64,000 nt of DNA, from assembly GCA_965287045.1 (NCBI GenBank), contig OZ336885.1, positions 63,798,001 to 63,862,000 on the forward strand, in the 5' to 3' direction. Under the pieces are notes generated by a model. The model worked only from the letters and a program-made list of their open reading frames with translations, was not told the origin of the DNA and made no database searches. The position numbers were made by a program, and so were the translations under genes. This DNA comes from Carcharhinus amblyrhynchos. Its lineage: Eukaryota. Positions 1 through 64,000 of this stretch are shown here, in pieces. Numbering within the stretch: position 1 is the first letter of the stretch; each line of letters opens with the position of its first letter.

Positions 1-194
1 GCAGGTAGCATGAAACTGTTCCGAATGTTTTAATGCAGCAATGGGATTTGCGATTGTCTGTTAAATGAGTCGAGGGGATACTCCCGAGCATTTTGTGTAT
101 GCTGGACATCACTGTTATTTCACAATGATGGAAGAGTGAGTGAATTTACGGCAGCATATCAATAAGCGTGTTAAATAACGTGGGTGTTAATGAA

Positions 195-370
195 AACGAA
201 AATGAAGCAGATGCTGCGGATACGAAATAAAAAAAAAGATCAGAATGTGAGTGCGTTTAGTTTCGAGAAATATTATATTTGTTCCCGTCTGTCCTCAGAT
301 GCTAGCAAGACGCACAGAGCTCCTCCAGAAACTTATTTTTCTCCATCATTTGTAGTCTGCATTTTATTGA
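195..370. repeat. Degenerate Penelope-derived palindromic repeat remnant
   Basis: 'gcagatgctgcggatacgaaataaaaa...' and '...cagatgctagcaagacgcacagagctcctccag...' resemble the two arms of the repeat also seen at 29790-29910 and 37630-37880. Confidence 0.4.
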
Positions 371-904
371 TTGTTCATGGATCTAGACTCCAAATTTCCC
401 ATCATACATCAAAAACTCACGATGTGCCACGCAGATGGTGGATTGGAACTGAGAAATAAATAAGGAGTCATCCACATTCGAATTGCATTTATCTTAAAGA
501 TTTGGCCCTTGAATATGTTGGAATCGATGGAAAATTCCGTTAAGTATAGTGCTTCATTATGTTTGATTCAGTACTGGGATGCACAGAGTATTTGGGAATG
601 GAAAAACATGTTGAGAGGAGCAGGTAGATCGGTTAAAATCTCACCATAAAATAAAATGCTGAAGCAAATTACTTAGGATGAAAAGTTGACCGGAATTTTT
701 GTTTTTTGCTCTTATATTATCAAGATAATACAGAATGTACCTTTCATTGCAATCACAGTAGGTATACTGGTAAAGATATAATTCATTGCCAATTATGACC
801 ATGTGTGTATTATCAAGAGGGAAGTCAACAATGGCGATCATGATGGCTGTCCGGGGAAAATCCCTTTGCAGATGCCACATGGATTCGGTCATTTTTTGAC
901 GCGT

Positions 905-1030
905 ATTTTATTTATTCGTGGGGCATAGGATCACTGTTGGCCAATATTTATTGTCCGTCATCCGTTGAGCTTGAGAAGTTGGTGGTGAGCTGCTTTTGGG
1001 AATAACTATAGTCCAGTGTTATCTGTTAAC
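905..1030 (-). mobile_element. LINE/SINE 3' tail fragment
   Basis: Reverse complement resembles the 3' tails at about 17340-17430 and 54790-54890 (cagctcaccaccaacttctcaag...aataaatattggcc). Confidence 0.5.
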
Positions 1031-1544
1031 CTACCTATGTACTGTGGATATGCTTTCAGGATCATTTGACAAAGATTGGGAGTGTATTCTTTGTAACGTC
1101 ACGTACTCCTGTGGAGCGTAAATGGTACTGGAACTTGTAACGTCAAAAAAAAACTAATTTTACTTCTCATATTAATTCGCAGGGATGTCATTTCGAACAG
1201 TTGAACAAACCTGAATTTCGGAGTTTCTTACAGGAATTGCTTCAACACTGAAATTTGTGGAAGGTGAATGAGGAATAGTTTTTTTTCGTGGTATGTTTCC
1301 AACTCCTGGACTCATTTGAAGTGCAGGACAAACAAGAGCCAAATTCTCTGGTTCACGTTGGCTTTTGTTTTGGCTACGGCACTTTGAGGTAAGTTCAACA
1401 TAATCTCGCTGTCACTTAAATTCGCACATCGTAAGTGATTGCCCTGCTCTTTTGGCATTTGACATATCCTCCGATTCGCAAAAAGAATCGAAAATAGGTA
1501 TTTTAAACACGTTAACAATAAATGTGAATAATGCATAATCATAC

Positions 1545-1580
1545 CTTTTTCCTCGATAATGTCCTTTAATGCATGACATT
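1545..1580 (-). CDS. 36-nt phase 1-1 micro-exon ECHALKDIIEEK of coiled-coil gene
   Basis: Acceptor cgttttaacctccag, donor AAG|gtatga; open in phase 1; aligns with the other five 36-nt exons (L5, hydrophobic 2 and 9). Confidence 0.75.
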
Positions 1581-2744
1581 CTGGAGGTTAAAACGATTAA
1601 TCATCATTAGATATTGTTCGACTAAATGTGTTGATGTTTAGTACAATGCTTATCACTGCAAAGATCATTTTTGCCGTCTAACCGTTTGCCGCAGAACATT
1701 TTGGAACGAAAATGTGAAAACCGCTGGATGAAATTAAAATAAAATAAAACGTAGGTGTATTTTGTTCTGGGCACGACTGGTAGGAGAAGCCCATTTTAAA
1801 TATCAACTATTCTCATTTTCAGTGAACACATAACAGCTGATGTGTGGACTGTATATTGTTTATTATACGTTTAAGTATATCTTGCTTACGATTCTGGATA
1901 TCAGTTAATGCCATAAAATGGCTGTTTTAGTGGGCAACAAAATTGGAAGTGCACCAAATGAAATTGCAGCAAAAATATCCTTTTATTTTCTATTCATTAA
2001 TTGACGCATTTCAAATGTATACATTGCTGCCTTTACCGGATTAAATGACAAATCAGTCTTGTCATTGCCAACAATCGTATAAGTTAGTTGTGAAGTAGAC
2101 TGTGAGCAATATTAGATCACGAGATTCAGTTATGATATGATTAAGGATTTACTGTTCGCAATTGACAAATTATTTCGAACGTTGTGACGGCGAGGGAACA
2201 TTAGCGAACTACGTTTGTAAGGGATGGTTGGGCATCAAAGAATATTACTTGCCTGGTTGAAAAATTTCCACAGGCATATGCACACATTTGCCTGGAAATT
2301 AGTTCAGATTTATGTATTGGAACATGGAAAATAATTACACAAAGTTATGCCTCCTCTGAACGACGATATCATTTGTGTCTAAAATTACATCAGTGTTGTG
2401 TCGTTTTCGCATGATGACATGAGTTATTTGAATGAAAGCAGGAACAATACTTCAATCGGCACAAAGGCAAGTTAAAATGCAATTAAAATTAGCACAACAT
2501 CAAAAGCTGCAGCCTAGCATGTGCATAAAGAACGCTGGCTTGTGCGGCAGTCCCTCGAGTCTGTCTGACATGTTCCGTATCAGCGCACCTCAAGGATAGC
2601 TGTTAAATGAAAAAAAAATGCTTGCTTTTGTACTGTGCATTTGACTGTGTGTGTGTTTGTTTGCCTGACATTATGTGCAGGTGCTTCGCTATCTCTCCAT
2701 TCTTGTTTCAGTGCGTGTGTTTGTGCCCGAACATGCGCGCGTGC

Positions 2745-2749
2745 GTGGT

Positions 2750-2794
<45 letters not shown>

Positions 2795-2840
2795 GGAGGT
2801 GGAGGGGGCAGAGGGAGAGATAGAGAAAGAAAGAGAGAGT
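2745..2840. repeat. (TG)n(AG)n compound microsatellite
   Basis: Directly visible. Confidence 0.95.
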
Positions 2841-2890
2841 TTATATCTGGCTGTGAGTGATCGTATGCATTACTTTGGTATCGGTTGATA

Positions 2891-5238
2891 TAGAACATAG
2901 AACATAGAACATAGAACATTACAGCGCAGAACAGGCCCTTCGGCCCACGATGTTGCGCCGACCAGTTACAAAAACAATGACCCACTAGCCTATACCAATC
3001 CCTTTTCATCCATAAACCTAACCACAGATCTCTTAAACGCCCCCAAACTAGGCGCATTTACAACTGCAGCAGGCAGGGCATTCCAATCCCTCACCACCCG
3101 CTGGGTAAAGAACCTACCCCTGACATCCGTCCTGTAGCTACCCCCCCTTAATTTAAAGCCATGCCCCCTCGTGCTAGCTTTCTCCATCCGAGGAAAAAGG
3201 CTATCACTATCCACCCTATCTAAACCACTAATCATCTTATATGTTTCAATAAGATCCCCTCTTAGCCGCCTTCTTTCCAACGAAAACAACCCCAAATCCC
3301 TCAGTCTCTCCTCATAGGACCTCCCCACCATACCAGGCAACATCCTAGTAAACCTCCTCTGCACCCTCTCCAAAGCCTCCACATCCTTCTTGTAATGTGG
3401 GGACCAGAACTGCACACAGTACTCCAAGTGCGGCCGCACCAGAGTAGTGTACAGTTGCAACATGACGCTGCGACTCCAAAATTCAATCCCCCTACCAATA
3501 AACGCCAAGACACCGTACGCCTTCTTAACAACCTTATCTACTTGATTCCCAACTTTCAGGGATCTATGTACACATACACCCAGTTCCCTCTGTTCATCCA
3601 CACTATTCAAAGTCCTCCCGTTAGCCCTATACTCGACACATCTGTTGCTCCTACCAAAGTGAATTACCTCACACTTCTCCGCATTAAATTCCATCCGCCA
3701 CCTCTCGGCCCAGCTCTGCAACCTATCTAAGCCTCCCTGCAGACTATGCAACCCTTCCTCACAATCTACCACACCTCCGACTTTGGTGTTATCAGCAAAT
3801 TTACTAATCCACCCAACTATACCCTCATCCAGATCATTAATAAAGATTACAAACAACAGTGACCCCAAAACAGATCCCTGAGGCACACCACTCGTAACCG
3901 AACTCCATGATGAATATTTACCATCAACCACCACCCTCTGTCTCCTATCTGATAGCCAATTCCTGATCCAACTTCTTAGGTTACCCACATCCCATACATC
4001 TGCATTTTCTGCAGAAGCCTACCGTGGTGAACCTTATCGAACGCCTTACTAAAATCCATATATACCACGTCAACTGCCTTGCCCCCATCCACCTCTTTGG
4101 TCACCTTCTCAAAAAACTCAATAAGGTTAGTAAGGCACCACCTACCCGCTACAAAACCATGCTGACTATTTCTAATCAATTCATTACACTCCAAATAACT
4201 ATAAATCCTATCCCTAATAATTTTTTTCTAAAACCTTGCCCACAACAGAAGTAAGAATCACCGGTCTATAATTCCCGGCAAAGTCTCTGTTCCCCTTCTT
4301 AAACAATGGGACAACATTCGCTATCCTCCAATCCTCCGGGACTACACCAGAGACCAATGACGACCTGAAGATCAGAGCCAGAGGCTCTGCAATCACCTCT
4401 CTAGCCTCCCAGAGAATCCTAGGGTAGATCCCATCCGGACCAGATTGGACTAGGAGATTTATCTATTTTCAGCCCCTCAAGAATATCCCTCACATCCCCC
4501 TTATCAACCGTAATACTGTCTATTTTACACCCCTGCAACCCAGTGTCCTCCTCAGCTATATTCATGTCCCCCTGCGTGAACACCGAAGAGAAATATTGGT
4601 TCAATGCTTCTCCAATCTCCTCCGGTTCCACACACAACTTCCCTCTGCTGTCTGTAACTGACCCTAATCTTGCCCTGACCAACGTTCTGTTCCTGACATA
4701 CCTATAGAATGCCTTAGGATTCTCCGTAATCCTATCAGCCAAGATCTTCTCATGTCCTCTTTTAGCCCTCCTTAACTCCCTCTTCAACTCCCTCCTAGCC
4801 AATCTAAAGCTTTCTAGTGCACTACCTGAGCCCTCAAATCTCATCCGAACATAAGCCTCCTTTTTCTTTTTAACCATCGACTCAACTCTTTTAGTGCACC
4901 ACGGTTCCCTAGATCTACCAATTCCTCCATGCCTGACAGGGACATACCTATCAAAGACTCGCAGTAGCTGCTCCTTGAAAAAAATCCACATTTCGGACGT
5001 TCCCAGTCCCTGTAATCTCCTAGTCCAATCTATGCTTCCTAATTCACTCCTAATAGCCTCATAATTACCCTTACCCCAGCTAAAACTACTGACCCGAGGT
5101 TCATGCCTGTCCCTTCCCATCACTAAGGTGAACGTAACCGAATTATGGTCACTATCACCAAAATGCACACCAACTTCCAAGTCTAGCACCTGGTCTGGCT
5201 CATTTCCCAGCAGCAAATCCAATATAGCCTCACCTCTA
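2891..5238 (-). mobile_element. CR1-clade (HER1-like) LINE, 5'-truncated, frameshifted ORF2 (APE C-terminus + RT)
   Basis: ORFs 4419-5222 (HFGDSDHN), 4214-4396 (GNYRPVILTS), 3976-4194 (YMDFSKAFDKV), 2990-3988 (SGVPQGSVLG, KFADNTK, RPHLEYCVQFWSP); 3' tail gggccgaagggcctg followed by (TGTTCTA)n. Confidence 0.95.
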
Positions 5239-5325
5239 TATTGTTATGTTACAAATATGCAATGTTGTCTTCAGCACGTTGCTAACATTGAAGTATTGCA
5301 ATAGATAATTGATATGTATTGAGAA

Positions 5326-5327
<2 letters not shown>

Positions 5328-5387
<60 letters not shown>

Positions 5388-5400
5388 ACACACACACGCA
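5328..5400. repeat. (CA)n microsatellite
   Basis: Directly visible. Confidence 0.95.
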
Positions 5401-6814
5401 CATTGGACGGGCAACTCAAGGCAACTGTTCTCGGCCGATATGCTCTACCCGATTTCAATCCCACAAAGCAATGCTGCAGATGTCCAATCGCCATACTTCG
5501 GCAAACATATAGTTTGCTTATCATTGTTGCACTTGAGTCGCTTTTACATGGTGCAAAGAATTCCAAAGGATATGTTGTCATCCATAGATGAACACATGCA
5601 CACCTACGCCAGAGAAGTGCTTGGAGAAAACGTCAGACTTTTCATGTATCTCAACATCCAAATCTAACTTTCTAAGTTTCTGTTAGTTATTTTCGACTGT
5701 GTTGCAAGAGCTTGTTATTACACGCATCAACGTTGTCCGTGTAAAGCATTCCCTAAGGTGGGCCAATCAACACTCTGAACAATCTTTGGAAATGTAATTT
5801 TTGGTTCACTTCCCTGCTGCACTGTATGAATATTATATAATTACAATATCCTCGAATATTTCGTATGCCACTAGAGGATTCAATGAATATCGCTTCACTG
5901 CCACAGCGTTAAGAATAATTTTAATTAGTTGCAACAATTCCCATGTATCACAGTTTTATCAAGATGAGGAAGGAACATTTTATTTGTTTTTTTTTGCTTC
6001 GTACGTGTATTCGTACAGTGCTGCTTTTGAACATTTAGAAAATCAATGCCCCATATGCAGTACATTAATTTCATCACTATTCAAGAGTATAACAAAGAAT
6101 AAATACAGATCACTTACTGCAGAGTAATCAAAGTTTAATGACGGTTCAACATTTCCATGCCGAACAATGCTGCACTTTCGCAACAAAATAATTCATGTCT
6201 TCAAACATGAAGACCACTGAAACAACCTGAACTGTTCAGTTTAAACTGAATACGACATTTTTGCTCCTGGAAAAAAAGTACATTCATTTCTCTCCTAGCC
6301 ACCGCCTCCACCCCGCCCCTCCCCCAACTTCTCATATCCTCTCCACCCACCGCTCGTCCCCCCCGCCGAAAACATGCTGGACTTTCGTATTTTACGAGCA
6401 TTGTAAAACACCTCAGCTTGAAATCTCCGTTTATTTACTGTGGTTCACTTCCAATCATTTCTTCCCAAATGAATTGCACCCCACCGAAAATGGACATTCC
6501 TGTTCAGTTTTCGTCTCTCTGACAGCATTCTCTATTCTCGTAGTAAAACGTCATGCTATCCTGTCCTGTCCACAAGTTGGAGCGAATTAAACTCATCCGT
6601 CTGCCTTAGCATCAGTAACTGTCAAATGTCTTGATACCTGCTGCAGGCTCTCACAGCTGTGACATTAAATTGATTTGCGATTTTGCCGCACCCTCAGTCG
6701 ACGTCTCTAAAATCTAACTTTTCATTTTTGTGGAGCTCCCATGCAAATTCGAAACGCCAATAGTTTCTCCCTCCACAGGTGGAGACAGACGTGCAGAATT
6801 TCTGCAAGATTATG

Positions 6815-7150
6815 AGAGTCAAGGACCGAGTGCGTAATAAACTATTGTTCCCATAGTTGAAAAGTCAGTTGGGGCGGGGGTGGGGGTCGGTCGATGAGGG
6901 ACTGGAAATAAACGGGAGACGTGAGTAAACACTTTTTTTAACTCAGAAGATGGTTATGGACTGAAATGCATTGCCTGGGAGGATGGTAGAGACGGGACAC
7001 TCCAATTCTTTTAAAATTTTTGGATGACCAATTGTCACATCAGAACATTAGGGGATCTCTACCAGCATGCGGAATTAGTACGGCGTTCTGTTGTTCTGAA
7101 ATTATCTAAGAAGACTTGGTTTTCCGAATGGTCTGTTCTGTGCTGTTAGA
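6815..7150 (+). mobile_element. Degenerate CR1 3' fragment
   Basis: 'actcagaagatggttatggactgaaatgcattgcctgggaggatggtagag' resembles TQRVVxxWNALP coding; tail 'ccgaatggtctgttctgtgctgtta'. Confidence 0.65.
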
Positions 7151-8771
7151 TACAATGATTTTATGCTGCGTTTTAGGATTTCGGATGATAGGAAATAGTC
7201 TGTTTAAATACTTTTGATGTCTTAGTTTCATATCTGCCCTGGGATTTTTTTTTTTAACAATAATGAAGAGGAGATGAATCATGCAACTGCAGATGGTAGT
7301 CTTACTGAGATGAGTAGGTACTAAATTTCCTGAACTGCTTGTGGAAGTTGCAAAAGAAAACCTCATTTTAGCCTCGAATGGGCCTTTTTTTCTGTAGATC
7401 GTGCCAGAAATTCGGCTTTTATAATGAGGACAGTTTTACATTAATTAACATGGATCTGTCGTTAGCAATGAAGCAAAATAATCTGAGTTGTGCGATATGA
7501 TTAGAAGTTCAAATAAGTGGACAAAATTAATTTATTATTAGGAACTGATTAGGCTTTAAATTTGAACCGAATGTGCAATTTGTTTAATGAAATCAGATTT
7601 GAGGACATTTTGTTTCACACACTGATTCATACTGAGTGCACTTAGTTCTCAGAAGCATTAAGACTACAGGGATGGTGAATGTTTTCTGTGAAAAAAAATC
7701 TGATCACAATTTCAGGAGAATGTTCTTGCAAAAGCGTGGAAGTGAGCGTTAAAATTGGTAAAACTGGATTTCCCCACGAAGGGCTAGCATGGTATCGATG
7801 GTCCGAATGGGTTCGACAATGTCATTGGTGACGCTTTCATTCTTCGCAAGTCAACTCCCAATAATTTGAACGTTCATTATTTTTATTTTCAAATATGATA
7901 AATATGCTCCAAAAATAAGTTGCCGTCCTTGCATAAATAGCAAAAATTCTAGCGCTTAAAGTCGATGTATTTTGCACACTTATCAATTGAATTATAGGCT
8001 ACACGATTAAAGTGATGGATCCGATTAGGAAATACTAGTACTCTCTTCATGGAACAATGTGGGTAACCAGTGTTCCATTTTTACCACTCTGCCACTTTGA
8101 AACCCACGATGACGTCAACTAGCAATCCATAATGATACGTGTTCCGTTTAATCCACAGTTTTGTGGTTATCACGGACCATTTTTAAAATGCCATTGTGAC
8201 GGAAGTTTTTTTTTATATAGCCTACTTACAGGATGGAGAAGCCGAATATTCATTGGATGTAGCGGGTTTGTGAAACTAGTGAAGCAACTAACCAAATTCA
8301 ATTAAAACATTACTGCAAGTCAAAAAAAAACTGGTGATTTAAATTTATGGAATAAACAAGGCCACATATCCGGCACTTCTCATGCTTGTCGGGCAGCGAG
8401 CCAACACATTGAATTCAACTGTCCAGCGTTATCTCTATACTAGTGAAGATCACTGCAATTGAATAACTAATTTATGCCTATTTCCAATTCGTTGATGGCT
8501 TATGACTTCACTGCTTTGTTAACCAGACACTTCTAAGTCTTAATATATCTGTGGGTGATTAACAACGTTAAACAACGCCATTTGACCCAGCCTCACACTA
8601 CAATTTTCCTTCGACACTATTGGGAATCATTTCAAATCTAGCTTACCTAAAACAAATAGATAGGCAGACTGCATCTATTATGATTTGGCCCACCTGAAAT
8701 TTGTGTAAAACAACAAATTTGCATGCAGAAGAATCACTATTTGAGAGAAAAGATAGGCAGTCAAAACCCAC

Positions 8772-8812
8772 CGACAAATTTCCGGAAGTGTCAACATCGT
8801 GGAAAATCTCTT
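8772..8812 (-). CDS. Candidate exon EEIFHDVDTSGNLS (41 nt; 45 nt with alternative donor), uncertain
   Basis: Acceptor tatctaacag, donor TCG|gtgggt; starts in phase 1 after the 9599 exon but does not match the repeat motif. Confidence 0.25.
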
Positions 8813-9598
8813 CTGTTAGATAATTGTATCGTTTATATTTTGGAATGACACGAGCAGCAAACATTCCTCGTCGTTGAACTAATAGTTCATATGTTTTCAG
8901 CATAAACATCAATGCAGTTGTGCAACTTGCTTGACATATGAATGAATGGATGCAATGTAATTTCATATCTACCTCATCAAGCTATTCTGATACCTCCAGA
9001 GATCTGTGGACGCCCACTCGAGAATGCAATGGTTAAAGTCAACTAAAGACTGAAAAGGGAGCCGTAATCTCCTAATCTCTCAAAGGTCCATTTGAGTACA
9101 ATTTGTATTGCTTCTAAATTAGGTTGGAACATAGTGCAAAACAACTTGACGCAGACAAGCACTAAATTAATGTATATTTCTTGCACTCATGGAAGTTCCC
9201 TGAAACAGGCCGCAGATTTAAGTGTACTCTGCATAATAGACTATGCATTGGGATTGAGTAGTAACAAACATCTCCGAAATTTTGTACGATTGGAACACGT
9301 GACATTGCATAGCATGTCAATACCTGTGCAGTGTGAAAAGGAGGCGTGTTTACCTTGAAATTTTAGACATAAATAATCTACTGAATGACACTCTTCAATT
9401 TTCTACTTTCCTATTACTGATGGCGTATCTACAGGAAATGGGTGGCTGCGAATTGAAAACACCGCTCTCGAAGTAAAGCAAATTGAGTGGCAAAAAAAAA
9501 CATTTCAAGTGCAAACTGTTTGGGAGGAACAAAAAGGCAGCACATACATAAAAGGGAGATGCTTAATTTACGCAAATGGACTACATGCACATTCTTAC

Positions 9599-9625
9599 CC
9601 GTGTCCTGCTTTCTTAATTTTTGAT
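9599..9625 (-). CDS. 27-nt phase 1-1 micro-exon DQKLRKQDT
   Basis: Acceptor attgttttcttag, donor CGG|gtaaga; resembles DEETREKDS and EQNIAKKDE (D at position 8). Confidence 0.75.
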
Positions 9626-10377
9626 CTAAGAAAACAATTTTAAAATGAGTAAATGCATTCATTTTAATGCAACTCAATCAGTTTTTGCAAATTAATGTGG
9701 TGAGTGGATGGCATGCAATTTTTATTATTTTTTGATCCTCACTGGGAACTGTCCAATTGCTTATGAAATTAAAACATGCACAAAGAAGGAATAAAGAAAG
9801 AACAAAGGAATGATAGAAACAAAAACAAGAATATCATAATTTGGTTAAAAGAAATGAATATATAAGCCAAAGTAGACGACCATTACTGCTAGTGTCTTCT
9901 GCTATCAAATCATTCAAAAAAAAACTGGATTTTCTCTTAAATTCTAAACATCAAATGTTGTTCCAGAAAATGAGACGAAAATGGAGGAGGTGACGAACAG
10001 AAAGAGCAAGGTGAGGGTGTATTAGTCTCAATAAGGAGTACTATGAAATGGACACAGAACCGCTGAGTTGTCTCCAGGAATACAGACGAAATGGGTGGCG
10101 CAATTGTTGCTTTCACTTCAGGAAATGTGTCAGGCGCCAGACGACCAGACTCATCTGAAGGACGAATAATCGTGTCACTGTGGAAAGTTCATAGTTTGCT
10201 AATCTTGATGCAACCGATTCGGAATGCAACGACTGCATGTCAAAATGGGACATGCTCTACACTTTATCCCAGGAAGTTTAAATCTGAGCCGCACAATAAA
10301 TTTCAATTCGTAAGCCTGATAGTTGAGCAATCTATGCAAAGGCTTTGAGCACGCAAGAACATCTTAGGAAGACGAAC

Positions 10378-10404
10378 CTTTAACCAAGTCGATGATCTCT
10401 AAAT
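10378..10404 (-). CDS. 27-nt phase 1-1 micro-exon DLEIIDLVK
   Basis: Acceptor catattcttag, donor AAG|gttcgt (moderate); starts with DLE like the 60307 exon and occupies the same position in the module. Confidence 0.5.
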
Positions 10405-11449
10405 CTAAGAATATGGCCTGGCAATTAACACCATTTAGGGCCAAAGGAATAAGCAGAACAATCACATGTAATCACCCAGTTTCCAAATATTGGTAACTCT
10501 TCGACCACACCAACATTGCGAGAGATTTTTGCATCAGCATATCATGTCAATAACAGCCACTCGGAGAGTTATTCTTTTCCAGCCGTGAGGAACGGAAAAA
10601 AAGTCACAGAAAATGAACAGAGACGCAATCACAGATTGCACCAGCTTGCAATTTTCAGTTACAGTTTTACTTCTAAACTTCACAAAGCAACATTAATACA
10701 AGCTGCCTGTAATTTAAATTATGTAAACTGTTTGACAAATTGTGAGCTCTCCGATATCTTGGACACTCCCCCTTTATGTTCGTTATGAGATCATTTCAGG
10801 GCGATGGAATGGCTTATTTTGTGATTGTCCTTCCAGCTGAATTAGTCGCTTAAAAGCGTTCCATCCAGTTATACTGCAATTTTCAGGTTTTGTAGAGTCT
10901 TACAAAGCCTCGACATTGCAATGAAGGTGAACAGCTTATCCAACATAGGAAGCAACTGCTAGAAGATGGTCTGTGAAACCTAACATTGTGGAACGTTCGC
11001 CAATAATGGTAAAGAGATACAGTCCTTAATTCAGCAGTATTTTAAAGTGACGTTTGGCTGAATATTTGAACAAACCCTGGAGAAAACAACACCATCACTG
11101 TCAGTTGTGAAAGCTCGTGATATCTGAAAATGCATGTGCCGTGGCAGTAATAATGATTGTCAAAAGCATAGCCAGCAAGCAATTTTGCAGGCACCGACGA
11201 CATTTCATGTTTTATTCATAGTTATTAGGATGAATAATTATCGGGAACTCCTGGGTACACACTGCTAACAGTTAAGCGTAGAATGACACCTTGAAATCCA
11301 GACGTGTGAGGCTTAGTGAAGAGTTTTGATGAAATCCAGTTCAGAAATTTCACCTCCGGCATGAAGGTCTTCAACTCCATTGCTCACTCAATTGCGTCTC
11401 TGGACTGCAAGATCGAAAATAAAGGTGGGTGGGTGGTTCATCATTGAAG

Positions 11450-11630
11450 GGGGTGATGGCATAATGATATTATCGCTAGGCTATTGATCTGGAAACTTTG
11501 CTAACGCTTCGTGATCTGGGATCAAATGCCGACATGAAGCTGATGGAATTTGAAATCAGTAATATTAACTGAAATGAGGAATCAACTGATGTACCGACAA
11601 TGCTGTCCAACTGCACTAAAACCTCATACC
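11450..11630 (+). mobile_element. Degenerate tRNA-derived SINE (SacSINE/DeuSINE-like)
   Basis: A-box-like 'tggcataatga', B-box-like 'gggatcaaatgcc', then 'gatggaatttgaaatca'; related pieces at about 21470, 27920 and 51790. Confidence 0.45.
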
Positions 11631-12610
11631 ATTGCAGGAATCATAACCCGATTTTCCCTTCATATTCATTATTTGTTACGGCGCCCCTTAAAACGTCACT
11701 ATTGTATCTGATTCCATTAGCTTCGCGGCAGTGAGTTTCAGTCACCCGCCACCCTCTGCCTTAAAAAAAACTGGTACATCTCCTTTGAACCTTGCCCCTC
11801 GCGCCTTAAACTAATGTCCCTTTATAATTGGCACTTCTGCCCTGGAAATTGTTCTGACTATCCATTCTGTTCATACTGCTCATAGACTTGTAGACTTCTA
11901 TCAGGTCGCCCGTCAATCACCCTGGTGCCAATGAGAACAAACCAGGTTTCTCCACACTATCCTCACACCAGACAGTATTCTGATGAATATTTTCTCAACT
12001 CTCTCCAAAACATGCAAACGCTTATGGTATTGTGGCGACCAGAACTGAATGCTATATTCCAAGTGTGGCCTAGATAATGGGAAAAAGCTGAAACATGACT
12101 TGATACTTTTAAACTCAATGCCTGGCCTATAAAGACAACCATCCCACATGCCTTGTTAACCACCTTCTCAACCAGCCGTGCGTATTTCTGTGACTTTGTA
12201 TCTGTGTGCATAGATCCGTTTGCCTGTCAATACTCCTAAGGTTACTGCCATCTATTGCATGTTTCCCATTTGCATTTGACTTTCCGAAATGCATTATCTC
12301 GCATTTGTACGAATTAAACTCCATCTCTCATCTCTCCGATCAAGTCTTCAATCGATCTTTACCCTGCTGTATCGTCTGAAGGTCCTTATTGGTAAACTCA
12401 TTTCCACTAACCTTTCTGTACCTGCATAGCTCTGAGTCCTGAGGAAATCCTCTTGTAACCGCCCTCCATTCAGAAACGCACCCGTCTACTGCTACACTCT
12501 GCTTACTGTGAAACAGTCATGATGTGGGTATGCCGGAGTTGGACTGGCGTAAACACAGTAAAAAGTCTGACAACACCAGGTTTTAGTCCAACCTATTTAT
12601 TTGATAATAT

Positions 12611-12651
12611 ACTCACAAGCTTTCGAGGGACACCCTCTTCGTCAGGTGAAT
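12611..12651 (-). ncRNA. Minimal type I hammerhead ribozyme motif (mirror copy)
   Basis: Exact reverse complement of 12662-12702. Confidence 0.7.
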
Positions 12652-12661
12652 GGAACTCTCC

Positions 12662-12702
12662 ATTCACCTGACGAAGAGGGTGTCCCTCGAAAGCTTGTGA
12701 GT
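12662..12702 (+). ncRNA. Minimal type I hammerhead ribozyme motif
   Basis: attcac-CTGACGA-a-gaggg(tgt)ccctc-GAAA-gc-TT-gtgagt: stem I, CUGANGA box, stem II, GAAA box, palindromic AAGCUU in place of stem III, UH site; AATAAA about 10 nt downstream. Confidence 0.7.
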
Positions 12703-13599
12703 ATATTATCAAATAAATAGGTTGGACTAAAACCTGGTGTTGTCAGACTTTTTACTGTGTTTACTGTGAAACAGTCAGTTATGCATGCACCTTGCCATCT
12801 CACCTCTGATTCAGTGCGAATTCAATTCTGTACAGTCTGTCATGAGGGACCCTGTAAACTGTCTTACTACTATCCACGTAGACAACATCAACTGCCCTAC
12901 CTTATCAATATTCTTCGCAAATTCCTCGAAGAACTAGAAAAATTAGATTGAGCCGACGTCCCTTTCCAGAAAAGAAACATGTTGCCACTCTCTAATATGC
13001 CCACTTACTAGCAAGTGGGACTCAATCCATCCTCGAAGAATCCTCTCTAATTGTTTTCCGTCCAATGACCTCAGGCTCTTGATATATTTCTTAAACAAAG
13101 GAACAACATTGGCTACTCTCGAATCCTGCGGGAATGACTCTGTAGCCAATGAGAATGCAAACAATTCTCTGAAGGCCCCCCACAATATCCTCCATTGCAT
13201 CTCTCAGTATTTTGGGGTATTGTCCATCAGACCCCAATATCAACATGATATCAACATTACCAAGCGTTCCCAGACTCATCTATTTGGTGAATACTGACGT
13301 AAAGTATGCACTGAACATCTGACCCATTGCCGTGGCTCCAAACGTACATTGGCTCCATTGTCCTTAGGTGGGCCAAACCGCTTCCTGGCTACCATCTTCC
13401 TCGTCATATATGTGTAAAAACTTTGTAACGTTCCTGAAAGTTGCTGGCCAATAACTTTTCGTGATCCGATTTGCAGACTTGACAAATACTTCATTCTTCT
13501 GTTTGACTAAAATTGTGATTTTTCTCGTGAATCAACATTCCTAAAAATTGCCACAATTAACCTTCATCCTTGCAGGAACAGGTTCCTACAGATGGGAGT

Positions 13600-14148
13600 G
13601 TAGTTAATGTAACTAGATATCGGCCTTGGAGGGAGAGCAGAGAAGGTTCACTTGGCTGATACAGGAGATGAGGGGGTTAGCCTATGAGGAGAGATTGAAT
13701 AGACTGGGTCTGCACTCGTTGGAGTTTAGAAGCCTGAGGGAGGGATCTTATAGAGCCATATAAGATAATGAAGGGGGTACAGAGGGTAGAGGTAGGGAGA
13801 TTTTTCCTGCTTACAAAAGTTAGCAGACCTAGAGGGCACAAATTCAAAATAAGGAGGAGGGGGGGGGGGGGTTGCAGTTTAGATCAGAGTTGAGGAGGAA
13901 CTTCTCCACTCAAAGGTTGGTGAGTCCCTGGAATTCTCTGCCCATTGAAGTGCTGGAGACTACCTCGCTGAATATATTTAAGTCACGGGTAGATAGGTTT
14001 CTGATGGAAAAGAGAATTAAGGATTTTGGGGGGAAAGCAGAAAAGTGGAACTGGTCCACTTCAGATCAGCCATGATCTTGTTGAATGGCGGGGCAGGTAC
14101 GAGGGGCTAGATGGCCTACCCCGCTCCTATTTCTTATGTTCTTATAAC
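13600..14148 (+). mobile_element. CR1 LINE 3' fragment with tail
   Basis: ORF 13872 (RRNFSTQRLVSPWNSLP); tail 'aatggcggggcaggtacgaggggctagatggcctaccccgctcctatttcttatgttcttat'. Confidence 0.9.
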
Positions 14149-14149
14149 C

Positions 14150-14765
14150 TAAATTCCACTGTTTAACAAGAGAACAAGACAATTTGAATACAATAATTGC
14201 AATGTCCTGCTGCAATTTCGCGGACTGTGGATGAGGCCACACATGGAGCACTGTGTAGAGTTCTTTTTTTGTCTTTATCTGTGAACATATCCTGATATTA
14301 TTTTGCGACACAAGGCATGCTGCGAATGTTTACCAGGGTAATTAATTGCTGCGATTTGTTACATGACGAGAGAATGAGTGAGTGATTTCTTTTTTCTTAT
14401 GCGTTTTAGAAGAGTGAGAGTTGATCTCAAAGCACTTCCGAAATTCTAACAGGATTAGAGAGTATAGTGTCTGAAATAACATTTCTGGTGGTGGGTCAGT
14501 ACAGAATTAGGGTCATATTTTGTGGATCAGGGAAATGTCTTTTAGGACACCTGTGAGAAGAAATTACAGTACTCAAAGAGTGGAGAAACGATGGAATTCA
14601 CTGCCACAGAAAGTACTTTGGCATAGCATAATCAATTGGTATGAGCAAATCAGGATGTTTAAATTATTTAATTCATTTTATATAGCAGTATTTTTGGTTT
14701 GTCATCGACCATGATTGCAATGAATGGCGGAGCAGGCGTTAGTAACCAAATTGCCCACTTTTACG
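14150..14765 (+). mobile_element. Older degenerate CR1 3' fragment
   Basis: 'ccacacatggagcactgtgtagagttc', RRNYSTQRVEKRWNSLP, tail 'aatggcggagcaggc'. Confidence 0.75.
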
Positions 14766-14874
14766 TCAATTTACCACGTTTCCAAACATAATACGATTGG
14801 TATTGTTATGCGATTTCGCAGCAAAGGGAACAGATCCAAGCTTTGCATTTCTGCCACTCCAGTCTGTAATGATG

Positions 14875-15668
14875 ATAGAAGTATAAAAGATACTGAAGGG
14901 AATAGATAGAGTTAATAGTGAGAGACTGCTCCCTAGACTGGGTACGAACACGAGAGGTCATCATTTACGGGTGAGGGGGGGGGAGGTATAATTTGGAGGT
15001 GAGAAGAAGGTTCTTTACGCAGAGAGTTGTGGGGGTCTGGAATGCGCTACCGAGTAGGGTGGTGGAGGCAGGAACGTTGGACTCGTTTAAGATGCAGTTA
15101 GATAGGCACATGAGTGAAACGAGAATGGAGGGATATGGTAGGGGCTATTAAATAGGGTTAAACCTCGGGAGACACCGGAAGGGCAGGCTGTATGATTAAT
15201 ATTTTTTGTCTTTATTCCACAGGTGGAGGTCCACCTCGTGTCAAGCAAGGGGCATGCACACGGCGGGTCTTGCGTGGGCTGCTCTTGGAAGTCCAGGAGT
15301 GGCCTAGTACTTCATGTCGGTGTGTGTGCTTGATCCTGGACCGGTAGACGGGCGCCGCAACAGCTCAGTGACTAGCACTGCTGGCTGTGCAGACAAATGG
15401 ATTTGGGCCTGTGTCTGTGGGAGTTTGCGCATTCTCCCTGTGGTTGCGTGGGTTTCCTCCGGGCGCTCCGGTTTCCTCCCACACCCCAAAGATGTGCTCT
15501 TAGGCTAATCGGTTTTTACCAAATTGACACTATTTCTTCCCTGAATCTGACTGAGTAGGGTCCCATTCGTAGACATGCAGAGTAGAATAGGTGTAGGGTG
15601 ATGCGGCGGCGCGGGCTCGTTGGGCCGAAGGGCCTGTTTCCCGTGCTGGGTTGTTCTTTGTTCTTTGT
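14875..15668 (+). mobile_element. Composite element: CR1 ORF2 C-terminus + extended 3'UTR with splice acceptor + V-SINE core + CR1-type tail
   Basis: ILKGIDRV...RRRFFTQRVVGVWNALP...GY* to about 15150; ttttgtctttattccacag at about 15204-15222; V domain 'gggagtttgcgcattctccctgtggttgcgtgggtttcctccgggcgctccggtttcctcccacaccccaaaga'; tail 'gggccgaagggcctg...tgttctttgttcttt'. Confidence 0.85.
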
Positions 15669-15714
15669 ATGTACAGTAAAAACACATACACTTAAAGGGG
15701 ACGATCCACACACA

Positions 15715-17435
15715 TGTCATCATCAGCGTTGGAGAAGCCCGACAATTAATGGAAACAATAATGCTGAAAATTTCGAGGCAATCTTCAGCCAATAGGCCCC
15801 AGAGGATGATTCATTCCGGTCTCCAGCATCAATGGAAAATCTGCATGCAATTTTATTCACTCCACTTGATATCAAGCCTTGTTCGGTGGCGCTGGAGAGT
15901 GCAAAAATGATGGACTCTGACAATATTCGTTCAATGGAACAGAAGACTTGTGCTCGAGAACTTGTCCCAATCAATGTCTTGCAGCACTGGTACAAGACGT
16001 GCATTTAACGAACCATGTTGGAAATTCACCAGGTTGTGCTGTGCCCATCAACAGGACAAACCGAAACTTGTCAAATTCAAATCAATCAGTCTACTCACGA
16101 TCATTAATGATGTGATGGAATGCATCATCAATAGTGTTATCAAGCAGCACCCATTGAACAATAATCTTCTCAGTCACGCTAAACAGTGAGTTTCACCAGG
16201 GTCATTAAAATCATGACCTCATTTCAGCCATGGTCGCACATGGAAAAGGGAACTGAACAAGAAACTTGAAGTGACCGTGTCAGTTTTTGACATTACTGTT
16301 GCATTATTCCAAATATGGCATTATGGTGCCCTCTAAAAATTGGAATCAATCGGTCTAAGCAGTCAACCTCCCCGCTGTTTAAAGCTATACTTAACATATA
16401 AGAAAACAGTTGGAGCTGTGGGTGGGAAGAGTTGGTGTGGAGCTCCAAGACATGTGTGCAGGAGTTCCACAAGGCTATGCCCGAGTTCGCAATATTCCTA
16501 ACTGCCTCATCAGTGGCATTCCCTCATTCATAATATTTAAAGTGGTGTTATTCGCCGATAACTGGTCAATGTTCAATTCCATTCGGTATTCCCCAGATAC
16601 TGAAGCAGTCCATACGCAAAATGCAACTTTCTTTTGCAAGATGGAGGCTTGGGCTGACTCGTGAGAAATAATTGCTTCTTGTACATATATGCCAGACAAT
16701 TATAATCACATATAAGAAACAAATTAATCAGAACCCATTGACATTCAGTTGTCTTACCATCGACAAATTCCCAACTTTGGATAATTGTGGTGGACGTTGA
16801 ACACAACATCAACAGGATTTGCCACACAAAGACAGTGCCCAGAAGAGCAGGTCCAAGTATAGGAATGCTCGACAAGTAACTCGCTTGCTGACTCCAAAGC
16901 TTGCCCACATTTAGAAGTCACACGTCCCGAGATGAAATATTTATCCACACTTGGAAGCGTGGGTATAGCTCCAACAACCCTGGAGGAAAATGGTAAAATC
17001 CAGGACAAAAAAAAACCTGCTCCATTGGCACCAATTGCTCAAACATCCATTCCCGCCAGCACCGATCATCATTGGCAATAGTTTGTATTGTCTGCAAAAT
17101 ACTGCGTGGAAATTAATCAAAGATCCTTCGGCAACAATTTCACAACTGATAACTAGGTCCATCTAAGTGAGAAGTGCAGCAGGCATTTGGGGAGATCACA
17201 ACTTTCGAGTCCCTCCGAGACTCTCAAAACCCTGACCTGTTAAGACATCAATCGTCCTTCTCAGTGGCTGGATTACAATCTTGTGATTCCGTCCCTAAAG
17301 GCACTGTCGATCAAAGATGTCTCGTGGACTTTAATTCTTCAAAATAGACGGTCACCATCACATTCTCAGGTGCAACTGTGGATGTTCAATAAATGTTGCC
17401 CAGATAGCAACCTCCGTGAACCACGAAAATACAAA
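15715..17435 (+). mobile_element. Highly decayed non-LTR retrotransposon (CR1/L2-group, second family)
   Basis: Fragments QQDKPKLVKFKSISLLTIINDVMECIIN, AGVPQG, VLFADN; related copy at 52840-54890. Confidence 0.75.
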
Positions 17436-17458
17436 ATGACAACTGAGCTCTAGCTCAC

Positions 17459-17485
17459 CTGCTTGGAGGCTCTCTTTGTCGCCTG
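17459..17485 (-). CDS. 27-nt phase 1-1 micro-exon AGDKESLQA (NAGNAG acceptor; 24-nt alternative)
   Basis: Acceptor cttcaccccgatttgcag|CAG, strong donor CAG|gtgagc. Confidence 0.6.
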
Positions 17486-18268
17486 CTGCAAATCGGGGTG
17501 AAGTTTGTTCACATTTCATGTGCAGTCCCTTATTTTCTCTCAAATGTAGAAGCCTATCATCTGATGATATTGTTTCTCAGAGCGAAACGGCACCTCAAGA
17601 CATAAGTATATATGCCATAGATCTCAAGGCTGGAGAATGTAATTTGTTGATCAGCGAGTTAAAGCACCAAAATAAATGGCATGATCAGCGTAATGTTTTC
17701 GTAAGCTGAAATAAAATTTGTGACGGAATATGGTGACGTTACCTCCGGATTGTTTATCAACTTGACATTGCGACACACCTCAATTTCTTCACTTAGCAAT
17801 AGCGCTTTGAACACATTTCTATTTACCTCATAAGACGGTATGGTATTTGTTTTTTTCAATGCCGCACTGTTAAGATACTGGACGATATGTGATTGTCAAG
17901 AGTGCATCTTCAATTTTCTGGCTGGGGCTACACCCATCAATTCTATCTCAGCGATTAAATACAATAATTTGATGAGAATACTATTGAAAGTTCTATCCTC
18001 TAAAATCAATGAATAGGTATGAATGTTACATTTTGATGGAATTGAGTGAACCAAAAAATTCAACACATATGCGTGCAGCTGAACCTAAAATTTCCGAACT
18101 GTATCAGTACAATTACGTTATTCCTAGATAAATATACAAAGCGCAAAAATCGTGTGCACCACTGTTGCTTAATTCCAAACAACGACATGTTAGTGAGCAT
18201 GCATATAAATTTCAAAGGACAATTTCTCCTGTTTGTAATGGATAATCTGCCAGTACGAATTTACTCAC

Positions 18269-18304
18269 CTAGATCATAAATGTTCTCTTTCAGCTTGTCG
18301 ACAG
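18269..18304 (-). CDS. 36-nt phase 1-1 micro-exon AVDKLKENIYDL
   Basis: Acceptor tcttccttgtttcatatttgcag, donor TAG|gtgagt; only phase 1 is open; matches the 12-aa repeat. Confidence 0.8.
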
Positions 18305-19544
18305 CTGCAAATATGAAACAAGGAAGACTTCGTCATTTGATCTGATCTGTAGTATGAACAACTGACAATTATGAAATTGGGATTGGTGTTACAACCATTG
18401 ATTGAAAAGCGAACATGTGACGACAGACCGGCAACTGAATGAAATGGCGGGTATCAACGTTGATATCGAGTTCATGACAAACGGAAACACGAAATAAGCA
18501 GAGCAACTGCCTGTAATGCAAATTGGTCTCAGAATCTAAAGCGGCTGTAAATATATGTGATTGAGGCGTTCTCACTGTTATGTGCCTAATTACTGGGAAA
18601 AAAAAATCCTGGAAATACTTGACAATAGTAAGCACACAGAGTATTTTTTAATGCAATACATGTGTGAACTAATCTTAATGTTAAAGTCATATTGATTGTT
18701 TTGATCTCGATTAGTTCCCAAACATTGTCGACTCAAAGAGCGGTGATGAACTCAATACTGCATAACAGCAAAAATAAATTAAATTATCTTGCTCTTTATT
18801 TTACGTTCAATGAGTCTTTCACAGTCCAGCTTTGTCACGCCAGTAGTCCATTTGTTTCCACACGGAGGAATTTTCAGAGATGTTTTACAAAGTGATTGTG
18901 GCTTTGAAATTGCACATTTATTAAAAGTCAAATCCGCCATTTTAGTGAAACTCTCATGTTTATTTTGAAACAATTTACGTTTATCCAACTCGGGCCGAAA
19001 CCAAATATTTCATTTTAAAAACAGAGATTCTCCACTGAATGAGTAAAGGTTCGTTTACTTTCATGCAGTACAAATCTGGGTGGAAGAAAGTCTCGAGTAT
19101 AGCTGGTCGTCTTCCATCGTCCGCCGTTATGCACGGTGGAGCCATTGGCAGTTCTCCTGAGATCAACAGAGCCAAAAAAAATAATTTCCGGGAAACCGTG
19201 TGCTTATCTATGTTATCTTAAAATGAACCTTTCCTCATCTGCTCTCTTTCCCACATCAATCGAGCGTAATTAATAATCAACATCAGTTTATAATATTATT
19301 GGCGTTTAAAAAAAAAACATGATATCATGCCGCCGGATAATTGATTATTTCAGCGTCAACTGATGTCTGATTCTGCATATCTGCCCCTTTTTTTTACATT
19401 ATAGTCAATACAACAGTTAACAGTTTTAACATCTCAGACGATAAGCGTTCGAAATTCCTCGTGGGGAGTTTTTTTTTACATCGAGTTCATCCTTACAGAT
19501 TTTCATTCAAAATAGGATATCTTATGATGTTTCAGTGTTTTGGA

Positions 19545-21010
19545 ACAACAGAGAGCACCACAGCATAGAAGCAGCTCCTTCACACACCCCGGCCCCTCCT
19601 GACCACGCCGAATCGCCTTTCTGCCAGTCCTACGAACGTGCACCTGGAACATATCCGTCTGCATCCCTCTCATCCATGTAACTGTCCAAGTTGTTCTTAA
19701 ATGTTAAAAGCGAGCCCGCATTCATGCTTCATCTGGCAGCTCATTCCACACTCCCACCACTCTCTGTGTGAAAAACCCCCCTCCTCTCTCCGCCCCCTTC
19801 TCCCCGTATTCCCTTTAAAATTTCCCCCCTTTACCTTAATACATGTCCTGTAGTATTTTTTTCTCCCCTAGCCTCAGGGGAAAAATCGTGCTTTCATTCA
19901 TTCTATCTATACGCATCATAAGTTTCTGCACCTCTATCAAGTCTCCCCTCTTTCTTTTACGCTCCAGGGAATAAAATCCCAACCTATTGAAACTTTCTCT
20001 GTAACTCACTTTTTCAAGCCCCGGCAACATCTTCGCAAACCTTCTCTGCACTCTTTCAGAATTATAAATATCCTTCTTGTAATTAGCTGACCACAACTGC
20101 ACAGTACACTCTAAATTCGGCCACAGCAATGCCTTATACGAAGTCACTATGACATTTTATCTCTTTTAATCCGTATTTTGATTATAAAGGTCATAGTACC
20201 AAAAACACTCTTTACGACCCTATCTAACTGTGACGCCAATTGTAGGGAATTATGCGCCTGTATTCCCAGACTCCTCTATTCTACTGCACTCTTCAGCTTC
20301 CTAACACTTACTTTGTATATTCTACCTTGGTTTGTCCTTCCAAAGTGCAAAACCTCACACTTGTCTACATTAAACTCCAGCTGCTATTTTTTAGCCCATT
20401 TTTCAAGCTGGTCCAAATCTCTCTGCAAGCTTTGAAAACTTTCCTCGCTGTCCACTGCACCTCTAAACTTTGTATCATCAGCAAATTTGCTGATCCAGTT
20501 TACCACAGAATCATCCAGATCATTGATATAGATGACAAACAACAATGGACCCAGAACTGATCCCTATGACACACCACTAGCCACAGGCCTCCAGTCAGAA
20601 AAGCAATCCTCCACTCCTACTCTCTGGCTTCGTCCATTGACCCAATGTCTAATCCAATTTATTTCATCTCCATGTATACCGAGCGACTGAACATTCCTAA
20701 CCACCTCCCATGCGGGACCTTCTTGCATTTTTTTAATATACTCCTCAAGCATCTTATGTGTTGTTTGTTGCCTTTCATGCCATACATCTCTCTTCTTCTT
20801 CTTTATCATAGTTCCAATACCTCTCGAGAACCAAGGTTCCTTATTGTTATTCAATTTGCCTTCAATCGCAAGAGCAACATGCAAACTCTGCACTTTCAAA
20901 ATGTCTCCTTTGAAGGCGCCCCGCTTACCAATCACATTCTTGCCAGAAAATAGCCTGTACCAATACACACTTGTTAGAGCCTTTCTCATTTCTTCAAATC
21001 TGGTCTTTTT
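19545..21010 (-). mobile_element. CR1 LINE fragment with internal deletion
   Basis: ORFs 19836-20147 (WPNLECTVQLWS, RGDLIEV) and 20564-20989 (WRPVASGVS). Confidence 0.9.
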
Positions 21011-21599
21011 ACTCTAATTTATATCAGCGTCTTTAAGTGTGGGTTTATTTTATGGCCTTTGATGATGTTCAATTGAATATTAATGTTGGCATTGGCATTA
21101 TGACCAGCGCATTCTGAGCCAGGCGAACCGTTGTCATAAGAGTAAACGCATGCTCCCATGTTAAGTATTTGAGAAAATGCATGTGTTCGGGTGGCGAAAA
21201 TTTCGTTTCCGTCTGCCCGCCTTTAGTATGGAAGATTTGAATGTTCTAATTTTGAAACTTGGCCGTGACATTGCCTCACTTGAAGTACGGAAAGACAAAG
21301 TCGAAATGCAGTTCACTGTGAGGAAAGGCGGAGCAAGGTGACATGCGTTTGATCGAGAAAGAAAATAGCTCCAATCGAATTGGTGAACGACCTCCGTTCA
21401 CAGAAAAGTTGGGAACTGGAATGCATCGATACAAAATGCATGTCTGAAAATGTTTCAGTGACACTTTTGCAGAGATGATAACGTTACTCGACTAATAATC
21501 CAGAAAGACCACTTAATGTTCAGGAGCCTTGAGTTCAATCGCGCCACTATCAAAGGAGGAATTTACTCTCAGGTAAAGGAAGCCAATCCGTGTAATGGT

Positions 21600-22470
21600 T
21601 CTTATTCTTAGAAACTAGAATAAGCAAAAAAAAAACATATTTCGGCCCGTCCTGCCTGCTCCACAATTCATTACGATGACTTCACTTCCTGTATTCCACT
21701 CTCCCCACAACCATTGATCCCATCGGCCAAAGAGTTATGTCTAAATACTACATGAAATTTCACAGAGTTTTGTCATTTGCTACTATCCGGTAGTTGATTC
21801 TAAGTAATTACCACTCCTTCAGTTCAATGCAAATTCTTATTGCCGCTCTAATTGTTTTGTGTTTCACCCTCCTCAGAGGGCGAATAGTAATGGAATTTCT
21901 CACGAAACCTCTTTCAGGAAAATGACACGGCTAAACCCATCATTGTTTTAAACATATTTAAGAGATCCCCTCGCACTGTTCCACATTCAAATCAATACAA
22001 TCCTGACCGACTGAGTCTCGCTTTATTGTACAGCATTGTTATGGGTGGAATCTACGAAATTAGCCTTTGCTGCATTCCCTTAAAGCAAAAGCTATGTAAC
22101 CTCAGCTGTGACCATTAGAATCACACACAGTACTCCAGTACTGGCAGCAAAAACGCCCTTTATAATTGCAGCCATACATCTATACACCTACACTAAAATT
22201 GCGCTGCTATGAAGGCCAACAGACTTCTTGATGTACCTGAAAAATTCCATTCAGCGACTGATGCATGAGGACACCGATATGTAATTGCCTTTCCAGATCT
22301 ATCAAGTGGCGACAATTCCACTCATACACTATATTCTTACGTTTGCCGGTTTAATGGATAGACTCATTATAACCAAATACAGCATCAGCTTTCTGTCTGC
22401 CCACTCAGTCTGTCCATATCACGGTCAAACGTTCCAGCATCCTCCTGACAGATAATTCTTCCTATTTACC
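21600..22470 (-). mobile_element. Very old CR1 remnant
   Basis: Tail-like 'ttcggcccgtcctgcctgctccacaattc'; 'cacacagtactccag' (LEYCV). Confidence 0.55.
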
Positions 22471-23559
22471 AAACGTGGTCATGGTTTGTTTCGTTCTCCA
22501 GACCAAATCAGTAATTAGTTGTATGGGCATTTGGGGTCCAAGAAAACTTTATCCTTTTCACGATCATAGCCACAAGTGTTCCATGCACTGCCTGCTCGGT
22601 TCAATTTCAAATGATGCTTGCCACCTATTTCCATACTGCCTGTTGAGTCAGTGTCTGCGTGGTGACCGCCTCTCTTGTACGTACTACCCACAAACATTTT
22701 TCACTTTGTCGATGCTGCGTGATCAGACAACGGCTTGAGATTTTTCTTTCCGTTCAACTATGAATGGTAACGAGAAAAAAAAAGGAAAAAAAATACACTT
22801 AGAACATCGAATCAGAGCGACTCTTAACAAATATCACAAAGTGCAGTTTATAGTACAAGAACTCCCCTCGTCAGCCATATAACTGTTCGGATTTCGACGG
22901 GAGATGGAAGTTGCGTTCTGTTAGTTCTTATTATTTTAACGATCTGGATCTCCTCTTAGATTCACTTTCTAATCACTGTATTATTGTCCCAACTTACTTC
23001 TACAAACCATAGTTATTATTTTAGTTATTTCACCCTCACCTATTTCAAGACAGTCATAGATATCAGTTCCGCACGAAGGACATCAGCTTACCATTTTACA
23101 ATGGCTTAACTCATGTATGTTTGAAACTGAGCGTGTTGTTTGGTGGTTGTCTTTCGAAGGTTCAATGGTCTCCATGCAACGAATGTAAATGAGGAAGCCG
23201 AGCCTTGAGATCTGTTAAATGTCCCATCGCAGAAGTGTTTCACTCCCATGTCCGGCCGCCGATGGGAGAAAAACATCATTTGTTGTATTGAAAATAAGTA
23301 AAACAGTCTGGTCCTCTGGCTGGCCATCCGCTGGCAAAACGATGTGGTTAGTTCTTAATTGAATGATGACTTTGCCAATCAAATGATAGCATGAATGAAT
23401 TGATGGTGTTCGCCTTGGAGTGAACCCCTCATGCCAAAGACCTGTATTATGAAATGCAATTGCGGAGTTCAAATGGAGTATTAAGAAGAGATTTTTGGGA
23501 GTATGTGTGGCAGTGACTTCGTCGAAAACTTCTGGGAATAACAAACACTTGGCAAGGTC

Positions 23560-24598
23560 CCTCATGGCGGCTGTTGCAGAAGGTTAAATCTCACGTGACC
23601 AAAGGTGAACTAGCTAGATGGGTACAGAACTGACTTGGCTATGGAGACAGAGGGTAGTAGTGGAGGGTTTTTTTCTTTCTCCTGATTGGATGTTTGTGTC
23701 TAGTGGTGTTCTGCAGCTGTCTGTAATGGTTTCTGGTATATATTGTCAGAGATTACAGCAAGATAAAGATAGGCTGCAAAATTGGGCGGAAAATGAGAGG
23801 TGGAATTTAATCCAGATAATGTGATGTGATGCATTTTGATAGGTCTAATGCAGGGATGGGGGGGGGGGAGCTATACATAAATGACAGAACGATTAGGGAA
23901 ATAGACACACAGACAGAAGGAATTGGGTATGCAAGTCAACAGACCCTGAAAGGTGGCAACACAGATGGAAAAAAAAAGGGTGAAGAAGGCAGATACCATG
24001 CTTACCTTTGTTGGACGGGACATAGAGTATAAAATTTAGCACACGGTATTGCAGTAATAGGGAACGTTGTTTCGGTCACATTTGGAATACTGAGTCCAGT
24101 TCTGGTCACCACGCCACCAGAAGGACGTAGAGGCTTTGGAGAGAGTTCAGAAAAGGTTTATCAGGATGTTGCCTGGTATGGAGGGTATTAGATGTGAAGT
24201 GAGATTGTGTAAACTTAGGCTGTTCACCCTGGAAAGACTGAGGTTGGGTGGCGACCTAATAGAAGTTTATAAGATTATGAAAGGCATAGATAGCGTGAAC
24301 ATTTGGTAGTATTTTTTTCTCCCCCAATTCTGAAACGACAAACACAAGGAGTCACAAGTTCAAACTAAAGAGGCAACGTTCAATACAGATATGTGGGAGA
24401 TTGTTTTTACACTGAAGGTGGTGCGGGCCTGGAATGCAAATCCAAGCAAGGTTGTTGAAGCAGACACGCTAGGACCAATTAAGACTTATTGAGATCGCCA
24501 TGCTAACTGACTTGGACAATAGGGATACAAACGGATGACCTATTTAGGAACACAAGATCTGTGCAAGCTTGGAAGACCGAAGAGACTGTTGCAGTGCT
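23560..24598 (+). mobile_element. CR1 LINE 3' half, degenerate
   Basis: RQRVVVEG, QDKDRLQNWAE, 'cacatttggaatactgagtccagttctggtcacc', tail 'gaccgaagagactgttgcagtgctg'. Confidence 0.9.
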
Positions 24599-25482
24599 GG
24601 ATTTTTTTTTGTCTTCTTTACAACACCTGCAAAAGTTTGAAATTGAGCCGTACTTTGAGGAAATGAGCAATATGACCCACATTTTTTTTGTTGTTGTTTA
24701 CATTCTATAAAGCAGCACTTGGTCGTGTCAGATGTTTTTCCCATCAGGGCATTTTGCTTTCTGGGAAATGTGTTCGGAGCAAACTCAACGTATTATGAAT
24801 AGCGAGAAACATTTCACTCGTCTTCCTTTGCATTTGCAGATTCAAGCGTACGATTTATTTTTGCCATCTTACGAAATTCTCGTGAGCTCAATAATGATAA
24901 AAATAAATGTTACAATTGGAATACAGTAAACAAAGCATTTTCGCCTTTACCTTTCTGTTTGTAGGAGAGCTTTAGTTCTAAAAGTGATATAATGATAGAG
25001 TGAAATAAGGGCATACTGTTGATAACAGTTTCCAAAACTTCATGAAGAGCTCTATCCGGCATAAATCCCCTACCAAATCGTTACTACGCTGTCCAATATT
25101 GATTATTTTATATGACTAGACATAGAACAAAATGCTTCATGCTATGTTACGTCACTGTGCCGTCACCTTGCTTGTGTTGTGGTACAAAGTCCAGGGAGGA
25201 ACGTTTTTTTCCAGTGGTATGATCCATTTTGTTACGTAAATTTATGAATTGGAAAAAAACTATAGTAATGTTGACAAGAGCTGCATGTAGTGAGCCAACG
25301 TGTTTGAGTTCCAACTATTTTAGCTTCGACGGACTGGGGAACTTAATTGTGTGTTTTAATGATCAATGATTCGTAGATAAGGCATTCGATTAGGCGCCTG
25401 TGCAAATCACGTCGCTCCGTCATCGACAATAAAACAGGCAGTCACGTTATGTTCCACAAAGGGAACGGATCCAAGGGCAACC

Positions 25483-26035
25483 TTATAGGGTCCTTGTCAG
25501 GCCCCACTTGGAGTACTGTGCGCAGTTCTGGTCGCCTCACTAGAGGAAGGATGTGGAAGCTATTGAGAGGGTGCAGAGGAGATTTCCAAGGATGTTACCT
25601 GGATTGGGAGGCATGCCTTATGAAGATAGGTTGAGGGAGCTAGGTCTCTTCTCCCTGGAGAGACGAAGGTTGAGAGGCGACCTGAAAGAGGTTTATAAAA
25701 TGTTGAGAGGAATAGATAGGGTAGATTCTCGGAGGCTATTTCCCTGGACTGAAATGGTCGCTACGAGAGGGCACAGGTTTAAGGTGCTGGGGAGTAGGTA
25801 CAGAGGAGATGTTAGGGGAAAGTTTTTCACTTAGAGGGTGTTGAGTGAGTGGAATAGCCTGCCGTCGGTGGTGGTAGATTCGAACTCCCTGGGGTCTTTT
25901 AAAAAGACTTCTGGCTGAGTATATGGGATCTAATGTCATTAGAAGTTACAGATAGTTCTATGGCTTGGTAGGTATAGATGTGATTGACGCAACTTGTGGG
26001 CCGAACAGCCTGTTTGTGCTGTAGTGTTCCATGTG
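25483..26035 (+). mobile_element. CR1 LINE 3' fragment
   Basis: ORF 25553 (ERVQRRFPRMLPG...LERRRLRGDL); tail 'gggccgaacagcctg'. Confidence 0.93.
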
Positions 26036-26547
26036 CTATTTTTGTGTTTGCTGTAGATCCGCAACCTGCATAATGTTTGAAATGAATTGTTTTAATTCCA
26101 AATAACATATAGAGACGTGTTATTCCGTCAGGTGTGTTGAATAAATCAGTAAATAGATCGTCCAAAAAAAAACGCACGAGAATAAGGGAAGTCCATAAAT
26201 ATCATTTGCTAAAGTTTTAATTGGGTTTGACATGTTTAATTTATTCCCTAAATGCAACGAAACGAAAGAGAATGTGTTTAATTCCGTGATGCAACATTTG
26301 GAAATCGCCACTATGTGGCCGAAGAACGTATAATTCCTCCATTTAAGGCAGGCACATCCAAACGCGTCTCATTAAAATATTTTGACATTATTCGATCACA
26401 TTGTGCGTGTGTCTAAACGAGACTGTTTAGAAGTAGAAACACCGATATCACATATTTGGACAATGGAACTTTGCTAACTGTTTCATCGTATGACTGATTC
26501 CATTGGGAACGTGATGATGTGAGATAATTCGTTATTTTCCCACTTAC

Positions 26548-26583
26548 CACAATCTTCAAGGTCAATTTTCAGTTTTGCTAAAT
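26548..26583 (-). CDS. 36-nt phase 1-1 micro-exon DLAKLKIDLEDC
   Basis: Acceptor ctctttttgtcttcaacag, donor GTG|gtaagt; matches the 12-aa repeat. Confidence 0.82.
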
Positions 26584-27919
26584 CTGTTGAAGACAAAAAG
26601 AGTACTAAAATGCCTGAATGGTCACAAAGGTTCAGGATGTTTGTATTGCAGGATTGATAGTTGCATTCAATATTAGCCCTTTTGCATGAAGATCCATAAC
26701 GACAAGTGAGATGGACAAAACACATCGAGATGAATAACGTTATAAATTGCAAGACTCCAATGCTCAACTGTTTAGAATCCCTGATATCGTTTCCCTGTCA
26801 AATATGCTATCAGTGGTGTAATTCAGCATCGAGAAAATAATGGTTCTTCTATTTGTCAATTCTGTCTGCTTTTCCAATTGTGCGACATTTAAGTTCTTTG
26901 GTTTGAGGGTTACCTTGAATTCACGATGGGGAAATGAACGTTGAAAATAGACACGTCGTTGTTGTTGGGTCAGAGGGGTTGATGGATTAATTTGGTGGCT
27001 AGATGAAGGACAGGAATGCTGTCTGATTATAGGCGTTTTAAATCTTGTTGAATATTTTTGAAAATGTACTCTCCCGAACAATTAGCGAGCTTGCCATAAA
27101 ACCTTTGTCATTCAATTACTTTGAAATGGTTGTCGTATTATTGAAATAACGGCAAAATTTCACCTCATTCATCATTAGTATTCCACAGAGGTTCTATTTG
27201 GGGTGCTCCTTTGATAATGTTGAATCTCACAGGAATTTGATGAAATATTCATTTATTACGAATGCTCATTAGCAGGAGATAATTAAAAGGATTGACATTT
27301 GAGAATAAGCCAGATGGTTTTCCACATGTTTCAGGAGCACGTTCACTATCTCAAGAACCTCGAGTAGCAGTGAAAATGTGTAACTATTCATCTAAATATC
27401 GTTTTTTTGTTTACAATGGGAGAATGTGACCTGAATAATGTGGTAGCGACGATCTGTCTTTGAATGGATTGGGTTTCAACAATCTCTAGAATATTATTTT
27501 TATTGTGAAAAATGCACTAGCTAACATATATTGCTTTTGATTTTGTATAGTTCTTTCTTGCTGAATCTTTGAAGAACCAGTCAGAATCTTGCACTTGAGC
27601 TACTGAGGATTTTGGAATATTTAGAAAGTAGCCTGTTTTGCATTCAGCCAAGATCATTTGTGCCCTATTGAGTGATTATGTCATCTGCTTTACATGCATA
27701 ATGGCTTTCAATCTGATGTATGATGTTGAGGATTAATGTTTGCAATGTCAAGGAGAAGTATCAAAGGGCAGTAAAATGCAAAAAGTGATGGGTCTGTTTT
27801 ATCCTAATTTAATGGACTCCGAAGGTGTCTCTCTCTCTCAAGATCAAAGTGTTTTCCACATCCTTGTTTTCTTTAAATATATGGCCTACTTCATCATTTC
27901 AGAAGGTATTTCAGAATCA

Positions 27920-28120
27920 GCTGCGTTGTGATGGGTACCACATCTGCCTTGTGTAATACGGAACTTTTTTTTTTAGATTAATCGACAATGGTTTTGGTGC
28001 ATTAGTTAAAATTTGAAATCCAGATTATAATGCACACGAATTACACCAAACGCCATGGTGGAATTTTGAACAAGGCCTTAGAGAATTATTATTGGTCTTT
28101 AGATTCCTGGCCTGGTAATA
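27920..28120 (-). mobile_element. Degenerate tRNA-SINE (SacSINE/DeuSINE-like)
   Basis: Reverse complement resembles 11450-11630 ('aatcgacaatggttttggtgcattag', 'cgccatggtggaattttgaac'). Confidence 0.4.
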
Positions 28121-29280
28121 CGAAAGCTAAACTTGGAGCTGAGTAGAGACCTTTTTTATTTTACTGCCTGCGTTGTTGGTTTTGGAGTGGTAAATGAATT
28201 TGCAAATGTAGATTGCAGGCGACATTGAACAAGACGACAAGCGCTGGAACAGACGAAACGCCTTTTGTTATACTCGCATTTATTATTGGAAATGTTATGT
28301 AATAAAGTTATCCATTCACCCATCCCTGGATGCATCTTCAGTTGTACCCTATTTCACTGATGTGTAGCGCCTCATACTGACTGTCAAATTGCTTCACATG
28401 TTTACTTTCTCATCTCTTTATTTCGCAAGTGTTTCTGGACAGTCTTGCAACTCTTCTTCCCGAATTTCCTACATTTCTGTTGACTCCTCTGTCGCCTTGT
28501 CGCAGCTCTGTTATCATCCTCACGAAGGAAATTTGCATCGTAGATGGCTTCTCAAGCCATGCTGTCGTATCGAGTTCTGCAAACACACGAACCATTGTGA
28601 TTTGACTTCATCGTTCCTTCTGTAAGAAGCACAATTCCATGAATTTGGCAAAGTAAAACAAAACTAAGTACAGCCAAATAGAGTTCAGCTTTAATCGATG
28701 GCTGGACACTTTAATGGGTTAAATTCATCTTTAGTGCAACAGCGCCTGCACTGATACCATTCGGCTTACAGCTGTAGGAAAAACAGAATATCCAATTTAT
28801 CCATTTGTAATTTTGCTTCTCTGAAAGAAAGCAAAAAGTGACATATCTTCTTCGTTCACCCTATGGTCAGAAGCCTCATTCCAGAATATTGTGCGCAGTC
28901 TGAAGATTGATGATCAAATGTTGCTGATCGTGGAGCGTAACTGATTACAAACAAAATACTTCCTACCATCTCGGGGCGCATGTAACACACCCGTTCCTTC
29001 AATGCATTTTCAAATGACCACATGCTTGCCAGCTAATGTCTATCAAACTTACACATACGTTGCCAGCATTGCATTCACATTTGTATTTTAACCATTTGGA
29101 ACGATAGTAGTTTTTTTTCTTTGTTTCTTCTTATTCGGATGTCATAAGGAATCCTCAGCAGTATTAGTTCTTATTCATTAAGTAGCAGTCAAGAGCTCTG
29201 ATTGCCTTGCATGTTGTGTTTCTCTCCGCAGCTTGCAATCCATATATAAAGAAATACATTTGCATCTATTCGAAAAAAAC

Positions 29281-29305
29281 TATATATATATATATATATA
29301 TATAT
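29281..29305. repeat. (TA)n microsatellite
   Basis: Directly visible. Confidence 0.95.
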
Positions 29306-29481
29306 AGACCAATTACTGAACAATTAAAATAGTAAAAACTGATATTTTTCCCCTTTTTTGATTTCGAATGTTGGCAAATTGCGCATACGTGGAGCCTTTT
29401 GTCGTTTTAAAACCATGAGTTCGATCGGCATGGTAATTAATTTACCAGAAATTTAGATAACACAAAGCTCATAAATCTCAC

Positions 29482-29517
29482 CGCATTCTTTAATAGTGTC
29501 CTTCAATTTATTTACAT
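29482..29517 (-). CDS. 36-nt phase 1-1 micro-exon DVNKLKDTIKEC
   Basis: Acceptor ctcctacttccccttcag, donor GCG|gtgaga; matches the 12-aa repeat. Confidence 0.82.
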
Positions 29518-31159
29518 CTGAAGGGGAAGTAGGAGTCTGAATGATGCAATGATGAACGGGAGGAATTAATTGGTTAAGCTCAAAATCATGCATTCGACGT
29601 TACGGAGTTTTCATAGATATTTTCAGAAACGAAACGCAACTGAGCTGCAAAAGATATAGTCATGTTCTGGTATACAAGATCCAGGGAAAAAAGTTACATT
29701 GTTTCTGTTCTTCTTGCTTCAGAGAAAAGTTTCAGGTCCTCTCTTGCCAAGTCAACGAAACGTATCGTCGAATACAATTACACATTTCAGGTAAAAGAAA
29801 AATGATGCGAATGCTGGAATCTGAAACAACAACATAACATGCTGAAACGCCTCAGCACGTCTGACAACAGCAAATTTAAAAGGGCAGAGCCAATCTTCGT
29901 GTCGGGATAACCATTCATCAGAGCTATATATTTCCGATCATTTGGGGTAAAATAAAGTGAAGAATATTCTCTCAATTGTAACTCAATTCGAAATAAAAAA
30001 AAACATTATTGTCTTAGAAACAATCGGTCAAAGAAAGAATAAATTCGGGACACCATGTATATGTCATTTAAATGAAAAAAAAAGATTCTAATTCCCTGTT
30101 CCAGGAGTTTTGCAACTTAAAACATGTGAGGTATCGGTTGAGATACCTTTGAATAGAATTGCGAGTTTCTACCTAAACCGTAACTTTGTGGAGTGAATGC
30201 CATCACTGGAAGCATCTTTGTTTCGCCTGAGTATCCCCTAAAACCACTATATCAATCATCTCACATGTGCCTTCCTGTCACTTGAACACGCCCATATCGG
30301 AAACCATTCTTCCCGGTCCAGACCGTCTGGGCATTTCGAACTTTTTGCACTTGAGAGCATTTTTTTTTCCCTCAAACGTGATCAGCAGAATGTATGCAAA
30401 GCCATGAAACATAATACTTGCAAGGTAACACTCCTCTTTTTGTATTGCTAACCAACGGAAGCTATTTTTGAAATCAATTTCTGGAGAAAAAAAATCAACG
30501 TTTTTTTGTCATTTCCAGCAGTAGCTTATCTGACTCTTAAATCAATCAAGTGGGAAATGTGATCATGCAAACACATATTTTTCAACCCATTTATATGCGT
30601 GTGTATTGGATAGCAAATTGACTTGCTTCCTTCTCAATTCAACCTTGTGCAAGCTCTTGGAATTATCCGGATTCAACTCCATTTGTCAAACCTCGTGCTT
30701 CCCTGCTAAACCTGGACTGCACAGCTTTCAACACCACTATCGGCAACATGACTGATACAATTTCATCTTACGATTTCCAAGCTGTTTTCCACATTTCTTC
30801 GAAATTATTGATATGTGCAACATAAGCTTGGACATGGCACTAAACAGCTGTCGGGCACGCGAAATTGATTCTGTCGATGACCTGTTACTGCGTCAACGTC
30901 GAAAATAATCGAGGAGACTGCCATCATTCCAAGTATGGATTATCTGACAAGAATACATCAGGGGACTTTGGCTAATTCCTTTCTGCAGTCGCTGTAGAAA
31001 TCATACTATACGTGATTCTCATCGATGTTCTATGTTACATTCTGAGAAAAAAAAACAGATTTGCAAGGCACAACTTCCCTAAAGCAACTTCACACTGACG
31101 ATCACAGTTGAGTCTTTACCTTTCGGAATGAATAAAAAAAAGTACACTGCAATTCAGTC

Positions 31160-31400
31160 TTCATAGAATCATATAATCGTGGAATCCCTCCAGTGCAGAA
31201 GGAACTAATTTGGCACATGGAGCACAATTCCACCCGGACCCTCTTCCCGCAGCAGCGCATATTTAACCTGACACTAAGTGACAATTAAGCATGATCAAAT
31301 AAGGTACACCACGCAGCGTTGGGTTGTGGTAGGAAACGGGACCACCCGGAGGAAACGCACTTAGACACGGGAGAAGATTTTATCTCCGGAAAGTAGCTGG
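31160..31400 (-). mobile_element. V-SINE (HE1-like), degenerate
   Basis: 'tgtggtaggaaacgggaccacccggaggaaacgcacttagacacgggagaa' is the reverse complement of the V core. Confidence 0.75.
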
Positions 31401-32054
31401 AATTGAGTTTTCGTTCTAATGATATTCTCAGTATAAAAGACAGGCAGAGTGGACCATAATTAATTGTTCTCTGTCTCATGCTATTATTTTTGTTAATATG
31501 ATTTAAGGTTGAATAGAACATGTTCCGCTTTCCAATTCACTGGGGGGAAAAATGGCTGTATTTAGTCAGAATCAAAAAAAAAAGCCTCAGGTGATCCACC
31601 TTTTTTTCGCCTCCTGGTTTCCTGCGTCAACATGTGATAAAAATGTTGCCTGTTTTGAACATTCATTGACTTTGACTGATGATAGTGTCTTCACTGTTTC
31701 TGGTCGTCATGATAATTGTGTCACACTTTTTTTAGCCAATGGTGAGCAGCGCCCATATCCATCGTGATGATAGAGAATATTAATGAAAATATAACCTTCG
31801 TCTCTTATGTAAAGCAAATATCACATTTGAGATCCCGATTACCATTGCTTACACACTATGTATATTACAGAACACATCCAATTTTGGCAGATCGCCAGTC
31901 AAAGATGGCAAGCCAGGTTTTTTGGGGCCAAATTCAGTATTTTACTCCAGTTCAATGTTTATTAATCACCACTTTTATTTAATTGTATCATTTTATTTCT
32001 ACTACATCCACATTCGTAATCAATATCATCAAATTCCTCAACTTCATTGACTAG

Positions 32055-32545
32055 GATGATATATTGCACAAAAGGAGGCCATTTGGCCCTTGGATTGCGC
32101 TGCCACATTCATCAAGATCCTCGATGATCGTCCAACTCGATCGCCTAATCCAGTATTGTCCCATAACCTTCGATTCCATTCGTCTGAAGTGCTATATCTA
32201 GCTAACTCTCGAATACGTTCGGTATTTTGGCTTCAATGACTTCCCGTGGGAATGAATTCTCTAGGCTCATCACTCTTTTGGTAATGAAATACCTCTTCAA
32301 TGATCTTCAATGGTTTCCCCCGCATCGTCCGACTGCTGCCTCCAGTTCTGAAATCCCAAAACCTCGAAAACCCTTCCATGTATCTAACCTTTACCGTCGT
32401 TCTAGAATTTTACAACTCTTTATGAATCTCATTCGTCTGAAATTTTGCAAAAACGAACTGAACATAGCCAATCACTCCTCAAACGTCAGTTCCTCTATCT
32501 CCTGTATCAGCCTGGCCAACCTACGCTCCATTCCCTCAAGAGCCA
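32055..32545 (-). mobile_element. Degenerate CR1 3' fragment
   Basis: Tail 'ggaggccatttggccc'; 'gggaatgaattctctaggctcatcactct' (RVxxxWNSLP). Confidence 0.7.
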
Positions 32546-32761
32546 TTGTTATGTTCAACAGTCGGCATCAAAGACACACTTAGAGTAGTCAGCATTTATT
32601 TAAATGACTTTTGAAATTGGCGAATCACAATCAATTCATATATATGAGATACAGTAATTGTTTCAAATTAGTTATTGTGTTTGTTATACACACCTGCTGA
32701 CATTTTAGATGTGTTATAATTAATTTTTAAAAAGTGTGTTTCACTTTGGACAAAAAAAAAA

Positions 32762-33821
32762 TTACCATTGTAAATGTCACTAGTGTGATATCATGTTTCA
32801 GGAAATGTTTGATGCTTGGAAATAAGAAGTGTTATCAACAATTGTTTCGGATGAAACAACGGTTGCAATACCTGATTATATTTAATCAAAAAATATTAAT
32901 TGTAATGCTCAGATGAGATGAACTGGTGCCGAGATGTGGTGGCACAAATCTTACGTTTTGGGGCAATTAGGGTTTGGCGCAAAGCCAGGACAACAGCTAG
33001 CTTCAGGACATCATACAATAATAAATTACCGGTATATGAGAAAGCGGAAGGCGATTGGCCCATGTACATGTTGGCATGTGTATCTCAAAGCTGATTGATT
33101 TAAAGTTATAAAACATTTTACCATTGTAAATGTCATTAGTGTGATATCATGTTTCAGGAAATGTTTGATGCTTGGAAATAAGAAGTATTATCAACAATTG
33201 TTTCGGATGAAACAACGGTTGCAATACCTGATTATATTTAATCAAAAAATATTAATTGTTCTGCTCAGATGAGATGAACTGGTGCCGAGATGTGGTGGCA
33301 CAAATCTTACGTTTTTGGGCAATTAGGGTTTGGCGCAAAGCCAGGACAACAGCTAGCTTCAGGACATCATACAATAATAAATTACCGGTATATGAGAAAG
33401 CGGAAGGCGATTGGCCCATGTACATGTTGGCATGTGTATCTCAAAGCTGATTGATTTAAAGTTATAAAACATTTTACCATTGTAAATGTCATTAGTGTGA
33501 TATCATGTTTCAGGAAATGTTTGATGCTTGGAAATAAGAAGTATTATCAACAATTGTTTCGGATGAAACAACGGTTGCAATACCTGATTATATTTAATCA
33601 AAAAATATTAATTGTTCTGCTCAGATGAGATGAACTGGTGCCGAGATGTGGTGGCACAAATCTTACGTTTTTGGGCAATTAGGGTTTGGCGCAAAGCCAG
33701 GACAACAGCTAGCTTCAGGACATCATACAATAATAAATTACCGGTATATGAGAAAGCGGAAGGCGATTGGCCCATGTACATGTTGGCATATGTATCTGAA
33801 AGCTGATTGATTTAAAGTTAT
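32762..33821. repeat. Tandem repeat, 356-bp unit, about 3 near-identical copies
   Basis: 'ttaccattgtaaatgtca' recurs at 32762, 33118 and 33474; the ORFs at 33256 and 33612 are duplicates. Confidence 0.97.
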
Positions 33822-34809
33822 TGAAAGGCGGAAATGAGTGATCAGAAAAAAAAACATCTATAATTGATCAGTTTTTTTTATTGTATCATTAGATTCATTA
33901 GAGACGCTCTGTTGTCCTATGCTAGAGCACCTTAACACTAGCATTTTCCGGATTGAATATAGTTACATTTTTGATTCATAAACACTGGCTTTGGGATTCA
34001 TGTATTATCTAAGACTTCTTGGCAGTGCTGGTCACCTCAGTCTCCTGAACACCAAAAGGTAAATTTCACTTCTACTCTGTTGTGATTTTTGTTTTTCTCC
34101 TAACTGCATTAATAATCTTGAATATATTTGAAGAGCTGTTTGGCACATGGACATTTGACACTGTCCCTACCCCACTTAAAATTGTATATTGGAAACGAAC
34201 AAATGTTTATCTACTGTCAATTATTTAATACTGAAATGTGCAAATACATTACTCCTCAATAATCCCCTCGATATTTTCGGGCCTATAGTTCTGTCCAACA
34301 GGATGATGGCCTCGTTTCATCTCCGATCTGAACATTTATGGCCCATCAGTAATTTGTTTACCAGATCGGTACCTCTCACAAAAATAACTGATAGTAAAAC
34401 AGTACCGTGGATGTCGACTCCTCTCTGACCCGCGTTAACACTGATCATGCATCAAAGCTGAGTTAGCATTTTGGAATTACTTGAGCAACGCGTCCATTGC
34501 TGCAAGGGCCTGCTTTTGCCGCGTTTCTATTCGAGTTATCTGTTGATCAGCTTTGTTCAATACAAATTCAAAATGCATGCCATTTAACAAATTCAGTTCT
34601 GCAAACATAATAACGTTAGTCGTTTTTCACTCTTGCAGATTTGCTGCCTGATATTCACTTTTTGACTCTGCACTTTGAATTTGAGCAACATGAAGCTGGT
34701 GTCAAGTACCCATCTCACCTTACTGATTAGGATACACCGACCTACAAAGCACTAGCTCATCTTCAAGCAAAGTCATTTTCCTGCTTCGGTTCTAAGACAA
34801 TTGAGTAAG

Positions 34810-34970
34810 GTCTATCAACTTAACCCGCACATTGTGTGATTGCGGGAGGAAACCAGGCAGACAGGGAGAGTACATGCATTTTCCACAACGACAGTTACTG
34901 GAATGTATTCCCTCGTCCCAGGCGTTGTCCGACCATAATTCAAATCACTCTGCCACGTTTCCACCATGGT
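34810..34970 (-). mobile_element. V-SINE remnant
   Basis: 'ttgcgggaggaaaccaggcagacagggagagtacatgca'. Confidence 0.6.
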
Positions 34971-37187
34971 GTACCTATTTCACAACCATTCCAAGTGTCT
35001 TTGTACATTTTCGTGTTACGTCAATTATCTTAACTTAGTTTTACCCAGCGTGACGCATGTTAATATCACTTGGTTCAATTTAGTGAAAGTCACAGCAATT
35101 AATATGTTTTTTTGATACTGAAATGGCGTAATTTAAAACATCTTTCGAATTCAATATGTCGTCTGCGATAAGGTCAAATGATATTAATTTTTGTGCGCAC
35201 CATTTTTTTACACTAACTAACTTTGTTACTTGAAAGGTGAATCACTCCTTTGCTATCTCCGAACGGCAGCGCCCTTTCTGACGGTGCTTCTTGCAAATAA
35301 TGGCTTAAATATTCACCGCCACAGTAATCAATCACAAGTTCAATTTATTATTTCAGCAATTAAAATCAATTGAATTAACTCCTTTCAACTGGTGTGCCCA
35401 CGGCTATCAGGGTCACGCACCATATTGTTTACCTGAGGATGACGACCTTACATGTGGAATGTTAGTTAATTCTAAACGCTTGAAACTTCAGGTATATTTA
35501 AACTTCAGTGCATCACTGGTGAACGTGATTCGATATATATCCGATACACTGGAAATATGCACTGAAAGACTGCAATTAAAATGAACAACAGGAAAAATAT
35601 TGTCATTGCAACCAACCAGCCTACACGTGCCATTGTAACAAACCAACGACGTCGTGCACCGTAAAGTTTGCACCATGATTGCTCATCTCATTTTGTCATG
35701 ATAGCCCTGGAATCGCGCGATTTAATAGAGAGTTTTAGTTATGCATTATGTTCGTCAAATGCAGGTCGAGTGTTGCACTTCACATTATCAAAATGCTGTC
35801 AGTAAGGAACATATCATCATTTCCACAATCTGTGTCACCCTTCTGCATTTTTAGTATTAAATATTGATCCTATCAATTGGAAATTCTCTTCCGTGACTGT
35901 TTTGATAATGTTATCAAATGTTATTTTTTTTCCTAATACAATGTTAGTTTCGCAGGTAAATATAGATCCAACCATGCAATCGTTATTACCGTATGTCATT
36001 AGCCGTATGTCATTTCTCAGTAAGAACTGCATGCACTGCCTCGTCTTTACGAATGAGGTGGCCAAACTAAGAACTAGCACAGCACTTTCTCGAGGTTCAA
36101 TAATCCGAGACCTCAGGGATCCATGTTCTGCTGCGAAATTTGCATTTCATTACGAGCAAACAAAATGCGTAACTTTGACAGCATAGTAAAACAAAAAAAA
36201 GACACAGTCAAGGAACGGAGTTTCCTTTGGGGGAGATTGATGTTAAATACTAACAATGCAGAAGGAGCACATAAATTGAGGAAATAATGACGTGTGTCTT
36301 TGCAAACAGTCTCTTTTCCCTCCAGTACTTCTTTTAGCTTACTTTAGAAAAAAAATGCAACATTTATAGTTATATAACCAATACATAATACAGATAAAGC
36401 ATCTTAACCATCAAATTGTCTAGGAACTTCCCACATTGATTCCAAAAATATGATCTCCTGCAAGGATTTCGTAAATACACTTCTGCTTTCAGGTTTTTTT
36501 TTCCAAATATAATTTGTATTCGGTTCTCTGTCCAACTTTTTTTTTCATCATGAAATTGCTCATTATTAACCTTATGTGTGTATTCTTGAATCTTTTGCGC
36601 ATGTCTTGTAGGAAAGGATTTGGGCTGCACGGACTTTTTGGGGAACAGTGGATTTTTCAGACAACAGTTTTGGACGCCTTTCACGCCATGTGTTGAGGAA
36701 GGTATGCAGCTTAATTCACCGCATTGCAAGCGACGCTCGATCACTCTGATGAATATTAGTGGGAATATGCAGTGTTCGTATTAAATGATTTTCACTGTAA
36801 CCTGTGTTAGGGTAAACTTACTTTTGTCGCACTAATAATGAATAAATGTAGAAATAACAATAAAAATACAGAATTTTATTTAAATTCAATTATACTGCAG
36901 CTGTTCCGGCGTCATCAACATCCTCGCCTTCCAAAGTTTGTAAGTTCTAAATTGGAAATGTTTAAACCAATTAATATAAAAATGGTAGTTTTTTCCACAA
37001 GTATTAGAAATGATGTTGAATTTTACTAAGTGATAATGAGTAAAAAGAGGCAGTGAAACCATTCCTTTTTCACCAGGGAAACAACCGTCGGCACGTTTAG
37101 CTGAATGTCTGGAGAAGGACATGACTGTCGATATCTTTGAATTTTTAAAAACCTGCAAGCTTTTTATTTTTAACGAGATTGAAATAC

Positions 37188-37214
37188 CTTCATCTTTCTT
37201 AGCGATATTTTGTT
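37188..37214 (-). CDS. 27-nt phase 1-1 micro-exon EQNIAKKDE
   Basis: Acceptor cttttttttcatgtttcccgcag, donor AAG|gtattt; joins in heptad register to DVNKLKDTIKEC. Confidence 0.78.
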
Positions 37215-37629
37215 CTGCGGGAAACATGAAAAAAAAGTTTCTGTTCAATTATCAAGGACGAAGAAGTCGTCTACATTTTCACAGTCTGTAATTCTAAACA
37301 AGACGTAGATATTATAATTGGTTGGGCAAAACAGAGTGATGTCAGGTTCCCAAATGACACTCTTCAAGATTGTGAAAGGCTACTACATAATTTGTGATTG
37401 TTTGGTTGACAGTGCCATTATAATCGCTGTATCTATAGAGCAGTCACTCAATAGTTCTAGTAAACGCTTTGCAGAGTTAACCTAAATAATTAAATATATA
37501 ACTTCTTGCTTGATTACGTGTTCTCTCCTTGGTGCTGGAAGGTTCTTTCCGGTTTTGGAGGAAAATGATATTCATTGGATCCATTCATATTTCTGCAATG
37601 AGATATGTTCCATCCATGTCTACACTTTG

Positions 37630-37880
37630 CAAAAAAAGAAGAAAATGTTGGGAATTTTCACCAGCTTTGGCAATATCTGTGAATCGAAAATAGAGCCAAC
37701 ATTTCGATTATTGGTGATCATTACTCGGAGCTCCCAAGAGCACACTCAGGTTGTGATGAAAAATCAATCAGTCTCGACATTTTGACACTATTCTCTTTCC
37801 ACAGTTATCTTCCGGCCTGCTAATATTTTCGAGCATTTTATGTTTTGCATCGTATTCTGCCATCCACATATTTTGAATTA
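37630..37880. repeat. Degenerate palindromic (Penelope-derived) repeat
   Basis: Left arm 'aaaatgttgggaattttcaccagc...atctgtgaatcgaaaatagag' is imperfectly complementary to right arm 'ctattctctttccacagtta...cctgctaatattttcgagcatttt'. Confidence 0.55.
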
Positions 37881-38389
37881 TCGTGAATATCTTACGCTTG
37901 ATCACGAAAGTATTCGTTCTGACTAGTTACTACGAGTCGTATTGGAATAATTCAATAGTCTTAGGGGGGAAAAGAAGTGCTATCTAGATTACGTAAGCGC
38001 GTTCCATGAGCAAACTGTTGCGGAAAAGAGCATCAGTCAAAAGATTTCTGCAAACGGGAAAGAAATAATAACTATTCCTTAATTTCTGTTGCATTGGATG
38101 CAACATATCAATCAACAATGAAAGAAAATTAGATTTATATTTACTTTCAAAACAGGCTCAGCTACAAAATCCCCAAAAGATTGGCTTCATGGTGGAATTA
38201 CTATTCATTCGCATTCAGTAGTGTCGTCTGGGAAATGTAACCGACAGTGCTGCCATCAAACGTATCGCACAGAAACAATTTTTTTTTTTAATCAAATATA
38301 AGATTGAAAACGTGTGTGTTTTTTTTAAGTTTTGTCCTGGCCACCAGGATGCGCTACAACTTGTTTTCCATGTCCAGGTACTGTCCTAC

Positions 38390-38680
38390 TTCATAGAAAT
38401 GTAAAGGCAATACAATTTATTCAGTGCAGAAGGAGGACAATCAGCATATCTAGACTGCATTGAGTTTCATAAAGGGTAACTCTTCACTTCTCTCTGCTAT
38501 CTTTTTAAACCAACACACTTACCATGATTAATCCAACTAATCTACACTCTTTCGCACAGTGTGTTGATTGCAGACCACCAGAAGGAATTTCACACAGACA
38601 AGGAGAGAACAAGCAAACTCCTAAAAGCCGTCCGCATGATATTAAGTTCAATTGCAGTGGGATAAGCGGCTGAATGATGT
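38390..38680 (-). mobile_element. V-SINE remnant
   Basis: 'cacacagacaaggagagaacaagcaaactcc'. Confidence 0.6.
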
Positions 38681-39287
38681 CGAATATAAGAGCTATCTGC
38701 TTTCTATCCTATAATTGTTTTTGCACGTTGAACTGATAACCGTGTTACTCATACATTACATCAGATTTAGGTGTGACCACCTCAATTTCATGCATTTCAA
38801 TTCATGATCGAACTTCAAAAAGGCTAAAGAGTAAATATCAATCAAAATGTTCCTGGTTGTATTCGTTCAGGTGTCGTCATACTCAATTATGAGAGGGAGT
38901 TGACATGTTGCAGCTTACGTGTAATCGTTGATCTTTCAAAACTACTTTACATGTTCGAAATTCACCTTATTGTCTAGCTCCAGAAAGAATTATGTTGTCG
39001 AGTACACACAAATGCTACACAATTGCTTTTTTTGGTAAAGAATTTAATTAAATTGAATGCAACACCAGGCAAAGGTGAAGTCAATCAGAGGTGGTTTTCT
39101 ATGCCAAGTTTTTCAAAACAACTCTTTGTCCGACAAAGTGTTTCTTATTCCACTCAACTGGGGAGGAATTAAATACATTCTACTGGAAGTCGCCTCAAAC
39201 ACAACCACAATGGCTCTTGTGGATGCACATTAATGTGTCGTCAGTACATTGATTTTGGGAATACATAATTTAGTCGTGTCAGCTCAC

Positions 39288-39323
39288 CACAATCATAAAG
39301 CTTTTTCTGCAGCTCATCTATTT
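39288..39323 (-). CDS. 36-nt phase 1-1 micro-exon EIDELQKKLYDC
   Basis: Acceptor cttttttcgcttctacttacag, donor GTG|gtgagc; matches the 12-aa repeat. Confidence 0.82.
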
Positions 39324-39923
39324 CTGTAAGTAGAAGCGAAAAAAGAACAAGATAAACATAAGTTATATAATGCCTGTTCGGACGTTTTTGTATGTAGCAC
39401 TGGCATTGGCATGAGTTATGACCCCGGACGTTGTGCTAGGAAGCAAGTGGATGCAAAAAAAAACAATCATTGCCTGAAGCACTATACACTCAGCTCAACG
39501 CTGGTTTAAATAGCATTGGATATTTCATGTCAGCACAAGACCACAAGACTGAGCTGAACAAACCGATGGGAGCCAACGAGGCTAATTAGCCATTCAGTGG
39601 GAACATGACTGTTATGAGATGGCAATACAAGGCTCACATTTCCAATAAAATCTCCACAACGACTGATGCACTTTTGATTATCTTAGCCTAGAATACATTT
39701 ACCAAACAGTCCTCTTAAACATTGTGCAATCACTATTTACATCCTGTTACTGAATTCAGAGAGAAGGAAGTGTTCCTAATCAGTGCCGTTAATGGTTCAT
39801 GCTTTATACTGAGGCCATATCCCTTACTTCTCACAAAACTGGAAACAACTTCTCAGCCCCGACACTTTCATGCTCACAGGAAAATATTTACTTGTCTCAC
39901 TGAGGTCGTATGCATTCTCCTAA

Positions 39924-40445
39924 TTGGGACGTCCCTGGTAACATGAAAGGATGTGGATGATACTAATTTTTCTTTTCTCTTTTTATTCACAGGTGCTTCG
40001 GCCCGCCTTGATGTCCAACGAGGGGCATACCCGCGAAGGGTTGTGCGAGGGCTGCTCTTGGTTGTTTCGAGAATAGCCTAGTACTTCGTGTCGTTAGTGT
40101 ACGCTTAAACTGAACCAGATGCTGGGCAACACGACAGCTCAGTGACTATCACTGTTTGCTGTGCAGGCACGTGGAATTGGGCCATTGTCTGTGGGAGTTC
40201 GCGGATTCTCCCCATGCTTGCGTGGGTTTACTCCGGGTGCTCCCGTTTCCTCCCACACCCCAAAGATGTGCTATTCGGCTGATTGGAGGTAATAAATTGT
40301 CCATAAATTAGTTTTCCCTCAGTGTGGAATGCCATAAGCATAGATAAGGGTCATGGGTGGAGGGGGGACTCGTACTGTTAAAATGGCGGCGCGGGCTCGT
40401 TGGGCCGAAGGGCATGTTTTCCTGGCTGTTTTGTTCTTTGTTCTA
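39924..40445 (+). mobile_element. Second, 5'-truncated copy of the composite acceptor/V-SINE/CR1-tail element
   Basis: Colinear with about 15165-15668: 'ctaatttttcttttctctttttattcacag|gtg', 'gggctgctcttgg', 'gcctagtacttc', 'acagctcagtgacta', V core, 'gcggcgcgggctcgttgggccgaagggc'. Confidence 0.88.
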
Positions 40446-40449
40446 ATCT

Positions 40450-41720
40450 CAGTTGAATGCACACCAAAACGTCTGAAATTTTACTCATGAGCAATTCCCT
40501 CCAAACCGGGGAATGACCTCATGAAAATGACCTGGACTGCATCCAAAGTCGGTGAATATCTAATTACAACGGGCGGTAGAGCTGCTCAACTCGTGCAAGT
40601 CTTGTCTACCTAAATTGTTGAATCGTTGTACATATATAGTCCCAGTTTTATACTCTGTTCCATTTGAAATACTGGTCAAAATTCAAACTGACGGCCCCAT
40701 TACGTGTTAAACTTGCATTGTCGCATTTTGGTTACTTTTTGAAAGCGAAATCCACTTCTCTCTCTTTTTTTTTTCTTTTTTTTGCCAACTTTCTCCTTTT
40801 TAATACTATTTTACTCTTTCACTATCCTGATATAGATTCACGTTTACCTGCGTTTTACTCGAGTAGACAGCCCATTCCTTGTAACTGTCCATGTCGCTCT
40901 GTCTTCTTTTTATTTCATCCTCACTATTTGCCTCCCTTTTTTTGTGTTACCAGTAATTTAAAAATGAAACATTCACTTTCTTCCGACATGTCATTGATAA
41001 ATACTTTAAAATATGTTGAATCCACCTCTGATCCTTTTACTTTTCGACTGCTTATATATGCCACTCTGATTTTTTTTTGTCTTGACATATAACTTGGTCT
41101 TCTATAATCGAGCAAGGCTTTTACTTTCAGCATGACGTGATGTTATTTTATTAAACAGCTACCTGCGTGGTATCTTTTTGAAAGATTATTTGTTTCAATT
41201 CAAGTAGCTCACACATACCTGTCTTTTTTTCTATACCTTGTTCCATACCTCATGCGCCTAAGTGCATGATATGCATGCTCTAGTCTGCTGTTACAACATT
41301 TGCAATTATCATTTCCACAAAAAAAAACAAAAAATGGCATGTTATTACCTGGTTTTCCCTCCATCCAGTAAAACTGTTGTGTGACGGGACTCCAATGTTT
41401 TTCCAATGTCTCCATGATTTTAAAAAAATTGTTCCGATGTTCAAGCACATCCAAAATCATTGAACTCGCTTCATTCAATAAGATAGGAATGCAAGCCATC
41501 ATGTCCAAAGAGCCTAATGCATTGTAACCAAATTGTTTTCCGCAGTAAATTCAAGTTGTCAAAGCTATTGTACTCTTTACATCCGCCCCACCACTCCCAC
41601 ATCCTGCTGCCCCTCCAAGCTCCACCTCACAGTTGCTATTCTTTTTTTTGCATTTTTGGGATGTCACAAAATCATCTTTCGTTAAGGATTCATTAAATTA
41701 ACCTGGGAATGTCACGTTTC
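40450..41720 (-). mobile_element. Very old CR1 remnant (host of the previous element)
   Basis: ORF 40924 (FKVFINDMSEESECFIFKL) resembles the RT region FxIFINDLDEG. Confidence 0.55.
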
Positions 41721-41769
41721 ACACCATTATTACTAGAGTTTCATTAATTTAGAGGAGCATGCATACTTC

Positions 41770-41947
41770 ACTCTCTCTCTCTCAGTCTCTCTCCCTCTCT
41801 CTCAATCGCTCTCCCTCTCTCTCTCTCAGTCTCTCTTTCTTTCAATCTCTCTTTTTCAATCTCTCAATCTTTCAATTTCTCAATCTTTCTCCCTGTCTCT
41901 CTTTCTCTCTCTCTTTCGCTCTCTCCCTCCCTACACCTCTCTCTCTC
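41770..41947. repeat. CT-rich low-complexity tract
   Basis: Directly visible. Confidence 0.9.
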
Positions 41948-42379
41948 ATTCCAACTGCGCCATTTAATTGATTTCTTTGCTATGCTATCCTCACAACTTA
42001 AAATTTTCCCCAGCTTCGATTGATTCAGTCAATATGCATAGATAGATATGGGATATTTGCTGTCTGAGCACTATTTGTTGGTGCATTGAGTTTGTTCAAT
42101 TGCCTTGCGATCTTGACAGGTTTTCGTGAACTCGTTCACATTTATTTCCATGTTTTAATTGTTTTCCGCCTTCGTTGTATGATATTTAAGTTGTGCCTTG
42201 CGAGATTATTCGTTTGACGACCGCCATTCTTGAATATCTAAATGTGGGTCGAGCCACGCCATGCACGTTGAATTCCTTCCTGGAATGAGACAGCAAATGA
42301 ATCCATGGAACGTAGGAACCTAGAACGTTCGAGTAACAGACGTTAATCCAGCCCTCAGAGCCCGCACCGCTATTTTTTA

Positions 42380-43720
42380 TTATCATGTCTGATCAGCATT
42401 TCATCCCAGCTGTATCCCCTTGTATTTTTTCCCCAAAGCATGTTTCTGCCCTTTTTGATCAATTATTCCTGTATCTCTTCTTGAATCCATTGTTAAATTT
42501 TGCTTCCATTGCGATGTGCGGCAATGTATTCCATAGTTTCAAAACAATTCTTTGAGAAATAGCTGCTCCTCCACCCTAACTTGAACATCCCCCTCATACT
42601 CTACAACTATGGCATATTGTCCAAGACTTCAGTTAACAGTTACTTGATGAATCTCGCCAAGTATCTTTTATGACTCAATCAAACTTCCTCCCATTTTTTG
42701 TTTTCTGCAGCGAGCTATTCTAATAATTAGCCCTGGAATCAACGTCAGAACTGTCCGCAATGCCACCACATGGCTTCTCAAAAATGAGACTAAAACTGAA
42801 TAAAATGTCATCGTGTGATTTCAAAATGTTTGAACGATTGAACAAATTGACCTTTTTTTTTATTTCAGGTTCTTTTCCAAAAAATGTCCAGATTCCGTTT
42901 GCCTTCCTTACATTATTCTGCACCGCAAACCCACTTTCTGAAATCCATGCACAAGCGCACGCAAATCCCTTTGCAGAGCCTTCTGAAACTGTTTCCCATT
43001 GAAATAGTATTTTCCCCTTTTAGCTTACAGGCCAACACGTGAAAACGCATCTGTCGTAAACTGGCCCAGTCCACGAGCCTGCCGATATCCATGTGTAATC
43101 GTTTCATCTCTTCATCTCTGCCTGTTCCCCGCCTATTTTCGTGTCATCAACAAATTCCTCTCTGCTACCCATTGTCTCTGCTTGAGAATTATTGATACAA
43201 ATTAGAAATGGTTGTCGTTTGAAACCTGAAACATGTGTAACACTAGAAGTTACAGATCACCTATTGGAGAAAAAAAAAATCTATTACAAATCTCTATCAT
43301 CGGTCAGTACTCCAAACTCATTCTAAGTGAACACCGTATCCGCAACATCTTGCCATCCAACTCTCTATTGTGGCAATTTATAAAAATGTCTACTGGAATT
43401 CCAGGTAGACCTCACCCACCGCATCTTCGTTAGCTAACTTGCTGGTTGCATCGTCAAATAATTCTCACAGGTTCGTCAAACAGGACCACAACTCAAGACT
43501 GCCCTGCAACTGGCGCACTGACTTTTGTTTATTTCCAGATGCTTTGTCTTTTTTTTAAGGATTAACTCCAGCAACTTTCCCACCTGGAAGTTTGATTTGT
43601 ATGATCCATTGACTCGCAATTTCTACCGCTTTCTTTTTTGAATAATTGGCATTTTACAGTCCTTCAGGAGTTTTTTCAGCATTCCAAGCAATTTTGGATT
43701 GTTTCAATTCATGCATCCCT
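42380..43720 (-). mobile_element. Old CR1 remnant; appears to continue at about 46030-46330 beyond a younger insertion
   Basis: KRLHMDIGRLVDWASLRQMRFHV; QNNVRKANGIWTF. Confidence 0.7.
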
Positions 43721-43726
43721 TATTCT

Positions 43727-46025
43727 CTGTTCTGAGTAATAGACCAGGCCAGGTGTTAGACTTGGAGGTATGTGAGGACTTTGGTGATAGTGACCATAAT
43801 TCGGTTACGTTTACCTTAGTGATAGAAAGGGATAGGTATATACCGAAGGACAGAAGTTATAGCTGGGGGAAAGGGAATTATGGGGCGATAAGGCGAGATT
43901 TAGGATACATAGGTTGGAGCAGGAAACTACAGGGGATGGGCACAATTGAAATGTGGAGCTTGTTCAAGGAGCGGCTACTGCGAGTCCTTGATACATTTGC
44001 ACCTGTCAGGCAGGGAGGAAGTTGTCGAGTGTGGGATCCGTGGTTGGCTCGGGAAGTTGAATCGCTTGTGAGGAGGAAGAAGGAGACTTGTGTAAAAATG
44101 AAACGTGAAGGCTCAGTTAGGGCATTGGATAGTTACAAGTCAGCCAGGAGGGAACTAAAGAGAGAGTTAAGAAGAGCCAGAAGATGACATAAGAAGGTTT
44201 TGGCAGGTAGGATCAAGGAAAACTCTAAAGCTTTCTGTAGGTATGTCAGGAATAAAATAATGATTGAGGCATGATGAGGGCCAGTCAGGGACTGAAGTGG
44301 AGAGCTGTGCTTGGAGCCTGAAGAGATAGGAGAGACACTAAATAAATATGTTTTATCAGTATTCATGCAGGAAAAAAGTCAATGTAGTCGAGGAGAATAT
44401 TGAGATACAGGCTTTTAGACTAAATGGGGTTCAAGTACATAAGGAGGAGGTAGTAGCAATTCTTGAAAGTACGGAAGAAGCTAAGTCCGCTGGGGCACAA
44501 GGGGCTTGCCCTAGAATTCTCTGGGAGGCTAGGGAGGACATTGAAGAACCTTTGGGTTTTGTTCTTTATGTCATCACTGGCTACAGGAATAGTGCCGGAA
44601 ATCTGGAGCTTAGCAAATATTGGCCCTTTGTTCAAGAAGGGGAGTAGAGGCCATTCTGGAAATTATAGATGAGTGAGCATTACTTATGTTGTGGGAAAAG
44701 TTTTGGAAAGGATTATAAGAAACAGGATTTATAATCAACGAGAACCAAATAATTTGATTAGGGATAGTCAACACGGTTTTGAGAAGGGTAGGTCGTGTCT
44801 CACAAACCTTATTGAGTTCTTTAAGAAAGTGACCAAATAGGTGGATAATAGTAAAGCATTTGATGTGGTGTATATGGATTTCAGAAAAGCGTTTGTTAAG
44901 ATCCTCCATGGTATGCTACTGCAGAAAATACGGATGCATGGGATTGAGGGTGATTTAGCGGTTTGGATCAGAAATTGGCTAGCTGATAGAAGACAGAGGG
45001 TGATGGTTGATGGGAAATATTCAACCTAGAGTTCAGTTACTAGTGGTGAACCGCAGGGATCTGTTTGGGGCCACTGCTGTTTGTCATTTTTATTAATGTC
45101 CCAGATGAGTGTGTAGAAGCATGGGTTAGTAAATATGAGGATGACACTAAAGTCAGAGGATTTGTAGACAGTGCGGATGGTTGGTACAGTATACAGAGGG
45201 CAATAGATAAGCTGCAGAGCTGGGTTGAGAGGAGGCAAATGGAGTTTAATGTGGAAAAGTGTGAGGTGATTCACGTTGAAAGGAGTAAAAGGATTACAAA
45301 GTATTGGGCTAAAGGAGAAACTCTTGATAGTGTTGACGTGCAGAGAGATCTTGGTGTACATGTGCATAGATCCCTGAGAGTTGGCATCCGGGTTGATAGA
45401 GTTGTTATCAAGGTGTACGATGTGATAACTTTTATTGGTAGAGTTTAGGAGCAGTGAGATCATATTGCAGCTGTACAAATCTCTGGTGTGGCCACACTTG
45501 GAGCATTGCGTACAGTTCTGGTTGCCACATGATAAGAAAGATGTGGAAGTATTGGAAAGGGTGCAGAGAAGATTTATCAAGATGTTGCCTCGTATGCTGG
45601 GAAGGTCTTATGAGGAAAGGTTGAGGGTCTTGAGGTTGTGTTCGTAAGAAAGAAAAAGGTTAAGAGGTGACTTAGTTGAGGCATACAAGATCATCAGAGG
45701 ATTAGATAGGGTGGACAGTGAGAGCCTTTTTCCTCGGATGGTAATTGTTAACAAGAGGGAACATGGCTTTAAATTGAGGGGTGATAAATACAGGACGGAT
45801 GTCAGAGATATGTTCTTTACTCAGAGGGTAGTAAGAGAGTGGAATGCCCTGTCTGCAGCAGTAGTGGAGTCGCCAACTTTAAGAGCATTCAAATGGTCAT
45901 TCAATAGATATATGGACAATATTGGAATATTTTAGCTTTGAGGATCATTGGATTGGTTCCACTGGGCGGCGCAACATCGAGGGCCGAAAGGCCTGTACTG
46001 CGTTGTAATGTTCTACGTTCGATGT
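43727..46025 (+). mobile_element. CR1-clade (HER1-like) LINE, 5'-truncated, multiply disrupted; same family as 2891-5238
   Basis: FGDSDHNSVTFTL, YMDFRKAFVK, GPLLFVIFIN/KYEDDTK, WPHLEHCVQFW; tail 'ggcgcaacatcgagggccgaaaggcctgtactgcgttgtaatgttcta'. Confidence 0.95.
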
Positions 46026-46429
46026 TAACTCCCTTAAAATCCCAGGGTGTTGGCCATCAAGACACTCGAACGTAACTATTTTTAAACACTTCCGTATCCT
46101 CAGCACCTTCGCCCTGGCTATGATAACTTCACCTGGTTCCAGCCTACAACCTGCAGTTTTTCTGACAAAATGGTATATTCTACTGTGTGGGCAAAAACAA
46201 AATCCTGGTTTAATGCATCTGACATCTTCGAGATTTCCATTATTATTATTATCAATGTTTAAGATTTAACCTAGCTTCCTTTCATTATTCTTTTATTTTT
46301 CATTCATAAATATCGTAAAACCTTCGGTTTTGTTGATCAGTTCTTGCTTTAATGACAACATTAAACAGCGACTGTTCGAAACATCATCAACAAACTGTAC
46401 CTGAATGCGAATGCAATTTTTTTTATTAT

Positions 46430-46720
46430 TTATTTGTCAGTGTCACAATTAAGGTTATATTAATACTGAAGTGAATTAACTGTGACAGTTCACCACATTC
46501 CCACATTTGTTCATGTAAACTGAGGAAGAACTTATCTCGGCCAATGCAATTAACCAACACGGCATTTGGACGATGGAAAAAAAAACACAGTGCACCCGGA
46601 TGATCCCCACGCAGGCACGTGGGGTGCATGATGACGCCGCGCAGACATTGACCCAAGTTGGGAATTGAAACCAGGCCGTGGCGCTATGTGGAACCATTGC
46701 TGAACGCTGTCCATCCTCGC
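46430..46720 (-). mobile_element. V-SINE, degenerate
   Basis: 'gtgcacccggatgatccccacgcaggcacgtgggg'; B-box-like 'gggaattgaaacc'. Confidence 0.65.
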
Positions 46721-46939
46721 GCCTGCACTATTGTGTTTGGTATGTGAAATGTTTCTCGAGAAAACATTTCTTTTAATGCATGACAACAACCGATGTAAGG
46801 TAATTGTCATGTGAAAAGCATACAGAAGATTGAATTGTCGAAAAATGTGATCATTTAACTCTCAAGGTTCAGCCCAAAAAATCGTTTTTTTTTTCCCAGC
46901 AGCCAGCCATATTCCATATGGTAGTCCAATTGTTCGTGG

Positions 46940-47240
46940 CGAAGTTGCCCCATCAGGGACCAAAGTTTCTTTTCCAGCTTTGCCTGACTGCGGATTTTGT
47001 ACATTCACGTTGTGTTATCCTGGGTTTCCTCCCAGAATTCATAGACGCAAACCTCAGATGAAACGGTCCCGCTGAATATCCCCTAATGTTCCAGTGCAGT
47101 GTAGTTTCGCTGGATGAGCTGGGCACCGTGATAGAATAGCGAGAATGGCTTAAACTACATGTTTATTTAGTTTGCGTTCCATTGTCAGACTCGATGGATA
47201 TATGAACTCTTTCTGAACTTTACAGTTCCTATGCTTCTAT
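46940..47240 (+). mobile_element. V-SINE remnant
   Basis: 'tgcggattttgtacattc...tcctgggtttcctcccag'; tail 'ttcctatgcttctatg'. Confidence 0.5.
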
Positions 47241-48329
47241 GGAATTGGAATACACCACGCAACAACGGCCTGAATTAGGACCTAAGAAGATTCAAGAAAA
47301 GGGAGGAATAAATGTTCAAATTAAAATCACGAGGACGATTTAAACATACGGTTGGAAAAAATAAGATTCGCAATTTGGGCATTCATTGTGGCTCACAGAA
47401 GAAACTTTCAGTGAGTAATGATATGAAGACCTGAAGCAGCACATTCCATTGTGCAAAATTATTTTCATCTGTTTATAATGTTTTCCACGTGCCTTGACTT
47501 TACCCATGCCTGACAAAAATATGCATGTCATACGTAACAGTCAAACAGGCATCTATGTATGTACATAAGACCTGGACAACGCTGGACACACGACGAAATG
47601 ACAATCCTTCATTGTCCATGAACTGAAATTTATGTAAACTATTTAAACACCGTATGTTATATGGTATTGCTAATATTCGTATTCGGTGAAATAAAACTAT
47701 TTCAATGTTTAAGTTCATACAGTTGTTTGTGACAAGGCAATTTATTAGTGTTTTGCAATGCTATTGGCTGAAAGACTTCACAGTTGTTTGAAGTAAGCTT
47801 ATGTATCATACGGTGGACAAGCAAGGGGATTGGATTTCACATTTAACACTTTCTACATCATAATGCAAAACTTGATTTAATATTAAAATTCAGAGATGTT
47901 ACCCAAATGATGAACACTGTGAAATTTCAGATTTATTTTCATAATGATTTTCATTGCACTCGCTATTTTCCTGACAGTCTATCTTCTGTTTTTGTAGATC
48001 TGTCACAAAAAGGAAACTAAACATATCGCGAACTCTTCAGAGCGAAGGCGAAATCTTCATTCAGCTCCCACAGCTTTTCTCGCATTTCGGTAAATCGTGG
48101 CTAATGACATTACTTGTCAGTGAAGTCATGCATAATGCATAACCTTGGAGGTATCGGTCGATATATGAAGTATGGAGCCGTTCTATCAAGTGTTTCATTT
48201 ATTTCACATTCTTAATTGTTTACAGTTTAAATAGATTATTTAAAGCTGGGAGTTATGTGCACTGGGCCGTCGCTCGCCGAGGCCATTAAATGCCTGGCAG
48301 AGCGAAGTGTCCAGAAGATACTGAACGCC

Positions 48330-49172
48330 TTCAAAAGGTAATACATAGTTGAAACGGAGTGGGCAATTGTCTGACAGATAGAGTGCAATGTAAGTAAATG
48401 TATGTTCATTCATTTTGCTGGGAAAAGCGGCAGAATCGACGATTATCTAAATGGTAAATAAATTGCAGGACACATTTCTGCAGAGGGATCGGTGTTCATT
48501 TGTGCATGAACCTCAACCTTTTGATTTGCAGTTGCAGCAGGTAATTAAGAAGTCCTATAGCATGTTGTTCTTCATGAAGTTGAAAAACAGTGAGGTTTTA
48601 ATGCAGCTCTACAAGGTGCTGATGTGACCACGTCAGTAAAATGTGTACAGTTTTGGTCTCCTTGCATGATAAATGATACATTTGTACTTGAGAGAGTGCG
48701 GAATCGACTCACTCGGTTTATCCCTAAGTTGGGATGTTTGACATATGAGGGAAGACTAAGTGGAATGAAAATATATCAGAGGAATTTACGAGAAGAATGA
48801 GTATTCTTATTGAAATAGCTAAATTTATGACGGGAATAAACAAGATAGAAGCGCGACCATTGAAACCAGAACTAGATGTCATAGACTCGAAATAGGGACA
48901 AAGAAATTGAGGACTAATTTGAGGTGGAACTTCTTCACCTAAATGTTTGTGAAACTTGCAATCCCCTGACTAGTGAAACAGTGGAAGCTGACACGTTGAA
49001 TGGTTTTCAGTCAAAGATAGATTGGTTATTGAACAGGTAAGCGATTAATGGTTATGGAGACTAGGCGAGTAAGTGGAGCTGAAACGATCACCATTGCCAC
49101 TATTAAATGTCGGAGCAGGCTCGAGAGGCCAAATGGCCTACTGCTTCCTCTAGTTCGTAAGTTCTAATGTTC
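48330..49172 (+). mobile_element. Degenerate CR1 3' half
   Basis: 'tgtgtacagttttggtctccttg'; tail 'cggagcaggctcgagaggccaaatggcctactgct'. Confidence 0.8.
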
Positions 49173-49589
49173 AATTCTGCTTTGCAGATCACTTCAAGTT
49201 CAGTTCATATCAACATGATTGCTATCTGATCTGTGATGTAGCCAGGTAAAGCTAAGGAAGACATTTTTTAAAATTCATAAATTGAGATATTTGATGGTTC
49301 TTTTGAATAATTCCTGATCGTCCGACGGACACTATTTCTGATACTGAGAGCTCGATTCCATTTCAGCAGGTTAAAATTTCAGGTGGGTTCCGAGACCACG
49401 TCTCGAACAAGTTACACGTTGGCCTCTCAAACGCATTACCAGAGCAATTCCGCAACAGCGAAAACATTGGTCATTTAAAAAAAAGCATGCCGATCGAAAT
49501 AATGCACATTTTGGCCGTGCAGAAATTTCCTCAAGACTTAAGGAATTCTTTGAGAACCGAAACAGTTGTTTTGAAATGTAAACTCTTAG

Positions 49590-49765
49590 AAATGTCGTAT
49601 TGAACTAAGGTGAGCACAGTAAGAAATCTCACTACACCAGCTCCAAGTCAAACAGGTTTATTTGGTATCACGGACTTTCGAAGTGGTGGTCCTTCATCAG
49701 ATGAGCAGCGGCTCCAGAGCTCGTGATAGCTAATATATCTGGTGCAGTAAGACTTATCATTATCA
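49590..49765. mobile_element. Degenerate relative of the 12520-12764 Penelope-like palindrome
   Basis: 'cacagtaagaaatctcactacaccag...agtcaaacaggtttatttggtatcacggactttcg...ccttcatcag' matches the left arm; the right arm is partly deleted. Confidence 0.75.
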
Positions 49766-51318
49766 GGCAGCCAAAGTGCACATAATTTGAACCCTCAGTA
49801 AACACAGTTAGAACCATTAGACGTTGTTCACCTATGTTTTTTAAACAATACGAAGTTCCTCCACTTGAGAAACGTTACCTTTCCGCCTTTATCCAAAGTA
49901 ATATTGGAACACTTTGCGTGCATCTGGCAGAGCAGACTGTTTAAATTCGAACAGCAGGCCATGTTTAAATGTGTAAAAAAAAGTGTCATTGTCCACAATG
50001 TCTGGAAGCTGCATCGCCCAGGATTAATGAATGCAGTAGCAAGGCTTCACATCAGAACCGTAGGTTACTTACTGCATGCATGAGAGCAAATGCAATTCAT
50101 AACAGGAAGTATTTGTATTCCGTTTTTGCATGCCAGAGCATTTGGTTCAGTGAATTTGCCACACATCAACTTCTCCCTACTTTGACAATATTTGTGCGCT
50201 TTTTCCCCTTGTGTACATGGTTCCGTTCATCAATATCTGTTTTACTTTTCACTCTTATTACCTCGGAGAATCATACACAATTGCGCCTCCCACAAGCAGC
50301 CAGAAGGTTTTCCAAGTTGACTGCTTTAAGATTTGGATGTGACAAAATGTTAATTGGTGGGAAATACTGTTCTGTATCTCGTACATTAAACAGTGTTTTT
50401 TTCCAACACGTCGTACATTATTAATTTACTTGGGAGAACTTTACTGCCTCTACTGCAGCAGTTGCTGTTTTCCGGTTCAAAACGTCTGTACCTTTATAAT
50501 GTAAATTATACAGAGTGATAGCCTTTGAATCTGGACCTCAGCGAGGAGCAGAGTTTCCGTGTCTCAGTCCAAAATTAAATAGCTTCAGCCAGTGATCTGC
50601 GAAAGTCGTTGAAGGTATTCTGAAGTTGTTGCAGAGAAACAGATCAGCCACACAATGGATGAAAATTAAACCCTCATCCCGACATCCTTCATTCGAGAGC
50701 GTCTATAAACGCAAGTTGCCAAAACAACTTGAATTTCTGCTGGAATTTGGTCGTCTTCTGTCTCATGGTGCTCATTAATTACATTCTTCTTATAAATCAG
50801 GTGCTTAATGGTCCCGTCTAAATCAAGTCGTTCCTGTGTCATTAACTGTCTCTTTCTGTTGAAAGGATGCGTTCCAGAAATGTGTTACAACACTTTTTAG
50901 TGAATCACATTGCAAATCTAATGCCATGATACGTTCTAGGAAAAAGGTTCTGTTGTCTCCTTCTTAAAAAGAAACAAGTCTAAATTTCCCAGTGCATTGC
51001 AGATCACTATGCATCGCACGTCTGAAAGTATTATTCCGATCGCGAACATGCTCAAGTCTTCCCCAGCTTTACACGGTTGATTTTAACGTTGATAAATAGC
51101 ACTATTTTTTGATAAGCAGCGCGTTACTATGGATGCACCAGCGAAATTAATCAACACAGAAAAAAATAATACTTTGCACTTTATTTCCCATTTGGATAAA
51201 ACAAGGCAGTATGAATCTTCTAATATTCATTTTGAGTAAAAATGGCTAAAATTACTAAACTACTACAAACACCTTCGGATGGTCAATGGTCAGACCAATT
51301 AACATATTCTGATCTCAC

Positions 51319-51362
51319 CTCCTGCTAATATATTGCAAAAGATTTCCCAGAGTTTATATCGG
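51319..51362 (-). CDS. Candidate 44-nt exon (N)RYKLWEIFCNILAG, phase 2-1
   Basis: Acceptor attttatatctatttag, donor GAG|gtgaga; restores phase 1 after the 54968 candidate. Confidence 0.3.
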
Positions 51363-51370
51363 CTAAATAG

Positions 51371-51378
<8 letters not shown>

Positions 51379-51456
<78 letters not shown>
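51379..51456. repeat. (TG)n microsatellite
   Basis: Directly visible. Confidence 0.97.
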
Positions 51457-51457
<1 letters not shown>

Positions 51458-52129
51458 ATGTTTTCTTTAGAATCTGTGTTTGTCCATTATGCATCAAATC
51501 CACACACGTTTGTAAATGAAAATTAGCTAAATTAGAAAAAAAACATGTGAATGAACTCATTTTCTTACGAAACATGGATGAGTTGCAACAAAAAAGGGAT
51601 CATTATTGCAAATAACGTTATTTTAACTTTGCAACCAACAATCTTACAGCACCTAAACCTGAGTAAAAATATGCCATTCTCTTAGGAATAGGTCACTTTG
51701 CTTATGCTGTCATATTTGCAATTGCTTTCTTGGAACTGAGTGGTGAGTATTGAATTGATGCATTGGGATGGAAACATAAACTCATATTGCTGGAACGTCA
51801 GGGCTAACGGCTCCGGGAAGTGTGACACTGGATTTGGAAACACAACGATCCGGTGATGTCTCATTGTCAACTGCTGTAAAACATACAACAGGTGCGCTAA
51901 TATCATTAAGCGAAGGAAAACTGTAGTCCATTCATGATCTGACCTACTTCTTCCTCGAGTGTCTCAGAAACTGATTAGCAATGTGACCCTTCAGTTGCAT
52001 TCAACTTCTCCAGAGCAAGTCGTCCATGAGACAATACAGGACAGACCACACCACAAGAATCTACAAAGGAAAGACGAACCATTTTGGCCGTGGAGCTTAT
52101 TTCAAACTTAGCTTTTTTTTCACATTTGG

Positions 52130-52510
52130 CGAGATATTAAGTTTAAGTGTGCTTATTCGCCACAAGTAGGCTTACATTCACGCTGCAATGAAGTTACTGT
52201 AAGTGTCCCCGCATCGCCAAATCCAGCGCCTGTTTGGGTACACTGAGGGAAATTCAGCATGGCCAATTCGCCTAACCTGTACATCTTTAGTCTGGGGGAG
52301 AACCCGGACCACTCGAAGGAAACCAGCAAAGGCTGTTTGTTTTTAAATATAAGACTGGTCGGCGCAACATTGTGGGCCGAAGGTCCTGTTCCGCGCTGTA
52401 ATGTTCTATGTTCTATGTTTTAAAACAGGAAAAATTGCAGAACACTGACACAGTCCGGAACTCGAACCCTAGTCCTTGGCGCTCTGAAGCAAGAGTTAAC
52501 CACTATGCAC
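52130..52510 (-). mobile_element. V-SINE-like element with a nested short CR1 tail (about 52352-52418, + strand)
   Basis: V core 'ctgggggagaacccggaccactcgaaggaaacc' and B box 'ggaactcgaaccc', interrupted by 'ggtcggcgcaacattgtgggccgaaggtcctg...tgttctatgttctatgt'. Confidence 0.75.
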
Positions 52511-52839
52511 AACTGCAACCGTATTGTAAAATCCCCAAGTCATAATCGTGTATCCTCATGGCGAAATAACTGAAAGCTAACTTCGGAGACATTGCCATGT
52601 CGACCCCTGATTATATCCACTTCCACATCAGGACAGTCTGAACAAAGGTGGCAACACAGTTGTATAAGGTGAAGAGGGAGTTACGGTCGGAGTGTTTAGT
52701 ATTGGCTCTTGATGTGCCATGGTTACCCGTGGACTATGGTGGAAAAAAAAATCCTTTGAGATTGACAGGCAGCCTTGCACCACAACTGCTGAATCTGGAT
52801 TTGCGCATGACTAACAGAAATTATGCAATATAATAGCTT

Positions 52840-54890
52840 GGGATACAACTAAACCAACATTATCACGAGGCCAAGCAACCAATTCATTATCAATCGTAAG
52901 GGCTGGTGGGCATGCAAGGAACCACACCAGGCATCAGCAGAATTGATGCCTCAAACAGCGTGATGGTACAAGGAAGGAATATTTGAATGCCATGCAATAA
53001 CGTGGCAAGTTACAGGTAAAGGCGAATTCAGTCCAAAACAATGGATCAAAGGATCAAAACTCTTCAATTCGATCACATGAAACCGCGTAATCTGATTGAA
53101 AACTTAACAGCTCGTTCGAAGATATGTCTCCACAATGTCTCCTTTCTCAAAGAAGGATATGCACAGCACATCAATGCATAAGATATAACATTTACAACAA
53201 TCTTCGACAAAAAGCGATGAATGGATCATCCATTTTTGATCTCATCTGTCGGTCTCCAACATCATCAAAGTCAGCCTCCAAACATTCCCAAATAAACCAC
53301 CTGATCTCCTAAAACGGTTGAAGGCATTCGATCCCCGAAAGACCACGGATACTGGTGTGTTTGTGTTTTTTTGTTTGTTTTTATTTCTGTTTTTATTTTT
53401 CTCTCTTGCAATACAATTGAAAATGTTTCTCTGGAATGTGTCAATAATCTAGCAACTGATACCGGTACAAATGGAAAATTAACACGCATGTTTTACCTGT
53501 TATTTATAGTTTACAATAAACTAAATAGACATAAAGGACTGACTATTGAGCCTAAATGTGATGTGTCAACAGTGATATGATAGAGGGGATCAGCAGAGAT
53601 GGAGAGCGTCGCACACTCAGATATAACCTGCAAATAGAGGCTCAGTTTGTATTGCACTTAGGTAACTCAACTCCTGATGCCATTACAGCAGTGGGTTAAA
53701 TCGGACAAAGTGACTGTAGATCACAAACAAGTTATGAATTTCAACTTTGACATTAAGGCAACATTTTTTTTTCCGAGTCTGGAATCTAACAGTATTGTAG
53801 CAGCTTGGATCATTGGGAACCAGGCTGAAAAACCTCCGTTGGTTGTAATCATTACTGATTCAAGGGAAAGTTGCTCTAATGATTGTAATTCAATCATTTC
53901 GTCTCTTGTACATCAATGCAGTAAGTAATGGTAGTGCCTTACGCCTAGCCAAACCCAGTTGGTTCACGAAGTGCATTATTTAAAACTTAATCCAGACTGG
54001 AATATCTGTTGGTTACTGCAAAATGGTCAAAGCATTTGGTGACCTCACGAACACCGAAGCTCTGCATTTTTGTACGCCCAAAAAATAGACGCAGCAAGGC
54101 TAACAATTGACACATAATATTCCTGAAAGTGAAAGACTAGGCAATGGCAGTGGACAAAAAGACACAATCGAACAAAATATACTCTTGATATGCAATGGCA
54201 TGCTAATCGCTTAGATCAATCACTATCGATGGCTGTTACCCTTGACCAAAAAATGAACTGGACACACCATAGAAATCTTCTGGGTATCAGAGCAGGTCAA
54301 CAGCTTGGAATCCTGTGTCGAACTACAGCTTCTGACTGCAAACTTGTTTACTGTCTTCAAGGCACAACTGAGGTATGTAATTGAGTACGCTGCACTCGGC
54401 TGGATGAGTGCAACTCCATCAACACTGAAGATGGTTCATGCCATTCCAGGGTAAAACAAAAATTTTGATTTCAATCAATTCTTCAAACTTGAAAGCCTCC
54501 AATAATAACGAAAATTAACAGCTCAGTTTTTGCTCTGCAAGCTGCAGTACAGGAAGTTCGCTACTTCCTTAGGCAACACTTTCAAGACCCATGTCAGCTA
54601 GGAACCAGAAGGATAAGAACAACTGATATAGGGGAAGCCGGCATTTTTTTTAGTTTTCCTTCCAATCACTCATTAACAATCACTTTTAATCACGTGATAA
54701 CATATCACTTTTCAGTTATTTTTGTTTGTGGAAGGCATGCAATTCCGTCCCGAATAGAACTGTGGGTGCACCTATAATTCAGTGACGGCAAATGTTCAAA
54801 AAATCAGATAACCACCACTTCCTGCAAGGAAAATAGGAATGAGGAATGCATGCTGTCGTGGACAGAAATACGCATATTCTGTAATAGAAT
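52840..54890 (+). mobile_element. Highly decayed non-LTR retrotransposon, same family as 15715-17435
   Basis: VTLDQKMNWTHHRNLLGIRAGQQLGILCR; shared 3' tail. Confidence 0.7.
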
Positions 54891-54967
54891 CAAAAATATC
54901 CCTTCCACTCAGATCACTAAAAGCCGGTCAAGACTTCTCCTCGACAGCGGACAAGTGGTGAACTTAC

Positions 54968-55088
54968 TTCCTGCCATCCACAGTATTTGAAATAATCTTC
55001 TGTCTATTATGATTTGCAACTACCCGTGGAGCCTCGACATTGTGCAATGTAACAGCTCCTTTATGATATGCTTTATACATGTACAAAA
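54968..55088 (-). CDS. Candidate 121-nt exon VLYMYKAYHKGAVTLHNVEAPRVVANHNRQKIISNTVDGR, phase 1-2
   Basis: Acceptor atgtttttctcag, donor GAA|gtaagt; only the phase-1 frame is open; no recognisable domain. Confidence 0.35.
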
Positions 55089-56849
55089 CTGAGAAAAACA
55101 TTGTAAATGATATTTTTTCTTTCAGTTGAAGGGTTGTAAATACTTGTAAATTTAACCTCGAATTAATGTTCCACACTCAGCTGAACTTAAATTGTGCCAC
55201 AAATTTTGGTCAGGCTTGTGCTTTCCTAAAATACAGATACAAACAAAAAGAATAAGCAATGCAGGGAAACATTAGCTGTGAGCGAATAATTAGAGGTAAA
55301 AATGTGGGTCAATCCTGTTTCAAACGGTTTAATCTTTTTGAAATTTCTCCATCCTGCCGTTGAAACAGCCACCAAAACAAAAATTCTATCATCGAACTGC
55401 ATGTCATTTAGAAAAAAAAAGTGTGCCACTGATCAGGCAGTCAAACATATGTTGACTTTTTTTTAATGACAACAATTATATTCAAGTAGACTGATGTACA
55501 CAGTAGATAAAACGTGAGGAAGAAATATTGAATCAGTTAAGTTGACATGTCTTTGTATGAACAGGTTTCCAAAAGTAGTAGTTTGAATTGATACCCTTTT
55601 GTTTCTGTCGTAATTTTTCTCCTTTCAAATAAGACGAAAAAAATAATTGTTGTTAGATCAAAACAAATACAATAATTTAATCTCACCACAGCAGAAGGCA
55701 TGCTATTGATTGAATGAAACTATGCTGTGTTGTCCATCTTCATTGTTTTTAATTCCATGTGCAAAGATCAATCGACTCAAATTATGTCCAGTTGTACATT
55801 GGAAATTCCATTACCGCTGCATATATCATGTTACCAGATTGAAAATAGTGGACATTAATAGTTGCCGATGTAAAGACCGATATGGTGCATTATAGTTGTT
55901 CAAAACACTTTTAATTTTACAGTTCTGAAGGCACAGCACTAATATTGCAATACGATTTTTAAGTTTTTTTTAGAAAGGACTGCGATGTCAATGTAAGCAA
56001 TGCTTCGTGTCCCTGATTCGACGCCCATCCGATCATTTATCTGTTAATGAAAAATATTTGTTGTGTTTTTAATGGCAAGACCTCCACAAATCGAGATTTA
56101 TAATGCCATGCAATTAGTTTTCCCCTCTCCAATTGAAAACATGTCTTCATCCTTATTGATATGCTAATGAAGTGGTTTAACCACCACAAGGCAGAATGCT
56201 CGGCACATTTCTTTGTCAGTAATACACAGGTTGCAAATACGAGGGACAAAAAGTTCCATGAGAAGGTATAGGCTCTCCCCAGTATTTGATGAACCCAGGA
56301 ACATGAGATGAAGAAAAAAAAGGCATGTCCAATTGTTCATCTCAGATTGTGATGCTTCACGGAGAGTCCAGACACGTGCTAGAAGGGTCTGAAAAAAAAA
56401 CCTGGCCTCGTGGATAGGTGCTGATCCTGACTTTTTGCGAATGATGTAGGAGGGCACCAAGTCAGCTCAGTGTATCCACTTTTCCCGCTTTCCACCCACC
56501 CAAATAAATATCTGTCTTCGTATTCTTGCTACCCAAGTGGACAATCTCATGCGTATTGCTTCTGCCAGAAATAAGCCCACACTGTCCATCTGTTGAAATC
56601 ACACTGACGCATCTCTTCACCCTTCTCACACCACACCCTCCAACCAAATTTGTGTCACATGCGAATGGGGAGCTAATTTAATTAGTTTCATCTTCTGAGC
56701 CATTAACATGTAAACTGCGCATCGTACGTCTGAACACATATCCTTTCCATACACTATAATTGTCTGTCAGCCAATCGAGAAATAAAAACAGTCATTCGAA
56801 TTCTTCGTTTTTTCACCTGTTTTTTTTTTCTGCTTTCATTATGACGTAA

Positions 56850-57190
56850 CTAGTCAGGGTCACTTCGAAAGGAATGTTCCAGGTAGTGGAGAGTTCAGTA
56901 CGAGGAGTATGAGGCTTGAGGGTGTGGAGTAAACCGTTGAGGACTGAGGCGAGAAACAACGTCATCACCCATCGCGTGGTGAACTTGTGGATTTCATTGC
57001 CACAGAAAGTAGTTGAGGCCAAAATGTGTGGTTTCGAGAAGAAAAAAAATAGATATAACTCTTCGTGCTCAAGAGATGGTGTTGTATACTGGAAGTTGTA
57101 TGAGGATATTGCTACGGGTGATCAGCAATTATGAAAGTGAATGACAGAGCAGACTTTAACAGCGGAATTGCAAACTGTTGTTTCGAAACT
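56850..57190 (+). mobile_element. Degenerate CR1 3' fragment
   Basis: ORF 56916 (RNNVITHRVVNLWISLPQKVVEA). Confidence 0.8.
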
Positions 57191-58099
57191 ATGTTTCGAA
57201 GTTCCTGTACACTCATCCTACAAATCCAACTCTGCCACCCATTTCATCACACTGTTCAACAAAGCAAGTAAATGATAATTCATGACACACAGTACAAACA
57301 CACTAAACCACCGAACCACACACAGAACATTCATTTCGGCAGAACCTAAGTACGGATTCAAGCTCACACAAGCTGTTGAGACATCAGTATGCGAGAACGT
57401 GCAATGAACATGCATATGCCCAATATGGAAAAAGAAAGAGAGCGCAATGCAGTGTGTGAACACAGTTTTTTTTTCAGTACACCTGCCGATGCAACTATTG
57501 AGATTGTTCATCTAAGTATTGAGCCTTAACAGGATGTCCATCGAATCTCCGCGTTTAGAAGATTTGAGATTATCCTGTTTTTTTTTCCCTGAAAACGTAA
57601 TGCAGCCGAAGAAAAATAACCTGAAAATGAAGATAACCAACAGAAACAGAGATTATGCGCATTCAGCCTTCATTTGTTTTTCATGCCATCAACACGTCCT
57701 GATGAAGCTATTATTATTCCGATGGAATTCTTCATATGAAGTTGAACATTATAATTGCAGCTCAAAATTTGATCAAAACAGGGATAATAGTTAATTGAAT
57801 AATTCATCAGCATGTACCTTGCTAAGAAACATAACTATGACTTTTCGGAATTTTACTCGAAACAAATATTGGGATTGATTATTGTTTTAAAATCAATCGT
57901 CTTCTTCCAGAAATAGCTTTATGGCAAATGAAGTCAACATAGAAATCAAGAGTTAATGTGATTCCACAAGGGCGTAGAAAAAGAAAAATGATTAATTACA
58001 ATTCCACCGTTCTCTTACTAAATGATTATTGAAGCTCTCGAAATTGGAGTAAAGTTTAGAACAGCTGTTCATGTTGCAGAGGTTTTATTTTATTCTCAC

Positions 58100-58135
58100 C
58101 TGTAATTTTTAAATCTTTATTCAAAGCAACTATTT
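58100..58135 (-). CDS. 36-nt phase 1-1 micro-exon EIVALNKDLKIT
   Basis: Acceptor (T)n-cccttccctcatag, donor CAG|gtgaga; matches the 12-aa repeat. Confidence 0.8.
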
Positions 58136-58264
58136 CTATGAGGGAAGGGAAAAAAAAAAATGTTGACTTCTGAACGGGAATTGCCTTTGTGTCTCAATAG
58201 AAACACTATTGCGAATCTGCAGATTAGTCAACAGAGACTGATTGCCTGATTTAATGGGGTTCAC

Positions 58265-58327
58265 CCAGCTCCCCAATATCAAAGGAGGGATATTCATCAT
58301 TTATATTCCCTTGTGGTGCCTCTGTTT
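58265..58327 (-). CDS. Candidate 63-nt phase 1-1 exon ETEAPQGNINDEYPSFDIGEL
   Basis: Weak acceptor cactatcagtcag, donor TGG|gtgaac; symmetric and open but not coiled-coil-like. Confidence 0.3.
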
Positions 58328-59415
58328 CTGACTGATAGTGTCGCGTCAAACGTGCAGTGAAATCCATCCCCAAGCACAATATAGTTATTACAATGTAATT
58401 CTTCTTCTGTGAGGTTCCCAACCGAATCACCAATAGACCTTAGCTAGTTGAGGGTTAATACTAGCTGCATTGGAAACTGAGACTATCGTAGAAACAGGTT
58501 CTTTCTGGATGTACGGTGGACTTCTGGCACGAGGGAAAGCGTTGTGTACTTGTATTAGCAGATTTCGAGACACCGACAATTTCGGAGTGGAGTGCAATGC
58601 AAGACAGTGGTGTCAGCCATCAGGCTCCAACAACGCTGAGGGTAATCTCAATGTGACCTCGTTTTATGAAATTGACATACTAACGCAGGTCCATTTTAGT
58701 CAGAGCTGAATTACGGAAGGAACTTCTCGAGTTCAATGGCACATGCACACCCGCAGATAAATGGATACCAACGGTGGCGACGTGTCAAAACTAAGTGATT
58801 ATATGCGTTTTCAGCCCTCAGTAGTGTCGAAGGTGACTTTCTAAACTAATGTCCCTCATCCTCATGAGAATTTCGGTGGATGATGACTAAATCAAAAGGT
58901 TGCAAAATCTCCTCACTGACGCCTCTCATCTTGCCGTGGAATCCCAGCACAGAAACAGCATGAAATTTAGCCAGTTCTCCGACGTGCACTTTAGTAACCT
59001 TCTGCCTGGAAACATTTGAATTGGAAATCCAATATCATCAATGTGGGGTCAATGTAGATGGTGACACGTAAGCTTTCACTTCCGCTCTGCGACACAAACA
59101 TAGATGAACTCTTCGATTGGTTCCATGAACCAATGTAAGAAGTGATTCATTTTAGGTGAACGTCACGTCACCCATTGTCAAAATACATCGCTAAGGTAAT
59201 CTGACAGAGAAATATTCCTCTCTGATGTGTATGGGAGCCTATGTTGTCCCTTGATGTGACAACTTTCCGAAAGTAATACATTGACCATCATTCAAAATAT
59301 GCCTGTGGATGTTATCTAAGGTTAGGAAACAACTTCTGTCTTCATATAAATCTCTCTTTTTCGACTCTCATATATGCACACACATACACACAAGCAAGCA
59401 AACTTTCTCTCTCTC

Positions 59416-59561
59416 NNNNNNNNNNNNNNNNNNNNNNNNNNNNNNNNNNNNNNNNNNNNNNNNNNNNNNNNNNNNNNNNNNNNNNNNNNNNNNNNNNNNN
59501 NNNNNNNNNNNNNNNNNNNNNNNNNNNNNNNNNNNNNNNNNNNNNNNNNNNNNNNNNNNNN
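59416..59561. other. Assembly gap (146 N) abutting a (CT)n run
   Basis: Directly visible. Confidence 0.99.
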
Positions 59562-59648
59562 TGGAGAACTGCTGAAAATGAAGTCATGCATCCAAAGGTG
59601 TGAAATCTCGCAATCAAAATTGGGATTTGACTCCATACATTGCATTAC

Positions 59649-59675
59649 CCGAATCTTTCTCGCGGGTCTCTTCAT
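59649..59675 (-). CDS. 27-nt phase 1-1 micro-exon DEETREKDS
   Basis: Acceptor ttatttgaaattccag, donor CGG|gtaatg; D at position 8 as in two other 27-nt exons. Confidence 0.72.
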
Positions 59676-60306
59676 CTGGAATTTCAAATAATATTGCAGT
59701 GATAAAGGGGTTATAGGCGGGGAGAATTAATGAACTTAGTTTTTTTTTAAACTTAGTTTACATTGCTAAATATGAACTGATAATATGTGGTAATTTTCGT
59801 CAGATAAATATCCACATGAAAACGCAAGCAACGTTGGGCCGCATCAAATTACTTTCCAGGAAAATGGAAATGATCAATTTTGTTCCGACTAAGTAAATGA
59901 TGAAAGGCAGAATAACCTTTCTGGGTTTCTGCAGTGAATCAACCGAGCAGGATCTGCGACAGCCTAAATATTTGTGGCACAAATTAAATAGCATTGATTT
60001 GTACGAACCATTCAATATCCTACTTCTTTCGTGGAAATATTAACGAATCTTTAACAGGCAAATATCCTGACAATCCGATGTGATTTACGCTATTTCAGAC
60101 GGCCGGCATGATGCATTTCACTTTGTTGTATTGCGTAATAAGTCATACCTTAGCCTTTAATATGGTTCATTACTGATGATGTGGGATTTATTCTGATCCA
60201 AATACTCACAGGGTAACAATGACAGAATTACATATTTAAACGTCAAGTTACAAGGGTTTCATTCCAGTGACGGGAGGCTCGAAGTGGACAAAATATATTT
60301 CCTCAC

Positions 60307-60333
60307 CATCGATTTTCGCTCTTGCTTCGAGAT
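60307..60333 (-). CDS. 27-nt phase 1-1 micro-exon DLEARAKID
   Basis: Acceptor tcttctcttatttgtgtaag, donor ATG|gtgagg. Confidence 0.6.
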
Positions 60334-60979
60334 CTTACACAAATAAGAGAAGACTAAAGATGTAACGTGAATTTATAGATAAAGTTTTCATTTTTGTCCA
60401 TGATGACTGTTCGTCATCATGTTAAATAAACATCAACCACTACGTCTGAATAATCTCATAAACTGAAGATTTATGAAAGATTTCTGAACGAATTTGCATT
60501 CAAAAATATGCGTTTAAATATAAGTGATTAATAAAGCAGCAGATGAAATATTTATGGACAGCAGTGGACAAAGCCTCTCGTTATTCACTGAACGACACAA
60601 TGGAAGAATAATCAACACTCAACACGACATCGATTTTTTATTCATAAACAAGTTCAGGTGAAATTCGGGTAAGCTTCAGCTATTGGCTTCCGCTAAACAC
60701 TTCTCAAAACAATTCGACACTTCTGATGACTCAAACGCACCTCATCCAGAATGACAGCTTTGTGAGTTTGGAGAATTCAACATTTCGTCCTGAATGACTG
60801 AAAACGTCATGCCGAAACATATGAAACATATACCTCCAAATAAATGAGTGGATAATTCTAACAAGTTTAACGATAATGACTATGGGTGATTAAATTGTCC
60901 ACAGTAGATTTTTGTTTTATTATGGTTCGAATAACTAAACATGTTAGTTTGAAAACATCTACAGATGAGGCCGAGATCG

Positions 60980-61700
60980 AATTGAATCTCCAGTCATACA
61001 GTGTGGAAGCGGCAATTTGGTCCATCAAGTAATGTTGGCACGCGAGAAACAAATAGCATTCCAATTAATCCCATATAACAACATTCGGCCCAGTGTCATA
61101 ACGTCTCAAGAGTTCAACAAGTTACCTTTGCACAATATGTGGTAACTCGCCCCTTCACCACTTTAACGCCGTACATTCGGGGCCATCAGCATCGTCTTTA
61201 TAAAATAAAACATTGGCTTCCATCCCCCTAAACATACTGCCACTCAGCTTGAACCTGTTGTCGCTTGTGTCTGGTCTTCAACTGCAGGGTATAACAGTTC
61301 CTTATCCAATGTGTCCATGTGTCTCGTTATTTGTACACTACAATCAGAATGCACCTTCGTCTTAAATGTTCTGTCGCAGGCCTATGCGACCTCTTCAAAG
61401 ATTAAATGTTCTATTGTAGCACTGTACTTGCTAATCTACATTAAATTCGCATTTTCATTAAATGTGATCAGAAATGTACACAGCACGCTAGTGTGGTCCT
61501 TAACACGCTACTATACAACTCCAACATGACATTGATGATTTTGTAATCTATGCCTCGATTGATAAATCCAATCTCCCATAAGCCCTTTACACCATCTGAC
61601 CAATATGTCCTTCAACCATAAGACATCTTGGACAAACGCATTGAAGTCCTCTTTTTTCCACATTTTTTCTAATGCAATTCTGTCATTGTAAATGAGTCTA
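60980..61700 (-). mobile_element. Very old CR1 remnant
   Basis: Tail 'catacagtgtggaagcggcaatttggtccatc'; 'gatcagaaatgtacacagcac' (CVHF-S). Confidence 0.65.
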
Positions 61701-62022
61701 GCATTGCCATTCGACTACTTTATGAAACCGCACTTATGTCCCCCAAATAGAATCATTCAAGTGGAAGGAGATGAAGTTATTTCATTGTCTGCGATCATTA
61801 GGGACATGCCAATAGATATACAAAAGGGGAAAAAAAATTAAACAACATTTTGAGGTAAGTAAGACATGGAATACAGATTGCCTGGCCAGCATTTAAAACA
61901 ACTAGCTTTAAAAGCAATAGTTAATAAGTGGAGCAAATCGTCTGATGGTAAGGCTTTGTATTTTTGCTCAATAAATAGTTGGAAAGGCACACCATATGCT
62001 CACTCATAGAAGTCAATCTTAC

Positions 62023-62037
62023 CTTTTTTCTGTTTCT
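62023..62037 (-). CDS. Candidate 15-nt phase 1-1 micro-exon EKQKK
   Basis: Acceptor cctcacgacag after a T-rich tract, strong donor AAG|gtaaga. Confidence 0.45.
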
Positions 62038-64000
62038 CTGTCGTGAGGTTCAATCAATAAGAAATAAAAGTTTGCAGAGAAGTTCATGGAACATTCTTCA
62101 TTGGACTCACAATTTTCGGTATTTTCAATCAATCTCATTTGAACCAATATGCCATTTTTTGCCAAAATAATGAAATAACTAAGGTATTGGCTGTGTATTT
62201 CTGAAAATAATAAACAAAAACGTAACACTGTTTCTGAGTAAAGTGACTAAATACGCTTTCGTCTTTTGAGAGATAATTGGTAATCGTTTGCATTATAGAA
62301 ACAAGAACTTATCATGTTCGGAGTTAAGGATATAATTGACCAGGAACTGCCGCTATCTTTGCAAGTGAACCCAAAAAATATCGCATCGTGTTCTGTGCAG
62401 AAATGTTCCTTTATTCATCTTGATATATCTGCATCTATGTCCAAGAGTCATTTGTCAACAGTGGAGTGACGCCAGAGACAGCTGCATCCACAATGCCTGT
62501 TGTCCTTAATACCTTCACGATCTCACTGAAAACAGACCTCGAACATTCGAGAGAAAAAAAAAACAATTCCCTAGGAACTACTGCAACTTCAGTTGTGCAA
62601 TAATGTATCTCAAGAAGAAAAAACGAATATTAGCAGGCAAATCCTAAATTATTGACAGGATGTTTTCAGCGAAGAGTTCGTCCGATTACAACGCACAAGA
62701 AAGGGAACGTTGTTGACCGAACGCCAAACGACTCGAATGATGCAACACGACCTTGTGCATCCTTGCATAATCAGATTGCAATCCATAATGTAAATGATAA
62801 TTGAAAATCTGGCTGAACTGATGTAGTTCAGACAGGAGAAACAGAACTACGTGATACACAGAGCAAATATCTGACCAAACCACATCGGATGGTCCGGGAT
62901 TTTTTTTTTCAGGTTTTGAAGAAAATGAATTCAATAGACCTGATTTCACCCAGGGCAAGAATGTTTAGAAGCACATGGTGAAAAAGTGGATTTCAGAAAT
63001 ATGTAACAGAGGGTAAGATATCTCTGCATATAATGTTAATATCGTACCAAGAGTGAATTAAACGCCTGCTAGTTAACTGAAGAAAGTCAATGAAAATAAC
63101 GAAGTCAGTGCCACCTTTTCTTGCAATAGTCATTTTACTCTGGACAGGCACCAGTGATGTGTTGAACTACGAACTGCCCACATCCTTTTTTTTTAAGTTG
63201 CAAAGATTCGTTGATTAACTCACTAACTGTCAGTTCAACTGTAGAAGATGTAAGCTTTCAGAAAACAACAAAACATGATGCAATTAATAGTCGCTTCGTT
63301 AGTGATCAGTTAATTTAATAAAATCATTGTGGATTGTTAAAGTGTCAATAAAGAACAGGATTTTGCTTTTAGTTGGTGAAATAAATCATGTTGCCAATAG
63401 TAGTACATTGATCTGCTGAGGACAATTGATAAAATGCTGGTCAGCAAATGTTAGCGGTAATCGAAGCACCTTGAATTATAAGGAGAGATAAATCCTGCCT
63501 GCGAAATGTAACGCAGAACATGCTAATAGAGAATGCAAGAAAGCGACGCCGTTTAAATGTGCTTTGATATATGGAGCGCTGAGATTATTTGGCTGAACAT
63601 CCTTCATTTGTACTGGAGGGCGTTTGTGTTCATGTTATTCTGGTAAGTTTGCTGATTGTGAGAAATACAGTGAAATGGTAACGTACCAGATTGCAGGAAG
63701 CTTTAAATTAATATTCACCGGATTTCAACATTAAGAAACGTGCTCTTCTTGACATATGTGATAATCGTCTGGAGAATGACTTTCTAAATTCGCAGTTGAT
63801 ACGATGCTTAGAAGACTTTTTTTTAATTTCAAATTTACTATGTGCTGCCGATAAATTTTCGGCTCCACGATTTTCAAGTTATTATCTTAGTTTAGCTGAA
63901 ATATATTCAAATCTTCTGCTTTTATTGATTTTATTTTTGTGGGGGAAGCAAGTTTGATACACATGTCATGTTTTGACAGAACGGGCGAGCTTCACCGCGT

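Follow-up and report, generated by a model that had tools for sequence, protein, structure and literature searches.

The window, meaning the whole 64,000-nt stretch of DNA analysed here, appears to be an interior slice of a minus-strand gene body (1..64000), and an array of micro-exons runs on past both of its ends. All twelve 36-nt and 27-nt segments that a first-pass annotation had placed on this strand were found at their positions, each forming an open phase 1-1 segment between AG and GT, and their coding total of 378 nt (6 × 36 + 6 × 27) was correct. Eleven of the twelve stand as exons; one is doubtful, and five exons had been overlooked.

Micro-exons of the window and their coiled-coil module

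The 36-nt micro-exons comprise EIVALNKDLKIT (58100..58135), which shares 8 of its 12 residues with chimaera protein P0181, together with EIDELQKKLYDC (39288..39323), DVNKLKDTIKEC (29482..29517), DLAKLKIDLEDC (26548..26583), AVDKLKENIYDL (18269..18304) and ECHALKDIIEEK (1545..1580), all five AG/GT-bounded and matching the profile. To these we add the previously overlooked DLQKQKIDCQEN (47964..47999), which has a GC donor. Those of 27 nt include DLEARAKID (60307..60333), DEETREKDS (59649..59675), EQNIAKKDE (37188..37214) and DQKLRKQDT (9599..9625), again AG/GT-bounded and matching the profile, as well as GEKLRQKQK (55595..55621) and ELKLSYKQK (24951..24977), two profile matches absent from the earlier list. 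AGDKESLQA (17459..17485) has strong splice sites and an atypical peptide (score 7.5); an alternative acceptor would give it 24 nt. DLEIIDLVK (10378..10404) is doubtful, because both its acceptor and its donor are weak and it scores only 0.9. Two additions fall in a 15-nt class whose candidates number 6 on the minus strand vs 1 on the plus strand: EKQKK (62023..62037, phase 1-1), whose last base is where the first-pass annotation had ended its span, and the candidate DIAKA (37662..37676), the weakest of the class with a score of 6.6. Every segment named here lies on the minus strand.

A comparison with the opposite strand and with shuffled sequence had been proposed as a control, and it was run on the 36-nt motif, defined as AG, 36 nt, GT, an open frame, a final G, Leu at position 5 and hydrophobic residues at positions 2 and 9. 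Within the window this rule matched six times on the minus strand and never on the plus strand, gave 0 matches at lengths of 30, 33, 39, 42, 45 and 48 nt, and matched 0.36 times on average across 100 dinucleotide shuffles (maximum 3). As the rule was derived from the same six exons, a held-out profile is the stronger control. Leave-one-out scoring of 764 kb placed 47 of 1,437 minus-strand 36-nt candidates above 8, vs 0 of 1,387 on the plus strand; above 10, the 27-nt class gave 48 of 1,626 vs 1 of 1,541. The candidate at window coordinate -29015 was not retained as an exon, as it lies within a repeat having plus-strand copies. The array and the strand controls support the earlier proposal of a hidden micro-exon coiled-coil gene in a cartilaginous fish, with phase-1 exon logic in the style of BG and butyrophilin genes.

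A 36+27 pair encodes 21 residues, equal to three heptads. Across the array, 36-nt exons (n = 47) are hydrophobic at positions 2, 5, 9 and 12 in 89, 79, 94 and 40% of cases, and the 27-nt exons that follow them (n = 35) at positions 4 and 7 in 89 and 37%; the remaining module positions are hydrophobic in 17% or less. The invariance of L5 reported previously is true of the six 36-nt exons from which it was drawn and does not extend array-wide, where Leu is found in 25 of 47. Exons of 36 and 27 nt alternate in 66 of 105 neighbours, and a further 10 of the 105 are 36-36 neighbours, which break the heptad count unless exons were overlooked between them. In eight same-strand duplicate pairs the splice letters are unchanged (0 of 32) and 351 of 2,158 intron letters have changed; exon letters have changed as often as those of introns (38 of 225), with no third-position excess, and there is thus no sign of purifying selection on residues. 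Splice letters were changed in both of two inverted copies.

Extent of the array and its terminal B30.2 exon

The gene had been put at about 60 kb, far short of the span recovered here, of which the window makes up about 4%. The unbroken array covers 671 kb and holds 106 exons and 1,069 codons on one strand in symmetric phase 1-1, these more than 100 segments being splice-site-bounded and 15-36 bases long. Samples of the DNA further upstream follow it across a zone of 21-nt exons to a distance of about 1.69 Mb from the B30.2 exon described below, reaching at least C16:65.35-65.43 Mb. The share of the span read is 55%, so that a gene boundary or an Ig or RING exon could lie hidden in the remainder. 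Exon sizes change by zone, from 27/36/15 nt, which persist to 64.67 Mb or beyond, to 21 nt at C16:64.81-65.26 Mb and a mixture of 27-45 nt above C16:65.35 Mb. Genome-wide, 11 of 15 matches to the 21-nt pattern fall in that middle zone on the minus strand, four of which served to write the pattern. The upstream-most candidates (65.35-65.43 Mb) are not coiled-coil-like and are less certain; over 228 kb sampled, upstream candidates of 27, 30 and 36 nt number 17 on the minus vs 6 on the plus strand.

Contiguous and sampled reading up to C16:65.458 Mb revealed no 5' end, start codon or anchor exon, and no signal peptide or transmembrane exon was seen in the DNA read to this point, which stops short of the 5' end. 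A search of this genome with the first 251 residues of a chimaera model gave no match among 14 candidates, and a DNA search with the upstream cassette found only one other copy. The introns are packed with retroelement pieces. The X1 contigs behave as DNA, being about 2.5% diverged from the genome and without joints, and are uninformative on expression.

A PRY/SPRY exon had been expected before position 1, and an intact terminal B30.2 exon indeed lies about 62 kb before window base 1 (C16:63,735,737-63,736,257, minus strand), with a stop codon and AATAAA at the 3' end of the array; no array exon was found in the 88 kb past it. It matches Pfam SPRY at E 4.8e-13 (49.7 bits vs a cut-off of 26.3) and gives no Pfam PRY score, and its predicted model (mean pLDDT 68) matches the B30.2 structures of BTN3A1 and TRIM7 with a TM of about 0.6-0.68. 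A genome-wide SPRY search (150 of 376 candidates scored) did not include this exon among the matches listed, and such family lists were therefore not relied on for absence. In a midpoint-rooted tree of 47 selected rows, 17 B30.2 rows of the family form one side of a 100/100 branch, with nine butyrophilins placed among TRIMs on the opposite side.

At least six B30.2 paralogues are present in this genome, intact in 6 of 6 read, and one lies on the plus strand at C16:66.44 Mb, where the 6.3 kb upstream of its B30.2 exon gave ambiguous 21-nt candidates only. Beside paralogous B30.2 exons, 6 of 7 pattern matches are whole 36-nt G|GT exons, as are 0 of 9 look-alikes elsewhere; one such exon equals catshark XP_038671249.1 at 11 of 12 residues. 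B30.2 relatives were found in catshark, skate, ray, basking shark and chimaera, with no close orthologue among them (best identity 50-51%, two Logan fragments). The chimaera model XP_042192744.1 (1,697 aa) has 13 profile matches vs at most 4 in 100 shuffles, at module spacings that include 42, 21 and 84; the catshark protein has only 6 vs a shuffle maximum of 5. An Atlas look-up with the N-terminal 700 residues of the chimaera model returned nothing above 0.78. RefSeq isoforms of relatives vary by 9-residue blocks. Our search of literature outside subscription journals, by listings and the openings of abstracts, found no paper on this cartilaginous-fish family.

A predicted rod and the alternatives to it

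Taken together, these observations make it probable that the segments belong as exons to a single giant gene of about 1.5-1.7 Mb, the predicted product being a very long dimeric coiled-coil rod with a C-terminal B30.2 (PRY-SPRY) domain and without a butyrophilin-type Ig ectodomain. We infer from the sequence that the array exons are spliced into one mRNA. The coiled-coil rise is 0.15 nm per residue, at which the 1,069 residues seen would give a rod of about 160 nm; it would be longer if the unread 45% is equally dense, at roughly 250 exons. As every exon is frame-neutral, the rod could grow by tandem duplication of exon-plus-intron blocks, of which eight pairs are seen, and could vary in length by exon skipping. 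Such a protein would most likely serve as a spacer or tether, keeping a B30.2 recognition head at a distance from an anchor at its N-terminus; the chimaera model opens with 15 hydrophobic residues and has a basic cluster there. By analogy with B30.2 domains elsewhere, the protein may have a role in immune or trafficking recognition.

We consider it unlikely that the locus instead holds two or more transcription units, such as a 3' gene of 27/36-nt exons with B30.2 and a separate upstream BG-like 21-nt gene, or internal promoters making short rod-plus-B30.2 proteins. The shifts of exon size by zone, the 45% of the span left unread and the shortness of most RefSeq relatives (175-945 aa) would fit this; however, all zones share one strand and phase 1-1, no further close B30.2 exon was found at C16:63.74-66.44 Mb, and in the 1,697-aa chimaera model a single chain passes from irregular N-terminal repeats through regular modules to B30.2.

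Assignment to a butyrophilin/BG receptor, as the first-pass annotation had suggested, fares less well. The array is, by its exon structure, built like BG/butyrophilin tails; membership of that group is not supported, because the cluster yielded no Ig exon of the butyrophilin type. A search for Ig exons beyond position 64000 had been suggested, and no butyrophilin-type IgV or IgC was found at C16:60.4-66.5 Mb: one IgV query matched 66 of 116 candidates and a second 84 of 109, all outside this interval, although a very divergent IgV could escape, and the 56 matches of the butyrophilin IgC family (C2-set_3), from 87 candidates, include none on C16. Exons resembling IgV at C16:67.61-67.63 Mb were rejected, since the plus-strand paralogue at 66.44 Mb lies between them and this gene, and the one read there appears Siglec-like. 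A true butyrophilin, its signal peptide, IgV, IgC and transmembrane exons lying in unread upstream DNA ahead of a giant heptad tail and B30.2, would require these searches to have missed all six C16 genes, and must also face the separate B30.2 clade, outside the butyrophilin/TRIM group, and the relatives' models, which hold no Ig family. We regard it as improbable, even with the BG-like 21-nt zone, a 5' end that was not found up to C16:65.458 Mb, a canonical butyrophilin of this genome (C53) that combines phase-1 exons with a transmembrane exon, a 27-nt exon in phase 1-1 and B30.2 in its last exon, and the hydrophobic start of the chimaera model.

A TRIM protein (RING, B-box) with an expanded coiled coil is highly improbable. 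Relatives do bear database names such as TRIM39-like, TRIM58, TRIM69-like and A33-like, and some paralogues sit within a TRIM/butyrophilin cluster on C9; against this, the tree sets this B30.2 apart from 20 TRIM-type and related sequences, the relatives' models carry only SPRY/PRY in Pfam, with no Ig, RING or B-box family, and TRIM proteins used as tblastn queries brought up neither RING nor B-box in the part of the span read through 65.418 Mb, segments L097-L100 being covered by exon and ORF scan. Least credible of all is a decayed or silent, untranslated relic, which would suit the intron-like substitution rate of duplicated exons and the retroelement-filled introns, but not the B30.2 exons intact here and in all six paralogues read, the splice letters kept in same-strand duplicates and changed in both inverted copies, or the exon peptides that recur in catshark and chimaera models.

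The reading as one giant rod gene can be extended, tentatively, to a cartilaginous-fish family, so far undescribed, whose presence in shark, ray and chimaera would give it an age of 400 million years or more and whose megabase genes would contain frame-neutral micro-exons by the hundred. This member might then spread about 250 exons over 1.7 Mb, a number to rival the vertebrate genes richest in exons, and might encode a rod of more than 300 nm, its length set by exon skipping, that presents a B30.2 sensor of a new class. Six such genes might together fill about 6 Mb of a single chromosome while annotation misses them almost entirely. If so, what looks like intergenic repeat desert over megabases of shark chromosomes would conceal a gene family, with several RefSeq entries labelled 'TRIM' or 'A33-like' being its 3' fragments. 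The BG/butyrophilin micro-exon tail would have been taken to an extreme and joined to a separate B30.2 lineage, giving a natural system for the splicing of hundreds of micro-exons across multi-kilobase introns and for coiled-coil length evolution. It would also bear on a possible joint action of long heptad tails with B30.2 heads, a question raised for BG in PMC8813856.

Comparison with known systems

Chicken BG genes encode a long coiled coil in 27-38 exons of 21 nt, short and codon-splitting, with length varying by exon number (PMC5938342), and PMC8813856 gives them an IgV domain and a transmembrane segment, without B30.2. The present gene resembles them in its many short heptad exons, including those of 21 nt, which are numerous in one zone of the array only; it differs in having B30.2, no IgV that we could find, a main module of 36+27 nt, and at least 106 exons over more than 1 Mb. 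Butyrophilins are described, in the same paper, with IgV, IgC, a transmembrane segment and only few heptads (PMC8813856). This genome's own copies, on C53, C46 and C9, share with the array the phase-1 exon logic, a 27-nt exon ahead of the last, B30.2-coding one, and the B30.2 fold, and the array likewise consists of phase-1 heptad micro-exons that end in a B30.2 exon; in contrast, the B30.2 domain here is 30-37% identical to theirs and forms a separate clade, and no Ig exon was found.

Enterophilins, known from the guinea pig, are soluble mammalian proteins with a long run of about 45 heptads and a C-terminal B30.2, and are not known to have RING or Ig domains. Likened by description, they follow the same plan but are far shorter than this gene. 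Enterophilin-1 is tabulated as a sorting nexin 1 partner in the review PMC13749957. Among other chordates, the Hucho protein A0A4W5JQX8 also combines a long coiled coil with B30.2 and lacks RING and Ig; however, its B30.2 groups with bony-fish TRIM/butyrophilin sequences, outside the present clade, and the 12-residue module is not enriched in it (2 matches, shuffle maximum 2). Three ESM Atlas clusters (55-137 members, 1,277-1,802 aa) have the same plan without RING or Ig. A common B30.2 clade and repeat modules unite this gene with the cartilaginous-fish models XP_042192744.1 ('nuclear-pore anchor-like'), XP_038671249.1 ('A33-like'), XP_038668997.1 and XP_038672308.1 (both 'TRIM39-like'), XP_055510696.1, XP_078422387.1 and XP_069775385.1, which are automatic models, misleadingly named and mostly much shorter than this gene.

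Micro-exons in the window and along C16

Applying the 36-nt motif rule to the window returned six matches on the minus strand, none on the plus strand and none at six other lengths, against a mean of 0.36 and a maximum of 3 across 100 shuffles. The first-pass annotation had listed twelve segments of 36 and 27 nt; all were found on the minus strand, and the list holds except for the 27-nt segment at window 10378-10404, which scored poorly. A splice-site scan gave six strong 36-nt candidates on the minus strand and one on the plus strand. With five additional exons, two of them only 15 nt long and one using a GC donor, the best exon set of the window is 16 exons and 471 nt. At window 55591-55609, a 27-nt exon in sequencing run X1, whose contigs are ~2.5% diverged from the genome, carries one amino-acid-changing letter difference, and two donor-flank letters differ with the GT retained.

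The window lies on contig C16 (OZ336885.1) of a 2.92-Gb genome, at 63,798,001-63,862,000, and was extended by gap-free reading of 150 kb in the 3' direction and 550 kb in the 5' direction. A leave-one-out profile, applied across 764 kb on both strands, scored 47 of 1,437 36-nt candidates above 8 on the minus strand vs 0 of 1,387 on the plus strand, and 48 of 1,626 27-nt candidates above 10 vs 1 of 1,541. Following removal of one repeat-borne candidate and addition by hand of twelve that scored lower or belonged to other classes, the inventory comprises 106 exons, 1,069 codons and 671 kb, with a median spacing of 3.7 kb (49 exons of 27 nt, 48 of 36, six of 15, two of 21 and one of 24). Sampling in 10-kb blocks revealed more exons at 64.455, 64.588 and 64.666 Mb, a weak candidate at 64.51 Mb, and zero in the samples at 64.76, 64.83 and 65.06 Mb. 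Across 64.81-65.26 Mb the exon size is 21 nt: a pattern derived from four exons of this zone itself matched 15 times genome-wide, 11 of them within the zone on the minus strand, vs four for the reversed control. Less certain candidates of 27-45 nt, part of which sit in a duplicated cassette, reach 65.43 Mb; the sequence examined covers 55% of the 1.69-Mb span. Taken together, this hidden gene structure is real and very large.

Many introns, including window 2993-5243 (minus), are filled by CR1-like LINE reverse transcriptase and endonuclease frame fragments, and such fragments are also the longest open frames of the window. Introns at C16:64.253-64.259, 64.760-64.765 and 65.45 Mb contain provirus-like elements that carry gag-, pol-, dUTPase- or env-like pieces. 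At window 32762-33821, a 356-bp unit free of array exons stands in three tandem copies of 99% identity, reflecting either duplication in the very recent past or a feature of the assembly.

Heptad pattern and exon duplication

The 36-nt exons (n = 47) encode hydrophobic residues at positions 2, 5, 9 and 12 in 89, 79, 94 and 40% of cases, and 27-nt exons following them (n = 35) do so at positions 4 and 7 in 89 and 37%, so that a 36+27 pair has the hydrophobic spacing 3-4-3-4-3-4 of three heptads. Lys, Glu, Leu and Asp together account for 61% of array residues, and Pro is almost missing. The two sizes alternate in 66 of 105 neighbour pairs; 39-residue 36-27-27-27 runs would add a stutter, and exons may have been overlooked within the ten 36-36 pairs.

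After exclusion of two inverted copies, two hits in repeats, two reciprocal rows and one self-hit, eight unique pairs remained in which an exon and its flanking intron align at 66-88% to a copy on the same strand. Splice letters were altered in 0 of 32 cases vs 351 of 2,158 intron letters, a count biased by most duplicate partners being already in the inventory; the exons carried no stop or gap, and both inverted copies had an altered splice letter. Judged from these alignments, array exons look conserved in length and frame but not in residue identity, since exon letters vary at the intron rate (38/225).

The B30.2 exon and its relatives

A PRY/SPRY exon had been predicted before window position 1, and an intact B30.2 exon was indeed found ~62 kb away (C16:63,735,737-63,736,257); its acceptor is phase 1, and it has a stop codon, a downstream AATAAA and a Pfam SPRY match. 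Its structural model has a mean pLDDT of 68, is poor over the first 40 residues, and resembles the B30.2 structures of BTN3A1 and TRIM7. Past it, the next 88 kb held no array exons.

Closer B30.2 paralogues (35-58%) lie on C16 at 60.45, 61.08, 63.07, 63.15 and 66.44 Mb, plus one on C9, and all six paralogous exons read are open. Among 100 listed of 128 matches to a partial 36-nt pattern, we picked seven beside paralogous B30.2 exons and nine look-alikes located elsewhere, of which six of seven and none of nine, respectively, had a G|GT end at base 36. The six related B30.2 exons of C16:60.4-66.5 Mb are four minus and two plus. Because the gene in the window is head-to-head with the one at 66.44 Mb, the two may have a common upstream region within 65.43-66.04 Mb. 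This exon type forms another cluster at C9:103.9-106.4 Mb, within the large C9 TRIM/butyrophilin B30.2 cluster; one C9 exon shares 11 of 12 residues with catshark XP_038671249.1, and a B30.2 exon at 103.955 Mb is 51 kb downstream of that exon.

Protein searches returned nothing that qualifies as a close orthologue: identity peaked at 34-43% among longer proteins and at 50-51% for two Logan fragments. They did place members of this B30.2 clade in chimaera, catshark, skate, electric ray and basking shark, where the entries bear labels including TRIM39-like, A33-like and nuclear-pore anchor-like; the only domains of these members are SPRY/PRY. When 47 hand-chosen B30.2 domains were placed in a tree, a 100/100 branch set the 17 members of this clade on one side, away from butyrophilins and TRIMs. 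In the chimaera model (XP_042192744.1, 1,697 residues), a hydrophobic N-terminus is followed by a long rod and then B30.2; the rod gave 13 matches to a 12-residue profile vs a shuffle maximum of 4, and the catshark model was marginal (6 vs 5). In three species, blocks of nine residues distinguish the RefSeq isoforms of relatives, the outcome expected if 27-nt exons are skipped, and these models are probably based on RNA.

Butyrophilins and other known systems

Ordinary butyrophilins exist in this genome. A C53 example packs IgV, IgC, transmembrane and 27-nt phase 1-1 exons together with B30.2 into 8 kb, and because of that 27-nt exon a common micro-exon origin for the array and butyrophilins is plausible. 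Searches for IgV and IgC gave zero matches within the six-gene C16 cluster, and butyrophilin and TRIM proteins used as tblastn queries hit no Ig, RING or B-box exons in the DNA read, which stops short of the gene's 5' end. The proposal of a butyrophilin/BG-like receptor tail thus survives as a description of the build, while membership in the BG/butyrophilin group is not supported. Elsewhere, at least 150 SPRY exons on C46, C53, C73, C41 and C9 and ~20 butyrophilin IgV/IgC pairs on C46, C53 and C9 constitute a large TRIM/butyrophilin expansion. An IgV exon at C16:67,613,980-67,614,340, with a second 13 kb off, has a Siglec/MAG-like appearance. The architecture of the array gene is well supported; its status as a single gene, its splicing, N-terminus and function are putative.

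Enterophilins have a rod-plus-B30.2 plan, which the array gene has in common with them. Long rod-plus-B30.2 clusters of chordates were also found in the Atlas, and the domain plan is therefore not shark-only. Our literature searches found no paper describing the array family, and the available text of a 2026 survey of jawed-vertebrate butyrophilins, sharks included, makes no mention of one (PMC12841164). The tails of BG proteins are encoded by 27-38 exons of 21 nt (PMC5938342), B30.2 is missing from BG, and heptads are few in butyrophilins (PMC8813856). The array gene is a variant of the heptad-micro-exon/B30.2 kind, and the variant itself is new.
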